This document shows, in pieces, positions 1 through 64,000 of a stretch of 64,000 bases of DNA. Within the stretch, counting starts at the first letter, position 1; each line of letters starts with the position of its first letter. The stretch is taken from NCBI GenBank assembly GCA_017505705.1, contig JAFVOS010000008.1, positions 880 through 64,879 of the forward strand. The letters run 5' to 3'. The notes below the pieces were generated by a model, which saw nothing but the letters and a program-made list of their open reading frames with translations, had not been told where the DNA came from and searched no databases. Both the position numbers and the translations under genes were made by a program. This stretch comes from Alphaproteobacteria bacterium (GTDB lineage Bacteria > Pseudomonadota > Alphaproteobacteria > Rs-D84).

Positions 1-971
1 ATGCCTTGCTGGGGCGTTTCAAGATGACTCAATACTGGCGTGATTATATGAACCGCAACGGATTTTTGGAAATTGAAACACCGATTATGCAGAATATTGC
101 ATCTGGTGCGGCGGCACGTCCATTTACAACGCACCACAATGCGCTGGATGCTGATTTTCAATTGCGTATTTCACCGGAATTGTTCTTAAAGCAGGCAATT
201 GGCGCTGGCTTTGATCGTGTGTACGAGGTTGCCAAAGATTTCCGCAACGAAGGCATGGATGCAATGCACCTGCAAGAATTCACAATGGTTGAATGGTATG
301 CAGCGTATTGGGATTATAACGATAATATCAAATTCACATGGGAATTAATCCAGGAATTATTAATGAAATGTCGTGGCACATTACAGATTGAATACCAGGG
401 CACAAAACTGGATTTCAGTAAATATGAAATGATTGACTATACGGCCAAGATGAATGAATTCTTTGGCTGCGATATCCTGGAATTTGATGATGTTGATGAA
501 TTGCGTCAGAAACTGGTTGATAATGGCATGTTCCCATTCGCTGAACTGGAAGATTTAAAATCAATTCCAACATTGGTTGACTATGTATACAAGCGCAAGA
601 TACGAAATGACATTGTAAATCCGACATTCTTGTATAACTATCCTGCATATATGGTTCCATTGGCCCGTCGCAGTGATGCCGACGAACGCAGAATTGACAT
701 GTATCAATTGTTGGTATGTGGTGCTGAAATATGCAAAGGGTATTCCGAACTTGTAAATCCAATTCAGCAATTGGCTGCATTCGAAGAACAGGCACGCAAC
801 ATTGCCGATGGTGATGAAGAAGCCTTTAACCCAGATAACGACTTTGTTCGTGCGATGGAACATGGTTTTCCACCGATTTCTGGTGTTGGTATGGGGGTTG
901 ACAGATTGGCCAGCATTATTTTCGATCAGCCGACCCTGCGTGACGTAATTTTGTTCCCGATAATGAAGTAG
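1..971 (+). CDS. lysS: Lysyl-tRNA synthetase, class II, C-terminal catalytic part. The 5' end is truncated by the window edge.
   Basis: The ORF 6..971 has no upstream start within the window. It carries class II aaRS motifs, including motif 3 (GVGMGVDRL), and the anticodon-binding to catalytic core reads as LysRS in the translation. Confidence 0.85.
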   Translation, partial: ALLGRFKMTQYWRDYMNRNGFLEIETPIMQNIASGAAARPFTTHHNALDADFQLRISPELFLKQAIGAGFDRVYEVAKDFRNEGMDAMHLQEFTMVEWYAAYWDYNDNIKFTWELIQELLMKCRGTLQIEYQGTKLDFSKYEMIDYTAKMNEFFGCDILEFDDVDELRQKLVDNGMFPFAELEDLKSIPTLVDYVYKRKIRNDIVNPTFLYNYPAYMVPLARRSDADERRIDMYQLLVCGAEICKGYSELVNPIQQLAAFEEQARNIADGDEEAFNPDNDFVRAMEHGFPPISGVGMGVDRLASIIFDQPTLRDVILFPIMK

Positions 972-980
972 GGGGCCAAA

Positions 981-2381
981 ATGAATGACACAACGCCCGA
1001 TGGCTATGCGGAAACATTAACCCTGGAACGGGACAGAAAGAATTTAACAACAATCGACAAAGCTGTCGAAACCGGACGCATTAACGAAGAAGCGGCTGAA
1101 TATCTGTGCACACTGTACAGTGACAGTATGCATTGGTTGCGTGAAATATTTCACATTTTGGGTAAATCATTTGGTGCACCCAAGGCACCTGTTATGAAAT
1201 ATGATTATGCGACAGATTCTGCAATTGATGAGCCAATGAAGATTTCGGATATCCATCCATTATCTCCATATGTTGTGCAACATCGTTTGGACGCAGACCC
1301 AATGCGTAATCAGTTTTTTACCAGTGCCCCTGGCCATAAAATTGAATTGTCGGTATCGTCAATTGTAACGGTTATTGTTGCAGCGCAAAAAAAGATAGAA
1401 CGTGCGCTGGATAAAATTACTGGCAAATACTATCGTGATTATGTAAATGACGTTGCACGTGCTGCATTTCGTGTTTTAAGTGCAGATGGGCGTGATGCAT
1501 CTGCACGTGCAATTTCTGACAAAATTCACAAGGTTTTTTCAGAAAAATATATTACCAATGCACCAGAAACAGTTTTGTCACTTATTGGTCGTGGTCATGA
1601 AAAGATTGCGGTTGAAATGGTGCGTGCCCTGGATAAAATCGAAAAACCACACCACAGATTGCAAGATGTATGGCGTGTTAAGTGTTTGTTTGATTTAGTT
1701 CCCCAGGCTCGAACCTTTATCGAACGTCTTTATTCTGCGATGCCAGAACGCATAATTTCCAGTCGTGACAAGTTTTATGATATGACGAATCCACGTAATT
1801 ATCGTGATGCAAAAATCATATTAAATATCGGACATGGCAAGACTGTTGTTCCAATGGAAATTATATGTCAGGTTCGTACATTCTTTGAATTCGAACGTAA
1901 AACACACGAAGTGTATGAAACAACACGGCGCACCAAAAATGCAAAATCCGATAATATGGAAAGTAAATTGGCCACGTTCTTGGAAGATGGTGTAAAGTCG
2001 TACAACCACGTGATTTGTCGCTGTCTGGAAGCATTGTTTGAGCGTGTCGGTTGGAATATTTTATATTCCCAGGACAATCGTATATCTATGTTCGAAGGCT
2101 TTCCGCATGAATGCAAGTTGTATTATCCGCAAAAGATTTTGGATAATATAAATGAAAAACTGGATGACGCCATTGAAAACGAGGTTTTTCGTGTCGAAAA
2201 CGCCCCAACAAAATTGACAACAAATCAACAGGCCAAGATTTTCCATTTTATGGCACGATTTGTATTGGTGTCGGCAATGCCGTATATGCAGCGTGACTGG
2301 GCGTTTAGTCCAACAACCCAGGCGGAAAAGCTGTTCAATTTTGTTATGAACGAAGTTCAGCGTTATTATAAAAAATCATAA
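981..2381 (+). CDS. Hypothetical protein, 466 aa, with no recognisable domain.
   Basis: Long intact ORF spaced 10 nt after lysS and followed by a strong hairpin terminator. Confidence 0.5.
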   Translation: MNDTTPDGYAETLTLERDRKNLTTIDKAVETGRINEEAAEYLCTLYSDSMHWLREIFHILGKSFGAPKAPVMKYDYATDSAIDEPMKISDIHPLSPYVVQHRLDADPMRNQFFTSAPGHKIELSVSSIVTVIVAAQKKIERALDKITGKYYRDYVNDVARAAFRVLSADGRDASARAISDKIHKVFSEKYITNAPETVLSLIGRGHEKIAVEMVRALDKIEKPHHRLQDVWRVKCLFDLVPQARTFIERLYSAMPERIISSRDKFYDMTNPRNYRDAKIILNIGHGKTVVPMEIICQVRTFFEFERKTHEVYETTRRTKNAKSDNMESKLATFLEDGVKSYNHVICRCLEALFERVGWNILYSQDNRISMFEGFPHECKLYYPQKILDNINEKLDDAIENEVFRVENAPTKLTTNQQAKIFHFMARFVLVSAMPYMQRDWAFSPTTQAEKLFNFVMNEVQRYYKKS

Positions 2382-2389
2382 TAATTTCA

Positions 2390-2421
2390 AAACCCGCCAT
2401 CTGGCGGGTGTTTTTATTTTT
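2390..2421. terminator. Rho-independent, bidirectional terminator.
   Basis: The sequence cccgccatctggcggg forms a GC hairpin followed by a T-run. It lies between two convergent ORFs. Confidence 0.7.
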
Positions 2422-3127
2422 GCTTTTGCAGCATATCTTTTAAAAATGTGTCTACTGGCACTGGTGCTGCGGGCGTTGGTCCCAGTTGTCTGTTATAGTG
2501 GCTGGCCGGGTTCAAATTGTATGGCATGCGTTCACCGGTAAATTCTTTGAAATAGATTTGCCCGATACGCATGTATGGATATACAACCGTTGGATACAAA
2601 ACATGAATTTCCAGTGTCCATTGTCCACAAAAACCATCGTCCCCACGCCCAGCGGTGTGGTGGTTTAAGATAAAGTTCCGTCCGATACTGGATTTTCCGT
2701 CGATTTCCGGGAACAGGTTGTGTGCCTCTGTATATTCAACTGTTGCCCCCAGGTAGCCCACATCTGGTGACAAAATCAATCCTGTTTCTGGTATTTTTAT
2801 ATCAATGGTTTCATGATGTGCCGGTGTTGTTGGATCGATTAAATATCGTGGATTTCGAATGTCGTATTCATTTGGATTCGTCCGATATGTTTCATATCGT
2901 GTCGCATATTCAAACCAGTCTTTCATACTGTGTAATTGTGGGTCGCCCTTATATGGGATTGCTGGCCTCATACCAAACGGTATTGTGTGTTTATACACCT
3001 TCAGTGTATCTGCCAGATGCAAATCATAACTATTAGAACCCAAACATCTGTCATCAAAAGGACGAATTACAATATCAGGGTTATCGCCCTGCATACGTTT
3101 TTTTATTTCTGGACCGGTCAGCAGCAT
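2414..3127 (-). CDS. dcd: dCTP deaminase family protein, long form.
   Basis: The N-terminus MLLTGPEI, the GSNSYDLHL motif and a C-terminal DGKSSIGRN...GxxGxxTLE block align to the Dcd/dUTPase fold. Insertions make it longer than E. coli Dcd. Confidence 0.65.
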   Translation of the reverse strand: MLLTGPEIKKRMQGDNPDIVIRPFDDRCLGSNSYDLHLADTLKVYKHTIPFGMRPAIPYKGDPQLHSMKDWFEYATRYETYRTNPNEYDIRNPRYLIDPTTPAHHETIDIKIPETGLILSPDVGYLGATVEYTEAHNLFPEIDGKSSIGRNFILNHHTAGRGDDGFCGQWTLEIHVLYPTVVYPYMRIGQIYFKEFTGERMPYNLNPASHYNRQLGPTPAAPVPVDTFLKDMLQKQK

Positions 3128-3234
3128 TTTTAATCCTTTTTTGTTTCCCCGCCCACGTTTGCATTATGTGCAAAACGTGTACATAAATGCAAGATTTTTA
3201 TTCACTTTTGTTTTTGGTGTGCTATGGTTTTTGC

Positions 3235-4131
3235 ATGACTAAAAAAACATACTCTGGCTTTGTTGCCATTATCGGCCCGACAAATGCGGGCAAAAGTACA
3301 TTGTTAAACCAAATTATGGGGCGCAAAGTGTCCATTGTTTCACACAAGGTGCAAACCACCAGAACACGCCTGCGTGCGGTAAAAATGGTTGGTGACAAAC
3401 AATTGATATTTGTGGACACGCCCGGCGTTTTCAAGCCATCACGTCGATTGGATCGTGCAATGGTTGCCGCTGCCATGGATGCGGTGTCTGATGCCGATGC
3501 GATATTGTTGCTGGTCGATGCGCAAAAGGGATTAACCGAAACAATTCGCATGTTGGCTGAAAAAATCAAGGATTGTCCAAATATCTTTGTTGCCTTGAAC
3601 AAGGTTGACGCAATTGCGAAACTGGAATTACTGCCAATGGTTGCCCAATTGAATGAAATGGCGCCATGGCGTGAAATATTTATGATTTCTGCACTGAAAA
3701 ATGATGGTATTGACCAGATGTTGAATGCACTGGCAGATGTTATGCCGGTGGGTCCATATCTGTTTGATACAGTTGATGCGCCTGATGTTCCAGATGAATT
3801 ATACCTTGCCGAATTGACCCGGGAAAAGGTTTATAAATATATCCACCAAGAATTACCGTATCATATCAATGTTGTGACTGAACGGGTTGATGTGGATGCC
3901 GACGGTGTTCTGGATATATATCAAAAAATTGCGGTTCGTAATGATGCGCACAAAAAAATTGTTGTGGGCAAGGGGGGCGAGCAATTAAAACGCATTGGTA
4001 CCGCCGCCCGTCATGATATCCAAGATCAGTGGGATGTGAACGCACGCTTGCACCTGTTTGTGCGTGTTGAACCCGACTGGGAAGACAAGGCTGAAAATTA
4101 TATCGACCAGGGGCTAGAGTTTAAAAAATAA
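3235..4131 (+). CDS. era: GTPase Era.
   Basis: G1 motif AIIGPTNAGKSTLLN, a DTPG G3 motif, an NKVD G4 motif and a C-terminal KH domain. The ATG at 3235 is preferred over the ORF-track start at 3187. Confidence 0.9.
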   Translation: MTKKTYSGFVAIIGPTNAGKSTLLNQIMGRKVSIVSHKVQTTRTRLRAVKMVGDKQLIFVDTPGVFKPSRRLDRAMVAAAMDAVSDADAILLLVDAQKGLTETIRMLAEKIKDCPNIFVALNKVDAIAKLELLPMVAQLNEMAPWREIFMISALKNDGIDQMLNALADVMPVGPYLFDTVDAPDVPDELYLAELTREKVYKYIHQELPYHINVVTERVDVDADGVLDIYQKIAVRNDAHKKIVVGKGGEQLKRIGTAARHDIQDQWDVNARLHLFVRVEPDWEDKAENYIDQGLEFKK

Positions 4132-4132
4132 T

Positions 4133-5161
4133 ATGCTGACTACGTCTGATTTTGATTTTGAATTGCCGGCTGAATTAATTGCGTCTCAGCCATTGGCGCA
4201 ACGTGATGCGTCACGTATGTTGGTGGTTGCCTCGGATGGTACAATTTTGGATAAACATATCCGTAATTTTCTGGATTTTCTGCGCCCAGGTGATGTTGTT
4301 GTTATGAATAACTCACGTGTTATTCCGGCTCGTTTTATGGCAGATGGCAAACACGAAATCACACTGCATACCGCCGTTGACGATAAAACCTGGTGGGGAT
4401 TATGTAAAAAGTTTAATAAAATTCCGGACGGTTCGATTTTGACCCTGGATGATGGCAGCCAGATTCAAGTACTGGCGCATGATGATGACAGTGGTCTGAA
4501 ACTGAAATTTTTATGTGATGATGTTTTTGCGGTTTTGGATCAGGTTGGCAAGATGCCCTTGCCACCGTACATGAAGCGTGACGCCCAGGATTTTGACAGG
4601 GAACGTTATCAGACCGTCTATTCGTCGCCTTTGGGGTCAATGGCTGCACCGACGGCGGGCCTGCACTTTACAAATGAATTACTGGATGAAATTCGTGCAC
4701 GTGGTGCCCAAATTGTAAATGTCACCCTGCATGTTGGGGCGGGCACATGGTTGCCTGTAAAAACCGAAGATTTATCCATGCATAAAATGCACAGTGAATG
4801 GTGCTGTATTACCAGTGCCCAGGCGGACATAATAAACAACGCAAAACGTGTAATTGCGGTTGGCACAACATCAATGCGCACACTGGAAAGTGCGGCAATG
4901 CACAACAGTGATTCTGGTAAATACCGGCGTGTTACGCCATTTTGTCAATCTACAAATATTTTTATTACTCCTGGTTATAAATTCAGGGCGGTTGATGTAC
5001 TGCTGACGAACTTTCATTTACCGAAATCAACATTGTTTATGTTGGTGTCTGCATTTTCTGGATTGCCAGAAATGAAATCTGCATACAAACATGCGGTTGA
5101 TGAAAAATACAGATTTTTCAGTTATGGCGATTGCTGTTTGTTATTTAAAAAGGAAGAGTAA
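4133..5161 (+). CDS. queA: S-adenosylmethionine:tRNA ribosyltransferase-isomerase QueA.
   Basis: The N-terminus FDFELPAELIAQxP and overall QueA-like translation. The queA-tgt gene pair is conserved. Confidence 0.9.
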   Translation: MLTTSDFDFELPAELIASQPLAQRDASRMLVVASDGTILDKHIRNFLDFLRPGDVVVMNNSRVIPARFMADGKHEITLHTAVDDKTWWGLCKKFNKIPDGSILTLDDGSQIQVLAHDDDSGLKLKFLCDDVFAVLDQVGKMPLPPYMKRDAQDFDRERYQTVYSSPLGSMAAPTAGLHFTNELLDEIRARGAQIVNVTLHVGAGTWLPVKTEDLSMHKMHSEWCCITSAQADIINNAKRVIAVGTTSMRTLESAAMHNSDSGKYRRVTPFCQSTNIFITPGYKFRAVDVLLTNFHLPKSTLFMLVSAFSGLPEMKSAYKHAVDEKYRFFSYGDCCLLFKKEE

Positions 5162-6617
<1,456 letters not shown>

Positions 6618-6640
6618 AAACAACAGCAAAGGGGGAACGC

Positions 6641-7624
6641 ATGGCAAAGAAACAAGTCGCAGTTATCGATATGGGGGGTGCAAAAACTGTTGCAAAAAAA
6701 GCGTCTGTGGTCACATGGACCAAGCGTACATTTGCAATTATAACAGTTTTGTGGTTGTCACTGGTTGTATGTGTACCATTATATGTCAAAAATACATATT
6801 CTCAGCCAATTAAGAAATCGATTGTTGTATCGATGTTCTTTGACCTGCAACGTGGGATTGTTAAACAATACGAAGCCTTGTTAAAAGGGGTGGCGGATTC
6901 CATTAATCTGGAAAAACCAATTGCTGCCGCAATTGATTCCGTCAAAATGGCCGAAAATGTCGTGAATAAAGCAACCAATGCCACTGCCAAGGCCAAAGAA
7001 GCCACCGCAGACGTATCTGAAAAAACGTCGGGTGTAAAGAAATTAACAGGTATTGCAAATAAATTTGGCATCAAAACATCTGGGGTCGATAAAGCCGTCG
7101 CCCAGGTCGATCAGGGTGTTGCACGTGCAAACGATACAATTGCATCGGTTGATAAAACCGCACAATTGGTAAATGAAAAACTGGACAAGATTCAGGGTGA
7201 CTTAACTCGTGTTGCCCAAACAGAAATTGATAAAGCCTTGGATGTGGCTGTAAAATCTGCGTTGGATAAAAACAGCGGCGGTCTGGGTACAACATTGTTA
7301 ACCAACTATGGTGTTGAACATGTGTATGCGTGGCGCCCATCATCTTGGCCTGTTGCGACCAAGATATATGACGACTTATCAAAATCGGACGTTGATACAA
7401 TCACTGTTATAACCCGTACGGTTGACGCATATTTTGGCTATGTTGCATGGGGATTGGTATTTGCGGTCTGGGCCATTGGTTTGTATGTCTGGTTTTTGAT
7501 TTATAAAAAGACCAAGGCAATATTAAAGCCATTTAATGTATGTCCACGTTGTGGTCATACATATGCGGACAAACGTACCGCTTTGGGCCTGTTGAAGGTA
7601 TTTCAGCCATGGACATGGTTTTAA
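6641..7624 (+). CDS. Hypothetical membrane-anchored coiled-coil protein with a C-terminal CPRCGH zinc-ribbon-like motif.
   Basis: The ORF is preceded by an RBS-like aaggggga. It has an N-terminal TM helix, a long Ala/Lys-rich helical region, a second TM and a CxxC motif. Confidence 0.45.
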   Translation: MAKKQVAVIDMGGAKTVAKKASVVTWTKRTFAIITVLWLSLVVCVPLYVKNTYSQPIKKSIVVSMFFDLQRGIVKQYEALLKGVADSINLEKPIAAAIDSVKMAENVVNKATNATAKAKEATADVSEKTSGVKKLTGIANKFGIKTSGVDKAVAQVDQGVARANDTIASVDKTAQLVNEKLDKIQGDLTRVAQTEIDKALDVAVKSALDKNSGGLGTTLLTNYGVEHVYAWRPSSWPVATKIYDDLSKSDVDTITVITRTVDAYFGYVAWGLVFAVWAIGLYVWFLIYKKTKAILKPFNVCPRCGHTYADKRTALGLLKVFQPWTWF

Positions 7625-7641
7625 TAAAATAGGGGAAACAT

Positions 7642-7887
7642 ATGTCAGAAAGACAAACGGTTAAAATCGAACAAGATTTTATGGACGATCCAATTAATGT
7701 AAAACTGTCTGGCTTGCGGGCGTGGGTTGTTCCAATACTGATTGCATCAATTGCGCTCAGTACATGTGCAACTGAAATGAATACACGCAATAATACGGCG
7801 GTGCAGCAACAACAACTGGAAATCGCTAAAAAACAATATCAGTTGGATTCTGCCCGGTTTGAGTATATGAAAACGCACCAGAAATAA
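7642..7887 (+). CDS. Hypothetical small membrane protein.
   Basis: 81-aa ORF with an RBS (aggggaaaca) and one TM segment. A terminator follows. Confidence 0.35.
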   Translation: MSERQTVKIEQDFMDDPINVKLSGLRAWVVPILIASIALSTCATEMNTRNNTAVQQQQLEIAKKQYQLDSARFEYMKTHQK

Positions 7888-7913
7888 AAATCCCTCAATT
7901 GGGGGATTTTTAA
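7886..7913 (+). terminator. Rho-independent terminator.
   Basis: Hairpin aaaaatccctcaattgggggattttt followed by a T-run. Confidence 0.65.
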
Positions 7914-8102
7914 TTTGTATAAAATTCCCAGATTTCTGCATGTTTTTCTCCCTAGCCAACACAAACTATTCAGACGGCACAGGCACATTTCAATATTCCG
8001 CTGCATGTTGCATGGGGAAAATTGCAGTTCGGGCACAATTGGTTGCCTTGCCCTGTAAAAATATTTACAGGGCATTTTTTTCCAATTGTATTACGTTTTT
8101 GA

Positions 8103-10127
<2,025 letters not shown>

Positions 10128-10222
10128 CAGATTTGTTTGTGTTGGGGATTTTTTATTATTGCTTTCATTGAAAAAGGTTGTATAATCAGACCGCAATTTT
10201 AAGTTAACTTTAGGGGAAATAT

Positions 10223-11530
10223 ATGTTTAAAAAAGAAAAAATCAAAGATTTACACTATTCTGTAAACGGCTTGATTACCGCTGATGAATTACAGGCAGCG
10301 GCCGATGAAATTTTGCTGGAACATGGCAAAAAGGTTAAAATGCCAGGTTTCCGCCAGGGCAAGGTACCATTAAACATCTTGCGCCAAAAATATAATGCAT
10401 CTGCATACGGCGAAGCGATTGATAAAATGATGAATCGTGATCTGGAATCATATGTTGCAGAAAAGAAAATTCGTCTGGCTGGTGCGCCCAAGGTTGACTT
10501 GTCTGGTTGGACAATCGGTCAGGATGCAGAATATTCGATGGAATTTGATATTTTGCCAACACTGCCAGCGATTGATTTGGATAAAATGACAGTGACTAAA
10601 AAGGTTGCTAAACTGGATGAAAAAGAAGTTGAAACAGCATTGAACAACATTCGTAAATCTCGCAGTGTGGCAGAAAAGCAAGACGCTAAATATCAGGCTG
10701 CTGATGGTGACGTTGCGGTTATTGATTTCAAGGGTTTTGTTGATGATGTCGCATTCGAAGGTGGCGAAGCAAAAAAGCATCATTTGATTTTAGGTTCTGG
10801 TTCATTTATCCCTGGCTTTGAAGATCAGGTTATTGGTCACAAGACTGGCGATAAATTTGATGTAAATGTAAAATTCCCAGAAAATTATCATGCTGCAAAT
10901 TTGGCTGGCAAAGATGCCCGTTTTGAAGTGACTGTACACGAAGTGCGCAAACATATCTTGCCAGAATTAAATGATGAATTGGCAAAACAGGTTGGCCAGG
11001 AATCTGTTGATGCATTGCGTGAACATATTCGCAAAATTATAACAGAACAGTACGTTGATGCTGCAAAACGTGAAATGCGCAATGAACTGTTGGATGTCTT
11101 GGCGGACAAGGTAAAATTAGATTTGCCAGAAACATTGGTTGAACAAGAATACAACATGGCTAAATCTGAATTTGAACGCAGTCATGCCAATTGTCATGAT
11201 GAAAAATGCGAACACAAATGGGATGAAAAATCAGAACGCAAAGATGCAGAACGTCGTGTGAAATTGGGCTTAATCTTGGCTGAATGGGGTACCAACAACA
11301 AGGTAGAAGTCACACGTGAAGACCTGCAACAGGCAATCTGGGCCGAAGCATCCCGCTATCCAGATCCAAAACAGGTATTTGAATTCTATAACAAGAATCA
11401 AAACGCATTGGCAATGTTGCGTGGTATGATTTTTGAACGCAAGGCACTGGATGCAATGTTAACACACGTCAAGACCAAGGAAAAAGAAGTTCCTGCTGAC
11501 GAATTGTTCAAACAGGCGTCTGTTCGCTAA
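10223..11530 (+). CDS. tig: Trigger factor.
   Basis: The N-terminal ribosome-binding signature GFRQGKVP, a central FKBP-type PPIase region and a C-terminal arm. A terminator follows. Confidence 0.9.
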   Translation: MFKKEKIKDLHYSVNGLITADELQAAADEILLEHGKKVKMPGFRQGKVPLNILRQKYNASAYGEAIDKMMNRDLESYVAEKKIRLAGAPKVDLSGWTIGQDAEYSMEFDILPTLPAIDLDKMTVTKKVAKLDEKEVETALNNIRKSRSVAEKQDAKYQAADGDVAVIDFKGFVDDVAFEGGEAKKHHLILGSGSFIPGFEDQVIGHKTGDKFDVNVKFPENYHAANLAGKDARFEVTVHEVRKHILPELNDELAKQVGQESVDALREHIRKIITEQYVDAAKREMRNELLDVLADKVKLDLPETLVEQEYNMAKSEFERSHANCHDEKCEHKWDEKSERKDAERRVKLGLILAEWGTNNKVEVTREDLQQAIWAEASRYPDPKQVFEFYNKNQNALAMLRGMIFERKALDAMLTHVKTKEKEVPADELFKQASVR

Positions 11531-11539
11531 AAGCAATAT

Positions 11540-11568
11540 AAACGCACCGTTTGGTGCGTTTTTCTTTA
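11540..11568 (+). terminator. Rho-independent terminator.
   Basis: Hairpin aaacgcaccgtttggtgcgttttt followed by a T-run. Confidence 0.65.
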
Positions 11569-11582
11569 CAAGGGGGTAATTA

Positions 11583-12548
11583 ATGAAAGCTTATTTAGAT
11601 ATTCTGGGTGATATATATAACAATTGTACTGATGTGCGCCAAAACCGTACCGGAATACCAGACATTGGGACTGGGCATGGGGCGACGTTTGTACACGATA
11701 TGGATATGGGTTTTCCATTAATTACAACCAAGAAAATGGGATTAAAAAACATTGCCACTGAACTGGAATTTTTTATTCGTGGTATTACTGACAAGAAATG
11801 GCTGCAAGACAGAAAGTGTAAAATCTGGAACGAATGGGCAAATCCGGTTAAGGTTGAACAGACATATAATACCAAGGTTCATATGTTGGAGCAGGGCGGT
11901 CCATTATCCCCGGCACAAAAACAAATTGTACGCAATTCTGTTATGGATTATGAACGTGATTTGGGGCCAATTTATGGTTTCCAGTGGCGTCATTTTGGTG
12001 GTGAATATCAGTGGAACTTGAACAGAATAGAGAAAAACCCATCGGACAATTATAATCCAGACAAACCAGGTGTTGACCAGGTTCGTATTGCCATAGATAA
12101 ACTAAAAAATAACCCCAATGATAGACGTATTATTGTATCTGCGTGGAATCCAACGGATTTTGCCCAGATGGCTTTACCCCCATGTCACGTTATGCATCAA
12201 TTAATTGTACGTGATGGTCGCTTAAATCTGATTTGGACCCAGCGTTCATGTGACATGTTCCTGGGAATTCCATATAATATTGCCAGTTATGCATTGTTGC
12301 TGTTGCTGTATGCCAAGGAATCAGGACTAAAACCAGGTGTTCTTAAGGGTGAATTTCATGATGCACACATTTATACCAATCACCTGGATCAGGTTCGTGA
12401 ACAGTTAACACGCACACCGCACAAATTGCCCACCGTTGAAATTCCAGATGAAAACTGGCAGGGTATGCTAAATTGGTATGCAGATGGTGGTTTTGTACTG
12501 CGTGATTATGTCTGCCACGAAGCGTTGCGTGGAGCAGTTGCCAGATAA
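11583..12548 (+). CDS. thyA: Thymidylate synthase (ThyA family), a long variant with insertions.
   Basis: The translation aligns with ThyA throughout: RTGTG-like NRTGIPD, FPLITTKK, RRIIVSAWNP, the catalytic PPCH and SYALL blocks. Confidence 0.85.
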   Translation: MKAYLDILGDIYNNCTDVRQNRTGIPDIGTGHGATFVHDMDMGFPLITTKKMGLKNIATELEFFIRGITDKKWLQDRKCKIWNEWANPVKVEQTYNTKVHMLEQGGPLSPAQKQIVRNSVMDYERDLGPIYGFQWRHFGGEYQWNLNRIEKNPSDNYNPDKPGVDQVRIAIDKLKNNPNDRRIIVSAWNPTDFAQMALPPCHVMHQLIVRDGRLNLIWTQRSCDMFLGIPYNIASYALLLLLYAKESGLKPGVLKGEFHDAHIYTNHLDQVREQLTRTPHKLPTVEIPDENWQGMLNWYADGGFVLRDYVCHEALRGAVAR

Positions 12549-12555
12549 ATAGTTG

Positions 12556-12590
12556 TTGACAATATGAATATTTTGTCCTAGTATAGCGCA
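12556..12590 (+). promoter_or_regulatory. Sigma70-type promoter: TTGACA, 17 nt spacer, TAGTAT.
   Basis: A near-consensus -35 and -10 pair immediately upstream of ORF 12595. Confidence 0.5.
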
Positions 12591-12594
12591 TGCT

Positions 12595-13287
12595 ATGCAC
12601 GGACAAGATAAGTATTTTGAACAACAAAAATCGTTTTTTAACAGCCGAATAGTGGGCAATTCTCGGCATTTGTCTGTGTATATGAAAATATTCCAGATTT
12701 CACATCGTAATATCAAGAATGTACTGCATAACAAGAAATTGTTATTAATTGGCGGTGGGGGGTCCCAGATTCAACGTGCACTTGATTTTGCAAAGATTAA
12801 TTGTGATGTCACAAATGTTGACCCTTACATTAATGATTCTCGTTCCGCCCGAACAGTTATAAATTGCGACTTTAATGATACCTGCTTTGAAAACGAATTT
12901 GATGAGGTCTGGGCATTATATTCATTACCCCTGTATTCACCAGACTGGCAACATGCCATCAGATTTTACAGACGTGCGGCAGTTGCGCTGAAGCCTGGCG
13001 GAACGTTGCGCATTGGCGGTCATCCAAAATGGGTAAATGGCGCATTATTAGCCCCTGTACACTTTATACGTGACAGTATGAATTTTATAGTTCTCGATAT
13101 GAAGATTGAAGAGACTTTTTCGTTACCATATACACTGCCACCGCATCATAAAATTAGTCTAGATTTTACACTGCATCCAGAATCTCGTCATTGGGAACAG
13201 TGGACTGCACCAAAAATTCCTGCGATTAAACAGGCATTGAACGAACATATTAAACAATTAGAGTATAAAAAAGGATACATAAGATGA
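12595..13287 (+). CDS. Class I SAM-dependent methyltransferase-like protein.
   Basis: Motif I LLLIGGGGS, an acidic residue after beta2 (NVD) and an LKPGGTLRIG motif. The start may instead be the internal ATG near 12682. Confidence 0.5.
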   Translation: MHGQDKYFEQQKSFFNSRIVGNSRHLSVYMKIFQISHRNIKNVLHNKKLLLIGGGGSQIQRALDFAKINCDVTNVDPYINDSRSARTVINCDFNDTCFENEFDEVWALYSLPLYSPDWQHAIRFYRRAAVALKPGGTLRIGGHPKWVNGALLAPVHFIRDSMNFIVLDMKIEETFSLPYTLPPHHKISLDFTLHPESRHWEQWTAPKIPAIKQALNEHIKQLEYKKGYIR

Positions 13288-13739
13288 ACACAGAACTGGC
13301 ACCAATTTTTAAACTGCGTGAATTGTGTTTGGCGGTGGTCAACCCGAAATTTTATGCCAAGAACGCAGATTTGATTCATCGTGCATCATTGGCCGCCCAG
13401 GATTATATATTTTCTGGGGCATCACGTGAATATCAAACATATATGTATGGAAATTTTCAGTCTTTGCCTGGATACATTGCGGTTTATCAGAAATACGATT
13501 TGACTGGCAAAGTCAATCCAAATTTAGTTATGGATTTAACATGGGGATTTAAAACAGATGCCATCAATGGGATTATTGATGGACGTGGCAACATAAAAAA
13601 TCGTGTCACTGTATTTAAATCTCGTGTAATGGGCACATACCATAACACTGATCTGTCTGGCACACCATCCAGTGTATTTAAACTGTATCCAGAAAAAGTC
13701 GAAAAATTATTAGACGCAGCCCAGCAAAAAACAAAATAA
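13284..13739 (+). CDS. Hypothetical protein, one of a tandem paralogue pair (copy 1).
   Basis: 151-aa ORF. Its N-terminal 60 aa are clearly similar to the downstream ORF: IFxxRxxxLxxxNxKFYxxxxxxIxxxSLAAQDxxFSG. Confidence 0.45.
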   Translation: MNTELAPIFKLRELCLAVVNPKFYAKNADLIHRASLAAQDYIFSGASREYQTYMYGNFQSLPGYIAVYQKYDLTGKVNPNLVMDLTWGFKTDAINGIIDGRGNIKNRVTVFKSRVMGTYHNTDLSGTPSSVFKLYPEKVEKLLDAAQQKTK

Positions 13740-13751
13740 CAAGGATTCCCA

Positions 13752-14231
13752 ATGCATACACAGCTGGCAACAATTTTTGAGATGAGAAACGCATTATTAA
13801 AACGCTGTAACTTAAAGTTTTACAGACAGCATGAACAGGTTATAAAAAATTCGTCTTTGGCTGCCCAGGATTTTTATTTTTCCGGCGATTTAGATGATTA
13901 TGATATGTGCAGCCTATATGACTTGGCGCATGATTCATTGTATGCCAGTTTACACGCTGCATACAATGTTCCATACCAATCATCTGATACCCGCTGTGTA
14001 AATTCTGGTCTGGTTCTAGATTTGGCACGTGCATTGCGTGATGATATAAACAGTGGTATTTTGGGAAAAACAGGCGAAGTAATGATGCCAGAACGCTTAA
14101 AAGAATCCCAGGTTCTGCACACCTATCATAATTCCGAAGATTCTGGTATTCCGGTAAATTTTTTAAAGCACATGACACCGAACGCAGTTAAGGTGTTTTT
14201 ATGGCAATACGGACAAGGCAAAAAACGCTAA
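13752..14231 (+). CDS. Hypothetical protein, one of a tandem paralogue pair (copy 2).
   Basis: 159-aa ORF paralogous to 13284..13739. A terminator follows. Confidence 0.45.
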   Translation: MHTQLATIFEMRNALLKRCNLKFYRQHEQVIKNSSLAAQDFYFSGDLDDYDMCSLYDLAHDSLYASLHAAYNVPYQSSDTRCVNSGLVLDLARALRDDINSGILGKTGEVMMPERLKESQVLHTYHNSEDSGIPVNFLKHMTPNAVKVFLWQYGQGKKR

Positions 14232-14233
14232 TA

Positions 14234-14262
14234 CAACCCGCCAAATGGCGGGATTTATTTTG
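14234..14262 (+). terminator. Rho-independent terminator.
   Basis: Hairpin cccgccaaatggcggg followed by a T-run. Confidence 0.65.
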
Positions 14263-14269
14263 TTGAAAA

Positions 14270-14427
14270 AACTTGCAATTTGTCAAAAAAGCCTGTATAA
14301 TCACGACGATTTTGTGGGTGGGCACAAAATCAATCCGATTAACCCCACAAGACCCCCAGAGAGATTTTAGGTGGCCTGCCACCCGAAGCCTCGACGAAGG
14401 GTGGCAAACTTTTGATGAAATTTTCTT
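14270..14427 (+). promoter_or_regulatory. rpsA promoter (TTGCAA, 17 nt spacer, TATAAT) plus a structured ~120 nt leader.
   Basis: A consensus-like -35/-10 pair at about 14270-14301. The leader contains several GC hairpins (ttttgtgggtgggcacaaaa; ggtggcctgccacc) and lacks a strong SD, as is typical of autoregulated S1 mRNA. Confidence 0.45.
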
Positions 14428-16116
14428 ATGAAAGATTTATCCAAAGACTTATTTAATCCACTGTCCGGCGAAGATTTTGTCCAGATGTTCGATGCGAACT
14501 ATGGCGCACAAGAAACTTTGCAGGGTTATGCAACCAAGGGTACTGTTAAAGACATTCGTGGTGATTTTGCCATGGTTGATGTTGGCCTGAAATCCGAAGG
14601 TCGTGTACCATTAAAAGAATTCGGTGCATCTGTACCATCTGTTGGTGATATCATTGACGTTTTTGTTGAACGCTATGAATCACGTGAAGGTACCGCTGTT
14701 CTGTCTTATTCCAAGGCACGTGCATAAAAAGCATGGAAAGAATTGGAAAAGACTGTTGCCGAAGGCATCGACCCAGAAGGTACAATTATCGACGTTGTTC
14801 GTGGTGGATTCACTGTGGACATCAATGGCGTATTTGCATTTATGCCATCATCCCAGGTTGATCACAAACCAATTCGTGATGCAAAATCACTGATTGGATT
14901 GAAAGACAAATTCCGTGTATTAAAGATGGATGCATTGCGTACAAACGCAATCGTATCACGTCGTGCAATTCAATCTGATACAATCGCAGCAGCACAGAAA
15001 GAAGCAATGAAAAACATTTCATTGGGTGCTGTCGTTGAAGGTACTGTCAAGAACATCACAGATTACGGTGTGTTCGTTGATTTGGGCGGTATTGATGGAT
15101 TGCTGCACGTCACAGACCTGTCGTGGAAGCGTGTAAATCACCCACGTGAATTGGTTCATGTTGGCGAAAAGATTACTGTCAAAGTTATCCAATTCGACCC
15201 AGAATCACATCGTATTTCATTGGGCATGAAACAACTGGAAGAAGATCCATGGGAAACAGCGTCACGTGCATTCAACGTTGGCGATACCGTTTCTGGCAAG
15301 GTGTCATCTTTGACAGATTATGGTGCATTCATTGATCTGGGCAACAATATCGAAGGCCTGGTTCACATGTCTGAATTGTCATGGACAAACAAAAATATCC
15401 ACCCAAGCAAAGTTTTGCAAAACGGCCAGGATATTGACGTTGTTGTTTTGGGTATCGATCAAGACAAACGCCGCATTTCATTGGGTTACAAACAATTGCA
15501 ACCAAATCCATGGAAGCAGTTTGCTGAAAACCACAATGTTGGCGATGTTGTGACTGGTCCAATCAAGAACACAACAGAATTCGGTTTGTTCGTTGCATTG
15601 ACACCTGAATTGGACGGTATGGTTCACATTTCCGACCTGTCTTGGAACAAATTGGACGAAGAAGAATTAAAGAAATTCGTTCGTGGCCAAGAAGTGACAG
15701 CAAAGATTTTGGACATCAATCCAGAAAAAGAACGCGTCACATTGGGTATCAAACAGTTGACAGAAAGCGCAGAAAACAACGCTGTATCTTTAAAGAAAGG
15801 CGCAGTTGTATGCGGTACTGTTTCCGAAATCACACCTGATGAATTGGTTTTGACATTGGCTGGCGATGTACGTGGTGTTATCCGTCGTACAGACCTGTCA
15901 CGTGAAAAATCAGAACAAGACACATCTAAATTTAACGTTGGCGATTCCGTCGAAGCATCTGTTGTTTCGATTGAAGACAACACCGTTAAATTGTCTGTTC
16001 GTGCATTGCAGGTGACATTGGAAAAGCAGGCGGTCAAAGAATTCTCAAACGAAGCCGATTCTGGTTCCGTTTTGGGCGATATCTTGGGCGCTGCAATCGA
16101 AAACAGCAAAAAATAA
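14428..16116 (+). CDS. rpsA: 30S ribosomal protein S1, interrupted by an in-frame TAA at 14725-14727. The two ORFs (14428..14727 and 14743..16116) are in the same frame.
   Basis: The translation aligns collinearly with S1 (domains 1-6, repeated S1 motifs) across the stop: ...LSYSKARA*KAWKELEK... matches ...SREKAKR(H/E)EAWxxLEK... Confidence 0.85.
14725..14727 (+). other. In-frame TAA stop codon inside rpsA.
   Basis: Seen directly in the sequence: gca cgt gca TAA aaa gca tgg. The flanking ORFs share frame 1. Confidence 0.9.
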
Positions 16117-16135
16117 TTTGTGAATTTGCAAATCA

Positions 16136-16170
16136 TTTCACCGTCCGCTTTGCGGGCGGTGTTTTTTTGT
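16136..16170 (+). terminator. Rho-independent terminator after rpsA.
   Basis: Hairpin caccgtccgctttgcgggcggtg followed by T7. Confidence 0.7.
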
Positions 16171-16185
16171 GGTATAATTATGGGT

Positions 16186-16755
16186 ATGAAGAATAAAAAT
16201 AAAATGATTGTTATGATGGGTGGGCCCGGTACGGGCAAGGGGACTTTTTCCCGTCTGCTGCGCCAAATCCATCCCGAATATACACATATTGAAACGGGGG
16301 CAATGCTGCGTGCACAACCAGATGGCTCGCCCATTCGCATTGCGATTGCAGGCGGTAATTTAATCCCCGATGAAATGGTTTGTGATTTGGTTGCCGAAAC
16401 ATTGTCATGTGCCCCAGGTGACCTAATCCTGGACGGTTTTCCACGCACATTGGTTCAGGCAAAATGGCTGGTACGCAATTATGCGAATAAATACGATATT
16501 CATGTTGTTTTCCTGAATGTATCCGACGAAATAATGGAACGTCGCATATCAAAACGTAAAAATGAAGGCTCAACACGGCGTGATGATGCAGACGCAAAAA
16601 CGGTGCATCATCGCATCGAAACGTTTCACACAACGACAATGCCGGCGATAAAATGGTTGGCCGGGGTCGGGGATATAACATTTTCTGACGTTGATTCCAG
16701 CGAACAAGAATCTGTGAATTTTGCCAGAATTTTATCTGCCCTGGGGTGGAATTAA
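16186..16755 (+). CDS. adk: Adenylate kinase (short form).
   Basis: P-loop GGPGTGKGT, the NMP-binding ETGAMLRA and the DGFPRT motif. A TATAAT lies just upstream. The start was chosen downstream of the rpsA terminator. Confidence 0.75.
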   Translation: MKNKNKMIVMMGGPGTGKGTFSRLLRQIHPEYTHIETGAMLRAQPDGSPIRIAIAGGNLIPDEMVCDLVAETLSCAPGDLILDGFPRTLVQAKWLVRNYANKYDIHVVFLNVSDEIMERRISKRKNEGSTRRDDADAKTVHHRIETFHTTTMPAIKWLAGVGDITFSDVDSSEQESVNFARILSALGWN

Positions 16756-16787
16756 AAAAAATCCCACATTTGTGGGGTTTTTAAAAT
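16756..16787. terminator. Bidirectional rho-independent terminator.
   Basis: Hairpin aaaatcccacatttgtggggtttt lying between convergent adk and tatD. Confidence 0.65.
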
Positions 16788-17539
16788 TGAATTTTTGGAT
16801 ACAGGCGTTTTGTGTTTTCTTCCAATATACGTTCCAGTTCTGGCAATTCTACACCCTTGATATCCGCCAAGACACGTGCAGTTTCAATAACCATTGCGGG
16901 TTCACATGTCTTGCCACGATATGGTACCGGGGCACAATATGGACTGTCGGTTTCAATTACAATTCGGTCAATTGGGATTTTTGAAAAAGTCTCGCGAATA
17001 TCGCCCGAATTTTTAAATGTCAGTATTCCGCTGGTTGAAAACATAAACCCACGATCCAGCATTTTCTTTGCTAAATCCCAAGAACTGGTATAGCAATGCA
17101 TAACCCCACATACGTCTCCGTTTAAAATCTGGGCGGTGTCGTTTTCTGCTTCTCGGGTATGGATTGCAACAGGCAGATTATACTTTTTTGCAATTGCCAG
17201 TTGTTTTTCAAACAGTTCAATTTGTTGCATACGTGTGTCGGCATTATAGTGGTAATCCAAACCGATTTCTCCGATTCCGACGACACGTGGATTTTGCAGT
17301 ACATCATCGGTTAAAAAATCAGCCGGATTCGCATCTGTATATTCAGGATGAATACCAATTGTGCAGAATATATTGCTGTATTCTTCTGCGATTTTCAAGG
17401 CGCCTGGAATATCTGCCGGGTCTGCGGTTGGGCAAATCATAACACCAACCCCAGATGCCATAGCGTTTTCAATTGCGTGCTTGGCGTCACCGTCACCACA
17501 ATGACGATCTGTTAAATGACAGTGTGTATCTATAAACAT
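16781..17539 (-). CDS. tatD: TatD family metal-dependent hydrolase or DNase.
   Basis: The MFIDTHCHL start and conserved His/Asp/Glu positions of the TatD fold. Confidence 0.85.
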   Translation of the reverse strand: MFIDTHCHLTDRHCGDGDAKHAIENAMASGVGVMICPTADPADIPGALKIAEEYSNIFCTIGIHPEYTDANPADFLTDDVLQNPRVVGIGEIGLDYHYNADTRMQQIELFEKQLAIAKKYNLPVAIHTREAENDTAQILNGDVCGVMHCYTSSWDLAKKMLDRGFMFSTSGILTFKNSGDIRETFSKIPIDRIVIETDSPYCAPVPYRGKTCEPAMVIETARVLADIKGVELPELERILEENTKRLYPKIQF

Positions 17540-18435
17540 TTTTTTACTTCATTTATTATTTTAAATATTGCTATTTCTGGTTCCAGGTACAATCTGTTTA
17601 TATCTGCAATTGCATGTGTTGCAGCCGGATACATGTCTGCCAAACCAAAATGCGCAATTGCATCCAGCAGAATAGGATGCAATTCTGGGGCAGCCGCAAT
17701 TTTCTTTGCAATTACCATCATGTCGCCCGCATTACTGCGTGGATTGGTTAGTGTTTGAATTAATTCGTCGTAAACTTCATCCCCACCAGATGTTTTCAAA
17801 TTTGCAATTTTTCCAAAGCTGCCATTTGCCAGTTTTAATGTTTCTGTACTTACATCTTCTTCTGGCAAAAATTTTACACACAACTCACGCAACTGTGAAA
17901 TTGTCAGTGGGCGCATTTTTTCCACACGTGCACGTGAACGTACGGTTGGCAAAACACTTGACAATTGATGCACAACCAACAGAAACAGCGTCTGTGCTGG
18001 CGGTTCTTCCAGCAATTTCAGGATTGCATTTGATGCCGCTGTATTTAATTCGTCGACCGAGTCGATTAAAATCACACGCCACCCACCCGACATAGACGAC
18101 ATCTGCATTTTATCAATCATGGCCCGAACGGTATACACAGAAATAACCTTGCCATCGGGTTTCAAGTTGCCATTTTTATCCAGGTTGCGTGCCAAATCTA
18201 CAATAAAGAAATCGCCAACATTGCCATATACTGTGCGGGCAATTTTGTATGCCAGTGTCGATTTTCCAATGCCACGTGGCCCTGTCAGCATCCATACCGG
18301 ATGAATAGGATGGCTGTCACGATTATTCCATGCGTCCATAAATGTGCGCCACGTGTCAGCGTGCCCAACCAGAACATCGTTATCCATCGGATGCGGAAAT
18401 TTATATTCACAAGCCTTTTTCTTTCGTGGTGCCAT
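17530..18435 (-). CDS. holB: DNA polymerase III delta-prime subunit.
   Basis: The AAA+ clamp-loader signature LTGPRGIGKSTLAYKIARTV and an SRxRV-like sensor motif. It overlaps tatD by 10 nt. Confidence 0.8.
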   Translation of the reverse strand: MAPRKKKACEYKFPHPMDNDVLVGHADTWRTFMDAWNNRDSHPIHPVWMLTGPRGIGKSTLAYKIARTVYGNVGDFFIVDLARNLDKNGNLKPDGKVISVYTVRAMIDKMQMSSMSGGWRVILIDSVDELNTAASNAILKLLEEPPAQTLFLLVVHQLSSVLPTVRSRARVEKMRPLTISQLRELCVKFLPEEDVSTETLKLANGSFGKIANLKTSGGDEVYDELIQTLTNPRSNAGDMMVIAKKIAAAPELHPILLDAIAHFGLADMYPAATHAIADINRLYLEPEIAIFKIINEVKKCL

Positions 18436-18440
18436 TGTTT

Positions 18441-19619
18441 TTATATCCCAAATATTACCCTGATATTTTTTATAATACGTCTAATAAACTGAATCTTTTT
18501 TACCCGTTCATTTGCCACCAATGGTGCACGTGCAATAATTTTACCATCCTGTTCAGCAATCAGTTCGCCAATATTGTCACCCACTGCGACTGGTGCGGCC
18601 ACTGGTTCATTAAATCTGGCCAGTACACGCACGCCCTTTAATCCTTTCTCTTTGCCCAGTGTGACCGCAAACGGTTGTGTCACAGTTGCGTCAACATAAT
18701 CTGTCTTTCCATACCATACAGGCACCTTGGTCACGATGTCACCGGGGCGGAAAAACACCTTGCCCACAGTCGTACTGAAACCATGATTCATCAGTTTTTT
18801 CATTTCGCCTGCCAGTGCATCATGTCCCTTGCCGTTAAAACCATTGATAACACCAACTAAACGTCGTCCACCAATCTTGGCACTGGCAACCATGCCATAT
18901 CCGCCACCATTGGTGTGACCTGTTTTTAGTCCATCCGCCCCCGGCATGATAAACAGCAGTTTGTTATAGTTTACCGTATGTGTTCGACCCCATTCACGAC
19001 ACCAATCTGTTTTGTGTTCTTTAAATTCAAAACGTTTTGTTGCAAACATCGGGTACAGTTCGGGGTAATCTCCAATCAAATGTACGGCCAGTGTGGCCAA
19101 TTCTCGGCTGGTCATTAAATTATTAGGATTTGGCAATCCGCTGGCATTCCCGAACGTAGATTGGTTCATGCCAATGCTGCGGGCTTTCTTTTCCATTAAT
19201 TGTGTGAATGCAGCCTCGTTTCCTGCCAGTTTTTCTGCCACTACCACAGATGCGTCGCCCCCCGATAATACAATAAGGCCCAATATCAAATCACGAACAC
19301 TTATTGTCTGTCCCGCAACCAGACAAATTTTACTGGCTGGGTACCATTCTGGGCGATTATAGTCAGCATTTTCCCCAACTGGGAAACGTGTATCCATTGT
19401 GATATTGCCAGCCTTTAATTCGTCGAACAGCACCGCCAATGTCATCAGTTTTATCATTGATGACGGTGGCATCAGTGTGTCAGCATTTTTTGCGACAATT
19501 TCTGCCCCAGAATCATAATCAATTAAAAAAGCAGACTTTGCCTTGGTCTTAAATTCATCTGCGGCATTCGCCACACCACACGCCAACAACAAAAATAGTG
19601 TAAATAATTTCTTTTTCAT
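18441..19619 (-). CDS. D-alanyl-D-alanine carboxypeptidase (PBP5/6 family, peptidase S11).
   Basis: Signal peptide MKKKLFTLFLLLACGVANA, plus the SxxK (SMIKLMT), SGGD and KTG motifs. The start is trimmed to the signal-peptide ATG. Confidence 0.8.
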   Translation of the reverse strand: MKKKLFTLFLLLACGVANAADEFKTKAKSAFLIDYDSGAEIVAKNADTLMPPSSMIKLMTLAVLFDELKAGNITMDTRFPVGENADYNRPEWYPASKICLVAGQTISVRDLILGLIVLSGGDASVVVAEKLAGNEAAFTQLMEKKARSIGMNQSTFGNASGLPNPNNLMTSRELATLAVHLIGDYPELYPMFATKRFEFKEHKTDWCREWGRTHTVNYNKLLFIMPGADGLKTGHTNGGGYGMVASAKIGGRRLVGVINGFNGKGHDALAGEMKKLMNHGFSTTVGKVFFRPGDIVTKVPVWYGKTDYVDATVTQPFAVTLGKEKGLKGVRVLARFNEPVAAPVAVGDNIGELIAEQDGKIIARAPLVANERVKKIQFIRRIIKNIRVIFGI

Positions 19620-19663
19620 GGTTCTGATAATAGCAATATCAAACGCCATTTCAAATAGAATTT

Positions 19664-20890
19664 TTATTCTATTTTTCCAACGAATGTATCGCCCACAATA
19701 TCGGTCAAAACAACGTTGCAAATTGTGCGTGACGGAACAGATGTATTATCAATTTTTACAGAAATATCGTGTGGACAACGTGCTATATTGTTTTCTTCAA
19801 CCAATACTTGAACAGATTGCCGCAATTGTGAATGCATAAATTTGGCACGATTTTCATTCGCTGCATCATTTATTATTTTGACACGTTGCTTGGAAATTGC
19901 ACGATTAATCTGGTTTGGCATGCTTGCGGCAACTGTATCAGGGCGGGGTGAGTATGGGAACGCATGAATCTTGATTGGTCTTAATTCATGAACCAGCGCC
20001 AATGTCTCGTTAAACAGTTCTTCTGTTTCCCCTGGGAACCCACAGATTATATCCCAGCTAAACGTGATAATGTCGCCTGCCATTTGCGCCCATTTGCGCA
20101 CCATGTCTGCGGTATGTCGGCGTCGCATGGATTTCAGTATCGTGTCAGAGCCCGATTGCATTGAAAAATGCATGTGTGGCATCATACGTGTATCAGATTT
20201 AATCAGGTCTATGATTTTTCCAACCTCTGGCACCGCCGGATCCATCGATGACAGGCGCAACCGCCGTATCCCCGGCACATCTGCTAATAATTTTTTACAT
20301 AAATCAGAAATTAAAAAGGGCCGCCCGTCGTACACACGTGCATATGATGCAATATCCACCCCGGTTAACACTATTTCGCCAAACCCAGCATCCACCGCCG
20401 CATGCACGTCGGCTAAGATTTCATCATAATCAAAAGAAACAGCCCGCCCACGCAACAATCGTGTCACACAGTATGTACAGTCATGATTGCATCCATTTTG
20501 GATTTGTACGAATTTTTTAGACAGCTTTTCATCTGAATCCTTGAATTTTTCAATTTTTGGATTTTGTATATGACATGGTGCTTTTGCCAGTGCATCTATA
20601 TATGCGTCGATATTTCGTTTTTGAAAATTATCAATAACCAAAACATTTGGTATATCACAGAACAATTCCTGATTACGGGTTGCCGCACATCCAGTCACAA
20701 ATATTTCTACATTTGGGTTTTCTCGTGCAATGCGTCGAACGGCCTGTCCTGATTGTCGTTCTGCTTCAGCTGTGACGGCGCAAGTATTAACGACAATTGC
20801 CGTATCTATAACGGTTTTCAGCATGTTTTGAATCTTTTCAGATTCCAGTGTGTTCAGTCGACACCCAAAAGATAAAGTCTTAATGCTCAT
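19664..20890 (-). CDS. Radical-SAM methylthiotransferase of the MiaB/RimO/MtaB family, probably MtaB-like.
   Basis: N-terminal MTTase cysteines (FGCRLN...NTCAVT), the radical-SAM motif CNHDCTYC and a C-terminal TRAM-like region. It is 408 aa long. Confidence 0.75.
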   Translation of the reverse strand: MSIKTLSFGCRLNTLESEKIQNMLKTVIDTAIVVNTCAVTAEAERQSGQAVRRIARENPNVEIFVTGCAATRNQELFCDIPNVLVIDNFQKRNIDAYIDALAKAPCHIQNPKIEKFKDSDEKLSKKFVQIQNGCNHDCTYCVTRLLRGRAVSFDYDEILADVHAAVDAGFGEIVLTGVDIASYARVYDGRPFLISDLCKKLLADVPGIRRLRLSSMDPAVPEVGKIIDLIKSDTRMMPHMHFSMQSGSDTILKSMRRRHTADMVRKWAQMAGDIITFSWDIICGFPGETEELFNETLALVHELRPIKIHAFPYSPRPDTVAASMPNQINRAISKQRVKIINDAANENRAKFMHSQLRQSVQVLVEENNIARCPHDISVKIDNTSVPSRTICNVVLTDIVGDTFVGKIE

Positions 20891-20971
20891 TTTTTTATTT
20901 TTCTGCTTGCTTTTTTACTATCTATAAGGCATTATAACCAGGCTAAAAATGATTTCAACAAAGGATTTAAA

Positions 20972-21364
20972 ATGGCCCGTACAACAAATTCAGATACATT
21001 ACCATATGTAGAAAGCCGTTATGAACTGGGGATGTTGGCATCTCAACGTGTTCGTGATTTGAACGGTGGTGCGGAACCGGTTGTGGATAAGGAAAATGAC
21101 AAATTGACGGTTGTTGCGCTGCGTGAAATTGCCAGTGGCAAATTGGATGTTGGGGCTGTTCGTCACGAATTTGTTCAGTCGTATAAGGAAGCACCTGTTG
21201 CAACAGACGGCGAAGAATCTTTGGAAATTGGCACCGAAGACCCATTGTTGCGTGAAATTGATGCGGAATTGGAAAATGCGTTGTCTGATGATGCGCCTGT
21301 TGCGGATGCATCAGATGTTATGGACGAAGTGATGACCGAAGACGTCGTTGCAGACGAAGAATAA
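20972..21364 (+). CDS. rpoZ: RNA polymerase omega subunit with an acidic C-terminal extension.
   Basis: MARTTNSDTLPYVESRYELGMLASQRVRDL matches the RpoZ N-terminal signature. Confidence 0.85.
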   Translation: MARTTNSDTLPYVESRYELGMLASQRVRDLNGGAEPVVDKENDKLTVVALREIASGKLDVGAVRHEFVQSYKEAPVATDGEESLEIGTEDPLLREIDAELENALSDDAPVADASDVMDEVMTEDVVADEE

Positions 21365-21371
21365 CAGACCC

Positions 21372-21462
21372 GGAGTCGTCGCATAGTTGGTCTAGTGCGC
21401 TACATTGGAAATGTAGTATACTCGCAAGGGTATCAAGGGTTCGAATCCCTTCGACTCCGCCA
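21372..21462 (+). tRNA. tRNA-Ser(GGA), type II, with CCA encoded.
   Basis: Manual fold: acceptor GGAGTCG/CGACTCC, a 3-bp D stem, anticodon stem ctaca/tgtag with loop ttGGAaa, a long variable arm, T arm aaggg-ttcgaat-ccctt and discriminator G+CCA. Confidence 0.85.
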
Positions 21463-21474
21463 GAAATAATCAAA
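21454..21474. repeat. Left copy of the 21-nt direct repeat (tRNA-Ser 3' end plus 12 nt). Candidate left attachment-site junction of the island.
   Basis: actccgccagaaataatcaaa is identical at 49794-49814. Confidence 0.7.
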
Positions 21475-21508
21475 ACCCCGACAAAATCTGTCGGGGCTTT
21501 GTTTTTAT
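21474..21508 (+). terminator. Rho-independent terminator after tRNA-Ser.
   Basis: Hairpin ccccgacaaaatctgtcgggg followed by a T-run. Confidence 0.6.
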
Positions 21509-21685
21509 GCGGATTACCGCCACTTTCCCACCACAAGGTTACCAGTATGTACACCGAAGTCCCCAAATACACTAAATTCCACCCCGTTTACATACAACCC
21601 CAAAAATCCCGATGCCAGTATCGTATATGTCTTGAAAATATGCCAATGTTTCTTATATTTGTCACATGAATATAAAGGATTTAAA

Positions 21686-22162
21686 ATGAATGTATTAAAT
21701 TGTGTGTTTGCCGGAATAAGTGCTTTTTCTGCCGCTGCGATTGGGATCGCTGCATTTTTTATTTCTAAGGCTCAGTTAAAAATCGATAAACATAAAAAAG
21801 ACGATTTTTTATATGATAAGCGTTTCCAAGTGTACGATGATATAAAAGATATAATACTAAGTGCAAGCTCCGAATTGTTTGCTTTAAATAATAAAGAAAT
21901 TGATGGAATCGATGCAAAATTTGTGCGTCCTTTATATAATAAAGTTAGTTCGTTAATAAGTGATGCAGATTTGTTGTTTAAAGATGAAAATATACGCAGT
22001 TATATTTGCGAGCTACGTTTAGATGTAGCACGCTTATTCGGTGTCAACAATATACAAATTGTTGATGACGATCAGAAGTGCGAAATTATTAAGAAGTGGG
22101 ATGAACAGATGTCGTCTGGTTATATGATAGACTTGTTCGGTAAGTATTTGAAACTAATATAG
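21686..22162 (+). CDS. Hypothetical membrane protein (island cargo).
   Basis: The ORF has a good RBS (aaaggatttaaaATG), an N-terminal TM helix and a low GC content. Confidence 0.4.
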   Translation: MNVLNCVFAGISAFSAAAIGIAAFFISKAQLKIDKHKKDDFLYDKRFQVYDDIKDIILSASSELFALNNKEIDGIDAKFVRPLYNKVSSLISDADLLFKDENIRSYICELRLDVARLFGVNNIQIVDDDQKCEIIKKWDEQMSSGYMIDLFGKYLKLI

Positions 22163-23746
22163 TTGATTCTCTCTTGCAATCTGGAACAAATCATTAACAC
22201 TTATGTGTGTTTCCCCGGACAGGATTTCATTAACCTTGTCCGGATTCATATATGCGATATCCAGATGCCGGTAAAACTGACGTGGCGATGTGTGTTCTTC
22301 TTGGAATATGCGGTGTATGTCCCCATCCCGTTCATACAATTCTCTATATTTCCACGCGGTGGCAAAGGCCTTTAATATCAGGTGGTTATTTACTGTAATG
22401 CTCAGTGTGCCGTTACTTCCATCGCTAAATCTGGTGTTGGCATATCGGCGCAGCACAATGGATCGTACAATCGTTACCGTATCGTCATTAACACTGTATT
22501 CCATGGGATTTGCATTTTGATTGATATGATATTCAGATAAAAATGCATTGAATAACAGTGGATTGGTATTGATATGAAATACCAGTTTTTCATGTGAATA
22601 AATAGCTCGTTCAATCATAACGCGAACCAATTCCCGCCTTTGCAGGTATGACAGGTCTTCCCACACAATCCGTTTCAATGCCAATACCACATTTTGGGAC
22701 AGGGTACTCATATCACTGTTCAGAAATTCGGCTACAACAGACATGGCTATTTCATCCACCTGTGCCGCCGGCAGATAGAATCCCCGTGTTGCATAGTAAT
22801 ATGGCCCAACCTTATCCTTGGGGCATGCGTGCTGATTGGCAAAACGTACACCTTTGTCGTTATACAGCTTTCGTGACAGCAGGTTGGGTGACCGCCTGCG
22901 ATGACTGGTATTATTAGAATTCGCAACCAGTGCATCCTGTACCCGTTGAAATACTTCCGGCGATACGATCTCCTGATGCTCGCCACGGGCAACATTATTG
23001 CTGACTTTGTTTTCAATCATCCCGATATAGATTTTATCTCGTAAAATCTTGTGCATACTGTTCGGTGTAATGGGCTTGCCACCACGCAGCACCCCTTTGG
23101 CGGTTGTCCATGCTTTGGCACGAATCCCATTGCTTTCGGCCCATTGGGTTAAATCATTCACAGATTGCAGTTCCAAGTATTTTTCAAACAACTGTCGCAC
23201 TTGCTCTGCTTCGGCTGGATTTACAATCAGCTTCTTGTCCACGACATCATATCCCAACCGTGGCATGCCTCCCATCCATATGCCTTTGGCTTTACTGGCG
23301 CGTATTTTATCCCGTACTCGTTCGCTGGAAACTTCGCGTTCAAACTGGGCGAACGACAGCAACATATTCAGCGTCAATTTACCCATAGATGTACTGGTGT
23401 CAAACGATTGGGTTATGGACACAAAGTTCGCGTTATGCTTGTTGAAATATTGCATCATCTTATGAAAGTCCAATATGGAACGTGACAGTCGGTCAACCTT
23501 GTAAACCACCACGGTATTTACCAAACCACGTGCCATATCGTCCAACATTTGTTTCAGGGCAGGCCGTTCCATAGTCCCACCAGAAATCGCAGCATCACTG
23601 TAAGTTTTATAATATTGCCACCCATTGAATGATTGGGACGCAATATACGCTTTACAGGCCTCTTCTTGGTTTTGCAGGGAATTGAACTCCATATCAAGTC
23701 CATGCTCGGTTGACTTGCGTGTATAAATCGCACATTTAATTGTCAT
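22154..23746 (-). CDS. Large serine recombinase (resolvase/invertase family integrase).
   Basis: An N-terminal resolvase catalytic domain (AIYTRKST...GGTMERPALKQML...YKVDRLSRS), a recombinase domain and a long C-terminal region. It is 530 aa long. Confidence 0.85.
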   Translation of the reverse strand: MTIKCAIYTRKSTEHGLDMEFNSLQNQEEACKAYIASQSFNGWQYYKTYSDAAISGGTMERPALKQMLDDMARGLVNTVVVYKVDRLSRSILDFHKMMQYFNKHNANFVSITQSFDTSTSMGKLTLNMLLSFAQFEREVSSERVRDKIRASKAKGIWMGGMPRLGYDVVDKKLIVNPAEAEQVRQLFEKYLELQSVNDLTQWAESNGIRAKAWTTAKGVLRGGKPITPNSMHKILRDKIYIGMIENKVSNNVARGEHQEIVSPEVFQRVQDALVANSNNTSHRRRSPNLLSRKLYNDKGVRFANQHACPKDKVGPYYYATRGFYLPAAQVDEIAMSVVAEFLNSDMSTLSQNVVLALKRIVWEDLSYLQRRELVRVMIERAIYSHEKLVFHINTNPLLFNAFLSEYHINQNANPMEYSVNDDTVTIVRSIVLRRYANTRFSDGSNGTLSITVNNHLILKAFATAWKYRELYERDGDIHRIFQEEHTSPRQFYRHLDIAYMNPDKVNEILSGETHISVNDLFQIARENQLY

Positions 23747-23823
23747 TTTAAATCCTATGGTTTTATAATTGATACTAGTTTTGTGTTCTTATAGAATAGG
23801 TTATATAAATAAAGGAGATATAC

Positions 23824-24096
23824 ATGATTTCTAATTTGTTCTTGATTGTAGGTATTATTGCTAGTTTTATGTTTGCTGCCAAAAATAATAAGTTGGCAAG
23901 ACAGCAGGACAATAATATTGCAGATATCGTTGCGACCTATAATGAAAAGTCTTCCGATGTCCAAGATAGGATTGAAATGAGTATTGCTATAGCCATGGCA
24001 GATAGAAAAGCGGATCATTTTGCTAATTGGGCAGAAGTATATTTTTTTTCAGCTCTACTATGCATATTGTTTTTATTGATTAAGATTGGTTTGTAA
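23824..24096 (+). CDS. Hypothetical small membrane protein.
   Basis: Strong RBS aaggagatatacATG. It has two hydrophobic segments. Confidence 0.35.
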   Translation: MISNLFLIVGIIASFMFAAKNNKLARQQDNNIADIVATYNEKSSDVQDRIEMSIAIAMADRKADHFANWAEVYFFSALLCILFLLIKIGL

Positions 24097-24515
24097 TTTT
24101 TTGACAAGCCAAAGAAATCCGGTCCCGAAATCTTGATGCCTGATATATCTTTGGCTATTGCGGATAAAGTGCGATATTTTTCGCCATTATACGTGAACGT
24201 ATTGTCGTCATTGACGATGACTTCATGCATGATTCCACGGAATTCTTTGCGTATAATCGCCCCCGGCGTCAGGTTGTATTTAGTCCGTGCCGCACGCATC
24301 ACGCACTCTGACGGATTATCTTTATACCGCTTGATTTTAACCAAGTGTTTTTTCTCTATTCTCAATCCCAATCGGTCGCATTGAATATAGTACCACAACG
24401 AACGGTTTTGTCGTTTGAACGGGTGGGGCGAATATTTTGCCCATAACTTTGCCCGTTCTGAATACGGTAATGCCTTTAATACATCAATGGTTTTGGGTAA
24501 TTCCCTTTTTCTCAT
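24015..24515 (-). CDS. Hypothetical protein, possibly a recombinase-associated accessory protein.
   Basis: 166-aa ORF immediately upstream of the serine recombinase on the same strand. It has no confident domain call. Confidence 0.4.
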   Translation of the reverse strand: MRKRELPKTIDVLKALPYSERAKLWAKYSPHPFKRQNRSLWYYIQCDRLGLRIEKKHLVKIKRYKDNPSECVMRAARTKYNLTPGAIIRKEFRGIMHEVIVNDDNTFTYNGEKYRTLSAIAKDISGIKISGPDFFGLSKNYKPILINKNNMHSRAEKKYTSAQLAK

Positions 24516-24715
24516 TTTTGTGCCTCTATTTCAACATTAAACCAGGCCCGCACAGCCGGCACTAATCCCATCTGTGCGATGTCGTTTATAAACACTTCGG
24601 CTTCGGCCTGAATTTCGTATTTCCAGAACATATCAAGACACTGTAAAACCAAGCGGGTATTGTCAATCGGTTGAGTGATTTTAATAGTAATTTCAGGGTG
24701 TTTTGGCATGTTCAA
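24512..24715 (-). CDS. Hypothetical small protein.
   Basis: 67-aa ORF overlapping the downstream ORF by 4 nt (translational coupling). Confidence 0.35.
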   Translation of the reverse strand: MNMPKHPEITIKITQPIDNTRLVLQCLDMFWKYEIQAEAEVFINDIAQMGLVPAVRAWFNVEIEAQK

Positions 24716-24845
24716 CTCCTTTGCTTAACATCACGCAATTACTGCTTGCAAAGAGCAACAAGTCAAGTTATTAGTTATAGGTATTATTGACTTGCTTTAA
24801 TTTTGTTATTTTTTTATATTTGAACCGAAAGAGAAAGGACTTCGT

Positions 24846-25874
24846 ATGGCTGGCAAAAGCGGTTTGAAAGTAGGCAGTTTTTTTGCAGGATTAGGCGGAA
24901 TTTGTTTGGGGTTTAAAAATGCCGGGTTTGATCTGGTTTGGTCTAATGAAATAGATGCGGCAGCCTGCAAGACATATAGAGCGAACTTTGATCATGTTTT
25001 GGTTGAAGGTGATATTTGTGCGCTTAGTCCAGATGACAAGAGATTGAAAAAAGTAGATATTATTACCGGTGGGTTCCCTTGTCAGGCTTTTTCTATAGCG
25101 GGATACCGTAAAGGTTTTGAAGACGAGCGTGGGCGAGGGAAGTTGTTTTTTGAAATGTTGCGCTTTATAAAAGCTTACAAACCCAAGGTTCTTTTCTTTG
25201 AAAACGTTCGAAATCTACAAAGCCATAATAATGGTGAAACTTATAAGGCCATTGAAAAAGCATTAACGAATCTCGGTTATCATGTGTGTTCCAAGGTTTT
25301 AGACACTTGTGAATATTCCAGGGTTCCGCAACATCGTGAACGATTTTACATGGTCTGTTTCAAAAGCAAAAGACGTGCCAAATTATTCGATGAAATTGGC
25401 TGGCCTAAAAAAGTTCCGGCCAGCAGACGGTATAAATACTGGGATATTGTTAATGAAACGGCAGATGAGATCCATTATTTCAATCGATACCCCCATTATT
25501 ATAAACCAGCAATGGAAACTATAGAAGCTACTGGTAATGATTGTGAGGCGTTTTATCAGTGGCGCAGGGTTTATTGCCGGAAAAATAAGAATGGTGTATG
25601 TCCGACATTGACAGCAAATATGGGGGGCGGTGGTCATAATGTGCCATTGGTTATGGATAAAAAAGATTTAAGGCGTTTGACCCCAGAAGAATGTTTGAAG
25701 TTACAGGGATTTGACCCGGATACATTCAAATTTCCAGACGATGTTAGCTTGGGTAACAGATATAAACAGATTGGTAACGCAGTTTCGGTTCCTGTTGTGG
25801 AAGAGATAGCGAAGGGTATATTAAAGGTTTTAAGCCCTCAGGACAAAAAAACAACCGATGGGCAAGCTTCGTAA
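24846..25874 (+). CDS. DNA (cytosine-5)-methyltransferase, Dcm-like.
   Basis: Motif I FFAGLGG, motif IV GGFPCQAFS (PC catalytic Cys), motif VI ENV and motif X QIGNAVSVPV. Confidence 0.9.
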   Translation: MAGKSGLKVGSFFAGLGGICLGFKNAGFDLVWSNEIDAAACKTYRANFDHVLVEGDICALSPDDKRLKKVDIITGGFPCQAFSIAGYRKGFEDERGRGKLFFEMLRFIKAYKPKVLFFENVRNLQSHNNGETYKAIEKALTNLGYHVCSKVLDTCEYSRVPQHRERFYMVCFKSKRRAKLFDEIGWPKKVPASRRYKYWDIVNETADEIHYFNRYPHYYKPAMETIEATGNDCEAFYQWRRVYCRKNKNGVCPTLTANMGGGGHNVPLVMDKKDLRRLTPEECLKLQGFDPDTFKFPDDVSLGNRYKQIGNAVSVPVVEEIAKGILKVLSPQDKKTTDGQAS

Positions 25875-25945
25875 ATATTTTGAAAATATTTATATATTTT
25901 ACATATTTAGTTGACATTTGCTATTTGTAGTATACAATCAATGGC

Positions 25946-26161
25946 ATGGATAGTACAAAAAGAGCGAATTTTAAACGGCTTGCGGAAGCAAGAGGAAATA
26001 AGGTGCTGAAAGATTTGCGCCTGGTTGGTAATTTGGCTAATAGACATAATTACGAGTATTCAGATAGGGATATTAATATTTTGTTTTCTGCAATAGAACA
26101 AGAGTTACGTGCCGTTAAAGCGGGTTTTCAACGAAACAAAAAGCACGAGGTAAAATTATGA
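25946..26161 (+). CDS. Small protein (71 aa), the first gene of the GHKL cassette. It may be regulatory.
   Basis: A TTGACA/TACAAT promoter sits ~35 nt upstream. Its stop overlaps the next start in an ATGA arrangement. Confidence 0.4.
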   Translation: MDSTKRANFKRLAEARGNKVLKDLRLVGNLANRHNYEYSDRDINILFSAIEQELRAVKAGFQRNKKHEVKL

Positions 26162-28059
26162 GCGCTGTGAATTGTAAATGGCATTTTCCGTCAACAGATG
26201 GTGGAGATGAGGACGGTATAAATAATAGTGGGTTGCAAACATTCGAGGGCGACCATGAATCTGCCATTGCGCGTGAATGCATACAGAATTCTCTTGATGC
26301 TATAAAAAACCAAAATGCACCAGTTAAAGTGCAAATGCAATTCTTTGAAATTGATACGTCAGATGTACCAGGTGTCGAAGAATTAAAACAAAATATAATG
26401 GCAGCAAAAGAATTTGCTGGCGATACCATGGGAGCAAATATTTTCTTTTCTAAAGCTATAACCACCTTAAATAAAAACAAGATTTCTGTGTTGCGTATAG
26501 GAGATTATAATACAAAGGGGCTTGTTGGGGGTGATAGAGATAAGAATGGAAGCTGGTATAGCCTGGCCAGGTCGAACGGGTTTAGCCAAAAAAACGAAGC
26601 GGATTCTGGTGGGTCATTTGGAATCGGCAAAAATGCTCCATTCGTTGCATCAAATATACGAACAGTTTTTTATTCAACGTTAAATGAAAACGGGGAATAT
26701 ATTTTCCAGGGCAAATCATGTTTATCCAGTTTTAAAAAAGATGATGATGTAAAACGTGGAACTGGCCAATATGGTCAAGTTGCCGCTAAGGGCGTGGCTT
26801 CAATAAGAAACAATGATAACATTCCTGATTTGTTTAAAAGAACAGAAACAGGAACAGATATATTTGTTATCGGTTATCAACATCCTGATGATAAATGGAA
26901 AGATGCTTTGATAAGAGGAATCTTGGATAACTTTTTTGTTGCTATATATTATAAAAAATTAGTTGTGGAAATATTGGATGCAGATGAACTTTTACCGGTG
27001 GTTATTGATGCGGAAAGCTTGGAGTTTTACATAACTAAATATTTCAAAGATGATAATAACGAAGAAAATGCGACCTGGGCATACTATCAGGCTATTGTTG
27101 ATAGTACTAAACATTTTAAAGAAAAGTTAGAACCCTTCGGTAAAGTTGAATTATTTGTTAAAAGTGGGGTAGGAAATAGGAGCGTGTTGGGAATGCGTAA
27201 ACCTCTTATGAAAATAAACACTTTTAAAAACTTCAAACGTTCATACGATGATTTTGCCGGTGTATTTATTGCCCTGGATGATGTCGGAAATAAACTTTTG
27301 AAAAGTATAGAGCCACCTGCGCATAATAAATGGGACCCAGACCTTTGTAGATTAGAAAATTGTGCAAAAAAGCAGGATATCACAAAACTTAAGAATTGGA
27401 TACGTGAAAAATTAGAAAGTATGAATGCTGACGAAAATAAGCATCCTGAAGAAATCGATGATTTGGCCAAATATTTGCCATATGATGAGGCAGAACCTGA
27501 TTTGCCGAGCTGTCCAAGCAATACCGGGAATGCATCTGACGAAAACAACAAAGAGTCGGCAGATGAATTGCCACAACCGCCAGTTATGCAACCAGTTGAG
27601 CCTACACCACAAAGACCGTTGAATTTTATAAGGCCGGGAACGACCAATCCTGATGCTCCTGCTGATGAAATGAAAGTCCCCGTAAATCCAGGGACCAGGA
27701 AACCATTGCATAACAACGCCCCTGTAGAAAGAGACCCAAGCGGTAACGCCAGATTTTTAGATACAGCAAATCTAAATATAAAAACACACGAAGTTCGTAG
27801 GGGTGAAGATAGAGCATACATTTTCAATATTATACCGAAATGTGACGATAGTGGAGATATTGAAATAGTCGCTATAGCTGATGATGGATTCTATCCGGTT
27901 GATGTATCTAGTGCAAAGAACATTGATACAAATCAAGAATATAAAGTTGATAAATCTATCATTCACGATGTAACAACTGAGATGCAAAAATCGATAAGGA
28001 TAGAGATACGATTAAATAAGCAATATAGCAAAAGACGATACATATTAGGAGTTAAATAA
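26158..28059 (+). CDS. GHKL-superfamily ATPase (MutL/MORC/Hsp90-like Bergerat fold) with a disordered Pro-rich linker and a C-terminal domain.
   Basis: N-box ECIQNSLDA (ExxxNSxDA), G1-like IGDYNTKGL and G2-like SGGSFGIGK. It is 633 aa long. Confidence 0.65.
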   Translation: MSAVNCKWHFPSTDGGDEDGINNSGLQTFEGDHESAIARECIQNSLDAIKNQNAPVKVQMQFFEIDTSDVPGVEELKQNIMAAKEFAGDTMGANIFFSKAITTLNKNKISVLRIGDYNTKGLVGGDRDKNGSWYSLARSNGFSQKNEADSGGSFGIGKNAPFVASNIRTVFYSTLNENGEYIFQGKSCLSSFKKDDDVKRGTGQYGQVAAKGVASIRNNDNIPDLFKRTETGTDIFVIGYQHPDDKWKDALIRGILDNFFVAIYYKKLVVEILDADELLPVVIDAESLEFYITKYFKDDNNEENATWAYYQAIVDSTKHFKEKLEPFGKVELFVKSGVGNRSVLGMRKPLMKINTFKNFKRSYDDFAGVFIALDDVGNKLLKSIEPPAHNKWDPDLCRLENCAKKQDITKLKNWIREKLESMNADENKHPEEIDDLAKYLPYDEAEPDLPSCPSNTGNASDENNKESADELPQPPVMQPVEPTPQRPLNFIRPGTTNPDAPADEMKVPVNPGTRKPLHNNAPVERDPSGNARFLDTANLNIKTHEVRRGEDRAYIFNIIPKCDDSGDIEIVAIADDGFYPVDVSSAKNIDTNQEYKVDKSIIHDVTTEMQKSIRIEIRLNKQYSKRRYILGVK

Positions 28060-28061
28060 CT

Positions 28062-28880
28062 ATGACAGATATACCTTTCCCATATCCTGTACTTGGTAGC
28101 AATGGAGACATTGATGGTAGTTTTGATGTAACAATCATGATGGACTTTAGTATTGTCGGATTCTATACATTAAACTGTGAGTTTAAATTGGAAAACGCAT
28201 ATTTTGAAAATCTGATTAAAACACAACAGGCTGTTTACATGGTGGAAATAGAATGTGGCGCGACCAACTATCGTAACTCGTTCTCAACCAAAGATAAAAA
28301 AATGACCATAAGCATCCCAGATGATTTTGTTAGGGGGCGTGTTGACGTTAAGATATACATATGCGCAATCAAAGATATACCAGAATATAAACCAACAGGA
28401 ATGGATACAGAACTTTATGGAGATGATTCTTTCGAAATAAAAAGCGGTGAAATTATTGCTATTCATCCCTCAACAATGTTTCTTGCGGACCCTAAATATG
28501 ATTCTTTTAATGCCCCAATTCGTTCGTTTATAAAACTAAAAAAATCAACTACTCAATCTAAAGAAATGTTTGTGGATTATAACGATACTTTTATAGAAAT
28601 AGCATTACCTGAAGAAGATTATAAGTTATATCGCGAGATACATACCAGTAGTCCAGCATTAATTCATTCCTGTATAGTATTTCCTGTTTTGGTGGATGTG
28701 TTACACGAAATACAAAAAGAAGATAGTGTATATTCAGGAACAACTTGGTTTGATAGAGTAAAACAGATTTGTTTTGATAGACAAATTGATATTGCTGACC
28801 CTGTAGTTGCAGCACAAAAATTATTGGGATTGCCCATTAACAGAACGTTTAACTGGCGTAAAAACGAGCAAGAAAAATAA
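28062..28880 (+). CDS. Hypothetical protein, a cassette component.
   Basis: 272-aa ORF starting 3 nt after the GHKL gene stop. It has no recognisable domain. Confidence 0.45.
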   Translation: MTDIPFPYPVLGSNGDIDGSFDVTIMMDFSIVGFYTLNCEFKLENAYFENLIKTQQAVYMVEIECGATNYRNSFSTKDKKMTISIPDDFVRGRVDVKIYICAIKDIPEYKPTGMDTELYGDDSFEIKSGEIIAIHPSTMFLADPKYDSFNAPIRSFIKLKKSTTQSKEMFVDYNDTFIEIALPEEDYKLYREIHTSSPALIHSCIVFPVLVDVLHEIQKEDSVYSGTTWFDRVKQICFDRQIDIADPVVAAQKLLGLPINRTFNWRKNEQEK

Positions 28881-28891
28881 GGAAATGAAAA

Positions 28892-29665
28892 ATGGCTAAT
28901 TTAAAAGTTTTTGAAAGTACTTTTGTTGAGAAATTACGCGAAGTTAAATCGTTGGATTTTTATACAGACCCAAATTCTGAATTTGATTTGAGTTCTTATC
29001 CCAATGCAGTTTTGGTATCACAAAACACAGAGTTGCCAGATGCGGTTCCTGTTTTGTCGTCAAAGATAGAGGATGATGCACAAAGCGCTGAAAAAATTTT
29101 CAATTATTTGAAAATATCTCCCATCCAAGCATCTGACTCGCGGTTGTGGGCATACTTAACTCATGTAACTTTTTGCAAATATGTCAAATCACGCTGGCCT
29201 ATAGACCAAAAAGATGAAGAAAAAAATAAGATAAAAAAGGTCAGAACACAATGGCTGGCAACAAGTAGTTCAAGAAGTTTTAGAACGAATGCTATTGCTA
29301 GATTATGGTGGGCGGCTTATTCGACTGTTGCGCCATGGGAAAACGATGTGTACTTCAAATCCCTGCCTGATCAATCAGATAGGTTTATTTATACAAAAGT
29401 AATGTTTTCTAAACAGGATATAGCAACAAATCTTTTAGATCGAAGATTTGGACGTTCTCAACATATAATTATTGCAATCCTAGAGTTTATAAGGACTCAC
29501 AAAGAGCTTGAAACACGAAATTTGTATCGTAGCTTTTTTAAGGAAATAAATTTAATGCTAAGTTATTGCAAACTTATGAACCTTAGTCTGGAACAGTTGC
29601 AAAATAAGTTTGAAGAAGTTTATAGTAATTTAACACCGAATGATGAAGATGAGGCAGAGGCTTAA
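28892..29665 (+). CDS. Hypothetical protein, a cassette component.
   Basis: 257-aa ORF starting 12 nt after the previous gene. A terminator follows. Confidence 0.45.
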   Translation: MANLKVFESTFVEKLREVKSLDFYTDPNSEFDLSSYPNAVLVSQNTELPDAVPVLSSKIEDDAQSAEKIFNYLKISPIQASDSRLWAYLTHVTFCKYVKSRWPIDQKDEEKNKIKKVRTQWLATSSSRSFRTNAIARLWWAAYSTVAPWENDVYFKSLPDQSDRFIYTKVMFSKQDIATNLLDRRFGRSQHIIIAILEFIRTHKELETRNLYRSFFKEINLMLSYCKLMNLSLEQLQNKFEEVYSNLTPNDEDEAEA

Positions 29666-29674
29666 TATTGAATA

Positions 29675-29702
29675 ATAAAATCCCCATCATGGGGATTTTG
29701 TG
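29675..29702 (+). terminator. Rho-independent terminator.
   Basis: Hairpin aaaatccccatcatggggatttt. Confidence 0.65.
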
Positions 29703-29725
29703 TAACTTGTCAGGTAAATAGGCTA

Positions 29726-30112
29726 ATGAAAGTAACTGCTGCGATTTTTAGAGATGGGGACCGGGTTCTGCTTATGCGACGGGCGGCGGACCAGCCGTTG
29801 GCGGGCGAATGGGAATACCCAGGTGGCAAGTTTGAAGATGGCGAAGACGGCCCAACATGCCTGCGCAGGGAACTGCTCGAAGAATTGGGTATTGACGCAC
29901 AAATTGGTGACCTGATTACAATTGCAAAACATACAACGGATTCAGGCAAGGTTATTGAACTTCATACATACGAAATTACATCCTACACAGGCGAAATCCA
30001 ACTGCATGTCCACGACGATATGCATTGGGTGTCAGCATTAGAAGTCCCTGCACACCCTCAATTACCAGCTGACTTAATTGTATCAAAAGTCTTATCCCAA
30101 AAACCATATTGA
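29726..30112 (+). CDS. NUDIX hydrolase (MutT-like).
   Basis: Nudix box GGKFEDGEDGPTCLRRELLEELGI (GX5EX7REUXEEXGU). Confidence 0.75.
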   Translation: MKVTAAIFRDGDRVLLMRRAADQPLAGEWEYPGGKFEDGEDGPTCLRRELLEELGIDAQIGDLITIAKHTTDSGKVIELHTYEITSYTGEIQLHVHDDMHWVSALEVPAHPQLPADLIVSKVLSQKPY

Positions 30113-30164
30113 TTTATGGGGATTTATTCATTAGACTCTATATAAATACGGAATGGAGTCGCAC

Positions 30165-30545
30165 ATGAAAAAAATTATATTTTTACCAGTTATTTTAGGA
30201 TTGGCCGCTTGTCAAACGCCGGTGGCACAACAGTATGTTGCCAACATGTATGCCAAGGGCACATTAAAGGGCTATGAAAATACGGGCGTTGCCAATGAGG
30301 CAAATACCAATTGCCCTGGTTGTCATGTAAAGAATTATGACCGTGTTAAACTGACTGTTAATGAAATTCTGTCAAAGGCAGGAATAGAATATTTTGTAGA
30401 GGGATGTCGTATATCGGTTGTTGATTCCCTGGGGCTGATAAATGTGTCGGCAGAAAGATATATCCCAGCGACAGATAATTCAACCTGCATCACTGTTTTT
30501 GAAAAAGAAAAATCCTATCTAAAATCTATGGGTTTTGCGGAATAA
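30165..30545 (+). CDS. Hypothetical lipoprotein.
   Basis: Signal peptide MKKIIFLPVILGLAAC with a lipobox. Confidence 0.45.
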   Translation: MKKIIFLPVILGLAACQTPVAQQYVANMYAKGTLKGYENTGVANEANTNCPGCHVKNYDRVKLTVNEILSKAGIEYFVEGCRISVVDSLGLINVSAERYIPATDNSTCITVFEKEKSYLKSMGFAE

Positions 30546-30554
30546 GGATTATGT

Positions 30555-31367
30555 ATGATATATGTGAGGAAATTTTTTAAATGGTTGTTTTTTACTGGAA
30601 TTGCGGGAATCGTAATAGGAATTTTGGGCAATAGTTTCTATTATAACAGCTTTCAGGCTCCAGAATTATCTTATATAATTGGAACATTCTCTGTGTTTCC
30701 GGGTATAAAATCTAACGAAGCAAGTGTAAAATTGCTTGTTAATGATGCTCCTGTTGAAAAGTTATATATGACCACATTAAAAATAGAAAACTCTGGTGGT
30801 ATAGCTTTAGAACGCAATGATTTTGCGGCAGAGCGTGATCCTTTACGTATAACGGGGCAAAATATTAAGTCTGTGTTTATTGACGAGACGAATTCCAGAT
30901 ATAGCTCAGAAACACAAGTTAAGGAAAGAGATTCAGAATTTTTATTAAATTTTAAGTGGTTAAATCCAGGAGATTATATAACAGTTAATGTCTTGCACGA
31001 CAAACCATGTTCGAATATAAGACTGCAAGGTAGGTTTGCTAATATGGGTAAAGCAAAAGGGATGTCTTTTGAGCAATATGTCAGAAAAAAAGCCATGTTT
31101 CATACTATACCCTTAACTTTATTTGTCATGTTAACTTCCGCTGTTTTGTGTTTTATATTATTTATATTATCTAATAAATTAACATATGGGGTATTTTGGA
31201 TTTCATTTGATCAATATATAGCGTATATATATGTAAAATCCTGTGAAATATACAAAAAGTCGGACAGAAAAGGCAGAAAACAAATTATCGGCGAGATTGT
31301 AAATACGAAAGATAGGAAGACATTAAACAAGTTGATTGATAAATATTGTAATAAGAGAAAAAGATAA
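30555..31367 (+). CDS. Hypothetical membrane protein.
   Basis: N-terminal and C-terminal TM helices with a basic C-terminus. Confidence 0.4.
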   Translation: MIYVRKFFKWLFFTGIAGIVIGILGNSFYYNSFQAPELSYIIGTFSVFPGIKSNEASVKLLVNDAPVEKLYMTTLKIENSGGIALERNDFAAERDPLRITGQNIKSVFIDETNSRYSSETQVKERDSEFLLNFKWLNPGDYITVNVLHDKPCSNIRLQGRFANMGKAKGMSFEQYVRKKAMFHTIPLTLFVMLTSAVLCFILFILSNKLTYGVFWISFDQYIAYIYVKSCEIYKKSDRKGRKQIIGEIVNTKDRKTLNKLIDKYCNKRKR

Positions 31368-31373
31368 AGCATA

Positions 31374-31403
31374 GTACCGCCCCATGTGGGCGGTGTTTTT
31401 ATT
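31374..31403 (+). terminator. Rho-independent terminator.
   Basis: Hairpin accgccccatgtgggcggt followed by a T-run. Confidence 0.6.
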
Positions 31404-31439
31404 CCTTGCCTGTTTATATGCGGGTGATATAATTCCCTT

Positions 31440-32159
31440 ATGGAAGCGTTTATAATAGTCTTTTTAATCTTTGCTGGATTGTTCTTGTTGTTACGGCAAG
31501 AGAACAAGCGAAAGATTGAATATAATAATCATAAACACGAGCAGATTGAATCTGTAACTGCGCTGGACCGTGGTACATGGTCTGAACGCGACTTGGTTTA
31601 TGAATTGCTGGAACATGGTATTGCACCAGGAGCAATCTTTCATGATTTGTATGTAAAAAAGGCAAATGGGCGACATGCACAGATTGACCTGGTGGTTGCA
31701 ACCAAGGTTGGCCTTATTGTGTTTGAGGTAAAAGATTACAGTGGCTGGATTTTTGGACGTGGCAACCAAGACAAATGGACCCAGGTTTTGGCCTATGGTC
31801 GTGATAAGTATCGTTTCTATAACCCGATTAAACAGAATGCGGGGCATATTGCAGAGCTGCAAAAACAGTCCAAACAGATGTCTGAAATCCCGATGTTTTC
31901 AGTTGTGGTATTTTATGGTGGCTGCACATTGCGTGATGTCAGTATCATTCCACATAATACCTATGTAACAACATGGCGACGTGTATTGGATGTAGTAGAT
32001 ACTATTTTGGAAGAAAATGAACCTGCAAACTATACCGATAAACACGAAATAGTTCGTATATTAAAGGCGGCTGTTGAAAATGGCGCCAATGAAAACATGG
32101 CCGAACAACACGCAGACGCAGTTCAAGATATGCTGGGGCAGGATAGAGTTTTTGATTAA
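31440..32159 (+). CDS. NERD (nuclease-related domain) protein with an N-terminal TM helix.
   Basis: Core IDLVVATKVGLIVFEVKDYSGWI...W, followed by a HIAELQ region typical of NERD. Confidence 0.6.
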   Translation: MEAFIIVFLIFAGLFLLLRQENKRKIEYNNHKHEQIESVTALDRGTWSERDLVYELLEHGIAPGAIFHDLYVKKANGRHAQIDLVVATKVGLIVFEVKDYSGWIFGRGNQDKWTQVLAYGRDKYRFYNPIKQNAGHIAELQKQSKQMSEIPMFSVVVFYGGCTLRDVSIIPHNTYVTTWRRVLDVVDTILEENEPANYTDKHEIVRILKAAVENGANENMAEQHADAVQDMLGQDRVFD

Positions 32160-32433
32160 ACACCGCCCCCATGTGGACGGGTTTCTTTATCCATACAATC
32201 CTTTTTGACATATGCCAGGCTACAGTCATGAAAAAACACCACATGAAGGGCCTTATTTTGATTTTGCTACAATGGAAAATGGTTATGATGGAGCAGTAAA
32301 ACAAGCAAAGCAATGGGCTGTTCTTTTTGTGAAGAACCGGAATACACCGCTACAGTATTTGCTGGAATTTACAAACTGGCCGAAAGTATAAAATCAGCAA
32401 TGTAACAATGTGTACAACATCTTTAGTTTATTG

Positions 32434-33783
32434 TTACGGCTTTTTTAGAATTAAAATATTTTCTCTCAGCTTATATTTGTGTGATGTTGAATTTTTCATT
32501 TGCCATAAAATTATTTCGGAATCGCAAAAACCGACACTTTTTGCAACCTCTGCTAATAATTCAGCTGTTTTTATGTGAACCATTTTAAAAGCATGAGAAT
32601 CACTTACGAGCAAAGCTATCTTACCACCAGGTTTTAATACTTTCAAACATTCAGAAAGTGTCATAGCCATTCCACCAAAATATTCCCATATCAATTTAGT
32701 ATATAATTTTTCAAAACCACTTGTAGCCCCATCGTTTTTTAATCGTTGATCAATTTCATTTGTTACTGTTTTGATCCCGTTAATATTTTCAATCCATTTT
32801 TTGTCGTTGTCTTCTTTGTAAATATTTGTTGTGGAACCACGAATCATGCGTTTTTTTATGGTTCTAAAAGAAGACAAATCAGTAGCATAACCATTGAATA
32901 TCAATTCAAGTTTGGAATGTTTCGTATATTCATGGTCCCCAGGATAGGGTGGAGATGTAATCATTAGATCGACAGATTCTGGAGCAAAATAATCAGACAG
33001 ATGGCGGCTGTCTCCAAGTATGGTTTCAGAGAGGGTTTGACGTTGTTCTTCCGAAACAGATAACAAGTCTTTTATTATTAAGTCTACTTTTTTAATAAAG
33101 TAAGACATGACATCAACATCTGGTTTTTGTTTGCCGACACCAAAACCAGGACCATATCTCACGTTCGAAACAGGTACTAAAATTGCAGAAATAGCGAACA
33201 TAAATAGATCGTGGTGAGCCGCTGATAGTTTTGCCTCATTAACTGCTTCTTTTAGAATGTTGATTTTTATCAGAGGCTTATCCGATATATAACGTATATC
33301 TAATGCTTGTGGGCGGCTTTGATTTGCTTTTGTTGCGACTAACAAATCATCGTTCAAGTCAATGCTAGCAATCTTTGCTTTGTATATGTTGCAAATTCGA
33401 ATTTTCTCTTTTTCTAAGATAGTAGTGTCTATATTCCAATTTAACTTTTGTAAAGCAGCAAATACCATAAAATCGTTTGCATCTATGCCGTACGAAGGTA
33501 TTTTATTGAGTTTGCATACTAATTGTGTTGTGCCCGATCCAACAAACGGATCCATTACCACTTGACCATTATTCGGTTTTATACCTTCTCTTTTTAACAT
33601 GTATTCAGGAAATGTTGGTGTATAACCCAAAACAAAATTGTACCAATCATGAAAAGGATATCCGTTTGAAGAAGATGCTCTACCAGCATAAGTGTCTATA
33701 ACAGGCATACACTTATCTGCCTTTGCAAGTTGTTCGCAAACTTCGCATGTGTCTCTAGTTGGTTTGTGATAAGAATATGCCAT
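32434..33783 (-). CDS. DNA amino-methyltransferase (N6-adenine or N4-cytosine), the modification subunit of the type II R-M system.
   Basis: Motif I DPFVGSGTT and motif IV SPPY. It is adjacent to the REase candidate and the C-protein. Confidence 0.8.
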   Translation of the reverse strand: MAYSYHKPTRDTCEVCEQLAKADKCMPVIDTYAGRASSSNGYPFHDWYNFVLGYTPTFPEYMLKREGIKPNNGQVVMDPFVGSGTTQLVCKLNKIPSYGIDANDFMVFAALQKLNWNIDTTILEKEKIRICNIYKAKIASIDLNDDLLVATKANQSRPQALDIRYISDKPLIKINILKEAVNEAKLSAAHHDLFMFAISAILVPVSNVRYGPGFGVGKQKPDVDVMSYFIKKVDLIIKDLLSVSEEQRQTLSETILGDSRHLSDYFAPESVDLMITSPPYPGDHEYTKHSKLELIFNGYATDLSSFRTIKKRMIRGSTTNIYKEDNDKKWIENINGIKTVTNEIDQRLKNDGATSGFEKLYTKLIWEYFGGMAMTLSECLKVLKPGGKIALLVSDSHAFKMVHIKTAELLAEVAKSVGFCDSEIILWQMKNSTSHKYKLRENILILKKP

Positions 33784-33788
33784 AACAG

Positions 33789-34670
33789 TTACTCCCCGTC
33801 CATCCAAGATTTTATTGTTGGGTTCAAAACAATTTTTATAGTTTCAATAACATTAAACATACTAATATTGTTGTTATTGCCAGAATCATATTCTGGATTG
33901 TGTTCAAGTACAGCAAGCATCATACCATCTCGTTCCATTCTGGCAGCAATTGGTCTGACGATTAGCTTACCCTTTAATTCTCGATACTTTTCCATAAATA
34001 CGTTATATTGCCCATTCATCTGAACAAGGTTTATATCATCAGCGGTACTAACGGCCTTTGCTTCAACGGGATAAGCACAAATATTTTCGCCATCTTGGGC
34101 CATATAATAGCCATCTATTTCATTTGGTTGCCACTTCATTGGTGACTGAATGCGGTACACTTTCTGGCCAAAAATTTTTGAAAAAATGTCGCAGTAATCA
34201 ATAACACTAAATAAAGAAGCTTCATCATTTGAAATAAAAGCGCGAACAAGGGCAGGAAGATCGTTATTTATAACTATAACTCTGTCAGGTGTTCCCCAAT
34301 CCAACCAGTCTTGGATAGGTCTTGTGTTTCCGTTCTCGTCAAATCCGCGATACACGAATGTGCCGCAATAATTATCGCCGGAATTATCTGGTACTCTGCC
34401 AGTTTTTTTACGCAAATCATATCCAAAATCTATTACTTCTTGTGGTAATCGTTGTTGTATCGTATTTTTCTTACGTGTCAAATCAAGCACAAAATTTGAC
34501 CAAGAAGTGGGTGGAATACCACCAGTGGCCCTAATGGCTTGGCCAACTTCGGGTAATGTAAAGTCTATGTTTTTCCCGATGTTCACAGTTCCATTATTGG
34601 TCTTTTTCATGAAAATGTACTTCAATGTATCCATTTTGCTGTATTTGTTTGCCATAAAAAACCTCATCAT
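33789..34670 (-). CDS. Putative type II restriction endonuclease.
   Basis: The ORF sits between the controller and methylase genes. It has a PD-(D/E)xK-like D...VEAK segment and no other homology. Confidence 0.45.
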   Translation of the reverse strand: MMRFFMANKYSKMDTLKYIFMKKTNNGTVNIGKNIDFTLPEVGQAIRATGGIPPTSWSNFVLDLTRKKNTIQQRLPQEVIDFGYDLRKKTGRVPDNSGDNYCGTFVYRGFDENGNTRPIQDWLDWGTPDRVIVINNDLPALVRAFISNDEASLFSVIDYCDIFSKIFGQKVYRIQSPMKWQPNEIDGYYMAQDGENICAYPVEAKAVSTADDINLVQMNGQYNVFMEKYRELKGKLIVRPIAARMERDGMMLAVLEHNPEYDSGNNNNISMFNVIETIKIVLNPTIKSWMDGE

Positions 34671-34710
34671 TTATGGCACATCAGATGTGTACCAGAGTTG
34701 TTGCTTGTAG

Positions 34711-34926
34711 TCAACAATTATTGTCAAGATCAAAAAAATCTCTCATAGACACTTCAAGAGCGTTGGCGATTTTTTCAATACTTATAATTGTTGCATTCCT
34801 TTTTCCGCTTTCTATTCCTGCCAGATATGTTCGATCTATACCCGCTTTCAAGGCTAATTTTTCTTGAGATAACCCCATTTGATTTCTCAAAAATTTAATT
34901 CGATTTCCGACTCTTTTTGTGATCAT
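34711..34926 (-). CDS. HTH XRE-family controller (C) protein.
   Basis: IKFLRNQMGLSQEKLALKAGIDRTYLAGIESGKRN forms a classic helix-turn-helix. It lies upstream of R and M on the same strand. Confidence 0.7.
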   Translation of the reverse strand: MITKRVGNRIKFLRNQMGLSQEKLALKAGIDRTYLAGIESGKRNATIISIEKIANALEVSMRDFFDLDNNC

Positions 34927-35024
34927 GGTGATTCCTCTAAAAAGCAGTTTATACGTATCAATAATACTTTTGTTGTTGCCTATGAATCAACGGACTATAA
35001 GTAACGATTATCAAAAATACACAC

Positions 35025-35288
35025 CTACAACCCACCAAAACGAATTTCCCAGCATTTTTGTAAGTTTAAATCATTTTGCTTGGTTGTTATTCTAATTGAA
35101 AAGATTTTGTACTTAGCAATTTGATTAGTATAGCCTTTATGAAAAACAACGGTGTCATAATGTTTGTTGGTTAATCGTTTGTTCCAGTAATCAGAACATT
35201 CGCGATATTCGGATGTTTTTTCCCCGGCAATGATTTTATCAAACCATTTATGTTTTAGTACAAAATGTATCACGTTTTCAGTGTTCAT
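35025..35288 (-). CDS. ASCH-domain protein.
   Basis: KHKWFDKIIAGEKTSEYRE matches the ASCH beta-barrel signature. The ASCH domain is common in prophages. Confidence 0.45.
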   Translation of the reverse strand: MNTENVIHFVLKHKWFDKIIAGEKTSEYRECSDYWNKRLTNKHYDTVVFHKGYTNQIAKYKIFSIRITTKQNDLNLQKCWEIRFGGL

Positions 35289-35427
35289 ATTTACTATTAT
35301 ACACATATGGTATAAAAAATATATAACAAATATTAGCAAGAATTTATTGCGCCAAATATGACATACGGAGTAGCATTCTGCATGTCATTTAAAAAATAGT
35401 GCGCTGTAAGCCGCAGATTTCTGCTAT

Positions 35428-35522
35428 GTATAAAAACTGTATAAAAATGTATAAAAATGTATAAACAAAAAAATCGGTTTTTATACCCCAAAAATGTATT
35501 CTGGTATAAAAATAGTATAAAT
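35428..35522. repeat. AT-rich tandem direct repeats (TGTATAAAAA x3-4, plus related GGTATAAAAATAGTATAAAT).
   Basis: Seen directly in the sequence: ctgtataaaaatgtataaaaatgtataaac. The repeats are iteron-like or operator-like. Confidence 0.5.
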
Positions 35523-35604
35523 ATTGCCTGTATTTAGGTACTGAAAAAGGAAATAATTTCAGATTGTTAAAAAAACAAAAATCCGCGGAAACCCGCGGAA
35601 ATCT

Positions 35605-35633
35605 TGGCTTGGGCAACTGGACTCGAACCAGTG
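35605..35633 (-). other. tRNA 3'-half-like fragment (T arm plus acceptor 3' strand plus CCA). It may be an attachment-site remnant.
   Basis: The reverse complement reads cactggttcgagtccagttgcccaagCCA. No matching 5' acceptor strand is present upstream. Confidence 0.35.
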
Positions 35634-35642
35634 ACATACGGA

Positions 35643-37088
35643 TTAAAAATACCCACGGCGGGCGCTGAGGTACAGGCCATCAATATGGCCGATGCCTTGG
35701 GAAAATGCATCGCATTGATCTTTGAATGTAGATGCCGGGAATGTCAGCAATTCGTCCAGAAAATCTGGCCACCATGCGCCGGCTGTATTCGGAAACACAA
35801 TCGTCCCGTTTTGAATATAGGCCGTTGTTGCGTTTAATCGGGATTCTTTGTCTGATATTGGCTTGATTGGTTCAACACTCATCCTGTGTTGAGCACGTAA
35901 CTGTTGTATCAATGCGGTGCCAGATGACGCATCTTCAATCAGTGTTGTTGTCGGGCAGTTGCCGTGCGCTTGTTGTGTTTGGGTGTGTAATTCCGCCACA
36001 CGCTTTAAGATGGCAGGGTATTCCAGCCGTCCACGTTCCACGGCCAGCAAGTACACACGATTGTCAATTCCGACCCCGAATATAGCGCATGCCGAATATG
36101 CGTTTGTAATACCGGTCTTAGATGCAGTATCCCATGACAGAAAGATATGCTTGAAGCGCTGGGGCAATTCATTATAAAAGTGCAACCAAGACCGTTTAAC
36201 CAATCCACCATCTTTTGGAACGGGGCGTTGTTGATATTGTCCTGCAAAGGCATATTCGCCCAGTGTCTGACGCAAATGTGCGACAGAGTTCATGTCTTCA
36301 CGTTCTGGATGCAGCAGTTCACCAGCATGACGAGCAATGTCGTGCCTGTATCCAAACTTGTCTGTATATGACCAATCTTCATCCGCCTCCGCAATCATTG
36401 GTATCGTGATATGACGAAAGCCAGATTGTTTTTCCAGTAAATACCCCGTCAAATCACTTTGATGCAGACGTTGCATAATAACCAGTATATTGCCCGTATT
36501 TTTATTGTTCAAACGCGAATAGAGTGTCGTCGCATACCAATCGTTAACTTTGTTGCGCAAAACGTCTGACAAACCGTCCGATGCCTTTAATGGGTCATCA
36601 ATGATAATCCAGTCACCACCACGTCCGGTCAAAGTTCCGTTTATAGTTGTTGAAAATCGTCCGCCACCACGTGTTGTTTGAAAGTCCATGGTTGCACTGC
36701 GCCTGTGATCAATTTTAGTACATGGAAACAGGTCCGCATACCAGGCGGTTTCCATCACAGTACGACAATCGTTGGCAAATTTCTTGGTCAGTTCGTCCGC
36801 ATAGCTGACGCATATAATTTGTGTTTGCGGATTCAGCCCCAGTAAATATGCCGGTAATGCTACCGAACAGATAATAGATTTCATATTTCGTGGCGGAATA
36901 TTCACAATCAGGCGATTGTTATCACCACTTATCATTTGTTCGATTTCGTTACATACAACATCTATATGCCAATTATCCAGATATTGTGCGCCTGCGGACA
37001 CTTCGTTAAACACCTTAATCGCAAAGGATTTAAAGTCTGACCGCAACAACGCGCGCAAGAATTCTAAATCATTTATTCTTTCGTCCAT
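35643..37088 (-). CDS. Phage or GTA-type terminase large subunit.
   Basis: The N-terminus DNWHIDVVCNEIEQ...LIVNIPPRNMKS matches the terminase_6-like ATPase layout with a deviant Walker A, and a C-terminal nuclease-like region follows. It is clustered with a ParB-methylase. Confidence 0.55.
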   Translation of the reverse strand: MDERINDLEFLRALLRSDFKSFAIKVFNEVSAGAQYLDNWHIDVVCNEIEQMISGDNNRLIVNIPPRNMKSIICSVALPAYLLGLNPQTQIICVSYADELTKKFANDCRTVMETAWYADLFPCTKIDHRRSATMDFQTTRGGGRFSTTINGTLTGRGGDWIIIDDPLKASDGLSDVLRNKVNDWYATTLYSRLNNKNTGNILVIMQRLHQSDLTGYLLEKQSGFRHITIPMIAEADEDWSYTDKFGYRHDIARHAGELLHPEREDMNSVAHLRQTLGEYAFAGQYQQRPVPKDGGLVKRSWLHFYNELPQRFKHIFLSWDTASKTGITNAYSACAIFGVGIDNRVYLLAVERGRLEYPAILKRVAELHTQTQQAHGNCPTTTLIEDASSGTALIQQLRAQHRMSVEPIKPISDKESRLNATTAYIQNGTIVFPNTAGAWWPDFLDELLTFPASTFKDQCDAFSQGIGHIDGLYLSARRGYF

Positions 37089-37443
37089 TTATAAATCCCC
37101 GAATAATTGCCTGATCATCACTGGAAATGGCATTGTGTTGTTTGTCCAGTGATTCATTACGCGAATCCAGCTGTTGCATCAATGGTAATATTTGGGCGGT
37201 GGCTTTCAGGTCACCTTTGGCCGATTGATTAACCAGTTGCAACATAATTGCCTGTTTTTTAGTAATTTGTCGTGTACCTGCAACTGAATCCACATTTACT
37301 TGTTCGTTCAACGCCACTTCTAACAATGTCAGCGTGTTAATGCTGCCTTTCTTGCGCCCGTGCGGATTACCAGATTGGCCTGGGCGAAACCTAGAATGTT
37401 TCGGTGGATTCATATATCCAACCTTGTCTTTCTTATCTGTCAT
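37069..37443 (-). CDS. DUF5681-like phage protein, possibly a terminase small subunit.
   Basis: Signature PPKHSRFRPGQSGNPHGRKKGS. It is located immediately upstream of the large terminase. Confidence 0.4.
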   Translation of the reverse strand: MTDKKDKVGYMNPPKHSRFRPGQSGNPHGRKKGSINTLTLLEVALNEQVNVDSVAGTRQITKKQAIMLQLVNQSAKGDLKATAQILPLMQQLDSRNESLDKQHNAISSDDQAIIRGFINGRKNK

Positions 37444-38750
37444 TTAGCGCCCCTTTTGTCTGCCAATTTTTGATTGTATGTTTGGCCGGATTGCACGTGT
37501 ATTGCATCAATTCCAAATAACTCTTGGAATCGCCGGATGGTTGTGTCTATGTATATCGGTTCTAATTCAATGCCGCGGCAAACGCGTCCCGCCTGTTGTG
37601 CGGCAATCAGTGTGCTGCCTGAACCCAAGAACGAATCCAGAACAATTCCGCCACGCGGCGTGCAATCCAGTATTGCATCACGCAACATCTCAACAGGTTT
37701 GACGGTTGGATGCAGTTTCAGGTCGCCCTTGTGTTGCCCAAATGAATTTGCACCCGCATATTGCCATACATTGGTGCGATATCGGCCATGTTTGCCCAAT
37801 TGCACGTTATTCATATGGCTTTTCTTACCGTTGCGGAATATAAAGCATAATTCGTGCTGACTGCGATACAACGAACCCATGCCACCAGTCTTTTTTACCC
37901 ATACGCACATATTGATAAATTCATCAAATACGGCATTTCCTGCGGTCATAATTTCCGATATGTGGCGCCAGTCCATAAAATTATAGTGCAGGGCGCCATC
38001 CTTAGAGTGTGCCTTGCACAGAAAAAAGTTTTGTTTCAGGAAATTGATAAATTCTTCCACTGACATCTCGCCCGATGCCATGGCAAACTCTTTATGGTGT
38101 ATTGCGCCCGAACCGCAAACATGCCCATTGATTTTTACATTGTATGGCGGATCCTGCAAAACAGTATCGGCCACCGCCCCGTCCATTAGTTGATTAAAAG
38201 TAGATTCTTCTAAACTGTTGCCACAAATAATTCTGTGCGGGCCAATTTGCCAAATATCGCCAGGCACAGACACTATTTCATCTTCGGGTATAAACGGTAT
38301 GTGGTTGGCTTTTGGGTCTGCAGGAACAGTGTCGCCCAGATTGATTATTTGATCTAATTCTGCATCGTTAAAGCCGGTAATTCGTATGTCCAGATCGCCC
38401 GCGCATATCTGTTCTAAATCTTTGATTTCCAATTGCAACAGTTCCAGATTCCAACCGCCATTTTCAGCGATTTTATTATCTGCCAGTCTATATGCTCGTT
38501 TTTGCTTTTCGTTCAGGTGTGAAAGTGTGATAGTGGGAACGGTGCTAAGTCCCATTTGTTTTGCAGCGATATATCTGCCGTGGCCGGCAATAATCTCGCC
38601 ATGTTCATCAATCAGGATTGGATTATTAAAACCAAATTCGGTAATAGATTTTCTTATTTGTTTAATTTGTGATTCAGGATGATTCCGCGCATTGCGTTCA
38701 TATCCATGTATGCTCTCTAGTGCAGAGTAAGCGACATTCATTTCTGACAT
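37440..38750 (-). CDS. ParB-like nuclease domain fused to a DNA methyltransferase (beta-class amino-MTase), a phage-type methylase.
   Basis: An N-terminal ParB/Srx motif (IIAGHGRYIAAKQMG), motif IV DPPYN and C-terminal motif I DSFLGSGST. Confidence 0.8.
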   Translation of the reverse strand: MSEMNVAYSALESIHGYERNARNHPESQIKQIRKSITEFGFNNPILIDEHGEIIAGHGRYIAAKQMGLSTVPTITLSHLNEKQKRAYRLADNKIAENGGWNLELLQLEIKDLEQICAGDLDIRITGFNDAELDQIINLGDTVPADPKANHIPFIPEDEIVSVPGDIWQIGPHRIICGNSLEESTFNQLMDGAVADTVLQDPPYNVKINGHVCGSGAIHHKEFAMASGEMSVEEFINFLKQNFFLCKAHSKDGALHYNFMDWRHISEIMTAGNAVFDEFINMCVWVKKTGGMGSLYRSQHELCFIFRNGKKSHMNNVQLGKHGRYRTNVWQYAGANSFGQHKGDLKLHPTVKPVEMLRDAILDCTPRGGIVLDSFLGSGSTLIAAQQAGRVCRGIELEPIYIDTTIRRFQELFGIDAIHVQSGQTYNQKLADKRGAK

Positions 38751-38962
38751 AAATGATCCTTTTGTTTAACTTAATTACTTTTTTCATTAGCTTACTCTTA
38801 GCGGGATGAATATTTTGTTCATCGGTTGTGTCTATTTTTACGGCCAGACATTTCGCCATCATTCACCGTCCATACCATTAATAGCAAATTTTATAATTTT
38901 TTTCAAATGGGATATTCAAATAACATAAAAGGCATAAAGTATTATGCAAAATGCAAGTAAAA

Positions 38963-39571
38963 TTAAAAAAATAAACGGCTTTGTAAGAATTGGTGGAAAT
39001 CTGTAAATGATGGTGTATATATGTGTGTGGGGTGAGATATTAAAGCAGCAGAAAGATTTAATCGTTTTGCGGGTTCTATATCTAATAAATAATTATCGCC
39101 AACAACACAAACCTCATCTTCAGATAATTTATACTGGTTTATGATTTTTTTATAGCAACTCCCTTTATTAGATGTGTGTTCTTGTGCAATCGAGAAAGCA
39201 TCAGTGACTAAATTTTCCAATTGTAATAAGGATAGTACTCGCTTAATATGCTCCGCAGGAGAAAGAGAAACAACAAAAAGGTTTAACTTCATACTAGCCA
39301 ACAAGTTATTCATTCCTGTGTTCGGCCTCAAAACGCTATAATCAAGCTTATTATGTACATTGGTATAGTATGTTTTCTTAGGAATTTGTAGAACCTTTAA
39401 TGCATCCAGAATATTTGGATATATTTCCTCTAATCTAGTCAACTGATTTTTTGACATACCAGTCGCAGAAGATAAAAAAGAATCTGCCAAATTATCAATT
39501 TGACGAGTTAATCCGTTTGATTTTGGATAAAGCGTCCCATCAAGGTCTGAAATAATAGTGGTTTTTTTCAT
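38963..39571 (-). CDS. HAD-superfamily hydrolase or phosphatase.
   Basis: Motif I DLDGTL and motif IV GDNYLLDIE. Confidence 0.65.
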   Translation of the reverse strand: MKKTTIISDLDGTLYPKSNGLTRQIDNLADSFLSSATGMSKNQLTRLEEIYPNILDALKVLQIPKKTYYTNVHNKLDYSVLRPNTGMNNLLASMKLNLFVVSLSPAEHIKRVLSLLQLENLVTDAFSIAQEHTSNKGSCYKKIINQYKLSEDEVCVVGDNYLLDIEPAKRLNLSAALISHPTHIYTPSFTDFHQFLQSRLFF

Positions 39572-39616
39572 AATGGATATGATATAATTACTATAATCAA
39601 AAATAAAGTAAATTTT

Positions 39617-40873
39617 ATGGGAAAGGTAAAGTTTAAAATAATAAACTCTTCTGATTTAAGAACTGCGGTAAAAACTGCATTTTGTAACTATAGTGAATTC
39701 GCATTTTATCATAACATAGAAGTAAAAGACGTAAAAAAGAGATTCAGAGCATTTGAGTTCAATGACAAGAAATATATAGCTAAACAAACTAAAAGCGCAA
39801 CAGCAAAAGAAGAAATAGCAAATGCGACACGTGCCGCCAAGATGTTAAATGGCTTGACAGTGTCAGGACTTACATTAAACGTTATTGAGCCTGTTCTAAT
39901 AACAATAAACAATGTATGTTATCTTGTGTCTGAATACAAAGGCACAACGTTGCATGAGTATGTATATAATGATAAAAGGCTGCCACTGACACAGGGGGCT
40001 TTGATGGAAGTATTCTCTTTCTTGCTTAAGAAAGGTGTTATGCATCCAGGTTTTTTGCCAAGGAACATAATTATAAATCAGGAATATTTGTTCATACTTG
40101 ATTGGGAAAATGTCCTTTTTAGCAAAAAAGCAGTGACAAATGTTCTACGGTATATTTCTGTCGCTGAATTTATAAACAATTGGGGATGTTTGTATAATAG
40201 AGAGAACCTGTTAGGTTTTATTCATAAATACACAGATAATAAAAGAATTAGCAGTCAAACCGGTTCTTTCGGAAAGGAATATGCTTTTTTAACAGGCTGC
40301 AGTAATAACAAAAGAGGGTTGAAGTCAGAAATAGAAAATATTATTCTGGTGGCAGAATCGGGAGGACATGTTCGTGGAAAAACTTATATGGTTCCATGTG
40401 ATCTGGGTCATCTTGTTTCCGACACATTTCCTCGTTGCATAGATGTTTTTCATGATTTATTTTTATTCTGTATACAAAAGGACGAGAAACTTTTGAGAAA
40501 ATATCTTGAACTGATGACAGTTTATTACAATATATATATGAAAAATCTTAACAATTATACTGATTTCGACAAAGCGCATTTAGTTGTTCCTATATTGCTG
40601 GTTCTGGATAACCAGATAAATAATATCGAAACAAGAAAAATAGCACGAGTTAAAAGCCTAATGGATGCAAGTAGGTTGGTCGGGAAGAGCATAGCGACAG
40701 ACAGTGTAACGTGTCATTACATGAAAAAGAATAAGATAAAACTTAGAAATGCATTGGATGATAAAATCACAAGCATGCTAAAAATGCACCTACCAATTTC
40801 TCAGATAAGAAAGACAAGAATCAATCCAATAAGAATAATAGAGACCATAGACGAAATGTCCTCTAATCTATGA
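39617..40873 (+). CDS. Kinase-like protein (APH/choline-kinase-like fold).
   Basis: Catalytic-loop-like HPGFLPRNIIIN and an ILDWE motif (D-W-E of APH-type phosphotransferases). Confidence 0.45.
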   Translation: MGKVKFKIINSSDLRTAVKTAFCNYSEFAFYHNIEVKDVKKRFRAFEFNDKKYIAKQTKSATAKEEIANATRAAKMLNGLTVSGLTLNVIEPVLITINNVCYLVSEYKGTTLHEYVYNDKRLPLTQGALMEVFSFLLKKGVMHPGFLPRNIIINQEYLFILDWENVLFSKKAVTNVLRYISVAEFINNWGCLYNRENLLGFIHKYTDNKRISSQTGSFGKEYAFLTGCSNNKRGLKSEIENIILVAESGGHVRGKTYMVPCDLGHLVSDTFPRCIDVFHDLFLFCIQKDEKLLRKYLELMTVYYNIYMKNLNNYTDFDKAHLVVPILLVLDNQINNIETRKIARVKSLMDASRLVGKSIATDSVTCHYMKKNKIKLRNALDDKITSMLKMHLPISQIRKTRINPIRIIETIDEMSSNL

Positions 40874-42814
40874 TTTGTGGACTAGTTGTTTTACTTTTTC
40901 GGTTAGTGATTTTTCATCGAATTGAAAGTGTTTTTTTAGTTCTTCAAACGTTCCGCTACAACCATGTCTAAAACCATGGGTTTCTATTCTGCTTGGCATT
41001 CTTTTTGACTGATATTTAAACAGTATTGGGGATACACAAGCAGGAAGAAAGTCAGGGTGTCCATTATATACACACAAGCAGGGTTTGTTTTGTGCTAACT
41101 GTTCTGCGAAATCCTGCCCCAGCTTGTGCGGTGCGGTGATATTTATGAGTTTTGCACGTATGCCAATTCTATCCAATGCAGGCAATATATCGTAAAGGAA
41201 TGTTGTTGCGATCCCGCTAGAAAGCAAAACAACGTCTGGATCATCAACCATAGTATTACCAATTTCATACCAGGGATTTATTGAGTTAGGTACAAAACCG
41301 ATTTTAGGTAGATGTTTAGAATTGACACTATGACATCTGATGTAGTACAAAGAGTCGTTTTTTACAAACGCATGGTTCATGCAAGCAAAAAAATCTTCTG
41401 CATCAGATGGCTCCAAAAAGGTGGTGTTTTCCAACCAGTTGAATGCAAAAGATTGACTTACAGATTGATGCGTAGATCCATTGCGAGCGTTAGCAAAACC
41501 GCTTTTGTCCGCTGTGACAATTATTCGACTCTTGCCTTGTGCGGCAGCATGAAACTGATCCATGGCCCTGAAAGAAAATGCCTCAGTTGCATTTATATGG
41601 ATTCTAGCATCGGGGTCGGTTACAGAAATACCATGAGCCATCGCATACATATGTTGTTCCCTTAAGCCAACATCATAGTAATTTTTTATATTTTGCAAAC
41701 CACATTCTAAAATGGAATCTTTTTGCATTAAATCTGCTGTCAGAAAATAAAAATTGTTAATATCATTGTCGGCTACATGTTTAGATAGCAGACGATAGTA
41801 GTATGTGGTAGCATCGTGTTGGCTAACGTCTTGGTAAGAATCTAAACACAGGTTTATATAGGTCGGTTTTTGAGCCTTTGTGCTTGGAATGTTAATTGTT
41901 TTAGTACCTTTTTGTATAAAATCAAGCAATACATCTTTTGTTATGTTGTGCTTTTGTAAATGAGTTTCTTTTTCTTCAATCAATTTGCGTACAATATCAT
42001 GGGGACAATTGCTAATTGTATGGTATCCACAAAAATTCTGCTTTTCCCCAAGCAAACCATTTCCCTTTGTTGTATGAGCAATGATAAGAGTTGGTTTATC
42101 TTTGTATTCACAAGCATGATGATAGGCTTGTTTTATCGCATCAATATCATGACCGTCAATTTCTATAACGTTCCAACCATATCCACGCCAAATTGTCGCT
42201 ATATCCGATTTGGAGTTGTAGTCAGACGTTGGTCGTGATAGCTGTTTTCCATTTTTGTCCAGGATGCAGATGAGATTTCCAAGGTTTTGATTGGCCGCAT
42301 AACGAGCTGCTTCACTAACGTTCCCTTCTTGTTCTTCGCCGTCACCCAGAAATACCCATGTGTTAAAAATGTGATTCCGTTGTTTTGATACGATGGCACT
42401 ACCTATTCCATACGATAGCACCATTCCAAGGGAACCGGCTGGTGTGATATCGACACCAGGTAGCTCAAACATGCACTCATGACCTTGCAATCTAGAATTA
42501 ACAAAGCGGTACTGTAGCAATTCTTCATCGGAAACCCAATTTAATAATGAAAATAAGGGGTAACGTAACGGTCCCAGGTGCCCCCTTAAAAGAACTCTGT
42601 CTCTATCATGGTGTCTGGGGTTCTCTATAGAATATTTTAAGAATCCGCCAAAGTATAGAGTAGACATTAGTTGAATGGAGGACAGGGATGCCCCTAAGTG
42701 ACCAGATTTAGAGTGTAGGCAGATCTTGGCAACTTGAAGAGCAAGATAATCACATAAATATTTTATATGGGAATTTTTGCTTGTTGTGATATCAACAATA
42801 TTTAATGAGTCCAT
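40868..42814 (-). CDS. Transketolase-family TPP-dependent enzyme.
   Basis: SGHLGASLS near the N-terminus and the TPP-binding GDGEEQEG(N) motif. It is 648 aa long. Confidence 0.7.
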   Translation of the reverse strand: MDSLNIVDITTSKNSHIKYLCDYLALQVAKICLHSKSGHLGASLSSIQLMSTLYFGGFLKYSIENPRHHDRDRVLLRGHLGPLRYPLFSLLNWVSDEELLQYRFVNSRLQGHECMFELPGVDITPAGSLGMVLSYGIGSAIVSKQRNHIFNTWVFLGDGEEQEGNVSEAARYAANQNLGNLICILDKNGKQLSRPTSDYNSKSDIATIWRGYGWNVIEIDGHDIDAIKQAYHHACEYKDKPTLIIAHTTKGNGLLGEKQNFCGYHTISNCPHDIVRKLIEEKETHLQKHNITKDVLLDFIQKGTKTINIPSTKAQKPTYINLCLDSYQDVSQHDATTYYYRLLSKHVADNDINNFYFLTADLMQKDSILECGLQNIKNYYDVGLREQHMYAMAHGISVTDPDARIHINATEAFSFRAMDQFHAAAQGKSRIIVTADKSGFANARNGSTHQSVSQSFAFNWLENTTFLEPSDAEDFFACMNHAFVKNDSLYYIRCHSVNSKHLPKIGFVPNSINPWYEIGNTMVDDPDVVLLSSGIATTFLYDILPALDRIGIRAKLINITAPHKLGQDFAEQLAQNKPCLCVYNGHPDFLPACVSPILFKYQSKRMPSRIETHGFRHGCSGTFEELKKHFQFDEKSLTEKVKQLVHKS

Positions 42815-42924
42815 GGCGTACCTCTTTAAATAGGATAATATACGATAATATGATTTCTATCAAGTAGTTATTGTTTTTTGTCATATTTGTGTTATGCTGA
42901 ATCTAAAAAATAAGGTGATAAACA

Positions 42925-44586
42925 ATGAAAGAATATTTTTTGGATCCTTTTAAACCTAATTTTTCTAACTTTATTGAACAGTTGATGCAACTGAACGATA
43001 ATGTAAAACAGTACATAAGAAATGATGTAGCCAGGGTCCCAAGTTCTATAGAAGAAAACTATGCGACTTTGTTGTCTAAGGAAGAGCTGTCAGAACAAGG
43101 GGAAGATTTAGATGCGATTTATTCAAAATTGGCATATTATTCACAAGGACTAATACGATGGAATCATCCAGGGGCTTTAATCAATGTTAATCCTCCTGCG
43201 TCCATTCCTTCGACAGCAGTTTCCAGCTATTTTTCATTGTTTAGCCCAAATGGCGCACAAGATATGTCTACAGGTTATCTTTTAACCACTGAACTGGCTG
43301 TGGTTAAAATGTTAAGCCAATTGGCGGACATAGACTATAAGCAATCTGGTGGTTACTTTACATTTGGGGGGAAGTCCACAAATATACATGCCATAAAGCA
43401 TGGATTGCAAAGAATTTCCAAGGATTATGGCACAAATGGTATCAGAGATGATGTTGTTACATTTTCTTCAACACAGGGGCATCCATGTCATGCTGAGGCA
43501 TGTAATTGGCTTGGAATTGGGGATAAAAACTGTATCAGGATATCCACCAACAAGATGGGTGAAATAAATCTGGAAGAGCTAGAAAACAGTATGTCTGCAG
43601 CCTTAGAGCAAGGCAAGAAAGTTGCGTGTATAACTCTGAATGGCGGGACAACTATACAAATGACAATAGACCCAATCAAAAAAGTGGTGGATATTAGAGA
43701 TAGATTGGTAAAGAAATATGAACTTGAATATATACCACGTATACATATTGATTCGGTCATAGGATGGGTTTGGCTGTTTTTCAAAAATTATGACTTTGCA
43801 ACAAATCCATTAAATTTCTCTGGTAAAGCATTGCAAAAATTGCAACGACAGATGAAAAGAATTAGCGAAATAAGGTATGCAGACTCTTTCGGTGTAGATT
43901 TTCATAAGACAGGATTTGCCCCATATTTATCATCTGTATACATCACCAAAGACAAAAGCGAGTTGTTTGATCAAAACCATTACAAAGGTATATCGTATGA
44001 CGAATTGGAGTACGGAAATTATTCTCCCTTTCAATACACTTTGGAATTGTCGCGGCCGCTAAATGGCGCATTGGCTGCGTACGTTAATTTAAAAAGCTTC
44101 GGCATTCAAGGGTTCCAAAAGATTATAGGTGGTCTTATGGATGCTTCTGAATATCTCAAGGATTTATTAACGGATACTAAGAGATTTGAGATTATCAACA
44201 ATGAAGATAGCGATGGTTTTGTTACATTATTTGTTGCGAAAGAGGATATGAATTCGCCGTCCTTTTTTGATTTAGGGGAGCTCCAGGCTGATGCCATAGA
44301 ACAGTTCGGACAATACAATTATAAGTTCTATCTATTCTTGCTGGAAAAACAAAAGAAAGGTGAATGCTGGTTTTCAATAGATTATTCAACCGGATATCAC
44401 AGATTGTCTAATGGCAAAAAGCTTGGGGTATTGAAAGCCTATCCAATGACTCCTTATTTTGACAAGCAAGCTGTAGAAAAGCTTACAGAAGATATAGTGC
44501 GATTCCAACAAGAGTTTGATAAGGTAAAAGAAACTTTTGTTGTAAAAGAAGTCCCGCACAAGCCAAGACCATTTGTATACAGATAA
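42925..44586 (+). CDS. Group II pyridoxal-phosphate-dependent decarboxylase.
   Basis: An HIDSVIGW block (the HxDAAxG equivalent) and a PLP-lysine context DFHKTGFAPY. It is 553 aa long. Confidence 0.7.
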   Translation: MKEYFLDPFKPNFSNFIEQLMQLNDNVKQYIRNDVARVPSSIEENYATLLSKEELSEQGEDLDAIYSKLAYYSQGLIRWNHPGALINVNPPASIPSTAVSSYFSLFSPNGAQDMSTGYLLTTELAVVKMLSQLADIDYKQSGGYFTFGGKSTNIHAIKHGLQRISKDYGTNGIRDDVVTFSSTQGHPCHAEACNWLGIGDKNCIRISTNKMGEINLEELENSMSAALEQGKKVACITLNGGTTIQMTIDPIKKVVDIRDRLVKKYELEYIPRIHIDSVIGWVWLFFKNYDFATNPLNFSGKALQKLQRQMKRISEIRYADSFGVDFHKTGFAPYLSSVYITKDKSELFDQNHYKGISYDELEYGNYSPFQYTLELSRPLNGALAAYVNLKSFGIQGFQKIIGGLMDASEYLKDLLTDTKRFEIINNEDSDGFVTLFVAKEDMNSPSFFDLGELQADAIEQFGQYNYKFYLFLLEKQKKGECWFSIDYSTGYHRLSNGKKLGVLKAYPMTPYFDKQAVEKLTEDIVRFQQEFDKVKETFVVKEVPHKPRPFVYR

Positions 44587-44595
44587 CCTAGAGGA

Positions 44596-46518
44596 TTGTT
44601 CATGAGAGCCGGCTATTACGTTTCTGCATTTGTGTGTTGCAATGAATTACAAAATCTATTGGATATTAAGCTACGTCACGATCAAACAATAGCGTTATGG
44701 TATTTTGATGGTAATAGTGAGGCAAAACTGGTCAAATACTGGGAATTAGAACGTATATCTGGTTATAAACAACATGCAAAAGCGTTTTACAATAAGGAGG
44801 CGTTTTATACCCTGTTGGAACAGTTGCTGGCAGAAGAAGAATTGTCATTAAAAGATGTTAATGAAATTTGTGGAACTAAAGAAATTGAAACGAATACACG
44901 CTACAGAGATGTTTTTGATTACACAGGGATAGCTTATCACAGTATCGCACATTTAATGACAGCTATGTATTATGGCAACAAGCAACCACTTCAAACAGAC
45001 ATGGTATTGTTAAGTTTAGATGCGGGTCCAGATAGTCAATTTGAAGAAGATGCATATGATAAGAAATTTTATGTTGGGGGAGTTATTAAGAATGGAAAGT
45101 TAGATATTTTTCCAATAGAATCGCCGGCCAGATTATGGAGTTATGCATTTAAGAAATTTAAGTTGCGAGAGGGGACTTTGATGGCTTTAGCTACCGCCAC
45201 AGATACGACCATAGAATTTGATGTATCTAAATTTGATGACGTCTCCTTTTATGATGACAGTACTAGGATAAAAGCAAGAAAAATTGTTGATGAAATATCT
45301 GAATTTGTATTTAGTACGTGTCTGCCAAAAAATGCGGACAAGCGTTTTTCAGAAGAGGAACATAAAATTAGTGCCATAATGAAAAACGTAGCTAATTTGT
45401 CTCAGAGAATATTAGACAGAAATATAGAGCGGATTATCAAGCAGTATGAGCTTGTAGCAGAAGAAACAATTATCTCTATGGCTGGTGGTTTTGCGTTAAA
45501 CTGTCCTACAAATTCGTATATCCTTCAGAAATATAAATTTGCTAACTATCAAATTCCGCCATGTACAAGTGATACAGGAATTGCTGCAGGGATAGGTTTG
45601 TCAGCTTTCTATGTAGATTTAGGAACTTCTGACTTAAAAATAGATTTTTCGTCTGCTTATTATGGACAGACAGTAGAAATGGATACCGCTATTTTGAACA
45701 AGTATCAATCGTACATAGATGCTGTGGATGCTGTGAACTCTAAAGATATTGTTGAAGATATAATCAAAGACTCAGTAATTGTATGGGTAAATGGGAATTC
45801 GGAGATCGGTCCACGTGCGCTTGGGAACAGATCGTTAATAGGTGATCCACGTACAACGAAAACGAAAGACCTGCTGAACAATATCAAAAAACGTCAGTGG
45901 TGGCGTCCGGTTGCTCCGGTTGTGCTAGATGAGAAAGCAAAAGATTGGTTGGAAGATTATACATATTCTCCAAATATGTTATTAAATTTTGTAGTAAAAC
46001 CTGAACAGCTAGATAAAGTGCCAGCTATCTTACATTTTGATAATACCGCACGGGTGCAGAGTGTATCCAGGGACAGCAATATAGAATTATATGATGTTTT
46101 ATTGGAGTTTTACAATATTACAGGAGTGCCGGTACTATGTAATACGTCCCTAAATGATGCAGGAGAGCCAATTATAAACAATTTGGAACAAGCGGTGATA
46201 TTTGCTTTGCACAAAAACATCAAACATATCTATATAAATGGCAAATACCGTATAACTCTAAAAAACAATACCGATTTGCAAGGTAAACCATTTGGCTATA
46301 GAGATGAGATATTTTTTATGCCAGACAAAGGTGCAAATACAGCCAAGATAATAGAAGAGCAAAATCCTTATGGCTTATCTATAAAAGAGTTAACATATTT
46401 TATGGATAATCCAAACATTTTTGCAAAATATGATATCAGAAAACAAGAAGATGCTTTGTTTATAAAGAATGCAACAGCAGAATATTTGGAGAATAACCCG
46501 GATGCACTGCAACGATAA
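44596..46518 (+). CDS. Carbamoyltransferase of the NodU/CmcH/TobZ family.
   Basis: C-terminal signature WVNGNSEIGPRALGNRSLIGDPR...RQWWRPVAPVVL. Confidence 0.75.
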   Translation: MFMRAGYYVSAFVCCNELQNLLDIKLRHDQTIALWYFDGNSEAKLVKYWELERISGYKQHAKAFYNKEAFYTLLEQLLAEEELSLKDVNEICGTKEIETNTRYRDVFDYTGIAYHSIAHLMTAMYYGNKQPLQTDMVLLSLDAGPDSQFEEDAYDKKFYVGGVIKNGKLDIFPIESPARLWSYAFKKFKLREGTLMALATATDTTIEFDVSKFDDVSFYDDSTRIKARKIVDEISEFVFSTCLPKNADKRFSEEEHKISAIMKNVANLSQRILDRNIERIIKQYELVAEETIISMAGGFALNCPTNSYILQKYKFANYQIPPCTSDTGIAAGIGLSAFYVDLGTSDLKIDFSSAYYGQTVEMDTAILNKYQSYIDAVDAVNSKDIVEDIIKDSVIVWVNGNSEIGPRALGNRSLIGDPRTTKTKDLLNNIKKRQWWRPVAPVVLDEKAKDWLEDYTYSPNMLLNFVVKPEQLDKVPAILHFDNTARVQSVSRDSNIELYDVLLEFYNITGVPVLCNTSLNDAGEPIINNLEQAVIFALHKNIKHIYINGKYRITLKNNTDLQGKPFGYRDEIFFMPDKGANTAKIIEEQNPYGLSIKELTYFMDNPNIFAKYDIRKQEDALFIKNATAEYLENNPDALQR

Positions 46519-47551
46519 GAATAGCTTGCCACGTTTGACAAAGGACGAGCTGTTATATTACTTACAACAGTTTGCAGATTTCTCGTCTTATTACCAGTGT
46601 GCTGTTTTTTACGTGATTATTAAAAATCATTTATTGGGCTCAATGGGTAATGACAGCTATCAGGAATATCATAAATTAGTTCACGAACTGTTCCTATATG
46701 TAAACGACAAGAGGCAATTTGTCTCCATTATAGATGCATTTCTAGGGCAAACGACCACAGAAAATATAACATCAAATAATATTTTCAATATAGTTAAGAG
46801 TTGTATAGGCAAAGATTGCGATTATTTTACTAAGACACTTATATTTAATACATGGCTTTTCAAGAATAATTTATGCCCATTGCTTTGTTTTGCGTTTGGA
46901 GCATGGCAGGTTGAACCGGAAGTAACAGAAGATAAGTTGCAAGATATTATAGAGTTAACAATAATGTCTGTTTATAGAATTGTAGCTCACGCTCCAGAAA
47001 AGGACGACAAAACGTTGTTTAATGATAGCGGTGGTGTTTTTGACGTGCATATAACAGAAGATAAGCAGCATGTAAAAAAATACCCAAAGAATTATGCTGC
47101 GCTGGCATTTTTAGCACAACAAGAGGTAGAGTCTTTTGAATATTTTGGTAAGATTCCAGGATTAAAGCAGTTTTTGCCTCTTATGTATTCCTTAGATGCA
47201 CAAAGTAAGGTGCTGACGCACACATTTATAAATGGAATATCTGGGGATGATATCTTGAAAACAATAGGCCATCTGACAGGAAAGCAAAAAAAACAGTTGG
47301 CAAGCTTTTATGATATATATATGAAATATCCAGAAATGCGCTTTTTAGATGTACATCCAGGTAATTTTATTTGGGAACCTAAGACAGAACGTTGGTTTCT
47401 TATAGACTTAGGACTAATACCAAAAATTGGCTCAGATTATTATAAATGGGATAATTTTGATATGTACTTTCATAATGTGTGGGAAACTCGTTTATGGCAA
47501 ATGAAAAATGTGCCAATAAGGTCGTTAGATTACGCATTAACAAGCATATAA
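46502..47551 (+). CDS. Kinase-like protein (protein-kinase-like fold).
   Basis: A DVHPGNFIW catalytic-loop-like segment followed by FLIDLG (DFG-like). Confidence 0.4.
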   Translation: MHCNDKNSLPRLTKDELLYYLQQFADFSSYYQCAVFYVIIKNHLLGSMGNDSYQEYHKLVHELFLYVNDKRQFVSIIDAFLGQTTTENITSNNIFNIVKSCIGKDCDYFTKTLIFNTWLFKNNLCPLLCFAFGAWQVEPEVTEDKLQDIIELTIMSVYRIVAHAPEKDDKTLFNDSGGVFDVHITEDKQHVKKYPKNYAALAFLAQQEVESFEYFGKIPGLKQFLPLMYSLDAQSKVLTHTFINGISGDDILKTIGHLTGKQKKQLASFYDIYMKYPEMRFLDVHPGNFIWEPKTERWFLIDLGLIPKIGSDYYKWDNFDMYFHNVWETRLWQMKNVPIRSLDYALTSI

Positions 47552-47597
47552 ACATATACAAAAATAAAAAATGTCAATTTTTTTTAGTGTAAATACT

Positions 47598-47630
47598 TGA
47601 AAATCAAAAAAAAGCGATTATAATATACGT
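47598..47630 (+). promoter_or_regulatory. Sigma70-type promoter (TTGAAA, 16 nt spacer, TATAAT) for tyrS.
   Basis: Seen in the sequence upstream of the tyrS RBS aagagga. Confidence 0.45.
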
Positions 47631-47660
47631 ATATGAAAACAATAAAGAGGATTTTATAGA

Positions 47661-48941
47661 ATGTCAGATAATATTGAAAACACAATAAAAGTTATGCTTA
47701 AGGGAGCCGCTGAACATACAGATGTTTCTGAAATTAGGGCAAAGTTAGAAAGTATAGCTAAAGAAAACCGTCCGCTGCGAGTAAAACTGGGCTTGGACCC
47801 ATCTGCACCGGATATTCATATTGGTCATGCTGTGGTTTTGCGTAAAATCAAACAGCTACAAGACTTGGGACACGAAGCAATTATCATTATTGGTGATTTT
47901 ACAGGTATGATTGGTGATCCTACTGGGAAATCCAAGACGAGAAAGCAGTTGACTCCTGAACAAGTGGCACAAAACGCAGAAACATATAAAACGCAGATCT
48001 TTAAGATTTTGGATCCAAAGAAAACTACGGTTGTATTCAACAGTCAATGGTTGGGAAAAATGACATTTAAAGACGTTATTGATTTGTCTGCAAAATCAAC
48101 TGTTGCTCGTATATTGGAACGTGATGACTTTAAGAAACGTTACACAACAGGCCAGCCGATTTCTGTTCATGAATTCTTCTACCCATTGATGCAAGCGTAT
48201 GATTCCGTTGCGGTAAAAGCGGACCTGGAGCTTGGTGGAACAGACCAAACATTTAACATTTTGATGGGGCGTAATATACAGAAAGACTATGGGCTAGAAC
48301 CTCAGATCACATTGTTTATGCCTATTTTAGAGGGGACAGACGGTATTGAAAAGATGAGTAAGAGTTTGGGTAACTACATCGGTGTTAACGAACCTGCTCA
48401 TGTTATCTATGAAAAAGTAATGAAAATCCCTGATAATATGATCATCAAATATTATGAGTTAGCGACAGACTTGCATCCAGATGCAATCAATGTCATCAAA
48501 GCAAGATTGCAGAAAGGCGAAAATCCTCGTGATATAAAGATGGAATTAGCAAGGGAAATAACAACTTTATATCATGATGCTGCCGCTGCTGTAAAAGCAG
48601 AAGAACGTTTTAAGACTGCATATCAGCAGCAAAAAGCACCAGAAGACGTTCAGGTCATCTCTTATGAAGACAACGCAGATGCCTTTTATGCTTTGATAAA
48701 GGCTATCTCAACTTCAGGAAAATATAAGTCAAATGGTGAAATCAGACGTTTGATGATACAAGGTGCTGTAAAAGTAAATGGCTTAAAAGCACAAAAACAA
48801 GAAGATGTTCCAGAAATCAAAGATGGCGATATCGTTCAAATTGGCAAAGGACAATTCTTTAAGATTTCTAAAAAAAAAGGTCCTGAAACAATAGCTAGTG
48901 AAATGTACGCAAAAGCCATTGAAAATTTGAAACAAAAATAA
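47661..48941 (+). CDS. tyrS: Tyrosyl-tRNA synthetase.
   Basis: The HIGH motif (PDIHIGHAV), KMSKS and a C-terminal S4 domain. It uses AGA/AGG Arg codons, unlike the core genes. Confidence 0.9.
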   Translation: MSDNIENTIKVMLKGAAEHTDVSEIRAKLESIAKENRPLRVKLGLDPSAPDIHIGHAVVLRKIKQLQDLGHEAIIIIGDFTGMIGDPTGKSKTRKQLTPEQVAQNAETYKTQIFKILDPKKTTVVFNSQWLGKMTFKDVIDLSAKSTVARILERDDFKKRYTTGQPISVHEFFYPLMQAYDSVAVKADLELGGTDQTFNILMGRNIQKDYGLEPQITLFMPILEGTDGIEKMSKSLGNYIGVNEPAHVIYEKVMKIPDNMIIKYYELATDLHPDAINVIKARLQKGENPRDIKMELAREITTLYHDAAAAVKAEERFKTAYQQQKAPEDVQVISYEDNADAFYALIKAISTSGKYKSNGEIRRLMIQGAVKVNGLKAQKQEDVPEIKDGDIVQIGKGQFFKISKKKGPETIASEMYAKAIENLKQK

Positions 48942-48942
48942 G

Positions 48943-48972
48943 AAAGCCGGCCTAGCCGGTTTTTTTGTTTTT
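48943..48972 (+). terminator. Rho-independent terminator.
   Basis: Hairpin agccggcctagccggt followed by T7. Confidence 0.6.
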
Positions 48973-48988
48973 ATACGCCACAATATAA

Positions 48989-49666
48989 TCATTCTTCTAT
49001 GTTGGAATATGATATGGCTTCATCTATTTTGTCCATCAACAAGCTAGCAAAAATCAATCGCTTTATAGCCATGTCCTTCGATATGATCTGATTTTCGTGT
49101 GCCTTGGGGTTTCTTATGCCTGTCATTGCGCCAGCAAATATGTTCATATATCCAATTTGGACATCTTTGCCAGTCTGTGTTTCTATGTTCTCAAAAGTTA
49201 ACACCGGGTTATTAGGCGAAAATACATGATTCATTAGGTTGTTGCCGTCTAGTTCCTCATTTCGAAATTTGCGATATAACTTTTTTAACCTAGAGTTAAT
49301 TTCCTTGAATGCAGACTCTACACAATCGGCATATTGTTGTGCTAGGAATTTTGGCTGTATAATTGGCAGCAACAAGGGGTGGATGTGCTTCCAGAAAGGT
49401 TCGTTCCGAGCCTGTAAAATATGACGTCGTAAAAGCTCTAGATTTTCTGATATAATGCCAGCTTCTAGTAATGTCATATATTCCGTTGCTGTATACAATA
49501 AATTGTCGGATATTTTCTTCCAATACATAGTATCTTCCAGGTGGTTTTCATAGATAAAATCCGTAAGACTCCTATGGAAACTGACGTATTCTGGGGTATT
49601 AAATCTGAACTTTCCCTTATAATCATGCAGTTTATAAAATTCGTTTATAATGTCATCAATGTTCAT
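48989..49666 (-). CDS. HEPN-domain protein (Rx4H motif), a candidate toxin or abortive-infection component.
   Basis: A GIRNPKAHE motif (R-x4-H) near the C-terminus in an alpha-helical protein. Confidence 0.5.
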   Translation of the reverse strand: MNIDDIINEFYKLHDYKGKFRFNTPEYVSFHRSLTDFIYENHLEDTMYWKKISDNLLYTATEYMTLLEAGIISENLELLRRHILQARNEPFWKHIHPLLLPIIQPKFLAQQYADCVESAFKEINSRLKKLYRKFRNEELDGNNLMNHVFSPNNPVLTFENIETQTGKDVQIGYMNIFAGAMTGIRNPKAHENQIISKDMAIKRLIFASLLMDKIDEAISYSNIEE

Positions 49667-49793
49667 GTCTATTTATCCTTTATTCTTGTATATAGGATTT
49701 TATATGAAAAATACAAGAGTTTTATAGTGGGAAAATCCCTGTAAATTCCCTGTAAAATTGGAATTTGTATGTGATTGGTCGTGATAAAATCAT

Positions 49794-49814
49794 ACTCCGC
49801 CAGAAATAATCAAA
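49794..49814. repeat. Right copy of the 21-nt direct repeat. Candidate right attachment-site junction of the island.
   Basis: Identical to 21454-21474. Confidence 0.7.
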
Positions 49815-49847
49815 CGCCCCATTGTGGGCGTTTTATTTTTATGCCGA

Positions 49848-49991
49848 AATCGGGGCTCGAACCCGATAAAGCCACGACAGTGGCGTGGGTTCGACAATGA
49901 GTAGGTTTTGCAAACATAGTGCAGCAAAACCGTCAGGAATGCCCCACAGCCCCGCCATCTGCGGGGCGAGGGAATACTTCGACTCCGCCAG
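49848..49991. other. Structured non-coding segment with tRNA-like fragments: a minus-strand T-arm-like tcgggttcgagccccga, and a plus-strand cttcgactccgccag copy of the tRNA-Ser 3' end.
   Basis: Seen directly in the sequence. No complete tRNA or tmRNA could be folded. Confidence 0.35.
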
Positions 49992-50153
49992 GGAATTAAA
50001 ATCTTAAACCGCCCAAGTGGGCGGTTTTGATTTTAACCGGGCGGCTCGAAAGGATACGCCAGAGCGCAGCGCATGGCGAACCCTAACCATAAAAAACTTG
50101 CACCCAACAGAAAGTGTTCTATAATGCACCACAACTGCTCCAAGGATTCTCTT

Positions 50154-51428
50154 ATGTCTTCGTTACATTATGTGGCCGGAATTGATTTCGGAACGACTAA
50201 TTCTGCCGTATCTGTTTCAGATGGTGGTGTGCCACGTATGGTTCAAATTGCCCCGAATTGTGATACGATACCAACAGCATTGTTTTTTGATGAGTCCAGC
50301 AGGCATATCTTTATTGGGCACGATGCGTACAAAAAATATCGTGAACCATTTTCCGAAGGGCGACTAATGCGCAGTTTAAAACGAATTTTAGGTACCCCAA
50401 CAATGTCAACTGGAACCCAAATATATGGCAAATATACTAAATTTGAAGATATTGTCGGTTATTTTGTTCAGCATTTAAAAGAGAAACTAGATGATTTTGT
50501 AAATCACTCTGTGACCGATGTTATTATGGGGCGGCCTGTGCATTTTCGTGATAATGATTCTTGTGGCGATGATATGGCACAGCAACAGTTGGAACGAATT
50601 GCCCGTAATGTTGGGTTCAAGAACATTGGATTTCAATACGAGCCAATTGCGGCCGCATTTGCCCACGAACGCAATTTGACATCGGAACATTTGGCCATGG
50701 TCATAGATATTGGCGGTGGTACATCTGATTTTACAGTAATTCGTCTGGGGGCAGGTTTAATGAATAAATTAGATCGAACAGATGATATTCTGGCGAATAC
50801 AGGTATTCGTATTGGTGGTAATGATTTTGATTATGCGTTTGCCATAGATAAATTTATGCCTGAATATGGTCTGGGGTCAATGTATCGCAGTGGTGATAAG
50901 ATATTACCTGTACCAAATGCGCCGTACATTGATTTAGCGACATGGTCGTCTGTGAATCATGCCTATACCCCCCAGGTATGGAACTTGATGCGTGGGGTTC
51001 AGATTGGTGCATTGGCCCCAGATAAAATACGCAGAATGATGGATATACTGGAAAATAATCTTGGGCACGCCAATCTAGATTTTGTTGAAAGTGCGAAAAT
51101 AAGTTTGTCTGCCCATGACGAAATAACGCAGCGACTGGATTTTTTGGATGATTGTCCAGTTGTCACAACGTGCGTGGCGGATTTTGTACATGCTATATCT
51201 GCAGATGTGGCAAAGATAAACAATTCAATGAATCAATGTCTGGCCATGGCGCAAATAAAAAATACAGATATTAGTTTGATAATATTGACAGGGGGCTCAA
51301 CACAAATTCCCTATGTTGTTGCAATGTTGCGTGGCGCATTTCCGAATGCTGTTATTTCAGATTCCAATAAAATGGCCAGTGTGGGCCTTGGGTTGGCTTA
51401 TGATGCAATACGTCGATTTGCCGAATAA
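50154..51428 (+). CDS. Hsp70-family ATPase (YegD/HscC-like, actin-like fold).
   Basis: Phosphate-1 motif GIDFGTTNSAV and a DIGGGTSD connect motif. Start trimmed to MSSLHYVAGIDFG. Confidence 0.7.
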   Translation: MSSLHYVAGIDFGTTNSAVSVSDGGVPRMVQIAPNCDTIPTALFFDESSRHIFIGHDAYKKYREPFSEGRLMRSLKRILGTPTMSTGTQIYGKYTKFEDIVGYFVQHLKEKLDDFVNHSVTDVIMGRPVHFRDNDSCGDDMAQQQLERIARNVGFKNIGFQYEPIAAAFAHERNLTSEHLAMVIDIGGGTSDFTVIRLGAGLMNKLDRTDDILANTGIRIGGNDFDYAFAIDKFMPEYGLGSMYRSGDKILPVPNAPYIDLATWSSVNHAYTPQVWNLMRGVQIGALAPDKIRRMMDILENNLGHANLDFVESAKISLSAHDEITQRLDFLDDCPVVTTCVADFVHAISADVAKINNSMNQCLAMAQIKNTDISLIILTGGSTQIPYVVAMLRGAFPNAVISDSNKMASVGLGLAYDAIRRFAE

Positions 51429-51568
51429 AAACAATAAATCCCCATCAGCCAGACTTTATATGTATTTAATCGTACTGTGTTCACATTCCGCATGGAATAA
51501 TCAAAGTCCCAAATTGGCATAAGCATAAAATATTTCATTTTGCATATATTTATGATATAATACCAAGC

Positions 51569-51865
51569 ATGACAAGATTTATTTATGCAATTTTATTGCT
51601 AGGGTTAACTGGATGTATGTCTGGGGCGCCCACTGGTGAATATTCGGATGCGCCTGTTGAATGTTCTGGCGATTGTTCTGGGGTTGCGTTTTCAATGCCG
51701 AATGGCAACGATTTAAAATTAGAAACGTCTCATCACGTTGTTCATGTGACGGCAAATCCAGATACACCATATGCATATTACGTGTGGACGGGCGACAAAT
51801 CGTACAGCGACGATCCCGATATTGTCGTGGAAAATGGCGACGCATATGTCCTGACAAATGAATAA
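51569..51865 (+). CDS. Hypothetical lipoprotein.
   Basis: Signal peptide with lipobox LTGC. Confidence 0.45.
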   Translation: MTRFIYAILLLGLTGCMSGAPTGEYSDAPVECSGDCSGVAFSMPNGNDLKLETSHHVVHVTANPDTPYAYYVWTGDKSYSDDPDIVVENGDAYVLTNE

Positions 51866-51895
51866 AAATCCCCGTTTTGGGGATTTTATTTTTCC
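51864..51895. terminator. Bidirectional rho-independent terminator.
   Basis: Hairpin aaaaatccccgttttggggatttt. Confidence 0.65.
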
Positions 51896-52341
51896 AGTTT
51901 ATCCAGAATTCTGTTAAATTTGCGCACAGAACTGTTTGCGCATCCACGTCCCCGCCATGTTAATATTTCTTCGCCAGATTGTTGGTCTACAACAGACAGG
52001 TTAAAATTCCACCACCAAAAACCATTAAGCGCACACCAAATTGGGCGGAATTTTTCAGGTCGCTCTGAAACAGTCAGCAGATATTGCGCACTTGTTGGAA
52101 CCGCAAATCGTTCATAATCTGCCAAATCTGTTTCTATAATATTATTAGTGCTTTTAATTTTGCCAATTTTTACATTGTATCCACGCTTGGCCAATGTTTC
52201 TTTGGTTGCTTGACGCATATTGTATCCACCACGTGTGGTGTAAATGTCCTGGGATTTATCCAGTGTCCCAGGCTTCATGTTCACATGATTGCATGCGGCC
52301 AGCGTTCCAATTAATGCCAAAGAGAATAATTTTCGAAACAT
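51886..52341 (-). CDS. Hypothetical lipoprotein.
   Basis: Signal peptide MFRKLFSLALIGTLAAC with a lipobox. Confidence 0.45.
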   Translation of the reverse strand: MFRKLFSLALIGTLAACNHVNMKPGTLDKSQDIYTTRGGYNMRQATKETLAKRGYNVKIGKIKSTNNIIETDLADYERFAVPTSAQYLLTVSERPEKFRPIWCALNGFWWWNFNLSVVDQQSGEEILTWRGRGCANSSVRKFNRILDKLEK

Positions 52342-52492
52342 TTCCAAATAATCCTTTTTGCTGATTTTATGCTAACATCACGAATAAGACAAGCCAAAAT
52401 ATGCTTGCCTAATGTAAATGTATCCTGTAAAATCTGTACAAGCCTTGTCAGGCGTTAGATATAGTTATTCAAAGGGGGCTCCTGTGCCAAGA

Positions 52493-53647
52493 ATGAAAAT
52501 CGGTTTTTGTATCCCTGGAATGGTAATTGGTGGGGTTGAATCCGTATTTGCGAATACACTGGATGCATTACATAAATATTATCCCGATATTGAAATTGTT
52601 GTTTTTCCGCACGCTGCACTAAGTGAGCCGTATTACATTGATTGGTTTAATAAGCGTCCATATATCACTGTTAAACCATTTTATCCACTGTGTGAAAGAT
52701 TTGAAAATGCCCAGCGTTATATGCGTGGATTTCCATTAAAGCAAATTCGTAAAATTGCATTTAGTCTGTATAAAAACTTTAAAAGATTTCAAATGGCACA
52801 CAGTCACGAATTAAATAGTTGTGATGTAATAATTGACTATGTAACGGGCAGTTCTTATAAAATGTTGCGACATGTTACAAAGCCTAAGGCCACATGGTTG
52901 CATTGTTCGATAAATTATTTTAACAATAATCATATGCATGTTCGCATGCCATATTATGACAAGATTGTCTGTATCAGTGACGACTGTATGAATGATTTTC
53001 GTACGCAGTATCCGCAATATTCGGAAAAATTGACCCGCATTTACAACCCAGTCAATTGTGCAGAAATCAATGAATGTTCCAAGACTGCACCAAAATATGA
53101 CGCCAAATACTTTTTATGTGTTTCGCGTATGGATAGTGACAAGGATATTCCAACGATTATATCGGCATTTAATAAGTTCTGGTCTGAAAATGGCCGACCC
53201 GATTGTAAAATGGTGTTTGTTGGGTCGGGAAATATACTGGATGCGATGCGTGACATGGCAAACAAATCACCTGCGGCGAAAAACATTGAATTTCTGGGCA
53301 AGGTTCCACGTCCGTTTGGATATATGCGTGGGGCCATGGCACATATCTTGTCCAGTTTTAACGAAGGTCTGCCCACAGTATTGATAGAGGCAATGGCCAC
53401 CCAGACATTAAACATATCGTCAAACTGTAAAAATGGACCACATGAAATACTAATGGATGGTGATGCAGGGATGCTGTTTGAACCTGGTAATGCCGAAGAA
53501 TTGGCAAATGCGATGTCAGATGTTTGGAACGGACGCGTTGATGCGAAACAGATGGTAAAAAACGCCACAAAATCGCTTGCTCGTTTTGAGCCAAAATCCA
53601 TCGCAAAAAGTATAGTTGATTTGGTTGTTGAGTTAAAGGACGAGTAG
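52493..53647 (+). CDS. Glycosyltransferase, family 4.
   Basis: EGLPTVLIEAMA (E-X7-E motif region) and the GT-B layout. Confidence 0.75.
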   Translation: MKIGFCIPGMVIGGVESVFANTLDALHKYYPDIEIVVFPHAALSEPYYIDWFNKRPYITVKPFYPLCERFENAQRYMRGFPLKQIRKIAFSLYKNFKRFQMAHSHELNSCDVIIDYVTGSSYKMLRHVTKPKATWLHCSINYFNNNHMHVRMPYYDKIVCISDDCMNDFRTQYPQYSEKLTRIYNPVNCAEINECSKTAPKYDAKYFLCVSRMDSDKDIPTIISAFNKFWSENGRPDCKMVFVGSGNILDAMRDMANKSPAAKNIEFLGKVPRPFGYMRGAMAHILSSFNEGLPTVLIEAMATQTLNISSNCKNGPHEILMDGDAGMLFEPGNAEELANAMSDVWNGRVDAKQMVKNATKSLARFEPKSIAKSIVDLVVELKDE

Positions 53648-54600
53648 TGAAAAAGCATTTCTTTTCTATTATTACGCCAACATATAACCGGGCTGATAGA
53701 CTTGTAAAAGCGTTTGAATCATTAAGAGGCCAGACATTTTGCGATTTTGAATGGGTTGTAATTGATGACGGCTCGACAGACGGAACTGACAAAGTCATTG
53801 CAGATTTTATTCAACAAGCTAATTTTGATATTGTATATCATAAAATATCGCATGGTGGCAAACATATGGCTACACGTGCGGCATATGAAATTGCGTCTGG
53901 GAAATGGGTTTTTGAACTGGATTCAGATGATGAATTATACGATTCAAATACTCTTAATAGTTTGTATGGTTTAATAGATACTTTACCTAAGAATTGTAGC
54001 TGTATTGGTGGGTGTTTTATTGATCAGCATAATAATATTTTTCCAGAAATTAACGGTGATTACATTGATTATGATATAAATTCTTATGTTGATACATTTT
54101 GCAATTATCAACACCTGCTGAATATTGCCTGGCTAATGAAAATAGAATATGCGCGCAGTGTTTTACCACCGGCCATACAAGATAATTTAACTTATTTCCC
54201 TGAAGCTGTTATAAATATTCGCCGTGCATTAAAGGCGGATAATTTTCATTTGCGTATATTTAATCAGCCGTGGTACAGATATAATATGTATAATTCGGAC
54301 AGTGTTTCTGTCCAAGCCAAGAAAACAAATGCGTATTGGTATTATGCAAAATCATTGCTGGAAACATTTCATGAATATAATTTGTTGTATAAATATCCGG
54401 ACTTTATAAAGCGCCTGTCAAAAAGTTTGATGAATGAAACCCCATCAGACAAAAGTGTTTTTGTAAATTATACAACATTTAAGCTAATTGGACGTCCTAG
54501 CGTTTTTTATAAACTGTTACTACGTTTGTTCTGTAAACGACTTTTATCTATTTCGCACAACGAAATATGGGCGTTTGGAATAAAAATAAAAAAATCATAA
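53647..54600 (+). CDS. Glycosyltransferase, family 2.
   Basis: IITPTYNRADRL...VVIDDGSTDGT (GT-A fold with a DxD-containing core). GTG start. Confidence 0.75.
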   Translation: MKKHFFSIITPTYNRADRLVKAFESLRGQTFCDFEWVVIDDGSTDGTDKVIADFIQQANFDIVYHKISHGGKHMATRAAYEIASGKWVFELDSDDELYDSNTLNSLYGLIDTLPKNCSCIGGCFIDQHNNIFPEINGDYIDYDINSYVDTFCNYQHLLNIAWLMKIEYARSVLPPAIQDNLTYFPEAVINIRRALKADNFHLRIFNQPWYRYNMYNSDSVSVQAKKTNAYWYYAKSLLETFHEYNLLYKYPDFIKRLSKSLMNETPSDKSVFVNYTTFKLIGRPSVFYKLLLRLFCKRLLSISHNEIWAFGIKIKKS

Positions 54601-54886
54601 CAGGATTACTTGTGGATAAGTTCGCACGTATGTATATAAAGTATGAGTATAAAAATAAAGTACAGGCAATTTGGATGATAATATCTAAAATATCGCAATA
54701 GAAAGTAGAAAGAAATTAGAAAGTATAACGGAGTCTTTAAAACCAATACCAACAAAACCTTTTTTGATTCGAATATTTTCTAATATGTTTAAATAAAGCT
54801 TGGGAAAAATCCCAAGTTTTTTTATGTCGCTATCTTCATACAGAATATCACAAACCAATCATAATAAAACTGATCAACATAATCGG

Positions 54887-54963
54887 TTTATAATTTTGGC
54901 GTGCCCAGCGGGACTCGAACCCACAGTCTCCACCTTCGGAGGGTGGCGCATTATCCAATTATG
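54887..54963 (-). tRNA. tRNA-Arg(CCG).
   Basis: Manual fold of the reverse complement: acceptor GTGCCCA/TGGGCAC, D stem gcat/atgc, anticodon stem ccacc/ggtgg with loop ctCCGaa, T arm gtggg-ttcgagt-cccgc, then G+CCA. Confidence 0.85.
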
Positions 54964-55025
54964 CAATGGGCACAACGTGACGTATTATACATTTTTATCA
55001 GATAATTGCAAGGTCTGTGCACAGA

Positions 55026-55850
55026 TTATCTGACTTTGTTATTAAATACAGTTTTTGCCCGGCGCATTGCGCTATGAATTTGTTTGCCACATTGTACAAT
55101 GGCCAATCCTGTTTTTATAAACCTGCGATTTAATTTTCGGTGTGTAATCTTGTCGTAATAGTCCATTAATTCATCTGACATGTCCGGCAATGGGAACCCG
55201 TCAAGCAGCGAAATCATTGCAAATTCATCGGTTGCAATGGCAATTGCACTGATGTCTATAATTTGATTCAAGCTGACATCATCATTACACAAAATATTAT
55301 GTGGTTTCAGATCGCAATGCACTAATCTTTCATCGCCAAATCGTGATGCAGCTTTTATCCCCATGTTATATATTGCAGATATTATTTTTGGCCATGCACG
55401 TGGCGTTGTGTTTTTGAAAACGTCTGAAAAATATTTGCATCTGTTGACCCGAAATTCATCCAGACTGGATTCAGACAGTGTTGCCTGGACATCCAATATC
55501 TGTTTATAAAGGTTTAGTATTTTGTCATCCCCAGGCAGGTTTTTAATATGTTGCGCCAATGTTTGGCATGGATTGTATTTGTATGCTTCATACCATTGGT
55601 CCAGATATCCATGAATTGTCATATCCGGGGCAGGGATTTTTTTGTCTGCCAACAGACGTGACATTTGTCTGTCACGAAAAGCAATATTGTAATCCACGAA
55701 CTTGCATACAATCGTCCCACGTTTTTTCGTGTCTGCCAGAAATATGGGGCGATCAGAAGTTGTCACATCTGGTGTTCGAACATTCGTGGCGTGTGGGTAC
55801 CCACTTTTAATTGCGCTTAAGAAAAAATTATCTTCGGTCAATGTTGGCAT
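55026..55850 (-). CDS. Eukaryotic-like Ser/Thr protein kinase-like protein.
   Basis: Catalytic loop HCDLKPHNIL and a downstream DIS/DFG-like segment. Confidence 0.55.
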   Translation of the reverse strand: MPTLTEDNFFLSAIKSGYPHATNVRTPDVTTSDRPIFLADTKKRGTIVCKFVDYNIAFRDRQMSRLLADKKIPAPDMTIHGYLDQWYEAYKYNPCQTLAQHIKNLPGDDKILNLYKQILDVQATLSESSLDEFRVNRCKYFSDVFKNTTPRAWPKIISAIYNMGIKAASRFGDERLVHCDLKPHNILCNDDVSLNQIIDISAIAIATDEFAMISLLDGFPLPDMSDELMDYYDKITHRKLNRRFIKTGLAIVQCGKQIHSAMRRAKTVFNNKVR

Positions 55851-55911
55851 TTTTAGTTCACTTTATTATTGGGGCTTGCATTATATAAACACACAGGAAA
55901 AAGTCAACAAT

Positions 55912-56983
55912 TTAACCACGTTGCAACAGACTTAACATAAAATCGTCTAAGTCCCCATCCAAGACTGCATCAGAATCTGTTTTTTCAACGCCTGTTCTGA
56001 CGTCTTTGACCAGCTGATATGGGTACAGTACGTAATTTCTGATTTGGCTGCCCCATTCAATTTTCTTTTGTGCAGCCAATGCGGCATTTTCCGCTTCGGC
56101 ACGCTTTTGCATTTCCAGTTCGTACAATTTACTGCGCAGCATTTTCATTGCCATTTCTCGGTTTTGAATTTGGCTGCGTTCATTTTGGCATGTGACGACT
56201 GTATTTGTTGGGATATGGGTGATACGAACAGCACTGTCTGTTTTGTTAACATGTTGACCGCCTGCGCCAGATGAACGATATGTGTCGATGCGTAAATCTT
56301 TGTCATTAATTTCTATTTCGATTGTATCATCGACGTCGGGCCAGACATCAACGGATGCAAAACTGGTTTGTCGCTTGCCGTTGGCGTTAAAAGGCGATAT
56401 TCGTACCAGTCTGTGAACCCCGATTTCATTTTTTAGCCAGCCATACACACGATCGCCTGATATGCGGTATGTGATATTTTTTATTCCGGCGGTGTCGCCT
56501 TCGTGTTCTTCGATAACTTCGGTCAAGAATCCATGGCGTTCGGCCCATCGTGCGTACATACGGGACAGCATCTGTGCCCAGTCTTGTGCCTCGGTTCCGC
56601 CTGCGCCGGCTTGGATAAACAAAAATGCGCCATTATTATCTGCTGGTTCCCGGAACAGGGTAATAAATTTTGCCTTGTGCGCCATGTGCTGCAGTTTTTC
56701 AATATCTGCAATAACATCTGGATCGTCTGGGGCAATTTCATATAATTCAACCAGGTTTTTATATTCTGATTCCAGGTGGTTCAATTCCGCCAACTGGCGT
56801 TCCAGTGCAGATTTTTTCTGTAATACAACACGTGCATTATCAGGATTGTTCCATAAATCAGGTTCGTTGACCTGGGTATTCAGGTCGTCAATTTGTGCCT
56901 GTATTTTTTCTGGGTCAAAGAAACCCCCTGACGGCAGCAATGTCGTCGGAAATTTGTGCAAAAACTTCATTAACCATAATCAT
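55912..56983 (-). CDS. prfB: Peptide chain release factor 2, requiring a programmed +1 frameshift at CTT TGA C (56914-56920).
   Basis: The frame-0 leader MIMVNEVFAQISDDIAAVRGFL is followed by an in-frame TGA. The +1 frame continues DPEKIQAQIDD... with SPF and GGQHVNKTDSAVRITH (GGQ) motifs. An AGGGGG SD-like element lies 3 nt upstream of CTT. Confidence 0.9.
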
Positions 56984-57101
56984 GTCTAAAATCATAGCAT
57001 TGTTTTTTGTTGAATCAACCACTTTTTAGGTGCCGAACACAAAACAATGTTTGCGTTTTTTTTGCTAATATGTTAAAATTTATTTAACGAGAGGGACCCT
57101 A

Positions 57102-58352
57102 ATGAATAAATTTCTGATGATATTTGGGCTGTTTGGCCTGTGCTTTGGTGGCTTTGATGCGCATGCTGTGTCTGCTGGAACGGTTGCGGCTGCTAATTCT
57201 GCGGCAAATCCACGCAGTGTATCAATGTATACCCCCAGTGCAGATGGTGCACGTGGAAACCAGGGGTTGGCCAATGCGTACAAGGCAAATCAGCGTAACA
57301 CATATTACATGGTGACCCAGCCAGATGTTGACACCGCATGTCGTGAAAAGATTTTTTCATGTTTGACAGATTATTGCGGCGATGTGACGGTTATCCCTGG
57401 CCAGCGTGAATCAAAATGCCAATACGCAACGGAATCAGAGTTATATAATTACACATTGTTGTGCTTGCAACGTGACAATTCTGTGTTGCTGCCCCAGTAT
57501 AATACAAACACACGTACGGGCCCAGGTGGAATGAATACGGCGGCACGCCTGTGTCCATCATACGTTCAGCAAGAATTAATGTCATACCTGTCAATGGCAA
57601 ATATGGCAAACAAACTGTCTAAATCTAATTCGGACTTATGTATTCAACGCCGCCAGGAACTGGAAGCGGCCATGGCATGTCATTCTGTCGCATTGGCATA
57701 TGGTAACGAAACATCCAGTATGCTGAACACCCATTTGACTGATTATTGTGGTGCTGGTGTCCCAGGGGGCAGTGCGGAAATGGTTTCTCGCTTTGCTAAT
57801 GCTGGTAATGTGGGGGCGAATATCTGGGGATGGGCCGAAAAAATTGTCAGCTTAAATCTTAATGAGAAAGGCGCCGACTGGCAGGCAGCGGTTGACGCTG
57901 TTTTGGCTGGATATACAAACCGTATGAATCTGGCATGTGGTGATAATCTTCAACTGAATACTGGTGCCCATGCAACTGGATCAAACGAACCAACAATGTT
58001 GCAGACAGCGGCCGCATTGGCAATTGGTACGGCATTTCCAACAACTGGCACCCAACCTGAAAATCCATATGATGATTGGTCTGTCTATATGCAGGTTGAA
58101 TCTCGTTCTGAATTATGGGACTATGACACTGCGTACCAGGTTGTCCAGGCTGGTTTAACAAATACACCATTAACCCAGAATGCATTTTTAACCAGTGCAC
58201 AAATGGACGATATGCAAACTGCATACAAACGTGGTACCAAGGTGTTTATTATTCGTGACAGTGCCCGTTGCTATACAATACCTGTGGCACAATTGTCATC
58301 AACAGAAACGACAATGTTGGCCCAAACGTTTGCAAATTGCATCAGCAAATAA
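57102..58352 (+). CDS. Hypothetical secreted Cys-rich protein.
   Basis: Signal peptide MNKFLMIFGLFGLCFGGFDAHA. The ORF is 416 aa and a terminator follows. Confidence 0.5.
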   Translation: MNKFLMIFGLFGLCFGGFDAHAVSAGTVAAANSAANPRSVSMYTPSADGARGNQGLANAYKANQRNTYYMVTQPDVDTACREKIFSCLTDYCGDVTVIPGQRESKCQYATESELYNYTLLCLQRDNSVLLPQYNTNTRTGPGGMNTAARLCPSYVQQELMSYLSMANMANKLSKSNSDLCIQRRQELEAAMACHSVALAYGNETSSMLNTHLTDYCGAGVPGGSAEMVSRFANAGNVGANIWGWAEKIVSLNLNEKGADWQAAVDAVLAGYTNRMNLACGDNLQLNTGAHATGSNEPTMLQTAAALAIGTAFPTTGTQPENPYDDWSVYMQVESRSELWDYDTAYQVVQAGLTNTPLTQNAFLTSAQMDDMQTAYKRGTKVFIIRDSARCYTIPVAQLSSTETTMLAQTFANCISK

Positions 58353-58382
58353 AAAATCCCCCAATCGGGGGATTTTTTTTAC
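58351..58382. terminator. Bidirectional rho-independent terminator.
   Basis: Hairpin aaaaaatcccccaatcgggggattttttt. Confidence 0.7.
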
Positions 58383-59998
58383 ATCATGCCCGGCATACCA
58401 CCTGGCATTTGTTGTGTATTTACCTTTTCTTCTGGAATTTCGGTCATTACTGCCCCCGTTGTCAGCATAACCCCTGCGGTTGATGCTGCCGCTGCGATTG
58501 CTGTTTTTACAACCTTGGCAGGGTCAATAATACCGGCTGCCATCATATCGACATACTCGTCGGTCTGGGCATTATATCCAAAATTGTAATCACCAGATTC
58601 CATTACTTTGCCCACGACAATTTCACCAGATTTACCAGCATTTTCTGCAATTTGTGCGCATGGTGCAATAATCGCACGACGTACGATATCAATGCCAACA
58701 TCTTGGTCTGCATTTGCGCCATGTAAATCCTTCAGTGCAGCTGTGGCACGAACCAGTGCAACACCGCCACCTGCAACAATGCCCTCTGCAACGGCGGCAC
58801 GTGTCGCAGCCAATGCGTCGTCAACACGGTCTTTCTTTTCTTTTACCTCAATTTCAGTCATGCCACCGACCTTGATAACGGCAACGCCACCAACCAGTTT
58901 TGCCAGACGTTCAGACAGTTTTTCACGATCATAATCGCTGGTTGTTGTTGCAATTGCGTTGCGAATTTCATCTGCACGTGCGGCAATGGCAGATTTATCA
59001 CCTGCGCCATGTGCCAGCAGTGTTGAATCCTTGGAAACGACAACTTTTTTTGCAGACCCCAGCACCGCTGGTGTAATATTTTCAAATGTCATGCCCATGT
59101 CATCAGAAACCACAGTTGCCCCAGTGATGATTGCGATATCTTTTAGCATTTCTTTGCGTCTGTCGCCAAAGCCAGGGGCTTTGACGGCACAAACCTTTAA
59201 TCCACCACGCAGACGGTTCAGTACCAACGTCGCCAACGCTTCTGATTCAACATCTTCGGCAATAATCAGCAATGGCTTGCCCGATTGTGCGATTGGTTCC
59301 AGAATTGGCAACAAAGCTTGCAGTCCTGTGATTTTCTTTTCAGAAACCAAGATTTGTGCCCCATCCAGTTCTGCCAACATTTTTTCACTGTTTGTGACAA
59401 AATATGGCGACATAAAGCCTTGGTCGAATTGCATACCTTCTACAACATCTATTTCTGTGTCCAGGCCCTTGGCTTCTTCAACAGTAATAACACCTTCTTG
59501 ACCGACACGTTCCATTGCGTTTGCGATTTTTTCGCCGATATCTGCGTCTGAATTTGCAGAAATTGTTGCCACCTGGGCAATTTCTGCACTGTCTTTGACT
59601 GGGCGTGCGTGTTTTTCAATGTCTGCAATAACTGCACTTGTTGCCAAATCAATACCACGTTTTACATCCATTGGATTCATACCAGCGGCAATAACACGAC
59701 GTCCCTCACGAATTAGTTTTTGTGCCAACACTGTTGCAGTGGTCGTGCCATCCCCGGCATCATCGCCAGCTTTCTTTGCAACTTCTTGCACCATGCGTGC
59801 ACCAACGTTTTCTGTCGGGTCTTTCAGTGATACGGCTTTGGCCACTGTCACACCGTCTTTTGTTGCAACTGGCGCCCCATATGATTTTTCAATCACAACC
59901 GTACGTCCCTTGGGGCCCATAGTAATCTTTACGGCATTAGCCAACTTATCAACGCCAGCTGCCATTTTATCTGTATCAAAAATAATATCTTTTGCCAT
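58379..59998 (-). CDS. groL: Chaperonin GroEL.
   Basis: Full-length Cpn60 translation with the C-terminal GGMPGMM tail. Confidence 0.95.
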
Positions 59999-60015
59999 TT
60001 ATGCTTCCTTTGTAA

Positions 60016-60303
60016 TTATTCCAAGATTCCCAAAATATCTGTTTCCTTGATTAAGACATAGTCACGACCATCGATTTTTACATCATTCACAGACGAAGCC
60101 CATTTTGCGAACAAAACAACATCGTCGGCTTTTACAGTCATTGGGATTAAATCGTCACCCATATATGCCCCAGGGCCCACCGCAATAACACGTCCACGTG
60201 ATGGTTTTTCCTGGGCGTTGTCTGGGATAATAATTCCGCCGGCTGTTTTTGTTTCTTCGCTTAATCTTTCCAGCAGAACATAATTGTGTAATGGTTTAAA
60301 CAT
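60016..60303 (-). CDS. groS: Co-chaperonin GroES.
   Basis: 95-aa Cpn10 with the mobile loop, upstream of groL. Confidence 0.95.
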   Translation of the reverse strand: MFKPLHNYVLLERLSEETKTAGGIIIPDNAQEKPSRGRVIAVGPGAYMGDDLIPMTVKADDVVLFAKWASSVNDVKIDGRDYVLIKETDILGILE

Positions 60304-60334
60304 ATAAAATCTCCTTCTAATTAAACCTGTACGT

Positions 60335-60365
60335 TTTATATAGGTTAAAAATTATTGCTTTCAAG
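60335..60365 (-). promoter_or_regulatory. Sigma32 (RpoH)-type heat-shock promoter for groESL: CTTGAAA, 14 nt spacer, CCTATATA.
   Basis: On the minus strand, cttgaaagcaataatttttaacctatata resembles the alphaproteobacterial RpoH consensus. No CIRCE element was seen. Confidence 0.45.
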
Positions 60366-60411
60366 TACGTATTTTAATATGCTGTAATCGAAAAACAAGG
60401 GGAATAAAAAT

Positions 60412-60792
60412 ATGTATGATAAAAATAACGTGTTTGCCAAGATGATACGTGGCGAAATTCCAACGACCAAGGTGTGTGAAAACGAATATGCATTCAGTTT
60501 TTATGATATCAATCCTATGTTTTCGACACATGTTTTGGTTATTCCAAAGGGGGAATATAAAAACATCCTAGATTTTACAAAAAATGCAACCCCTGCAGAA
60601 ATTGCCGGATTTTGGCAGTGTTTTGCCGATACTGCAGATAAATTGGGGCTGGAATGCGAATTTAATTGTGTTGCAAATTCAGGCGCAAATGCACCGTTTA
60701 TCAAACAAAGCGTGTTTCATTTTCATTTACACCTTGTTGCGGGCGAACGCAAGCCTGCATTTCATGAACAGCTGGCGGCGGAATTTAAGTAA
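60412..60792 (+). CDS. HIT-family (histidine triad) protein.
   Basis: Motif HFHLHLV (HxHxHxx) near the C-terminus. Confidence 0.8.
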   Translation: MYDKNNVFAKMIRGEIPTTKVCENEYAFSFYDINPMFSTHVLVIPKGEYKNILDFTKNATPAEIAGFWQCFADTADKLGLECEFNCVANSGANAPFIKQSVFHFHLHLVAGERKPAFHEQLAAEFK

Positions 60793-61007
60793 TGAAAGTG
60801 TCTGTTCGTGTTATTCCACGTGCCAAACTTAATCGGGTTGATGTTCAGCCCGATGGCATCGTTCGTGTACATACCACAACCGCCCCAACAGATGGTCGTG
60901 CAACAGCAGACGTAATAAAAATGCTGGCGGCACACTATGGTGTGCCAAAAACCAGCATAAAACTTATACGTGGTGCCACATCACGTGACAAGGTTTTTGA
61001 AATTTAA
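60792..61007 (+). CDS. DUF167 (YggU/UPF0235) family protein.
   Basis: The MKVSVRVIPRAK...DGRATADVIKMLAAHYGVP pattern. Confidence 0.6.
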   Translation: MKVSVRVIPRAKLNRVDVQPDGIVRVHTTTAPTDGRATADVIKMLAAHYGVPKTSIKLIRGATSRDKVFEI

Positions 61008-61555
61008 ATTTCCACCACCATTTTTATTAATTCATCAACTGAATTCGCATTATACATTTTATAGTCGTCCAAGCTTTCAATAAATCCGCAATCAATCATA
61101 TGCTTTATCAAATCACCAAACGGCTTCCAGAAATCTTCAATGTTTAAAAAGTACAGCGGCTTTTTTGTTTCTCCAATCTGTTGCATGGTCATAATATCTG
61201 TTAATTCATTCAGTGTACCAATTCCACCTGGCAAGATAATAAATGCATCAGACAGTTCGAACATACGCTGTTTACGTTCGTTAACACCATCGACTATTTC
61301 CACGTCAATTTCTGCGTGTGCTGGTTCTTGGCGTGCGATAACATCATCGGTTGAAACCCCGATAACATGTCCGCCATTGCGCAGTGCCGCCGTCGATACA
61401 GCGCCCATCAGTCCAACGTCGCCACCCCCAAACACCATTTGAATATTGTTTTTTGCCAATGCCATTCCCACAGCAACTGCAGCACGATTAAATTCAGGAT
61501 TATTACCAAATTGATGACCACAATACACAGCGACTGTTTTTAAAAACTTACCCAT
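61004..61555 (-). CDS. LOG-family protein (TIGR00730 Rossmann-fold nucleotide-binding).
   Basis: A GGGxxGLMG block and PGGxGTxxE (PGGIGTLNELTD). Start trimmed to MGKFLKTVAVYCG. Confidence 0.7.
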   Translation of the reverse strand: MGKFLKTVAVYCGHQFGNNPEFNRAAVAVGMALAKNNIQMVFGGGDVGLMGAVSTAALRNGGHVIGVSTDDVIARQEPAHAEIDVEIVDGVNERKQRMFELSDAFIILPGGIGTLNELTDIMTMQQIGETKKPLYFLNIEDFWKPFGDLIKHMIDCGFIESLDDYKMYNANSVDELIKMVVEI

Positions 61556-61604
61556 TATCTTTTTTCCTTTATTTTCAAAAATTATAGCATAAAATACCAA
61601 AACA

Positions 61605-62588
61605 ATGAACGATAAATTTGCAGATTTTGTTCGTAAATATTCCCAAGAACCAATTGCTGTTGCGGTCAGTGGCGGTGTTGATTCTGTGTGTTTGCTGGTA
61701 TGGCTGGCAAAGTGTGGTCTAAACATAACGGCCCTGCATGTAAATCATGGATTGCGCACCGCAGCAGATACCGAAAGTAAATATGTTGCAGATTTGTGTA
61801 AATCTCTTGGGGTGCCATGCCATATTTTCTATTGGACGGGGGCCAAGCCTGCCTCAGGACTGGAAGCGGCGGCCCGTACCGCACGATACAAATTTATGAC
61901 GGACTGGTGTCATGAAAATGGTGTTGCAACATTAATGCTGGCTCACCAGGCAGACGATCAAATCGAAACATTTTTAATGAATCTGGGGCGGGGCAGTGGT
62001 TTATATGGCCTGGCGGCGATGGCACGTGAAAGCTATCGTGATGGGATTAAAATTGTTCGACCTTTGCTAAACATATACCGTTCAGAATTGCGTGAATATT
62101 GTGATAGCAATGCGATTAAATATTTTTCTGATGAAATGAACGACGACGACCAGTATACACGTGTTCGTATCCGCAAGAATCGCCATTTGTTGTCAAAAAA
62201 ACTGGGCATAGAAGACAGTCGTATTTTATTAGCCATTGAAAACTTGGGGCGTGTTCGTGATTCTATGACGTCTGACATTGATGTGATGGTTGAATCTGTT
62301 TTGTGTCGTGGTGGTGCGATGTTTTCTGATTCTTTTCTATTTGACCAAACGCCCGATATTAGATTAAAGTTCATAGGTACGTTAATAAAAAAAATAGGGG
62401 GGGATGATTATCAGCCACGCTTGAAATCACTGACAAGCGCACTAGATAAGTTATCAAGCGATTGTAAATTCACCTTGGGGCATTGTACGCTGCGCCGCCT
62501 GGGGGCCAAGATTTTAATCGTACCCGAAGGGGAAAAAACAACATTCAGGAAGCGAAATGAGAAAACTAAAAAACAAAACAGCAAATAA
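61605..62588 (+). CDS. tilS: tRNA(Ile)-lysidine synthetase.
   Basis: PP-loop VAVSGGVDSVCLL (SGGxDS). Confidence 0.8.
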   Translation: MNDKFADFVRKYSQEPIAVAVSGGVDSVCLLVWLAKCGLNITALHVNHGLRTAADTESKYVADLCKSLGVPCHIFYWTGAKPASGLEAAARTARYKFMTDWCHENGVATLMLAHQADDQIETFLMNLGRGSGLYGLAAMARESYRDGIKIVRPLLNIYRSELREYCDSNAIKYFSDEMNDDDQYTRVRIRKNRHLLSKKLGIEDSRILLAIENLGRVRDSMTSDIDVMVESVLCRGGAMFSDSFLFDQTPDIRLKFIGTLIKKIGGDDYQPRLKSLTSALDKLSSDCKFTLGHCTLRRLGAKILIVPEGEKTTFRKRNEKTKKQNSK

Positions 62589-64000
62589 AATCAAAAGTAT
62601 TAATTCAAATCAAAACCGTCGTGACAACTCTGGTTGGTTTTTAGGGTTGTTTGCGGTACTGTTTGTAATGATGATTGGGCGTGCATTTTTGGTTGGTGGG
62701 GCGCCGGTGATTGGTATGAATGGGGCAATTAATACGTCACGTCCTGTTGTTCTGAACTTTTCAGATGTGCTGCGTCGTGCCGATGATATACAAACGATGG
62801 AGGTTCGTGGAAACGCCGCCCATGGTGTGTTAAAAGACGGTACAAAATATACCGCAACAATCACATACGACCCAGAATTATTAACCAAGATATCAGAATC
62901 CGGGGCCAGTGTATCAATTGATGCATCACGTGGTTTTGCGGATATTCTGGGCACATGGTTCCCAATTGTTTTGGGATTATTCTTCATCTGGTGGATTTTT
63001 CGTGGCATGCGTGGTGGTGCTGGTGGCTTGGGGCGCAGCCTGGTCAGTCAAAACCCAACAAAAATTACCACTGGCAAACCCGGCACTACGTTCAAAGATG
63101 TTGCTGGGATTGATTCTGAAAAACAGGAACTGGCCGAGGTTGTAGATTTTCTTAAAAACAAAGACAAATATCAAAGCGTTGGTGCACGTGTTCCACGTGG
63201 CGTATTATTGTCTGGTGAACCAGGTACTGGTAAAACATTATTGGCACGTGCAATCGCCGGCGAAGCCAATGTTCCATTTTTTGCGACATCTGGGTCTGAT
63301 TTTTCTGGTATTATTGTTGGGCTGGGGGTTGCAAAAATCAAAGAAATGTTTGAAATGGCAAAACGCAATGCGCCATGTATCTTGTTTATTGATGAAATAG
63401 ACGCCATTGGTCAGCGACGCAGTGCCCATTCATTTAACGACCAAGATCGTGAACAAACATTAAACCAGTTGTTGATTGAAATGGATGGTTTTGCAAACAA
63501 TACTGGCATCATTGTTATTGGTGCGACCAATCGCCCAGATATGTTGGATTCTGCGCTGTTGCGTCCTGGTCGCTTTGATCGCCAGGTTCACATTGAATTA
63601 CCAGACATGGCCGGCCGTAACGAGATTTTGAATCTGTACGCAGGTCGTGTTAAGATTGATAAAGATGTCAATTTGCATGATGTTGCACGTGGCACAACGG
63701 GCTTTTCTGGTGCGGATTTGGAAAATCTGTTGAACGAAGCGGCGCTGCACGCTGTCCGCAACGGACGCAAAGAAATTTCGCCCATTGATATTGACGAAGC
63801 ACGTGACAAAATCATCATGGGACCACGTAAATTGCGCAAAATGCGCCCAGAAGACATTAAATTAACCGCATATCACGAAGCGGGTCATGCATTCGTCAGC
63901 ATGATGTATTCTGATATCACAGATCCAATTCACAAGGCGACAATCATACCACGTGGTCGTGCCCTGGGGATGGTTCAGCACCTGCCGATTGATGACAAGG
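62557..64000 (+). CDS. ftsH: ATP-dependent zinc metalloprotease FtsH. The 3' end is truncated by the window edge.
   Basis: Two N-terminal TM helices, Walker [19 protein letters not shown], Walker B ILFIDEID, the SRH region and zinc-binding HEAGHA. The ORF is absent from the track because it has no stop within the window. Confidence 0.9.

Follow-up and report, generated by a model that had tools for sequence, protein, structure and literature searches.

The 64,000-base stretch of alphaproteobacterial DNA analysed here (the window) contains an rpsA gene, encoding ribosomal protein S1, with a TAA stop codon inside its reading frame. The locus raises the question of whether the stop is present in the cells and, if it is, whether S1 is produced as two polypeptides or by read-through of the UAA, or whether the stop entered the sequence record by error. 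A real and tolerated stop would call into question whether S1 has to be one chain anchored to the ribosome via domain 1, and would represent a rare case of a natural nonsense allele in a gene essential for translation. The comparisons described below suggest that the stop probably arose through an error in base calling, consensus choice or assembly, or through another alteration of the record.

Structure of the interrupted rpsA gene

The rpsA frame begins with ATG at position 14428 and ends with TAA at 16114-16116. The gene (14428-16116, plus strand) comprises 562 sense codons when codon 100 is counted. Codon 100 is TAA (14725-14727, plus strand) in the context GCA TAA AAA GCA TGG, and it was the single interruption when the frame was read end to end. 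The ORFs on either side of it (14428-14727, 99 aa; 14743-16116, 457 aa with a TTG start) lie in the same frame, and their translations are collinear with S1 across this one TAA, confirming what the original prediction had described. The first potential in-frame start codon past the stop is TTG at 14743 (codon 106), followed by GTG (14815, codon 130) and ATG (14842, codon 139).

Codons 1-99 (14428-14724, plus strand) encode the N-terminal segment and S1 domain 1 (Pfam S1 domain, residues 33-94). This part aligned to residues 3-91 of E. coli S1 and its protein sequence was identical to that of P0001, the intact S1 protein of the same strain. In E. coli, this part attaches to ribosomal protein S2. 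The rest of the gene, codons 101-562 plus the natural TAA (14728-16116, plus strand), encodes S1 domains 2-6, all intact (five Pfam S1 domains), again with 100% protein identity to P0001. The Pfam family PF00575 matched six stretches in P0001, compared with one stretch in the 99-aa piece and five in the 457-aa piece of the window. The joined product aligned collinearly with E. coli S1 (6h4n_y; E = 1.9e-150), with query residues 15-545 covering residues 3-540 of the chain, and the DNA of the gene matched the annotated E. coli rpsA. Judged by these similarities, the joined product is ribosomal protein bS1 of the six-domain proteobacterial type, and the original identification of the gene as rpsA holds. 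Codon 100 aligns with E. coli His92 and falls directly behind domain 1, in the linker leading to domain 2. The bS1 frame was uninterrupted in every relative examined, whereas that of the window was not.

The gene looks like its own transcription unit. A terminator-like hairpin (14237-14252) follows the preceding gene and precedes a weak promoter-like site (TTGCAA, 17 nt, TATAAT; 14273-14301, plus strand), which was found by a consensus scan in which such sites were no commoner in the window than in shuffled sequence. Downstream of the gene lies a strong intrinsic-terminator-like hairpin of 10 pairs, eight of them G-C, followed by a T run (16139-16171, with the hairpin extending to 16161; plus strand). 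Three genes without Pfam matches are located directly upstream of rpsA (12595-14231), a position kept in all close relatives. Two of them (13284-13739, 151 aa; 13752-14231, 159 aa) have similar N-termini and look like tandem paralogues.

As a chance check, all six frames were scanned for stops flanked by at least 80 stop-free codons on each side. The rpsA TAA was the sole case that could be placed inside one gene. The plus-strand cases checked individually (16114, 5159, 13737, 30543 and 44584) were borders of adjacent genes in the same frame. The rpsA stop is not a chance arrangement of ORFs.

Codon 100 in related genomes

The original prediction had proposed that a residue that is E or H in other S1 proteins was replaced through a single GAA to TAA change, and that rpsA be compared among related genomes. 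The comparison bore out the proposed change. Glu was found at position 100 in all eight close relatives read, and His at the corresponding position 92 of E. coli S1. A protein search detected more than 100 intact S1 relatives of 562-600 aa (96-100% identity). The exact 34-mer bearing the T was absent from both the GTDB species-representative genomes and the JGI metagenome contigs. When the variable base was replaced by N, the same 34-mer matched 49 genome loci and 10 metagenome loci, to which 11 loci obtained earlier were added. The base equivalent to 14725 was G in all 70 related loci (49 GTDB species representatives, 10 JGI metagenome contigs and 11 others), and the stop was shared by none of them. 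The rpsA genes of the pattern-matched loci showed 76-92% DNA identity to that of the window. These loci were mostly from metagenome-assembled genomes labelled Candidatus Enterousia, Alphaproteobacteria or Rickettsiales, originating from the guts of ruminants, horses and other animals. The uncultured order Rs-D84 includes Enterousia, whose genomes are reduced and for the most part smaller than 1 Mb (PMC12306168).

Further look-ups were made with exact protein sequences. The TatD protein encoded next to rpsA was found unchanged on five contigs; four of them cover codon 100, all with G, and the fifth ends before rpsA. In the gene-position collection, neither the 99-aa product, nor the 457-aa product, nor a serine recombinase variant of the window (E452V, described below) was on record.

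The gene is under strong constraint. In comparisons with 11 relatives its dN/dS was 0.016-0.059; one of them (L077) gave 130.5 synonymous versus 9.5 non-synonymous differences, and an internal stop was present in none of the 11. Save for codon 100, the product was 100% identical to P0001, with no frameshift, second stop or other sign of decay. The change at codon 100 is a single private substitution in an otherwise intact, constrained gene. This is hard to reconcile with rpsA being a decaying pseudogene in a shrinking genome, an idea to which the reduced genomes of Enterousia (PMC12306168) lend some plausibility. A pseudogene would be scarcely conceivable given one lone lesion, the low dN/dS and the presence of an intact gene in the same strain elsewhere, and we rejected it on these grounds.

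Comparison with other records of the same strain

The scaffold_679 of ENA assembly ERZ28653805 (66,339 bases) was rebuilt whole from five overlapping pieces. The window is the reverse complement of its positions 882-64881, with exactly four mismatches and no gaps. P0001 is encoded on this scaffold and on scaffold_1565 of ERZ28654085, which showed four and three mismatches to the window over 21,689 and 11,784 bases, respectively, again with no gaps. The intact rpsA of the same strain has the same gene order and flanks, and is identical to the gene of the window at 1687 of 1689 nucleotides. The two differences are at codon 100 (GAA in the intact gene, TAA in the window) and at codon 45 (GGC in the intact gene, GGT in the window).

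The four substitutions, given as the change from scaffold_679 to the window, are C>T at 7895 (intergenic), C>T at 14562 (synonymous, Gly45 of rpsA, 163 bases upstream of the stop), G>T at 14725 (Glu100 to stop in rpsA) and T>A at 22392 (E452V in a minus-strand serine recombinase gene). The window alleles are private at all four sites, and the remaining contigs that span them (90-99.98% identity) always carry the other base, including C at 14562 in all 11 related contigs that cover it and G, as part of a GAA codon for Glu, at 14725; no carrier of any of the four alleles was found in the public data searched. Position 7895 is in the stem of a palindromic terminator-like hairpin (7886-7905; AAAAATCCCCCAATTGGGGGATTTTT in relatives), where the private C>T converts a G-C pair to a G-U pair and weakens the stem. 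The set looks unselected, with each class of change (intergenic, synonymous, missense and nonsense) represented once. A random substitution in the window would generate a stop with a probability of 0.038, and the occurrence of at least one stop among four substitutions (P = 0.14) is unremarkable.

Twelve independent contigs of the same strain were compared with scaffold_679; their sources were other BioSamples, a further ENA assembly and assemblies of four Logan runs. They showed 100.000% identity, with 0 differences over 103,231 bases summed, a result that carries a mild bias towards identity because each contig was fetched by an exact match to one protein. At the rate seen in the window (four per 64 kb), the Poisson probability of observing no difference in 103,231 bases is 0.0016. 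The window is therefore an outlier among the records of this strain.

The Enterousia strain was base-for-base identical across several BioSamples and across runs with widely separated accession numbers, and these runs may come from different studies. For a gut bacterium, such clonality across samples is unusual, unless they came from a common animal or herd.

An error or another change introduced into the record is, as judged from these sequence comparisons, the probable origin of the stop. The T at 14725 would be a one-base G-to-T change existing in this copy alone, and we infer that it is absent from the DNA of the cells. Two observations sit less comfortably with this explanation. First, no other broken gene was recognised among the stops of the six-frame scan, some of which were checked individually, and there were no signs of poor assembly in the window, which has no indels against scaffold_679 over 64 kb. 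Second, the two rpsA changes, 163 bases apart, would equally fit a real linked haplotype. The four private changes fall within 14.5 kb (P about 0.04), and the spacing of the two rpsA changes has a chance probability of about 0.03, both values being post hoc. Such clustering might stem from locally low coverage, from one aberrant fragment or from a real linked haplotype.

There is a minor but appreciable chance that the T is real, as a very recent nonsense mutation in a minority or dead-end sub-lineage that was assembled before being purged, with no rescue mechanism at work. In a variant of this scenario, the T would be present on some of the genome copies of a multi-copy cell. A private change in an undecayed gene is as compatible with a very young mutation as with an error, and the two linked rpsA changes could mark one real haplotype. 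Moreover, three of the four private changes run from G/C to A/T, which is the usual direction of bacterial mutation. The spectrum (G>T by oxidation, C>T by deamination) does not discriminate between error and mutation, because natural mutation bias gives the same directions. However, an allele that is lethal would not be expected to become the majority form in a population, and the same strain in other samples showed no variation at all. The original prediction regarded S1 as essential in Gram-negative bacteria, and PMC4288201 and PMC3296737 likewise describe it as essential for translation initiation in these organisms, which also weighs against a nonsense mutation without rescue. No second rpsA or S1-like gene was found within the 64-kb window, and a spare copy elsewhere would be unlikely since Enterousia genomes are reduced and mostly under 1 Mb (PMC12306168).

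Read-through and recoding

For an authentic stop, the original prediction offered read-through, a split S1 or a base-call error. The last of these, extended to consensus errors, is the one favoured by the above comparisons, while the other two gained no support. Read-through by a suppressor tRNA or by sequence context, or reassignment of TAA to an amino acid, would be extremely improbable, and nothing positive was found in its favour. TAA terminates 42 of the 56 likely genes of the window, including rpsA itself. The most frequent stop context is TAA with a following A (19 of 56), consistent with the earlier description of the A after the rpsA stop as a strong termination context. The window encodes an RF2-type release factor (55912-56970) that carries the SPF and GGQ motifs, and RF2 reads UAA and UGA. 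No suppressor tRNA with the anticodon UUA was found in the 64-kb window, the tRNAs of which are Ser(GGA) and Arg(CCG). The stop was conserved in none of the 70 related loci, and the rpsA TAA is not accompanied by a stimulatory signal. Codon reassignment was rejected in view of the use of TAA as the main terminator and of the RF2 gene. Slippage during transcription of the AAAAA that follows the T was also considered and rejected, because slippage shifts the frame and cannot remove a stop, and because relatives carry the same AAAAA run.

The window contains another core translation gene with an in-frame stop. The RF2 gene (prfB), on the minus strand, has the +1 frameshift signal AGGGGG-TTT-CTT-TGA-C (56914-56931), which shows wide conservation among bacteria. 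The programmed frameshift of prfB resembles the rpsA case in that an in-frame stop occurs inside a core translation gene, but the prfB site has the classical arrangement of AGGGGG, 3 nt and CTT TGA C, whereas the rpsA TAA has neither signal nor conservation. The AGGGGG before the prfB TGA is Shine-Dalgarno-like. The short zero-frame prfB ORF (ATG ... GTC AGG GGG TTT CTT TGA C; 56914-56995, minus strand) ends at the in-frame TGA. Given the frameshift, the ATG of the 352-aa called ORF (55912-56970) is not the true N-terminus of the protein.

A nonsense codon in rpsA is not without precedent. Kitakawa and Isono are said to have described a conditional-lethal amber mutation in E. coli rpsA in 1982, and the mutant was reportedly viable only with a suppressor tRNA and served to show that S1 is essential. 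The window is like this mutant in having a nonsense codon in rpsA, but unlike it in that no suppressor tRNA was seen in the window.

A split S1

It is highly improbable that S1 is made in two pieces, namely a 99-aa domain-1 fragment and a product with domains 2-6 re-initiated at the TTG at 14743. This TTG is in frame, 5 codons (15 bases) past the stop, and follows GGAAAGAA, a weak Shine-Dalgarno-like stretch. In addition, the break would fall in the linker between domains 1 and 2, outside any fold. Against these features, the split is shared by no relative, all of which encode one protein of 562-600 aa. The TTG and the bases upstream of it are conserved coding sequence for W-K-E-L with no added signal, and are present in the eight relatives read too, some of them with WKDL. 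To our knowledge, no natural organism lives on an S1 that is split after domain 1.

Engineered fragments of E. coli S1, namely S1(1-106) and S1(87-557), were cut in approximately the same linker as the stop of the window (Byrgazov et al. 2012; PMC3296737). According to this paper, residues 1-106 (domain 1) are necessary and sufficient for binding to S2 and the ribosome, and S1(1-106) is dominant-negative, displacing native S1 and inhibiting growth and the bulk translation of canonical mRNAs. S1(87-557), lacking domain 1, was tested in vivo and is stated there not to bind the ribosome. These fragments, however, were laboratory constructs expressed beside native S1 (PMC3296737), unlike the situation in the window. 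By analogy with these results, a cut at codon 100 would produce an anchor without RNA-binding domains and RNA-binding domains without an anchor, and both pieces would be expected to fail.

A variable stretch at tRNA-Ser(GGA)

The serine recombinase gene with the private substitution at 22392 is located in a stretch bordered by direct repeats. The 15-base 3′ end of tRNA-Ser(GGA), CTTCGACTCCGCCAG, at 21449-21463 recurs at 49977-49991, roughly 28.5 kb away, and the relative L002 does not have the stretch between these repeats. The first part of this stretch encodes the serine recombinase, DUF2924, several DNA methylases, NERD, NUDIX and DUF6339 proteins, and a terminase-large-like gene. These are followed by a transketolase, a PLP decarboxylase, a carbamoyltransferase and a class I tRNA-synthetase gene (Pfam tRNA-synt_1b). 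The stretch has the appearance of an element integrated at a tRNA gene, or of a composite variable island there. A contig of the same strain (L012; ERZ28654271 scaffold_11892) is identical to the window from 14981 to 22378 and ends inside the recombinase gene, 14 bases before 22392. The position of this end may be a coincidence or a repeat-induced break.

Implications

The stop at codon 100 is most likely neither a lineage feature nor a new mechanism, being neither recoding nor a split gene. The value of the record, with its four substitutions unseen in other copies of the strain, is that of a quality flag. Automatic annotation of this record would wrongly turn rpsA into a pseudogene or two genes, and near-identical public contigs help to judge stops of this kind without reads. 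In the Candidatus Enterousia strain itself, codon 100 is most probably GAA (Glu100), and an ordinary full-length six-domain S1 would be made. It is very unlikely that the TAA truly exists in a thriving Enterousia clone that survives by a two-piece S1 or by reading through UAA. If it did, the clone would be a natural experiment, in which the covalent linkage between the anchor and the RNA-binding domains of S1 is dispensable in a reduced-genome gut bacterium.

Follow-up and report, generated by a model that had tools for sequence, protein, structure and literature searches.

A mosaic genomic island at tRNA-Ser(GGA) of a gut alphaproteobacterium carries a large serine recombinase and phage-type terminase genes

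Within the window, by which we mean the whole 64,000-nt stretch of DNA analysed, the interval 21475–49814 (28,340 bp from repeat to repeat) is very probably one integrative mobile element moved by its own serine recombinase. The host is an uncultured, genome-reduced gut alphaproteobacterium of the Candidatus Enterousia group (order Rs-D84). The element lies at tRNA-Ser(GGA) (21372–21462, + strand; ARAGORN), its integration target, which is located 3′ of rpoZ in every related contig. It is bounded by a 21-nt direct repeat, ACTCCGCCAGAAATAATCAAA, whose left copy (attL core, 21454–21474, +) includes the final 9 nt of the tRNA (ACTCCGCCA) and whose right copy (attR core, 49794–49814, +) closes the far end. 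Elements of this kind are ordinary, apart from the family's targeting of tRNA genes by a large serine recombinase and its phage terminase genes.

Strain polymorphism and composition

An earlier note on this DNA had read the interval as a mosaic island, acquired horizontally and inserted at the tRNA 3′ end between duplicated attachment sites, and had proposed looking for an empty site in relatives. Polymorphism among strains supports the description: contigs with 98–98.6% identical flanks either have no element at the site and lack the 28 kb (L003) or hold another element there (L001/L074), while the same island, 99.9–100% identical, is found in L002, L004, and L009, again between flanks of 98–98.6% identity. 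The replacing element, present in L001/L074 and others, is 13.3 kb long, occupies the same tRNA with only ACTCCGCCA in common with it, and has a recombinase gene of 90% nucleotide identity. All exact copies of the island sit in one chromosomal background, and other contexts contain only relatives of 95–96% identity (L027, L084). No circular contig and no free attP junction of an excised form was found.

The shift in composition seen earlier also holds, the island having a GC content of 37.4% and its two flanks 42.5% and 41.6%, with an AGA/AGG share of Arg codons of 0.40 against 0.10 in the core. All of the gene classes previously listed (recombinase, methylase systems, packaging, biosynthetic, tyrS, HEPN) are present. 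With its 28 kb, the island is roughly double the length usual for complete family members.

Packaging-type backbone and cargo

The packaging-type genes lie on the – strand and, by Pfam and PHROGs, encode TerL (35643–37088), a small DUF5681 protein in the TerS position (37069–37443), and a ParB_N-N6/N4 methylase (37440–38750); downstream of TerL come two short ORFs, one of 104 aa (phrog_625) and one of 82 aa (35025–35637, –). This part of the island has a host-like GC content of 44% and accompanies the recombinase at most related loci, across dozens of species. The label “phage packaging remnant” given to it before does not fit, as the module is not decaying but part of a conserved five-gene backbone (recombinase, DUF2924, ParB-methylase, DUF5681, and TerL), in which the TerL frame is intact in 21 of 23 loci. 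The backbone recurs in about 45 IMG/VR contigs from many samples, four of which have a tRNA (Ser, Val, or Gln) likewise placed and two an oppositely oriented tRNA-Pro, and also in a human-faecal “Bacteriophage sp.” scaffold. Neither the island nor the complete 13-kb sister element carries capsid, portal, tail, replication, or AlpA-type regulator genes. Because the terminase genes are kept intact and the capsid, portal, and tail genes are missing, we tentatively suggest that the family may spread as a satellite dependent on a helper phage.

A plain integrative island for defence and other cargo, unable to package itself, is a possible if somewhat doubtful alternative; its terminase and ParB-methylase would be prophage relics or serve another role, and it would move by generalised transduction, vesicles, or transformation. 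The missing virion, replication, and AlpA-type genes agree with this, as do the absence of a replication or regulatory module typical of satellites from the island, the failure to identify a helper phage, a single-sequence TerL search of IMG/VR that gave no close phage, and the lack of circular or terminally redundant contigs. Against it, TerL remains full length in those 21 loci despite an amino acid identity of 41–61% and is linked to DUF5681, the ParB-methylase, and the recombinase in the further viral-collection contigs, so that an intact and linked TerL reads as a signature of selection rather than decay. The complete small elements with tRNA-end repeats (L018, L034, L045, L056) are moreover satellite-sized, at 6–14 kb.

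It is improbable that the island is a defective prophage remnant, fixed and immobile, with fossil repeats and with strain differences that arose by deletion from a large ancestral prophage. TerL, the ParB-methylase, and phrog_625 without structural genes would suit such a history, as would the truncated recombinases of some family members (L053, L054, L065, L069) and the short relics known as unit A (in L003) and unit B. However, the two repeats match at every one of their 21 positions, and the recombinase is intact, sharing up to 97% identity with its homologues. Nor did the sister element at this tRNA arise by deletion, given its different cargo and a nucleotide identity of only 66–90% in the genes common to both. 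Cargo has also been swapped within elements otherwise 95–100% identical, and the same five genes recur across species without structural genes.

In the island, AT-rich cargo (the anti-phage defence systems; the biosynthetic cluster with its accessory tyrS) is slotted into a backbone of host-like composition. The defence block (24846–32159) is mostly AT-rich with a high AGR fraction, its NERD gene being host-like. Pfam and PADLOC assign to it, all on the + strand, a Dcm C5-methylase (24846–25874), PDC-M33 A/B/C (26158–29665), NUDIX/PDC-S07 (29726–30112), and a nuclease-related NERD protein (31440–32159), with two ORFs of unknown type at 30153–31367 (+); Dcm and PDC-M33 together form a candidate defence system. 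A type II restriction-modification pair follows on the – strand, made up of an N6/N4 methylase (32434–33807) and a 293-aa REase_II-like partner (33789–34670).

The biosynthetic-looking cargo (38963–47551, both strands) consists, in order, of a HAD phosphatase (–), a 418-aa unknown protein (+), a transketolase-like protein (–), a PLP decarboxylase (+), a carbamoyltransferase (+), and a kinase-like protein (+). Together with tyrS it spans about 10 kb; its gene order is repeated in L088–L090, and the cluster is missing from the 95%-related element in L027. The accessory tyrosyl-tRNA synthetase gene (tyrS, 47661–48941, +; TIGR00234, 3.5e-108) has intact HIGH and KMSKS motifs, is truncated in one island variant, and is missing from strains without the island. 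A Hypoth_Ymh (HEPN-type) protein (48989–49666, –; Pfam 4.8e-26; PADLOC PD-Lambda-3_B 7.9e-12) occupies the right end.

Recombinase, attachment sites, and tandem array

The 530-aa large serine recombinase (22154–23746, –), the presumed integrase/excisionase, matches the Pfam families Resolvase (1.5e-39) and Recombinase (1.7e-13) and contains the motif IYTRKSTE with the nucleophile serine. Its best PDB matches, by sequence and by fold, are the TP901-1, SPbeta, Bxb1, phiC31, and A118 integrases. The cysteines (CxxC) that mark the canonical zinc-ribbon domain are missing from it, and residues 278–328 are poorly modelled. Its constant partner, a DUF2924 protein (24015–24515, –; Pfam 8.6e-21), is separated from it here by an 87-aa ORF that is optional in the family (23755–24018, –); in 54 loci, Elusimicrobia included, the DUF2924 gene lies immediately upstream of that of the recombinase. 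The literature connects DUF2924 with both the RAMA DNA-binding domain and the recombinase of phage WO, and the protein may be a DNA-binding accessory or a directionality factor; no recombination directionality factor was identified as such. None of the island ORFs matched tyrosine-integrase, transposase, relaxase, or T4SS families, the matchless ones being too short or located within the defence and cargo blocks.

Gut Alphaproteobacteria and Elusimicrobia yielded 62 recombinase loci, 60 of which were scanned for tRNAs. In 51 of the 60, the recombinase gene is closely followed downstream by a tRNA on the opposite strand, whose 3′ end faces the recombinase. The targeted tRNAs are Ser-GGA, Ser-TGA, Ser-CGA, Tyr-GTA, Pro-TGG, and Pro-CGG, and their identity is matched by recombinase clades. 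The recombinase is likely to be what catalyses the reaction. Were it a passenger, with a tyrosine integrase encoded elsewhere acting in trans at the tRNA, the site would be a classical one, since tyrosine integrases target tRNA 3′ ends and tRNA genes are rare as large-serine-integrase sites (14 of 297 in a survey that termed them not previously reported; PMC7192596). This is nevertheless very unlikely: a tyrosine recombinase is found in neither the island nor the complete sister element, and a fixed placement beside the tRNA together with a phylogeny that tracks tRNA identity is hard to explain for a passenger.

The two copies of the 21-mer reported earlier are exact and the only ones in the window, which has no third copy even when 3 mismatches are allowed. 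The 15-nt copy of the tRNA end, CTTCGACTCCGCCAG, likewise occurs where it had been placed (49977–49991), in addition to 21449–21463, and nowhere else in the window. Nor is the 21-mer a common or dispersed motif, with 0 hits in IMG/VR and 3 in the JGI metagenome collection, one of them chance-like. A chance or terminator-associated repeat, flanking a variable region shaped by homologous recombination, can be set aside as extremely improbable: a terminator hairpin does follow each copy, but the hairpins differ in sequence, 0 copies are expected by chance (100 shuffles), two of the JGI hits are the ends of related, homologous elements, and homology to island-free strains, as to those with another element, ends exactly at the junctions.

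The left arm of the element (21475–21560, +; terminator scan) contains an element-borne tRNA terminator (21476–21496), then a second GC-rich hairpin, and a conserved motif, CACAAGGTTACCAGTATGTAC, at 21532–21552 that is unique in the window; about 45 related loci have this architecture directly after the tRNA end. Between attL and the recombinase is a small slot for cargo, filled here by a 176-aa ORF without known family (21632–22162, +), copies of which, 98–99% identical, adjoin recombinases of 90–93% identity in L015 and L044. The 13-kb sister has an Abi_C gene in this slot.

We propose that the recombinase, probably assisted by its DUF2924 neighbour, would recombine an element-borne attP with the extreme 3′ end of tRNA-Ser(GGA). 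The element would bring its own last 9–10 nt of the tRNA (ACTCCGCCAG) plus its own terminator, and the tRNA would thus stay intact after insertion, the original tRNA end being displaced to the far junction. Family-wide comparison of junctions suggests a crossover confined to CCGCCA(G), and the 21-nt length of the repeat would then stem from additional likeness between attP and attB in this lineage rather than from the size of the exchange. For a serine integrase, 21 bp is a long stretch of attP/attB identity, a point against the explanation preferred here.

Repeated insertion at the site has probably built the array in which the 28-kb element is followed by the 177-nt unit B, a 1.5-kb Hsp70 cassette, and the chromosome. 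The right arm (49734–49793, +; CCCTGTAAATTCCCTGTAAAATTGGAATTTGTATGTGATTGGTCGTGATAAAATCAT, a motif unique in the window) lies directly before the core and has homologues in L074, L084, L085 (two copies), and L027. Unit B, a conserved spacer (49815–49991, +), has the native terminator (49812–49833) at its start and the third tRNA 3′-end copy (49977–49991) at its finish; it matched no Rfam family and represents either the remains of an older element or a small RNA not yet characterised. The adjoining 1.5-kb cassette (49992–51486, +; right-arm alignment, Pfam) has no recombinase and comprises a terminator (50006–50027), a Hsp70/actin-fold ATPase gene (50073–51428), and a degenerate right arm (~51450–51486). 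The earlier expectation that rpoZ/tRNA-Ser and the Hsp70-like gene would be contiguous without the island was not borne out, the cassette being missing from L003 and L001/L074. The conserved right-hand chromosomal flank begins at 51487. A degenerate fourth copy of the core, TCCGCATGG AATAATCAAAG, overlooked earlier, is found at 51487–51506 (+), aligned with L003 10879–10898 and L074. Tandem junctions of right arm, core, and left arm are present in L085 and L027.

Comparison with known mobile elements

Like the island, the SCC elements of staphylococci (SCCmec) have a large serine recombinase (Ccr), a site at the extreme 3′ end of a conserved gene, and bounding direct repeats of about 15–20 bp. 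Reuse of the SCC site leads to tandem composite islands, including recombinase-less pseudo-elements, and these are resembled by the Hsp70 and ABC-F cassettes and by unit B. The best NCBIfam match of the recombinase is CcrB (1.2e-34, 120 bits), for which the equivalog cutoff of 900 is far higher. Unlike SCC, which targets rlmH, the island targets a tRNA gene and has a DUF2924 partner, a terminase module, and an alphaproteobacterial host.

Phage satellites (PICI, cf-PICI, P4-like, PLE) resemble the family in their small size (6–15 kb), in their packaging genes and defence cargo, in having the integrase at one end, and in lacking a full set of virion genes. The PLE of Vibrio cholerae also has a large serine recombinase. 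The island differs in having TerL plus a TerS-position protein with no capsid genes, and in that helper dependence is putative; none of the SatelliteFinder hallmark sets (alpA, pri-rep, sid/psu/delta and others; PMC10085698) was seen in it.

The closest named phage recombinases are those of Wolbachia phage WO and Acidithiobacillus phage AcaML1 (34–38% amino acid identity over ~70–76% of the protein), and WO hosts are, like the island host, Alphaproteobacteria. The integration sites of WO are, to our knowledge, protein-coding or intergenic rather than in tRNA genes. In Wolbachia, likewise, a recombinase gene comes immediately downstream of a DUF2924 gene (PMC10299305), but WO (~65 kb; PMC10299305) and AcaML1 (59 kb) are full-size phages, and WO has structural genes, e.g. 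portal and baseplate.

The Tycheposons of Prochlorococcus share tRNA targeting, tandem pile-up, and partial tRNA copies; they carry cargo or PICI-like packaging genes, and a few of them (27 of 937) encode a large serine recombinase (Hackl et al.; bioRxiv 10.1101/2020.12.28.424599). Their defining features, however, are tyrosine recombinases together with replication modules (primase, helicase), and the PICI-like ones have a terS or capsid gene without cargo, whereas the island combines a serine recombinase and DUF2924 with TerL, DUF5681, and the ParB-methylase, has no replication genes, and holds cargo and packaging genes within one element.

Classical tRNA islands with P4-type tyrosine integrases have a tRNA 3′-end site, a restored tRNA end, direct repeats, deviating composition, and an integrase gene adjoining the tRNA, all as in the island. 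Their recombinase is of the tyrosine class and that of the island of the serine class, which implies another chemistry (concerted double-strand break, 2-bp stagger, subunit rotation) and another control of directionality.

An exchangeable element at tRNA-Ser(GGA)

Contigs encoding the exact rpoZ protein, with backgrounds 98–100% identical to the window, display the locus in three states. The same island is present at 99.9–100% identity in L002, L004 and L009. A different element of 13.3 kb occupies the same locus in L001 and similar contigs, continuing in L074 (the same contig), and carries Abi_C, a recombinase gene with 90% nucleotide identity, DUF2924, ParB-methylase, DUF5681 and TerL together with unrelated cargo. 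L003 possesses no element: its flanks are 98–98.6% identical, as they are for L001/L074, and downstream of its tRNA there are two units of ~190 bp, each ending in a copy of the tRNA 3′ end, followed by the equivalent of window position 51487 onwards. Homology to the island-free and the differently occupied strains stops at the repeats. As the locus is found with the same island, with another element and empty among these rpoZ relatives, the island (21475–49814) is a strain-variable insertion whose limits are the repeats, and the comparison with related genomes proposed in the earlier note bears out its island reading. Several metagenome contigs, L008 and L178 among them, break exactly inside the tRNA (at about window position 21422) or at 47871; ends at these positions fit assembly breaks caused by strain polymorphism there.

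ARAGORN places tRNA-Ser(GGA) on the forward strand at 21372–21462. The 21-mer ACTCCGCCAGAAATAATCAAA occurs in exactly two copies in the window (21454–21474 and 49794–49814) and the 15-nt tRNA end CTTCGACTCCGCCAG is present again at 49977–49991, just as first described from the sequence. The direct repeats at both island borders duplicate the target end, with 0 copies expected by chance: the window contains no near-copies of the 21-mer at up to 3 mismatches, and 100 shuffles gave 0 copies. Nor is the 21-mer a dispersed motif, which the earlier note had considered as an objection to its own proposal. An exact search of IMG/VR returned 0 matches. The JGI metagenome collection gave three, two of which come from the termini of related elements. 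The third (L083) has flanks without any element similarity and was set aside as a coincidence, since nothing is shared in the flanks and ~1 chance match is expected for a collection of this size.

The GC content of the island is 37.4% vs 42.5% and 41.6% in the flanks, and AGA/AGG account for 0.40 of its Arg codons vs 0.10 in core genes, in agreement with the AT-richer composition and codon usage initially noticed. Within the island, the recombinase, TerL, ParB-methylase and NERD genes are host-like in composition and the cargo blocks are AT-rich, so the label “mosaic” fits. All gene classes listed in the earlier note are real according to Pfam, NCBIfam, PADLOC and PHROGs; its interpretation stands for the insertion at tRNA-Ser with repeats and falls for the Hsp70-like gene as a flank and for the packaging genes as a remnant. 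We consider it very likely that the island is an integrative element mobilised by a serine recombinase at the 3′ end of tRNA-Ser. Its host, judged by recombinase homologues and the flanking genes, is an uncultured gut alphaproteobacterium from the Candidatus Enterousia group, and a recombinase identical to that of the island has been deposited from an alphaproteobacterial MAG.

The large serine recombinase and its probable tRNA targets

The gene at 22154–23746 encodes a large serine recombinase of 530 aa, assigned by Pfam and by sequence and fold matches. With its stop codon at a distance of 692 bp from the end of the tRNA, the integrase gene is located at the island edge beside its target. 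The catalytic domain (PF00239, 1.5e-39, residues 6–156) contains the serine motif YTRKSTE, which is kept in all homologues, and is accompanied by a Recombinase domain (PF07508, 1.7e-13, residues 177–273); like large serine recombinases in general, the protein is longer than 400 aa. The nearest solved relatives by sequence and fold are the integrases of TP901-1, SPbeta, Bxb1, phiC31 and A118, the last four being the top Foldseek matches, and, among named recombinases, the closest come from phages WO and AcaML1 (34–38% identity). No island ORF matched a tyrosine-integrase, transposase or conjugation family. As to the zinc ribbon with inserted coiled coil, through which serine integrases control directionality, the recombinase has no PF13408 match and no CxxC pairs (its sole cysteines are C5, C31 and C307), and the zinc-ribbon cysteines are missing from its homologues too. 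In the structural model, residues 278–328 have a pLDDT <50, and the C-terminal ~200 residues are confidently folded with no domain assignment. The C-terminal region (within residues 278–530) may bind DNA in a non-canonical manner and recognise the ends of tRNA genes.

Islands borne by tRNA genes are textbook-standard for tyrosine integrases. In a survey of thousands of mapped elements, serine integrases were located at tRNA genes in only 14 of 297 cases, and this rare use of tRNA genes was described in 2020 as previously unreported and needing experimental proof (PMC7192596). A homologue scan using one genome per species identified 62 loci with 39–97% amino acid identity to the recombinase. 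In 51 of the 60 loci scanned for tRNAs, a tRNA gene on the other strand follows a short distance downstream of the recombinase and points its 3′ end towards it; loci without a facing tRNA mostly have a short flank or belong to tandem arrays. These tRNAs are Ser-GGA, Ser-TGA, Ser-CGA, Tyr-GTA and Pro-TGG, with Pro-CGG in Elusimicrobia. The neighbour-joining tree revealed separate Pro-CGG, Pro-TGG, Tyr-GTA and Ser-GGA clades, and a fifth clade in which Ser-GGA is mixed with Ser-TGA, tRNAs that share the end TCCGCCA. Directly upstream of the recombinase, 54 loci possess a DUF2924 gene, and published work connects this domain to the RAMA DNA-binding domain. The recombinase gene is also found directly downstream of a DUF2924 gene in Wolbachia (PMC10299305).

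The island as such is ordinary; its notable parts are the family-wide targeting of tRNA genes by a serine integrase and a terminase-only backbone. One serine-integrase clade tracks the 3′ ends of at least six tRNA species over dozens of uncultured species, which provides a natural series for how serine integrases shift target specificity, and the defined attL, attR and tandem junctions supply ready att-site/integrase pairs for biochemistry and genome engineering.

Element ends and the tandem array

The left arm has a family-wide order: the tRNA end, a G(R/T)AATA-type spacer, a terminator hairpin whose stem sequence differs between lineages, a second GC-rich hairpin, and the motif TTACCAGT(A/G)T(A/G)TA ~85 nt from the tRNA. 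Immediately 5′ of the core, the right arm is conserved in the clade of the window element as CCCTGTAAATTCCCTG...GGAATTTGTATGTGATTGGTCGT(G/A)A(T/C)AAA(A/C)TCAT. Since the 13.3-kb sister element has only ACTCCGCCA in common with the tRNA and tandem junctions keep AC(T/C)CCGCCAG, strand exchange would have to fall in CCGCCA(G), which corresponds to the discriminator base plus the encoded CCA. In the window, identity extends to 21 nt since the element attP also matches the 11 nt that follow the native tRNA. When attP and attB were reconstructed and scanned for dyad symmetry, no convincing half-sites emerged, the only strong signal coming from the terminator hairpins. Junctions of the attP type were seen only in tandem arrays (L085 and L027). 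Circular or excised forms were sought as well: MT839917.1, MT837927.1 and all of the 80 IMG/VR loci are without terminal direct repeats, and every contig with the exact HEPN protein has it in the same integrated context; no contig was circular.

The Hsp70-like gene had been taken as a core flank of the island, which is wrong: the segment 49992–51486 is absent from L003 and L001/L074. It opens with its own terminator (50006–50027), encodes the Hsp70/actin-fold ATPase (50073–51428), and closes with a degenerate copy of the right arm, after which there is a degenerate core (TCCGCATGG AATAATCAAAG, 51487–51506). This segment is a recombinase-less cassette, and the locus is thus a tandem array in the order tRNA, 28.3-kb element, unit B (a 177-nt spacer, 49815–49991), Hsp70 cassette, chromosome. 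The array in L085 is composed of an element with an Hsp70-like gene at its right end (8567–9880, 65% nucleotide identity), core, left arm, a one-gene ABC-F ATPase cassette (6882–8324), right arm, core, unit B, core and left arm; the ABC-F cassette has element arms on both sides. Two elements in L027 are joined by a right arm–ACCCCGCCAG–left arm junction, and one IMG/VR contig contains two recombinases ~15 kb apart. Genes for Hsp70/actin-fold ATPases recur as single-gene cassettes or at the right end of such elements. Cassettes of this recombinase-less kind presumably rely on a recombinase given in trans. Internal att or arm copies, as for two fused elements, were sought within the 28 kb and none were found, so it was treated as one unit with inserted cargo.

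Unit B sits between att copies, is 86–94% conserved across species, and was seen in the window, L003, L024, L054, L074 and L085. It contains a hairpin in which GGTTTTGC...GCAAAACC is paired with GGTTTGAC...GTCAAACC, with two compensatory pairs. A terminator precedes it, a terminator also follows it in the window and L085, and it ends in a tRNA-like 3′ end. An Rfam search of 49300–51700 at a permissive threshold returned only a sub-threshold ArcZ match (18 bits vs 66), which leaves unit B outside the known RNA families; it could be the relic of an old element or a novel small RNA. ARAGORN detected neither a tRNA nor a tmRNA in it. A T-arm-like hairpin on its minus strand was noticed by eye only. 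In L024 (3200–3400, minus strand), from another species, the tRNA is directly followed by unit B, and an element starts after an internal CCCCGCCAG of this unit. The arrangement could be due to the use of a secondary site or to a deletion; as the usual left arm is missing, we do not claim secondary-site use.

Backbone, relation to known elements and cargo

Far from being a packaging remnant, as initially proposed, ParB-methylase, DUF5681 and TerL are the backbone of a family: their genes go with the recombinase in most loci, in two alternative orientations, and TerL displays a full-length frame (472–493 aa) in 21 of 23 loci despite identities of 41–61%. A single-sequence TerL search of IMG/VR had found nothing; a profile of ten family TerLs identified ~45 more contigs with TerL, DUF5681, ParB-methylase, DUF2924 and recombinase within a few kb (L094–L140, L155, L158, L159 and L162). 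These come from many samples with 33–68% amino acid identity, and many are only 5–9 kb long. In four of them the recombinase is closely followed, on the other strand, by a tRNA (Ser, Val or Gln), and two further ones have a tRNA-Pro near the recombinase on the same strand. MT839917.1 (L092), a human-faecal “Bacteriophage sp.” scaffold, is a bare backbone. The family reaches well beyond Enterousia, and no description of it was found in the literature searched, the coverage of which is incomplete. The only hint of excision, replication and packaging induced by a helper phage is that scaffolds with the backbone were entered as “Bacteriophage sp.” from human faeces and are found in IMG/VR.

Complete members with tRNA-end repeats at their borders measure 6–14 kb, and the window element 28 kb. 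The cargo slot lies between TerL and DUF2924 and is occupied in other members by a STAND NTPase, an ADP-ribosylglycohydrolase, a radical-SAM protein or an S24 repressor. In Pfam and PHROGs, none of the ORFs of the island or the complete sister element matched a family for capsid, portal, tail or lysis proteins, which places the island outside the prophages, as these are defined by virion structural and lysis genes. The complete 6–14-kb members are likewise devoid of capsid, portal, tail and lysis genes. Replication and conjugation genes are absent from the window element and from these members, and no Pfam family for a relaxase, coupling protein or T4SS was matched by any island ORF. What is present is a satellite-type combination, namely recombinase, DUF5681 and TerL without the full set of virion genes. 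From its gene content, the most economical reading would be a helper-dependent satellite-like element, a reading we hold tentatively, and the terminase-only conserved backbone is possibly that of a new satellite family.

Phage satellites are similar in size and gene economy, but the island lacks every hallmark set (alpA, primase-replicase, sid/psu/delta and others; Pfam, PHROGs and NCBIfam), and its helper dependence is putative. The nearest analogue in mechanism and architecture is SCC/Ccr, which likewise combines a serine recombinase and a site at the 3′ end of a conserved gene with direct repeats and with composite arrays that include units lacking a recombinase. The island is nevertheless not an SCC, since its CcrB score is far below the cutoff (120 bits vs 900) and its target is tRNA-Ser, not rlmH. 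Classical tRNA islands behave alike functionally, but the chemistry here is that of a serine recombinase. Tycheposons are alike in their tandem arrays at tRNA genes and in mixing cargo with packaging genes, but their hallmarks, a tyrosine recombinase and a replication module (bioRxiv 10.1101/2020.12.28.424599), are absent from the island.

Several cargo genes are related to defence. The three genes of the candidate defence system PDC-M33 directly follow a gene for a Dcm-type C5 methylase, and together they span window 24846–29665. The PADLOC matches beside the methylase are 2.9e-136, 8.4e-54 and 5.4e-29 for PDC-M33 A, B and C, and the C component is a DUF6339 protein; this layout suggests a putative modification-dependent or self-protecting system. 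Further cargo comprises a NUDIX protein (PDC-S07), a NERD protein, a type II methylase with a weak REase_II partner, and a Hypoth_Ymh/HEPN protein resembling PD-Lambda-3_B.

An AT-rich 10-kb block (38963–48941) encodes a HAD phosphatase, a 418-aa orphan, a transketolase-like protein, a PLP decarboxylase, a carbamoyltransferase, a kinase-like protein and an intact TyrRS. The block is an insertion, since only 1.4 kb separate the HEPN gene from ParB-methylase in L027, the backbone of which is 95% identical. In sample ERZ28018841 (L176 5797–6754, and L077), the island is otherwise 100% identical and diverges at 47871 inside tyrS, where a truncated tyrS of 344 aa is adjacent to an AAA_21/Metallophos (ATPase/phosphoesterase) gene fragment; cargo evidently turns over within the island. 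Being truncated in this variant and absent from island-free strains, tyrS is an accessory copy. The order of the six biosynthetic genes is kept in three other metagenomic contigs, and in a distant cluster the 418-aa orphan and the decarboxylase are linked with two class-Ib aminoacyl-tRNA synthetases. The island TyrRS could act in self-resistance or as a partner in biosynthesis.

Genomes of the order Rs-D84 measure ~0.75–1.0 Mb (PMC12306168), and a 28-kb exchangeable element corresponds to ~3% of an Enterousia-type genome (about 0.9 Mb). In these bacteria, the element appears to be a trading place for defence systems and accessory metabolism. A bolder proposal, to which we give somewhat less credence than to the satellite-like reading itself, is that of an undescribed, widespread family of helper-dependent satellites with a five-gene backbone, in which DUF5681 would be a TerS-like protein, and a recombinase retargeted to the CCA ends of many tRNA genes; in genome-reduced gut Alphaproteobacteria of <1 Mb, it would provide the principal exchangeable platform for defence systems and metabolic cargo, including a small-molecule pathway with its own TyrRS in one of those two possible roles.

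A second strain-variable locus is found at window 52491–54896, beside tRNA-Arg(CCG) (54897–54973). Its GT1 and GT2 glycosyltransferase genes are swapped in L003 for two unrelated GT2/GT-D genes between conserved flanks, and the locus probably has a role in surface polysaccharide.

Follow-up and report, generated by a model that had tools for sequence, protein, structure and literature searches.

Three co-inherited genes, here called A, B and C, form the core of a cassette downstream of a C5-cytosine DNA methyltransferase gene (dcm), and were identified as the catalogued phage-defence candidate PDC-M33. This core is often preceded by a small gene, S71, and often coupled to a C5 methylase in one operon. 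It was tentatively concluded that the locus is a Dcm-coupled, five-gene form of PDC-M33, which may act as an ATP-driven, methylation-discriminating module against foreign DNA. The whole stretch of DNA analysed, 64,000 nt in length, is referred to as the window, and all coordinates are positions within it.

Layout of the locus and its assignment to PDC-M33

Five ORFs, encoding Dcm and proteins of 71, 633, 272 and 257 aa, were found on the + strand just as the original prediction had described them, accompanied by a promoter-like site and a terminator-like hairpin:

24846-25874, + strand: Dcm, C5-cytosine DNA methyltransferase, 342 aa (PF00145, TIGR00675, PADLOC MTase_II)
25911-25938, + strand: promoter-like site, TTGACA-16-TACAAT (consensus scan, 11/12 matches)
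25946-26161, + strand: S71, 71-aa protein (homologues; annotated by PGAP as MBR2012161.1)
26158-28059, + strand: PDC-M33A, 633-aa MORC/MutL-like ATPase (PDLC04582; predicted GHKL and S5 fold)
28062-28880, + strand: PDC-M33B, 272 aa (PDLC04583; predicted FN3/Ig-like and helical domains)
28892-29665, + strand: PDC-M33C, 257 aa, DUF6339 (PF19866, PDLC04586)
~29678-29700, + strand: terminator-like hairpin (sequence, predicted fold)

The stop codon of the 71-aa ORF overlaps the start of the 633-aa ORF in an ATGA arrangement (26158-26161), and the remaining gaps are 71 nt (Dcm to the 71-aa ORF), 2 nt (633- to 272-aa ORF) and 11 nt (272- to 257-aa ORF), so that ORF coordinates and sequence agree with the minimal spacing on one strand that had been proposed. 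Conserved syntenic homologues in dozens of phyla-spanning genomes indicate that the four ORFs other than dcm are real genes and not chance ORFs. The proposed terminator was recovered as a hairpin, AAAATCCCCAT-CAT-GGGGATTTT, which closes the cassette with a predicted folding energy of -15.3 kcal/mol (z = -3.55 versus shuffles) and was absent from the list of a simple terminator scan. The promoter-like site, a pattern match, ends 7 nt 5' of the ATG of the 71-aa ORF and could be an internal promoter giving a near-leaderless transcript; the count of such sites in the region is not above shuffled expectation.

Searches with PADLOC-DB v2.0.0, dated 2023, matched the 633-aa protein to PDC-M33A (PDLC04582; E = 2.9e-136, residues 6-623, profile positions 3-615 of 627), the 272-aa protein to PDC-M33B (PDLC04583; E = 8.4e-54, residues 6-268) and the 257-aa protein to PDC-M33C (PDLC04586; E = 5.4e-29), with three more M33C models also matching the latter. 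Profile matches and the published supplementary table show that the three genes, adjacent on the + strand, follow the A>>B>>C order of the catalogued cassette. PDC-M33 is one of 145 phage-defence candidates obtained by "guilt-by-embedding" (Payne et al. 2024, bioRxiv 10.1101/2024.01.29.577857), listed in the supplementary table of that work as cassette CAS_00129, FAM_02818>>FAM_02838>>FAM_01881, counted 98 times, and was first found embedded in the known defence systems BREX, DISARM or Type I R-M. The available portions of the main text and supplementary tables of the same work give no fold, domain or mechanism for PDC-M33, and a literature search returned no main-text mention of PDC-M33 or DUF6339. 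Given that the matches to PDC-M33A, B and C are essentially full-length, the architecture is not unlisted, and the original claim of an undescribed, unnamed system is not supported: the PADLOC model matches point to an already catalogued system, the very outcome that the original prediction had named as counting against it, here a candidate without assigned function.

Predicted architecture of the four proteins

Structure prediction divides protein A into a GHKL ATPase with an S5-type transducer (residues ~1-420), a disordered Pro-rich linker (426-530, pLDDT < 50) and a beta-rich C-terminal domain of ~95 residues (539-633). The predicted succession of a Bergerat ATP-binding fold and an S5-type transducer is that of the GHKL MORC/MutL branch. 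The motifs ECIQNSLDA, DYNTKG and GSFGIGK are all present in the 633-aa translation and fall on invariant family columns; in an alignment of 34 members, residues E40, N44, D47, D116, G121, G151, G152, S153, G155, G157, K158 and G232 are invariant and T233 is nearly so, with GHKL motifs I-IV (ExxxNxxD, DxGxG-like, GxxGxG, GT) all represented. Alignment and predicted structure therefore agree with the initial description of a GHKL ATPase bearing an N-box, G1-like and G2-like motifs, a Pro-rich linker and a C-terminal domain. No match to the Pfam GHKL models (HATPase_c, HATPase_c_3) was obtained at E <= 1 for A or any of 33 homologues. A gave no match in NCBIfam and an empty PDB profile search, and the MutL models of Pfam and NCBIfam did not place it in the MutL family.

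Protein B is predicted to consist of an FN3/Ig-like beta-sandwich (~20-182) and a C-terminal helical domain (184-271). Its structural matches include no nuclease or other enzymatic fold, and no modified-base reader of the SRA, EVE or PUA type; the modelled fold suggests that B is presumably an adaptor or sensor. The predicted structures of A and B show no nuclease or other effector fold, in keeping with the observation, made at the outset, that no nuclease motif is evident. The 257-aa protein C, described at the outset as lacking recognisable domains, is a member of Pfam DUF6339 (PF19866, E = 1.4e-36), as are 65 of 65 scanned members of its family, in which no other domain recurs. The family alignment reveals conserved W86, R84, R101, W139, W140, N65, N220 and D62 and no invariant acidic triad, and no sequence relative of C was found in the PDB. 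Among the core proteins, C alone is left as a possible carrier of a cryptic effector activity.

In 36 of 80 loci (~45%), A is immediately preceded by a homologue of S71, and the homologues share the invariant residues F9, A13, R16, N32 and Y36; S71 itself had no Pfam or PDB match. Judged by its sequence and position, S71 is a conserved fourth component, putatively coupled in translation to A through the ATGA overlap and lying outside the PADLOC model of PDC-M33.

Conservation, mobility and methylase linkage

Eighty loci were fetched from other genomes, spanning CPR, Bacillota, Bacteroidota, Verrucomicrobiota, Acidobacteriota and others, and methylase counts were made over 77 loci. B and C were both detected in 72 loci, and every one of these keeps the order A-B-C, so the gene-neighbourhood check bears out a conserved cassette, and the pairwise distances of the three proteins co-vary (Mantel rho 0.52-0.67). 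All three are fast-evolving, with a median pairwise identity of 26-28%. The A profile recovered 7,265 clusters (50% identity) among 1.84 billion representatives; PDC-M33 is carried by at least 404 species genomes and occurs on 29 plasmids, including those of dairy lactococci and gut lactobacilli; A is present on only 4 of 2.9 million viral contigs. Elsewhere, the cassette adjoins Type I R-M, GmrSD, LlaJI, OLD and PLD-helicase genes, PLD-ResIII helicase-nuclease genes being present in only ~10 of the 80 loci.

In the window, the cassette is preceded by a serine recombinase gene (22154-23746) and a gene for a DUF2924 protein. A 21-bp stretch of the tRNA-Ser 3' end is directly repeated at 21454-21474 and 49794-49814. 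The 28-kb tRNA-Ser island in which the cassette lies also holds phage remnants, a NERD protein and another R-M system, consistent with the recombinase-bearing island that had been predicted and marking it as mobile and defence-rich. Helicase and DUF1998 domains are absent from the genes that neighbour the cassette, and on its 3' side comes a NUDIX (MutT-like) gene.

The upstream gene encodes a genuine C5-cytosine methyltransferase, as originally proposed (PF00145, E = 3.7e-80; TIGR00675, E = 3.2e-86; PADLOC MTase_II, E = 3.8e-104). Of 77 related loci, 44 have a Dcm homologue no more than 3 kb from the core; in 21 it is encoded on the core's strand within 300 bp, and in 10, belonging to several phyla, it abuts or overlaps the core. 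Three Paenibacillaceae loci carry two Dcm genes flanking A-B-C. Vsr is encoded near the core in 20 loci, most Dcm-linked loci being without it, and none was found beside the window's cassette. Vsr and other nucleases are frequent neighbours of the core and represent candidates for a recruited nuclease. S71 is enriched in Dcm-linked loci (26/33 vs 18/44, Fisher p = 0.0011). In the two nearest relatives, whose A proteins are 77% and 67% identical to that of the window, the arrangement Dcm-small ORF-A-B-C is retained amid different flanks, suggesting that the five genes move as a unit. The pairwise distances of A and Dcm are correlated (Mantel rho = 0.42), which shared host phylogeny alone could explain. 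No Dcm is present within three genes in 31 of 77 loci, whose heterogeneous neighbours include housekeeping genes and provide no consistent alternative methylase; this would be unexpected for a classical restriction enzyme that needs to be neutralised by its cognate methylase. The label "methylation-associated" is therefore apt for ~57-60% of loci, far above neighbourhood chance, and fails for the ~40% without nearby Dcm. Dcm is thus an optional but frequent core partner, presumably the self-marking enzyme.

Candidate mechanisms and comparison with known systems

In the Dcm-coupled reading, which we hold tentatively, Dcm would mark the resident genome, and A would dimerise upon ATP binding, like MutL and MORC, to clamp DNA. 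Target discrimination and the effector step would be supplied by B and C, and foreign DNA without the methyl mark would be disabled by a cryptic activity in C, by a recruited nuclease, or by the clamp itself blocking or compacting DNA. Since ~40% of loci are without nearby Dcm, the trio probably keeps some autonomous activity. We counted for this reading the PADLOC match, co-inheritance, the ATP site, methylase coupling and the defence and mobile context, and against it the lack of an effector fold in A and B and of an acidic triad in C, the 31/77 Dcm-less loci, the candidate status of PDC-M33, the phylogeny-confoundable A-Dcm correlation and the occurrence of A in only 4 of 2.9 million viral contigs.

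A possible though less probable explanation is that A-B-C, with or without S71, is a self-sufficient, methylation-blind defence. Dcm, with Vsr where present, would then be separate from it, either an orphan methylase or what remains of an R-M system, and would travel with it in the same defence islands. Such autonomy accords with the PADLOC definition of three genes without a methylase, with the 31/77 loci with no Dcm within three genes and with varied, partly housekeeping neighbours, and with a Lactococcus plasmid on which A adjoins an AlwI-type R-M system with adenine methylases, not Dcm. It is harder to reconcile with the 10 loci of several phyla whose Dcm stop adjoins or overlaps the core, the same-strand Dcm within 300 bp in 21 loci, the five-gene unit retained in relatives with different flanks, and the correlation of S71 with Dcm (p = 0.0011). 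It is unlikely that the trio has no nuclease at all and is a prokaryotic counterpart of eukaryotic MORC silencing, in which a methylation-guided GHKL clamp would trap, compact or transcriptionally silence incoming DNA that is unmethylated. Dcm would mark self, loading or reading would fall to B and C, and S71 would be a regulator.

We consider it similarly unlikely that the trio assists Dcm/Vsr very-short-patch repair as a MutL-like accessory, helping to recognise or process T:G mismatches from 5-methylcytosine deamination, and is not a defence system. The MutL layout of A (GHKL and S5, flexible linker, C-terminal domain), the proximity of Vsr (20 loci) and Dcm (44 loci) to the core, the NUDIX gene after the window's cassette, and the functional interaction of E. 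coli MutL and Vsr, cited as established in the available text of Iyer et al. 2008 (PMC2292703), would suit a repair role. However, Vsr is missing beside the window's cassette and in most Dcm-linked loci, ~40% of loci have the trio without Dcm, its patchy distribution, fast evolution (26-28% identity) and location on islands and plasmids fit conflict systems rather than repair, and PDC-M33 first came to light inside BREX, DISARM or Type I R-M systems (bioRxiv 10.1101/2024.01.29.577857). Least probable is a modification-dependent, Type IV-like system against foreign-modified DNA with a linked Dcm of non-overlapping specificity, since GmrSD-type neighbours in several Dcm-less loci and the dispensability of a self-protecting methylase in ~40% of loci are outweighed by the self-targeting that tight operonic C5 methylase coupling would risk, the absence of SRA-, EVE- or PUA-type readers among structural matches to B, and the lack of an identified nuclease. 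PDC-M33 is a widespread orphan: should it read methylation and lack a conventional nuclease, it would tie bacterial immunity to the eukaryotic MORC-DNA methylation axis, and should C hide a nuclease, the cassette would be one more ATP-dependent R-M variant.

Prokaryotic MORC and paraMORC proteins are described, in the available text of Iyer, Abhiman & Aravind 2008 (PMC2292703), as ATPases of R-M operons with cytosine methylases and Vsr, an SF-II helicase partner being present in ~70% of MORC operons. Compared with that account, A shares the GHKL and S5 domains, intact ATP motifs, the association with cytosine methylase and Vsr, and the proposed role of an ATP-driven clamp or looping engine in an R-M-like system. 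Unlike in that account, the conserved PDC-M33 unit contains no SF-II helicase or recognisable nuclease partner, A and 33 homologues match no Pfam GHKL model (HATPase_c_3 included), and B and DUF6339, the obligate partners of A, are not among the partners given there. The paraMORC3 protein VcSduA, a type I-D Shedu with experimentally shown anti-phage function that requires ATPase activity (PMC12137116), likewise employs a GHKL ATPase, but carries a C-terminal DUF4263 PD-(D/E)xK nuclease in the same, single polypeptide; A lacks that domain and needs two separate partners. A differs from MutL in having two obligate partners, B and C, and a small beta-rich C-terminal domain, not the dimerisation/endonuclease domain of MutL, and in being encoded by a patchily distributed, fast-evolving gene carried on islands.

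LlaJI combines m5C methylases with an NTPase-driven multi-subunit restriction complex of a McrBC-like AAA+ GTPase and a PD-(D/E)xK nuclease. The coupling of C5 methylase(s) to an NTP-dependent multi-protein restriction module would be common to both, some relatives having two Dcm genes that flank A-B-C, whereas here a GHKL ATPase is the motor and a recognisable nuclease is missing. MADS is a methylation-associated defence system of eight mad genes. Classical Type II R-M was rejected, given that a methylase is present but the predicted structures of A and B show no nuclease fold and 31/77 loci are without Dcm within three genes; DISARM and Druantia were rejected as well, only Dcm giving generic matches to their DrmMII and DruM models and A, B, C and S71 matching none of their models. 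The locus shares all three core proteins with PADLOC PDC-M33, and their order and strand agree, but where PDC-M33 is defined by three genes, this locus and many relatives add a C5 methylase and a conserved ~72-aa protein within one operon-like unit. New here are the predicted GHKL/MORC-MutL fold of A and beta-sandwich nature of B, as well as the wiring to a C5 methylase in most loci, often with Vsr, and the fourth small gene, present in many loci, that the PADLOC model omits.

Gene layout and catalogue identity

An ORF scan of the window recovered exactly the ORFs that the original prediction had described, all on the plus strand.

Genes of the cassette
24846-25874, plus strand: C5-cytosine methyltransferase (Dcm), 342 aa
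25946-26161, plus strand: small ORF upstream of A (S71), 71 aa
26158-28059, plus strand: protein A, 633 aa
28062-28880, plus strand: protein B, 272 aa
28892-29665, plus strand: protein C, 257 aa

Profile matches identify Dcm as a true C5 methylase (PF00145, E = 3.7e-80; TIGR00675, E = 3.2e-86); S71, A, B and C are annotated as hypothetical proteins (MBR2012161-164) in this metagenome-assembled contig. The start of A and the stop of S71 overlap as ATGA, and gaps of 2 nt (A/B) and 11 nt (B/C) separate the remaining genes. A hairpin with a 12-bp stem lies 3′ of C at ~29678-29700 (-15.3 kcal/mol, z = -3.55), and was not picked up by a generic terminator scan. The top promoter-like match of the region, TTGACA-16-TACAAT (11/12, a pattern match only), is located at 25911-25938, its -10 element ending 7 nt 5′ of the S71 ATG, before which no Shine-Dalgarno is visible (25911-25948). 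If this promoter is real, S71 and the A-B-C trio would be expressed separately from Dcm, on a near-leaderless transcript.

Searches with PADLOC-DB v2 demonstrated that the trio matches all three models of the phage-defence candidate PDC-M33: A matches PDC-M33A essentially over its full length (E = 2.9e-136), B matches PDC-M33B (E = 8.4e-54) and C matches PDC-M33C (E = 5.4e-29). PDC-M33 corresponds to cassette CAS_00129, FAM_02818>>FAM_02838>>FAM_01881, which was counted 98 times and marked "Assign as candidate PDC-M33" (Payne et al. 2024, supplementary table 8). It is one of 145 untested "phage defence candidates" drawn from genes that lie within BREX, DISARM and Type I R-M systems (Payne et al. 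2024). The original prediction had put the architecture forward as a candidate undescribed system, a call that a match to a named system would refute; such a match was found, although the catalogue holds PDC-M33 only as an uncharacterised candidate, and the cassette belongs to it by every feature that could be tested. No function or domain information on M33 was found in the main text or the accessible supplementary tables of Payne et al. 2024. A literature search of main texts returned no mention of PDC-M33 or DUF6339, the Pfam family of C, and searches combining GHKL or MORC with phage-defence terms found no characterisation of either. What is added to the catalogue entry is a structural assignment of A and B from predicted models, a quantified coupling to Dcm and the Vsr endonuclease, and S71 as a fourth gene.

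Protein A and its companions

Pfam, NCBIfam and PDB profile models did not recognise A, and 33 homologues scanned one by one were likewise unrecognised by sequence models. The fold was resolved by structure prediction only, in an AlphaFold model with a mean pLDDT of 78.7.

Regions of the AlphaFold model of A
~residues 1-420: folded N-terminal region
residues 426-530: disordered region
residues 539-633: beta-rich C-terminal domain

A is a MORC/MutL-type ATPase with its active site intact. E40, N44 and D47, D116 and G121, and G151-K158 are invariant across 34 homologues, including the ATP-site motif residues singled out from the sequence beforehand, and in motif IV G232 is invariant and T233 nearly so. 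Besides the ATP site, the most conserved feature is E385-P386-P387-x-H389-x-x-W392 (window ~27310-27333), which is invariant in the same 34 homologues and carried by a loop that follows the transducer domain; it is a candidate motif for partner docking, DNA contact or catalysis.

The model of B is confident (mean pLDDT 89.3): residues 20-182 are predicted to be beta-rich and residues 184-271 to form a helical domain at the C-terminus. Foldseek returned no match to it at E <= 1e-3, its weak matches being cytokine-receptor-like tandem FN3 domains, and the invariant residues P9, R71, G129, S155, W229 and Q252 bear no likeness to a nuclease site. C belongs to DUF6339, as do 65/65 relatives scanned, among which no second domain recurs beside DUF6339; the C-terminal extension of the long variants (330-376 aa) contains no recognised domain. 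Its conserved residues are W86, R84, R101, W139, W140, N65, N220 and D62, and it has no sequence relative in the PDB. B and C are not paralogues (hhalign probability 0.2%). S71 is a real conserved protein, with F9, A13, R16, N32 and Y36 invariant in 33 sequences, for which searches found no known relatives. PDB profile searches with B, C and S71 gave noise only (CENP-M, ferritin/histone H4 and a tetracycline destructase tail).

Co-inheritance and mobile setting

A search of 1.84 billion representatives with a profile of A retrieved 7,265 clusters (50% identity), of which 2,161 scored E <= 1e-30, and relatives are encoded in at least 404 species-representative genomes. Synteny was compared in the 80 best loci, from CPR bacteria, Bacillota, Bacteroidota, Verrucomicrobiota, Acidobacteriota, Thermodesulfobacteriota, Cyanobacteria and others. 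B was found in 74/80 and C in 72/80, the loci lacking either mostly running into a contig edge, and the order A-B-C holds in 100% of loci having both. The pairwise distances of the three proteins co-vary (Mantel rho 0.52-0.67), as for a co-inherited trio.

The trio travels on mobile, defence-rich DNA. PDC-M33 is carried by 29 plasmids, including those of Lactococcus and Ligilactobacillus, and is rare on viral contigs (4 loci). In the window, the cassette lies inside a ~28.4-kb integrated element.

Features of the element and its attachment site
21372-21462: tRNA-Ser(GGA)
29726-30112, plus strand: NUDIX (MutT-like) hydrolase, starting 61 nt after the cassette, just beyond the hairpin
31440-32159, plus strand: protein with a NERD (nuclease-related) domain, E = 5e-25, after the cassette and before the second R-M unit
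32434-33807, minus strand: N6_N4 methylase of the second R-M unit
33789-34670, minus strand: 293-aa ORF, no Pfam match, overlapping the next gene
34711-34926, minus strand: HTH_3 controller-like protein of the second R-M unit
38963-48941: metabolic cluster of HAD hydrolase, transketolase-like, PLP-dependent decarboxylase, carbamoyltransferase, ABC1-kinase-like and a complete extra tyrosyl-tRNA synthetase

The 3′ end of the tRNA is a 21-bp direct repeat, ACTCCGCCAGAAATAATCAAA, present at 21454-21474 and 49794-49814, 28.4 kb apart; these copies delimit the low-GC element (GC 0.33-0.39 inside, 0.41-0.46 outside). A 15-bp partial copy at 49977-49991, 180 bp past the second, suggests an earlier or tandem integration. 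A large serine recombinase, together with a DUF2924 protein, is encoded at the left end; repeats this long are commoner with tyrosine integrases than with serine recombinases. Recombinase, repeats, GC drop and defence-rich cargo together bear out the recombinase-bearing island first proposed.

NUDIX genes recur in 4 related loci, and such a hydrolase could conceivably clear modified dCTP or dNTP pools. The 130-aa and 270-aa ORFs preceding the NERD gene had no Pfam matches. The second apparent R-M unit (32434-34926, minus strand) may include the 293-aa ORF as its endonuclease. Phage remnants at 35643-38750 (minus strand) comprise a terminase large-subunit-like gene, in which Terminase_6C alone was detected, and a ParB_N-N6_N4 methylase fusion; such fusions are typical of phages and plasmids. 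The low-GC right half holds the small biosynthetic cluster, whose tyrosyl-tRNA synthetase resembles, by analogy, the self-resistance gene of a natural-product cluster.

Methylase coupling, mechanism and comparison with known systems

Operonic coupling of the trio to a C5 methylase is frequent. Dcm lies within 3 kb of the core in 44/77 loci and within 1 kb in 37/77; it is on the same strand within 300 bp in 21/77, and abuts or overlaps the core in 10/77, from several phyla. An S71 homologue stands directly upstream of A in 36/80 loci and occurs preferentially at loci that have Dcm (26/33 versus 18/44, Fisher p = 0.0011). Dcm-small ORF-A-B-C is kept in the two closest relatives (A identity 77% and 67%) in differing flanks, one copy having an OLD-family ATPase on one side and a Type I HsdR on the other, so the five genes move as a unit. 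In three Paenibacillaceae loci A-B-C is flanked by two Dcm genes (Saccharibacillus and Paenibacillus; ~360-380 aa upstream, ~560-600 aa downstream), an arrangement that recalls two-methylase systems for asymmetric sites.

Our leading, still tentative reading is that Dcm would mark self DNA, an A dimer would clamp DNA upon ATP binding, and B and C would discriminate against DNA lacking the mark and supply the effector step; C might hold a cryptic effector activity, a nuclease might be recruited, or the clamp might act as the effector.

Dcm is missing within three genes of the core in 31/77 loci, which counts against an obligate methylase link. A stand-alone system that is blind to methylation, with Dcm travelling alongside it, is unlikely, although it retains appreciable weight. 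The neighbours of Dcm-less loci are mixed (GmrSD, LlaJI, Type I R-M and PLD-helicase; also queuosine, YajC and transport genes), with no consistent alternative methylase (HsdM in 6, a D12 methylase in one). A protein of 890-1185 aa recurs immediately beside A-B-C in several loci of Clostridia and Bacilli (8 loci counted at 930-1185 aa).

Loci of the large recurrent neighbour
L037: 5386-8175
L040: 11385-14285
L051: 4800-8357
L073: 4062-7613
L074: 5339-8002
L077: 11458-14727

Its only recognisable elements are DNA-binding ones (RNA polymerase alpha CTD-like/HhH repeats or a sigma-70 region 4-like segment), neither methylase nor nuclease being found, and it was not counted as a system member; it may be an alternative accessory replacing Dcm.

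No nuclease fold appears in the predicted structures of A or B. A nuclease-free, methylation-guided, MORC-like silencing clamp seems quite improbable. Vsr occurs near the core in 20 loci; that the trio assists Dcm/Vsr very-short-patch repair in the manner of MutL is very improbable, given that the trio is mobile, patchy and fast-evolving and that the window cassette has no Vsr. A Type IV-like modification-dependent system is the least probable reading.

Judged from the accessible parts of Iyer et al. 2008, the cassette fails sequence membership of the MORC/paraMORC families and is without the helicase and nuclease partners of their operons, but the MORC/paraMORC R-M operons predicted there are the system that it would work most like.
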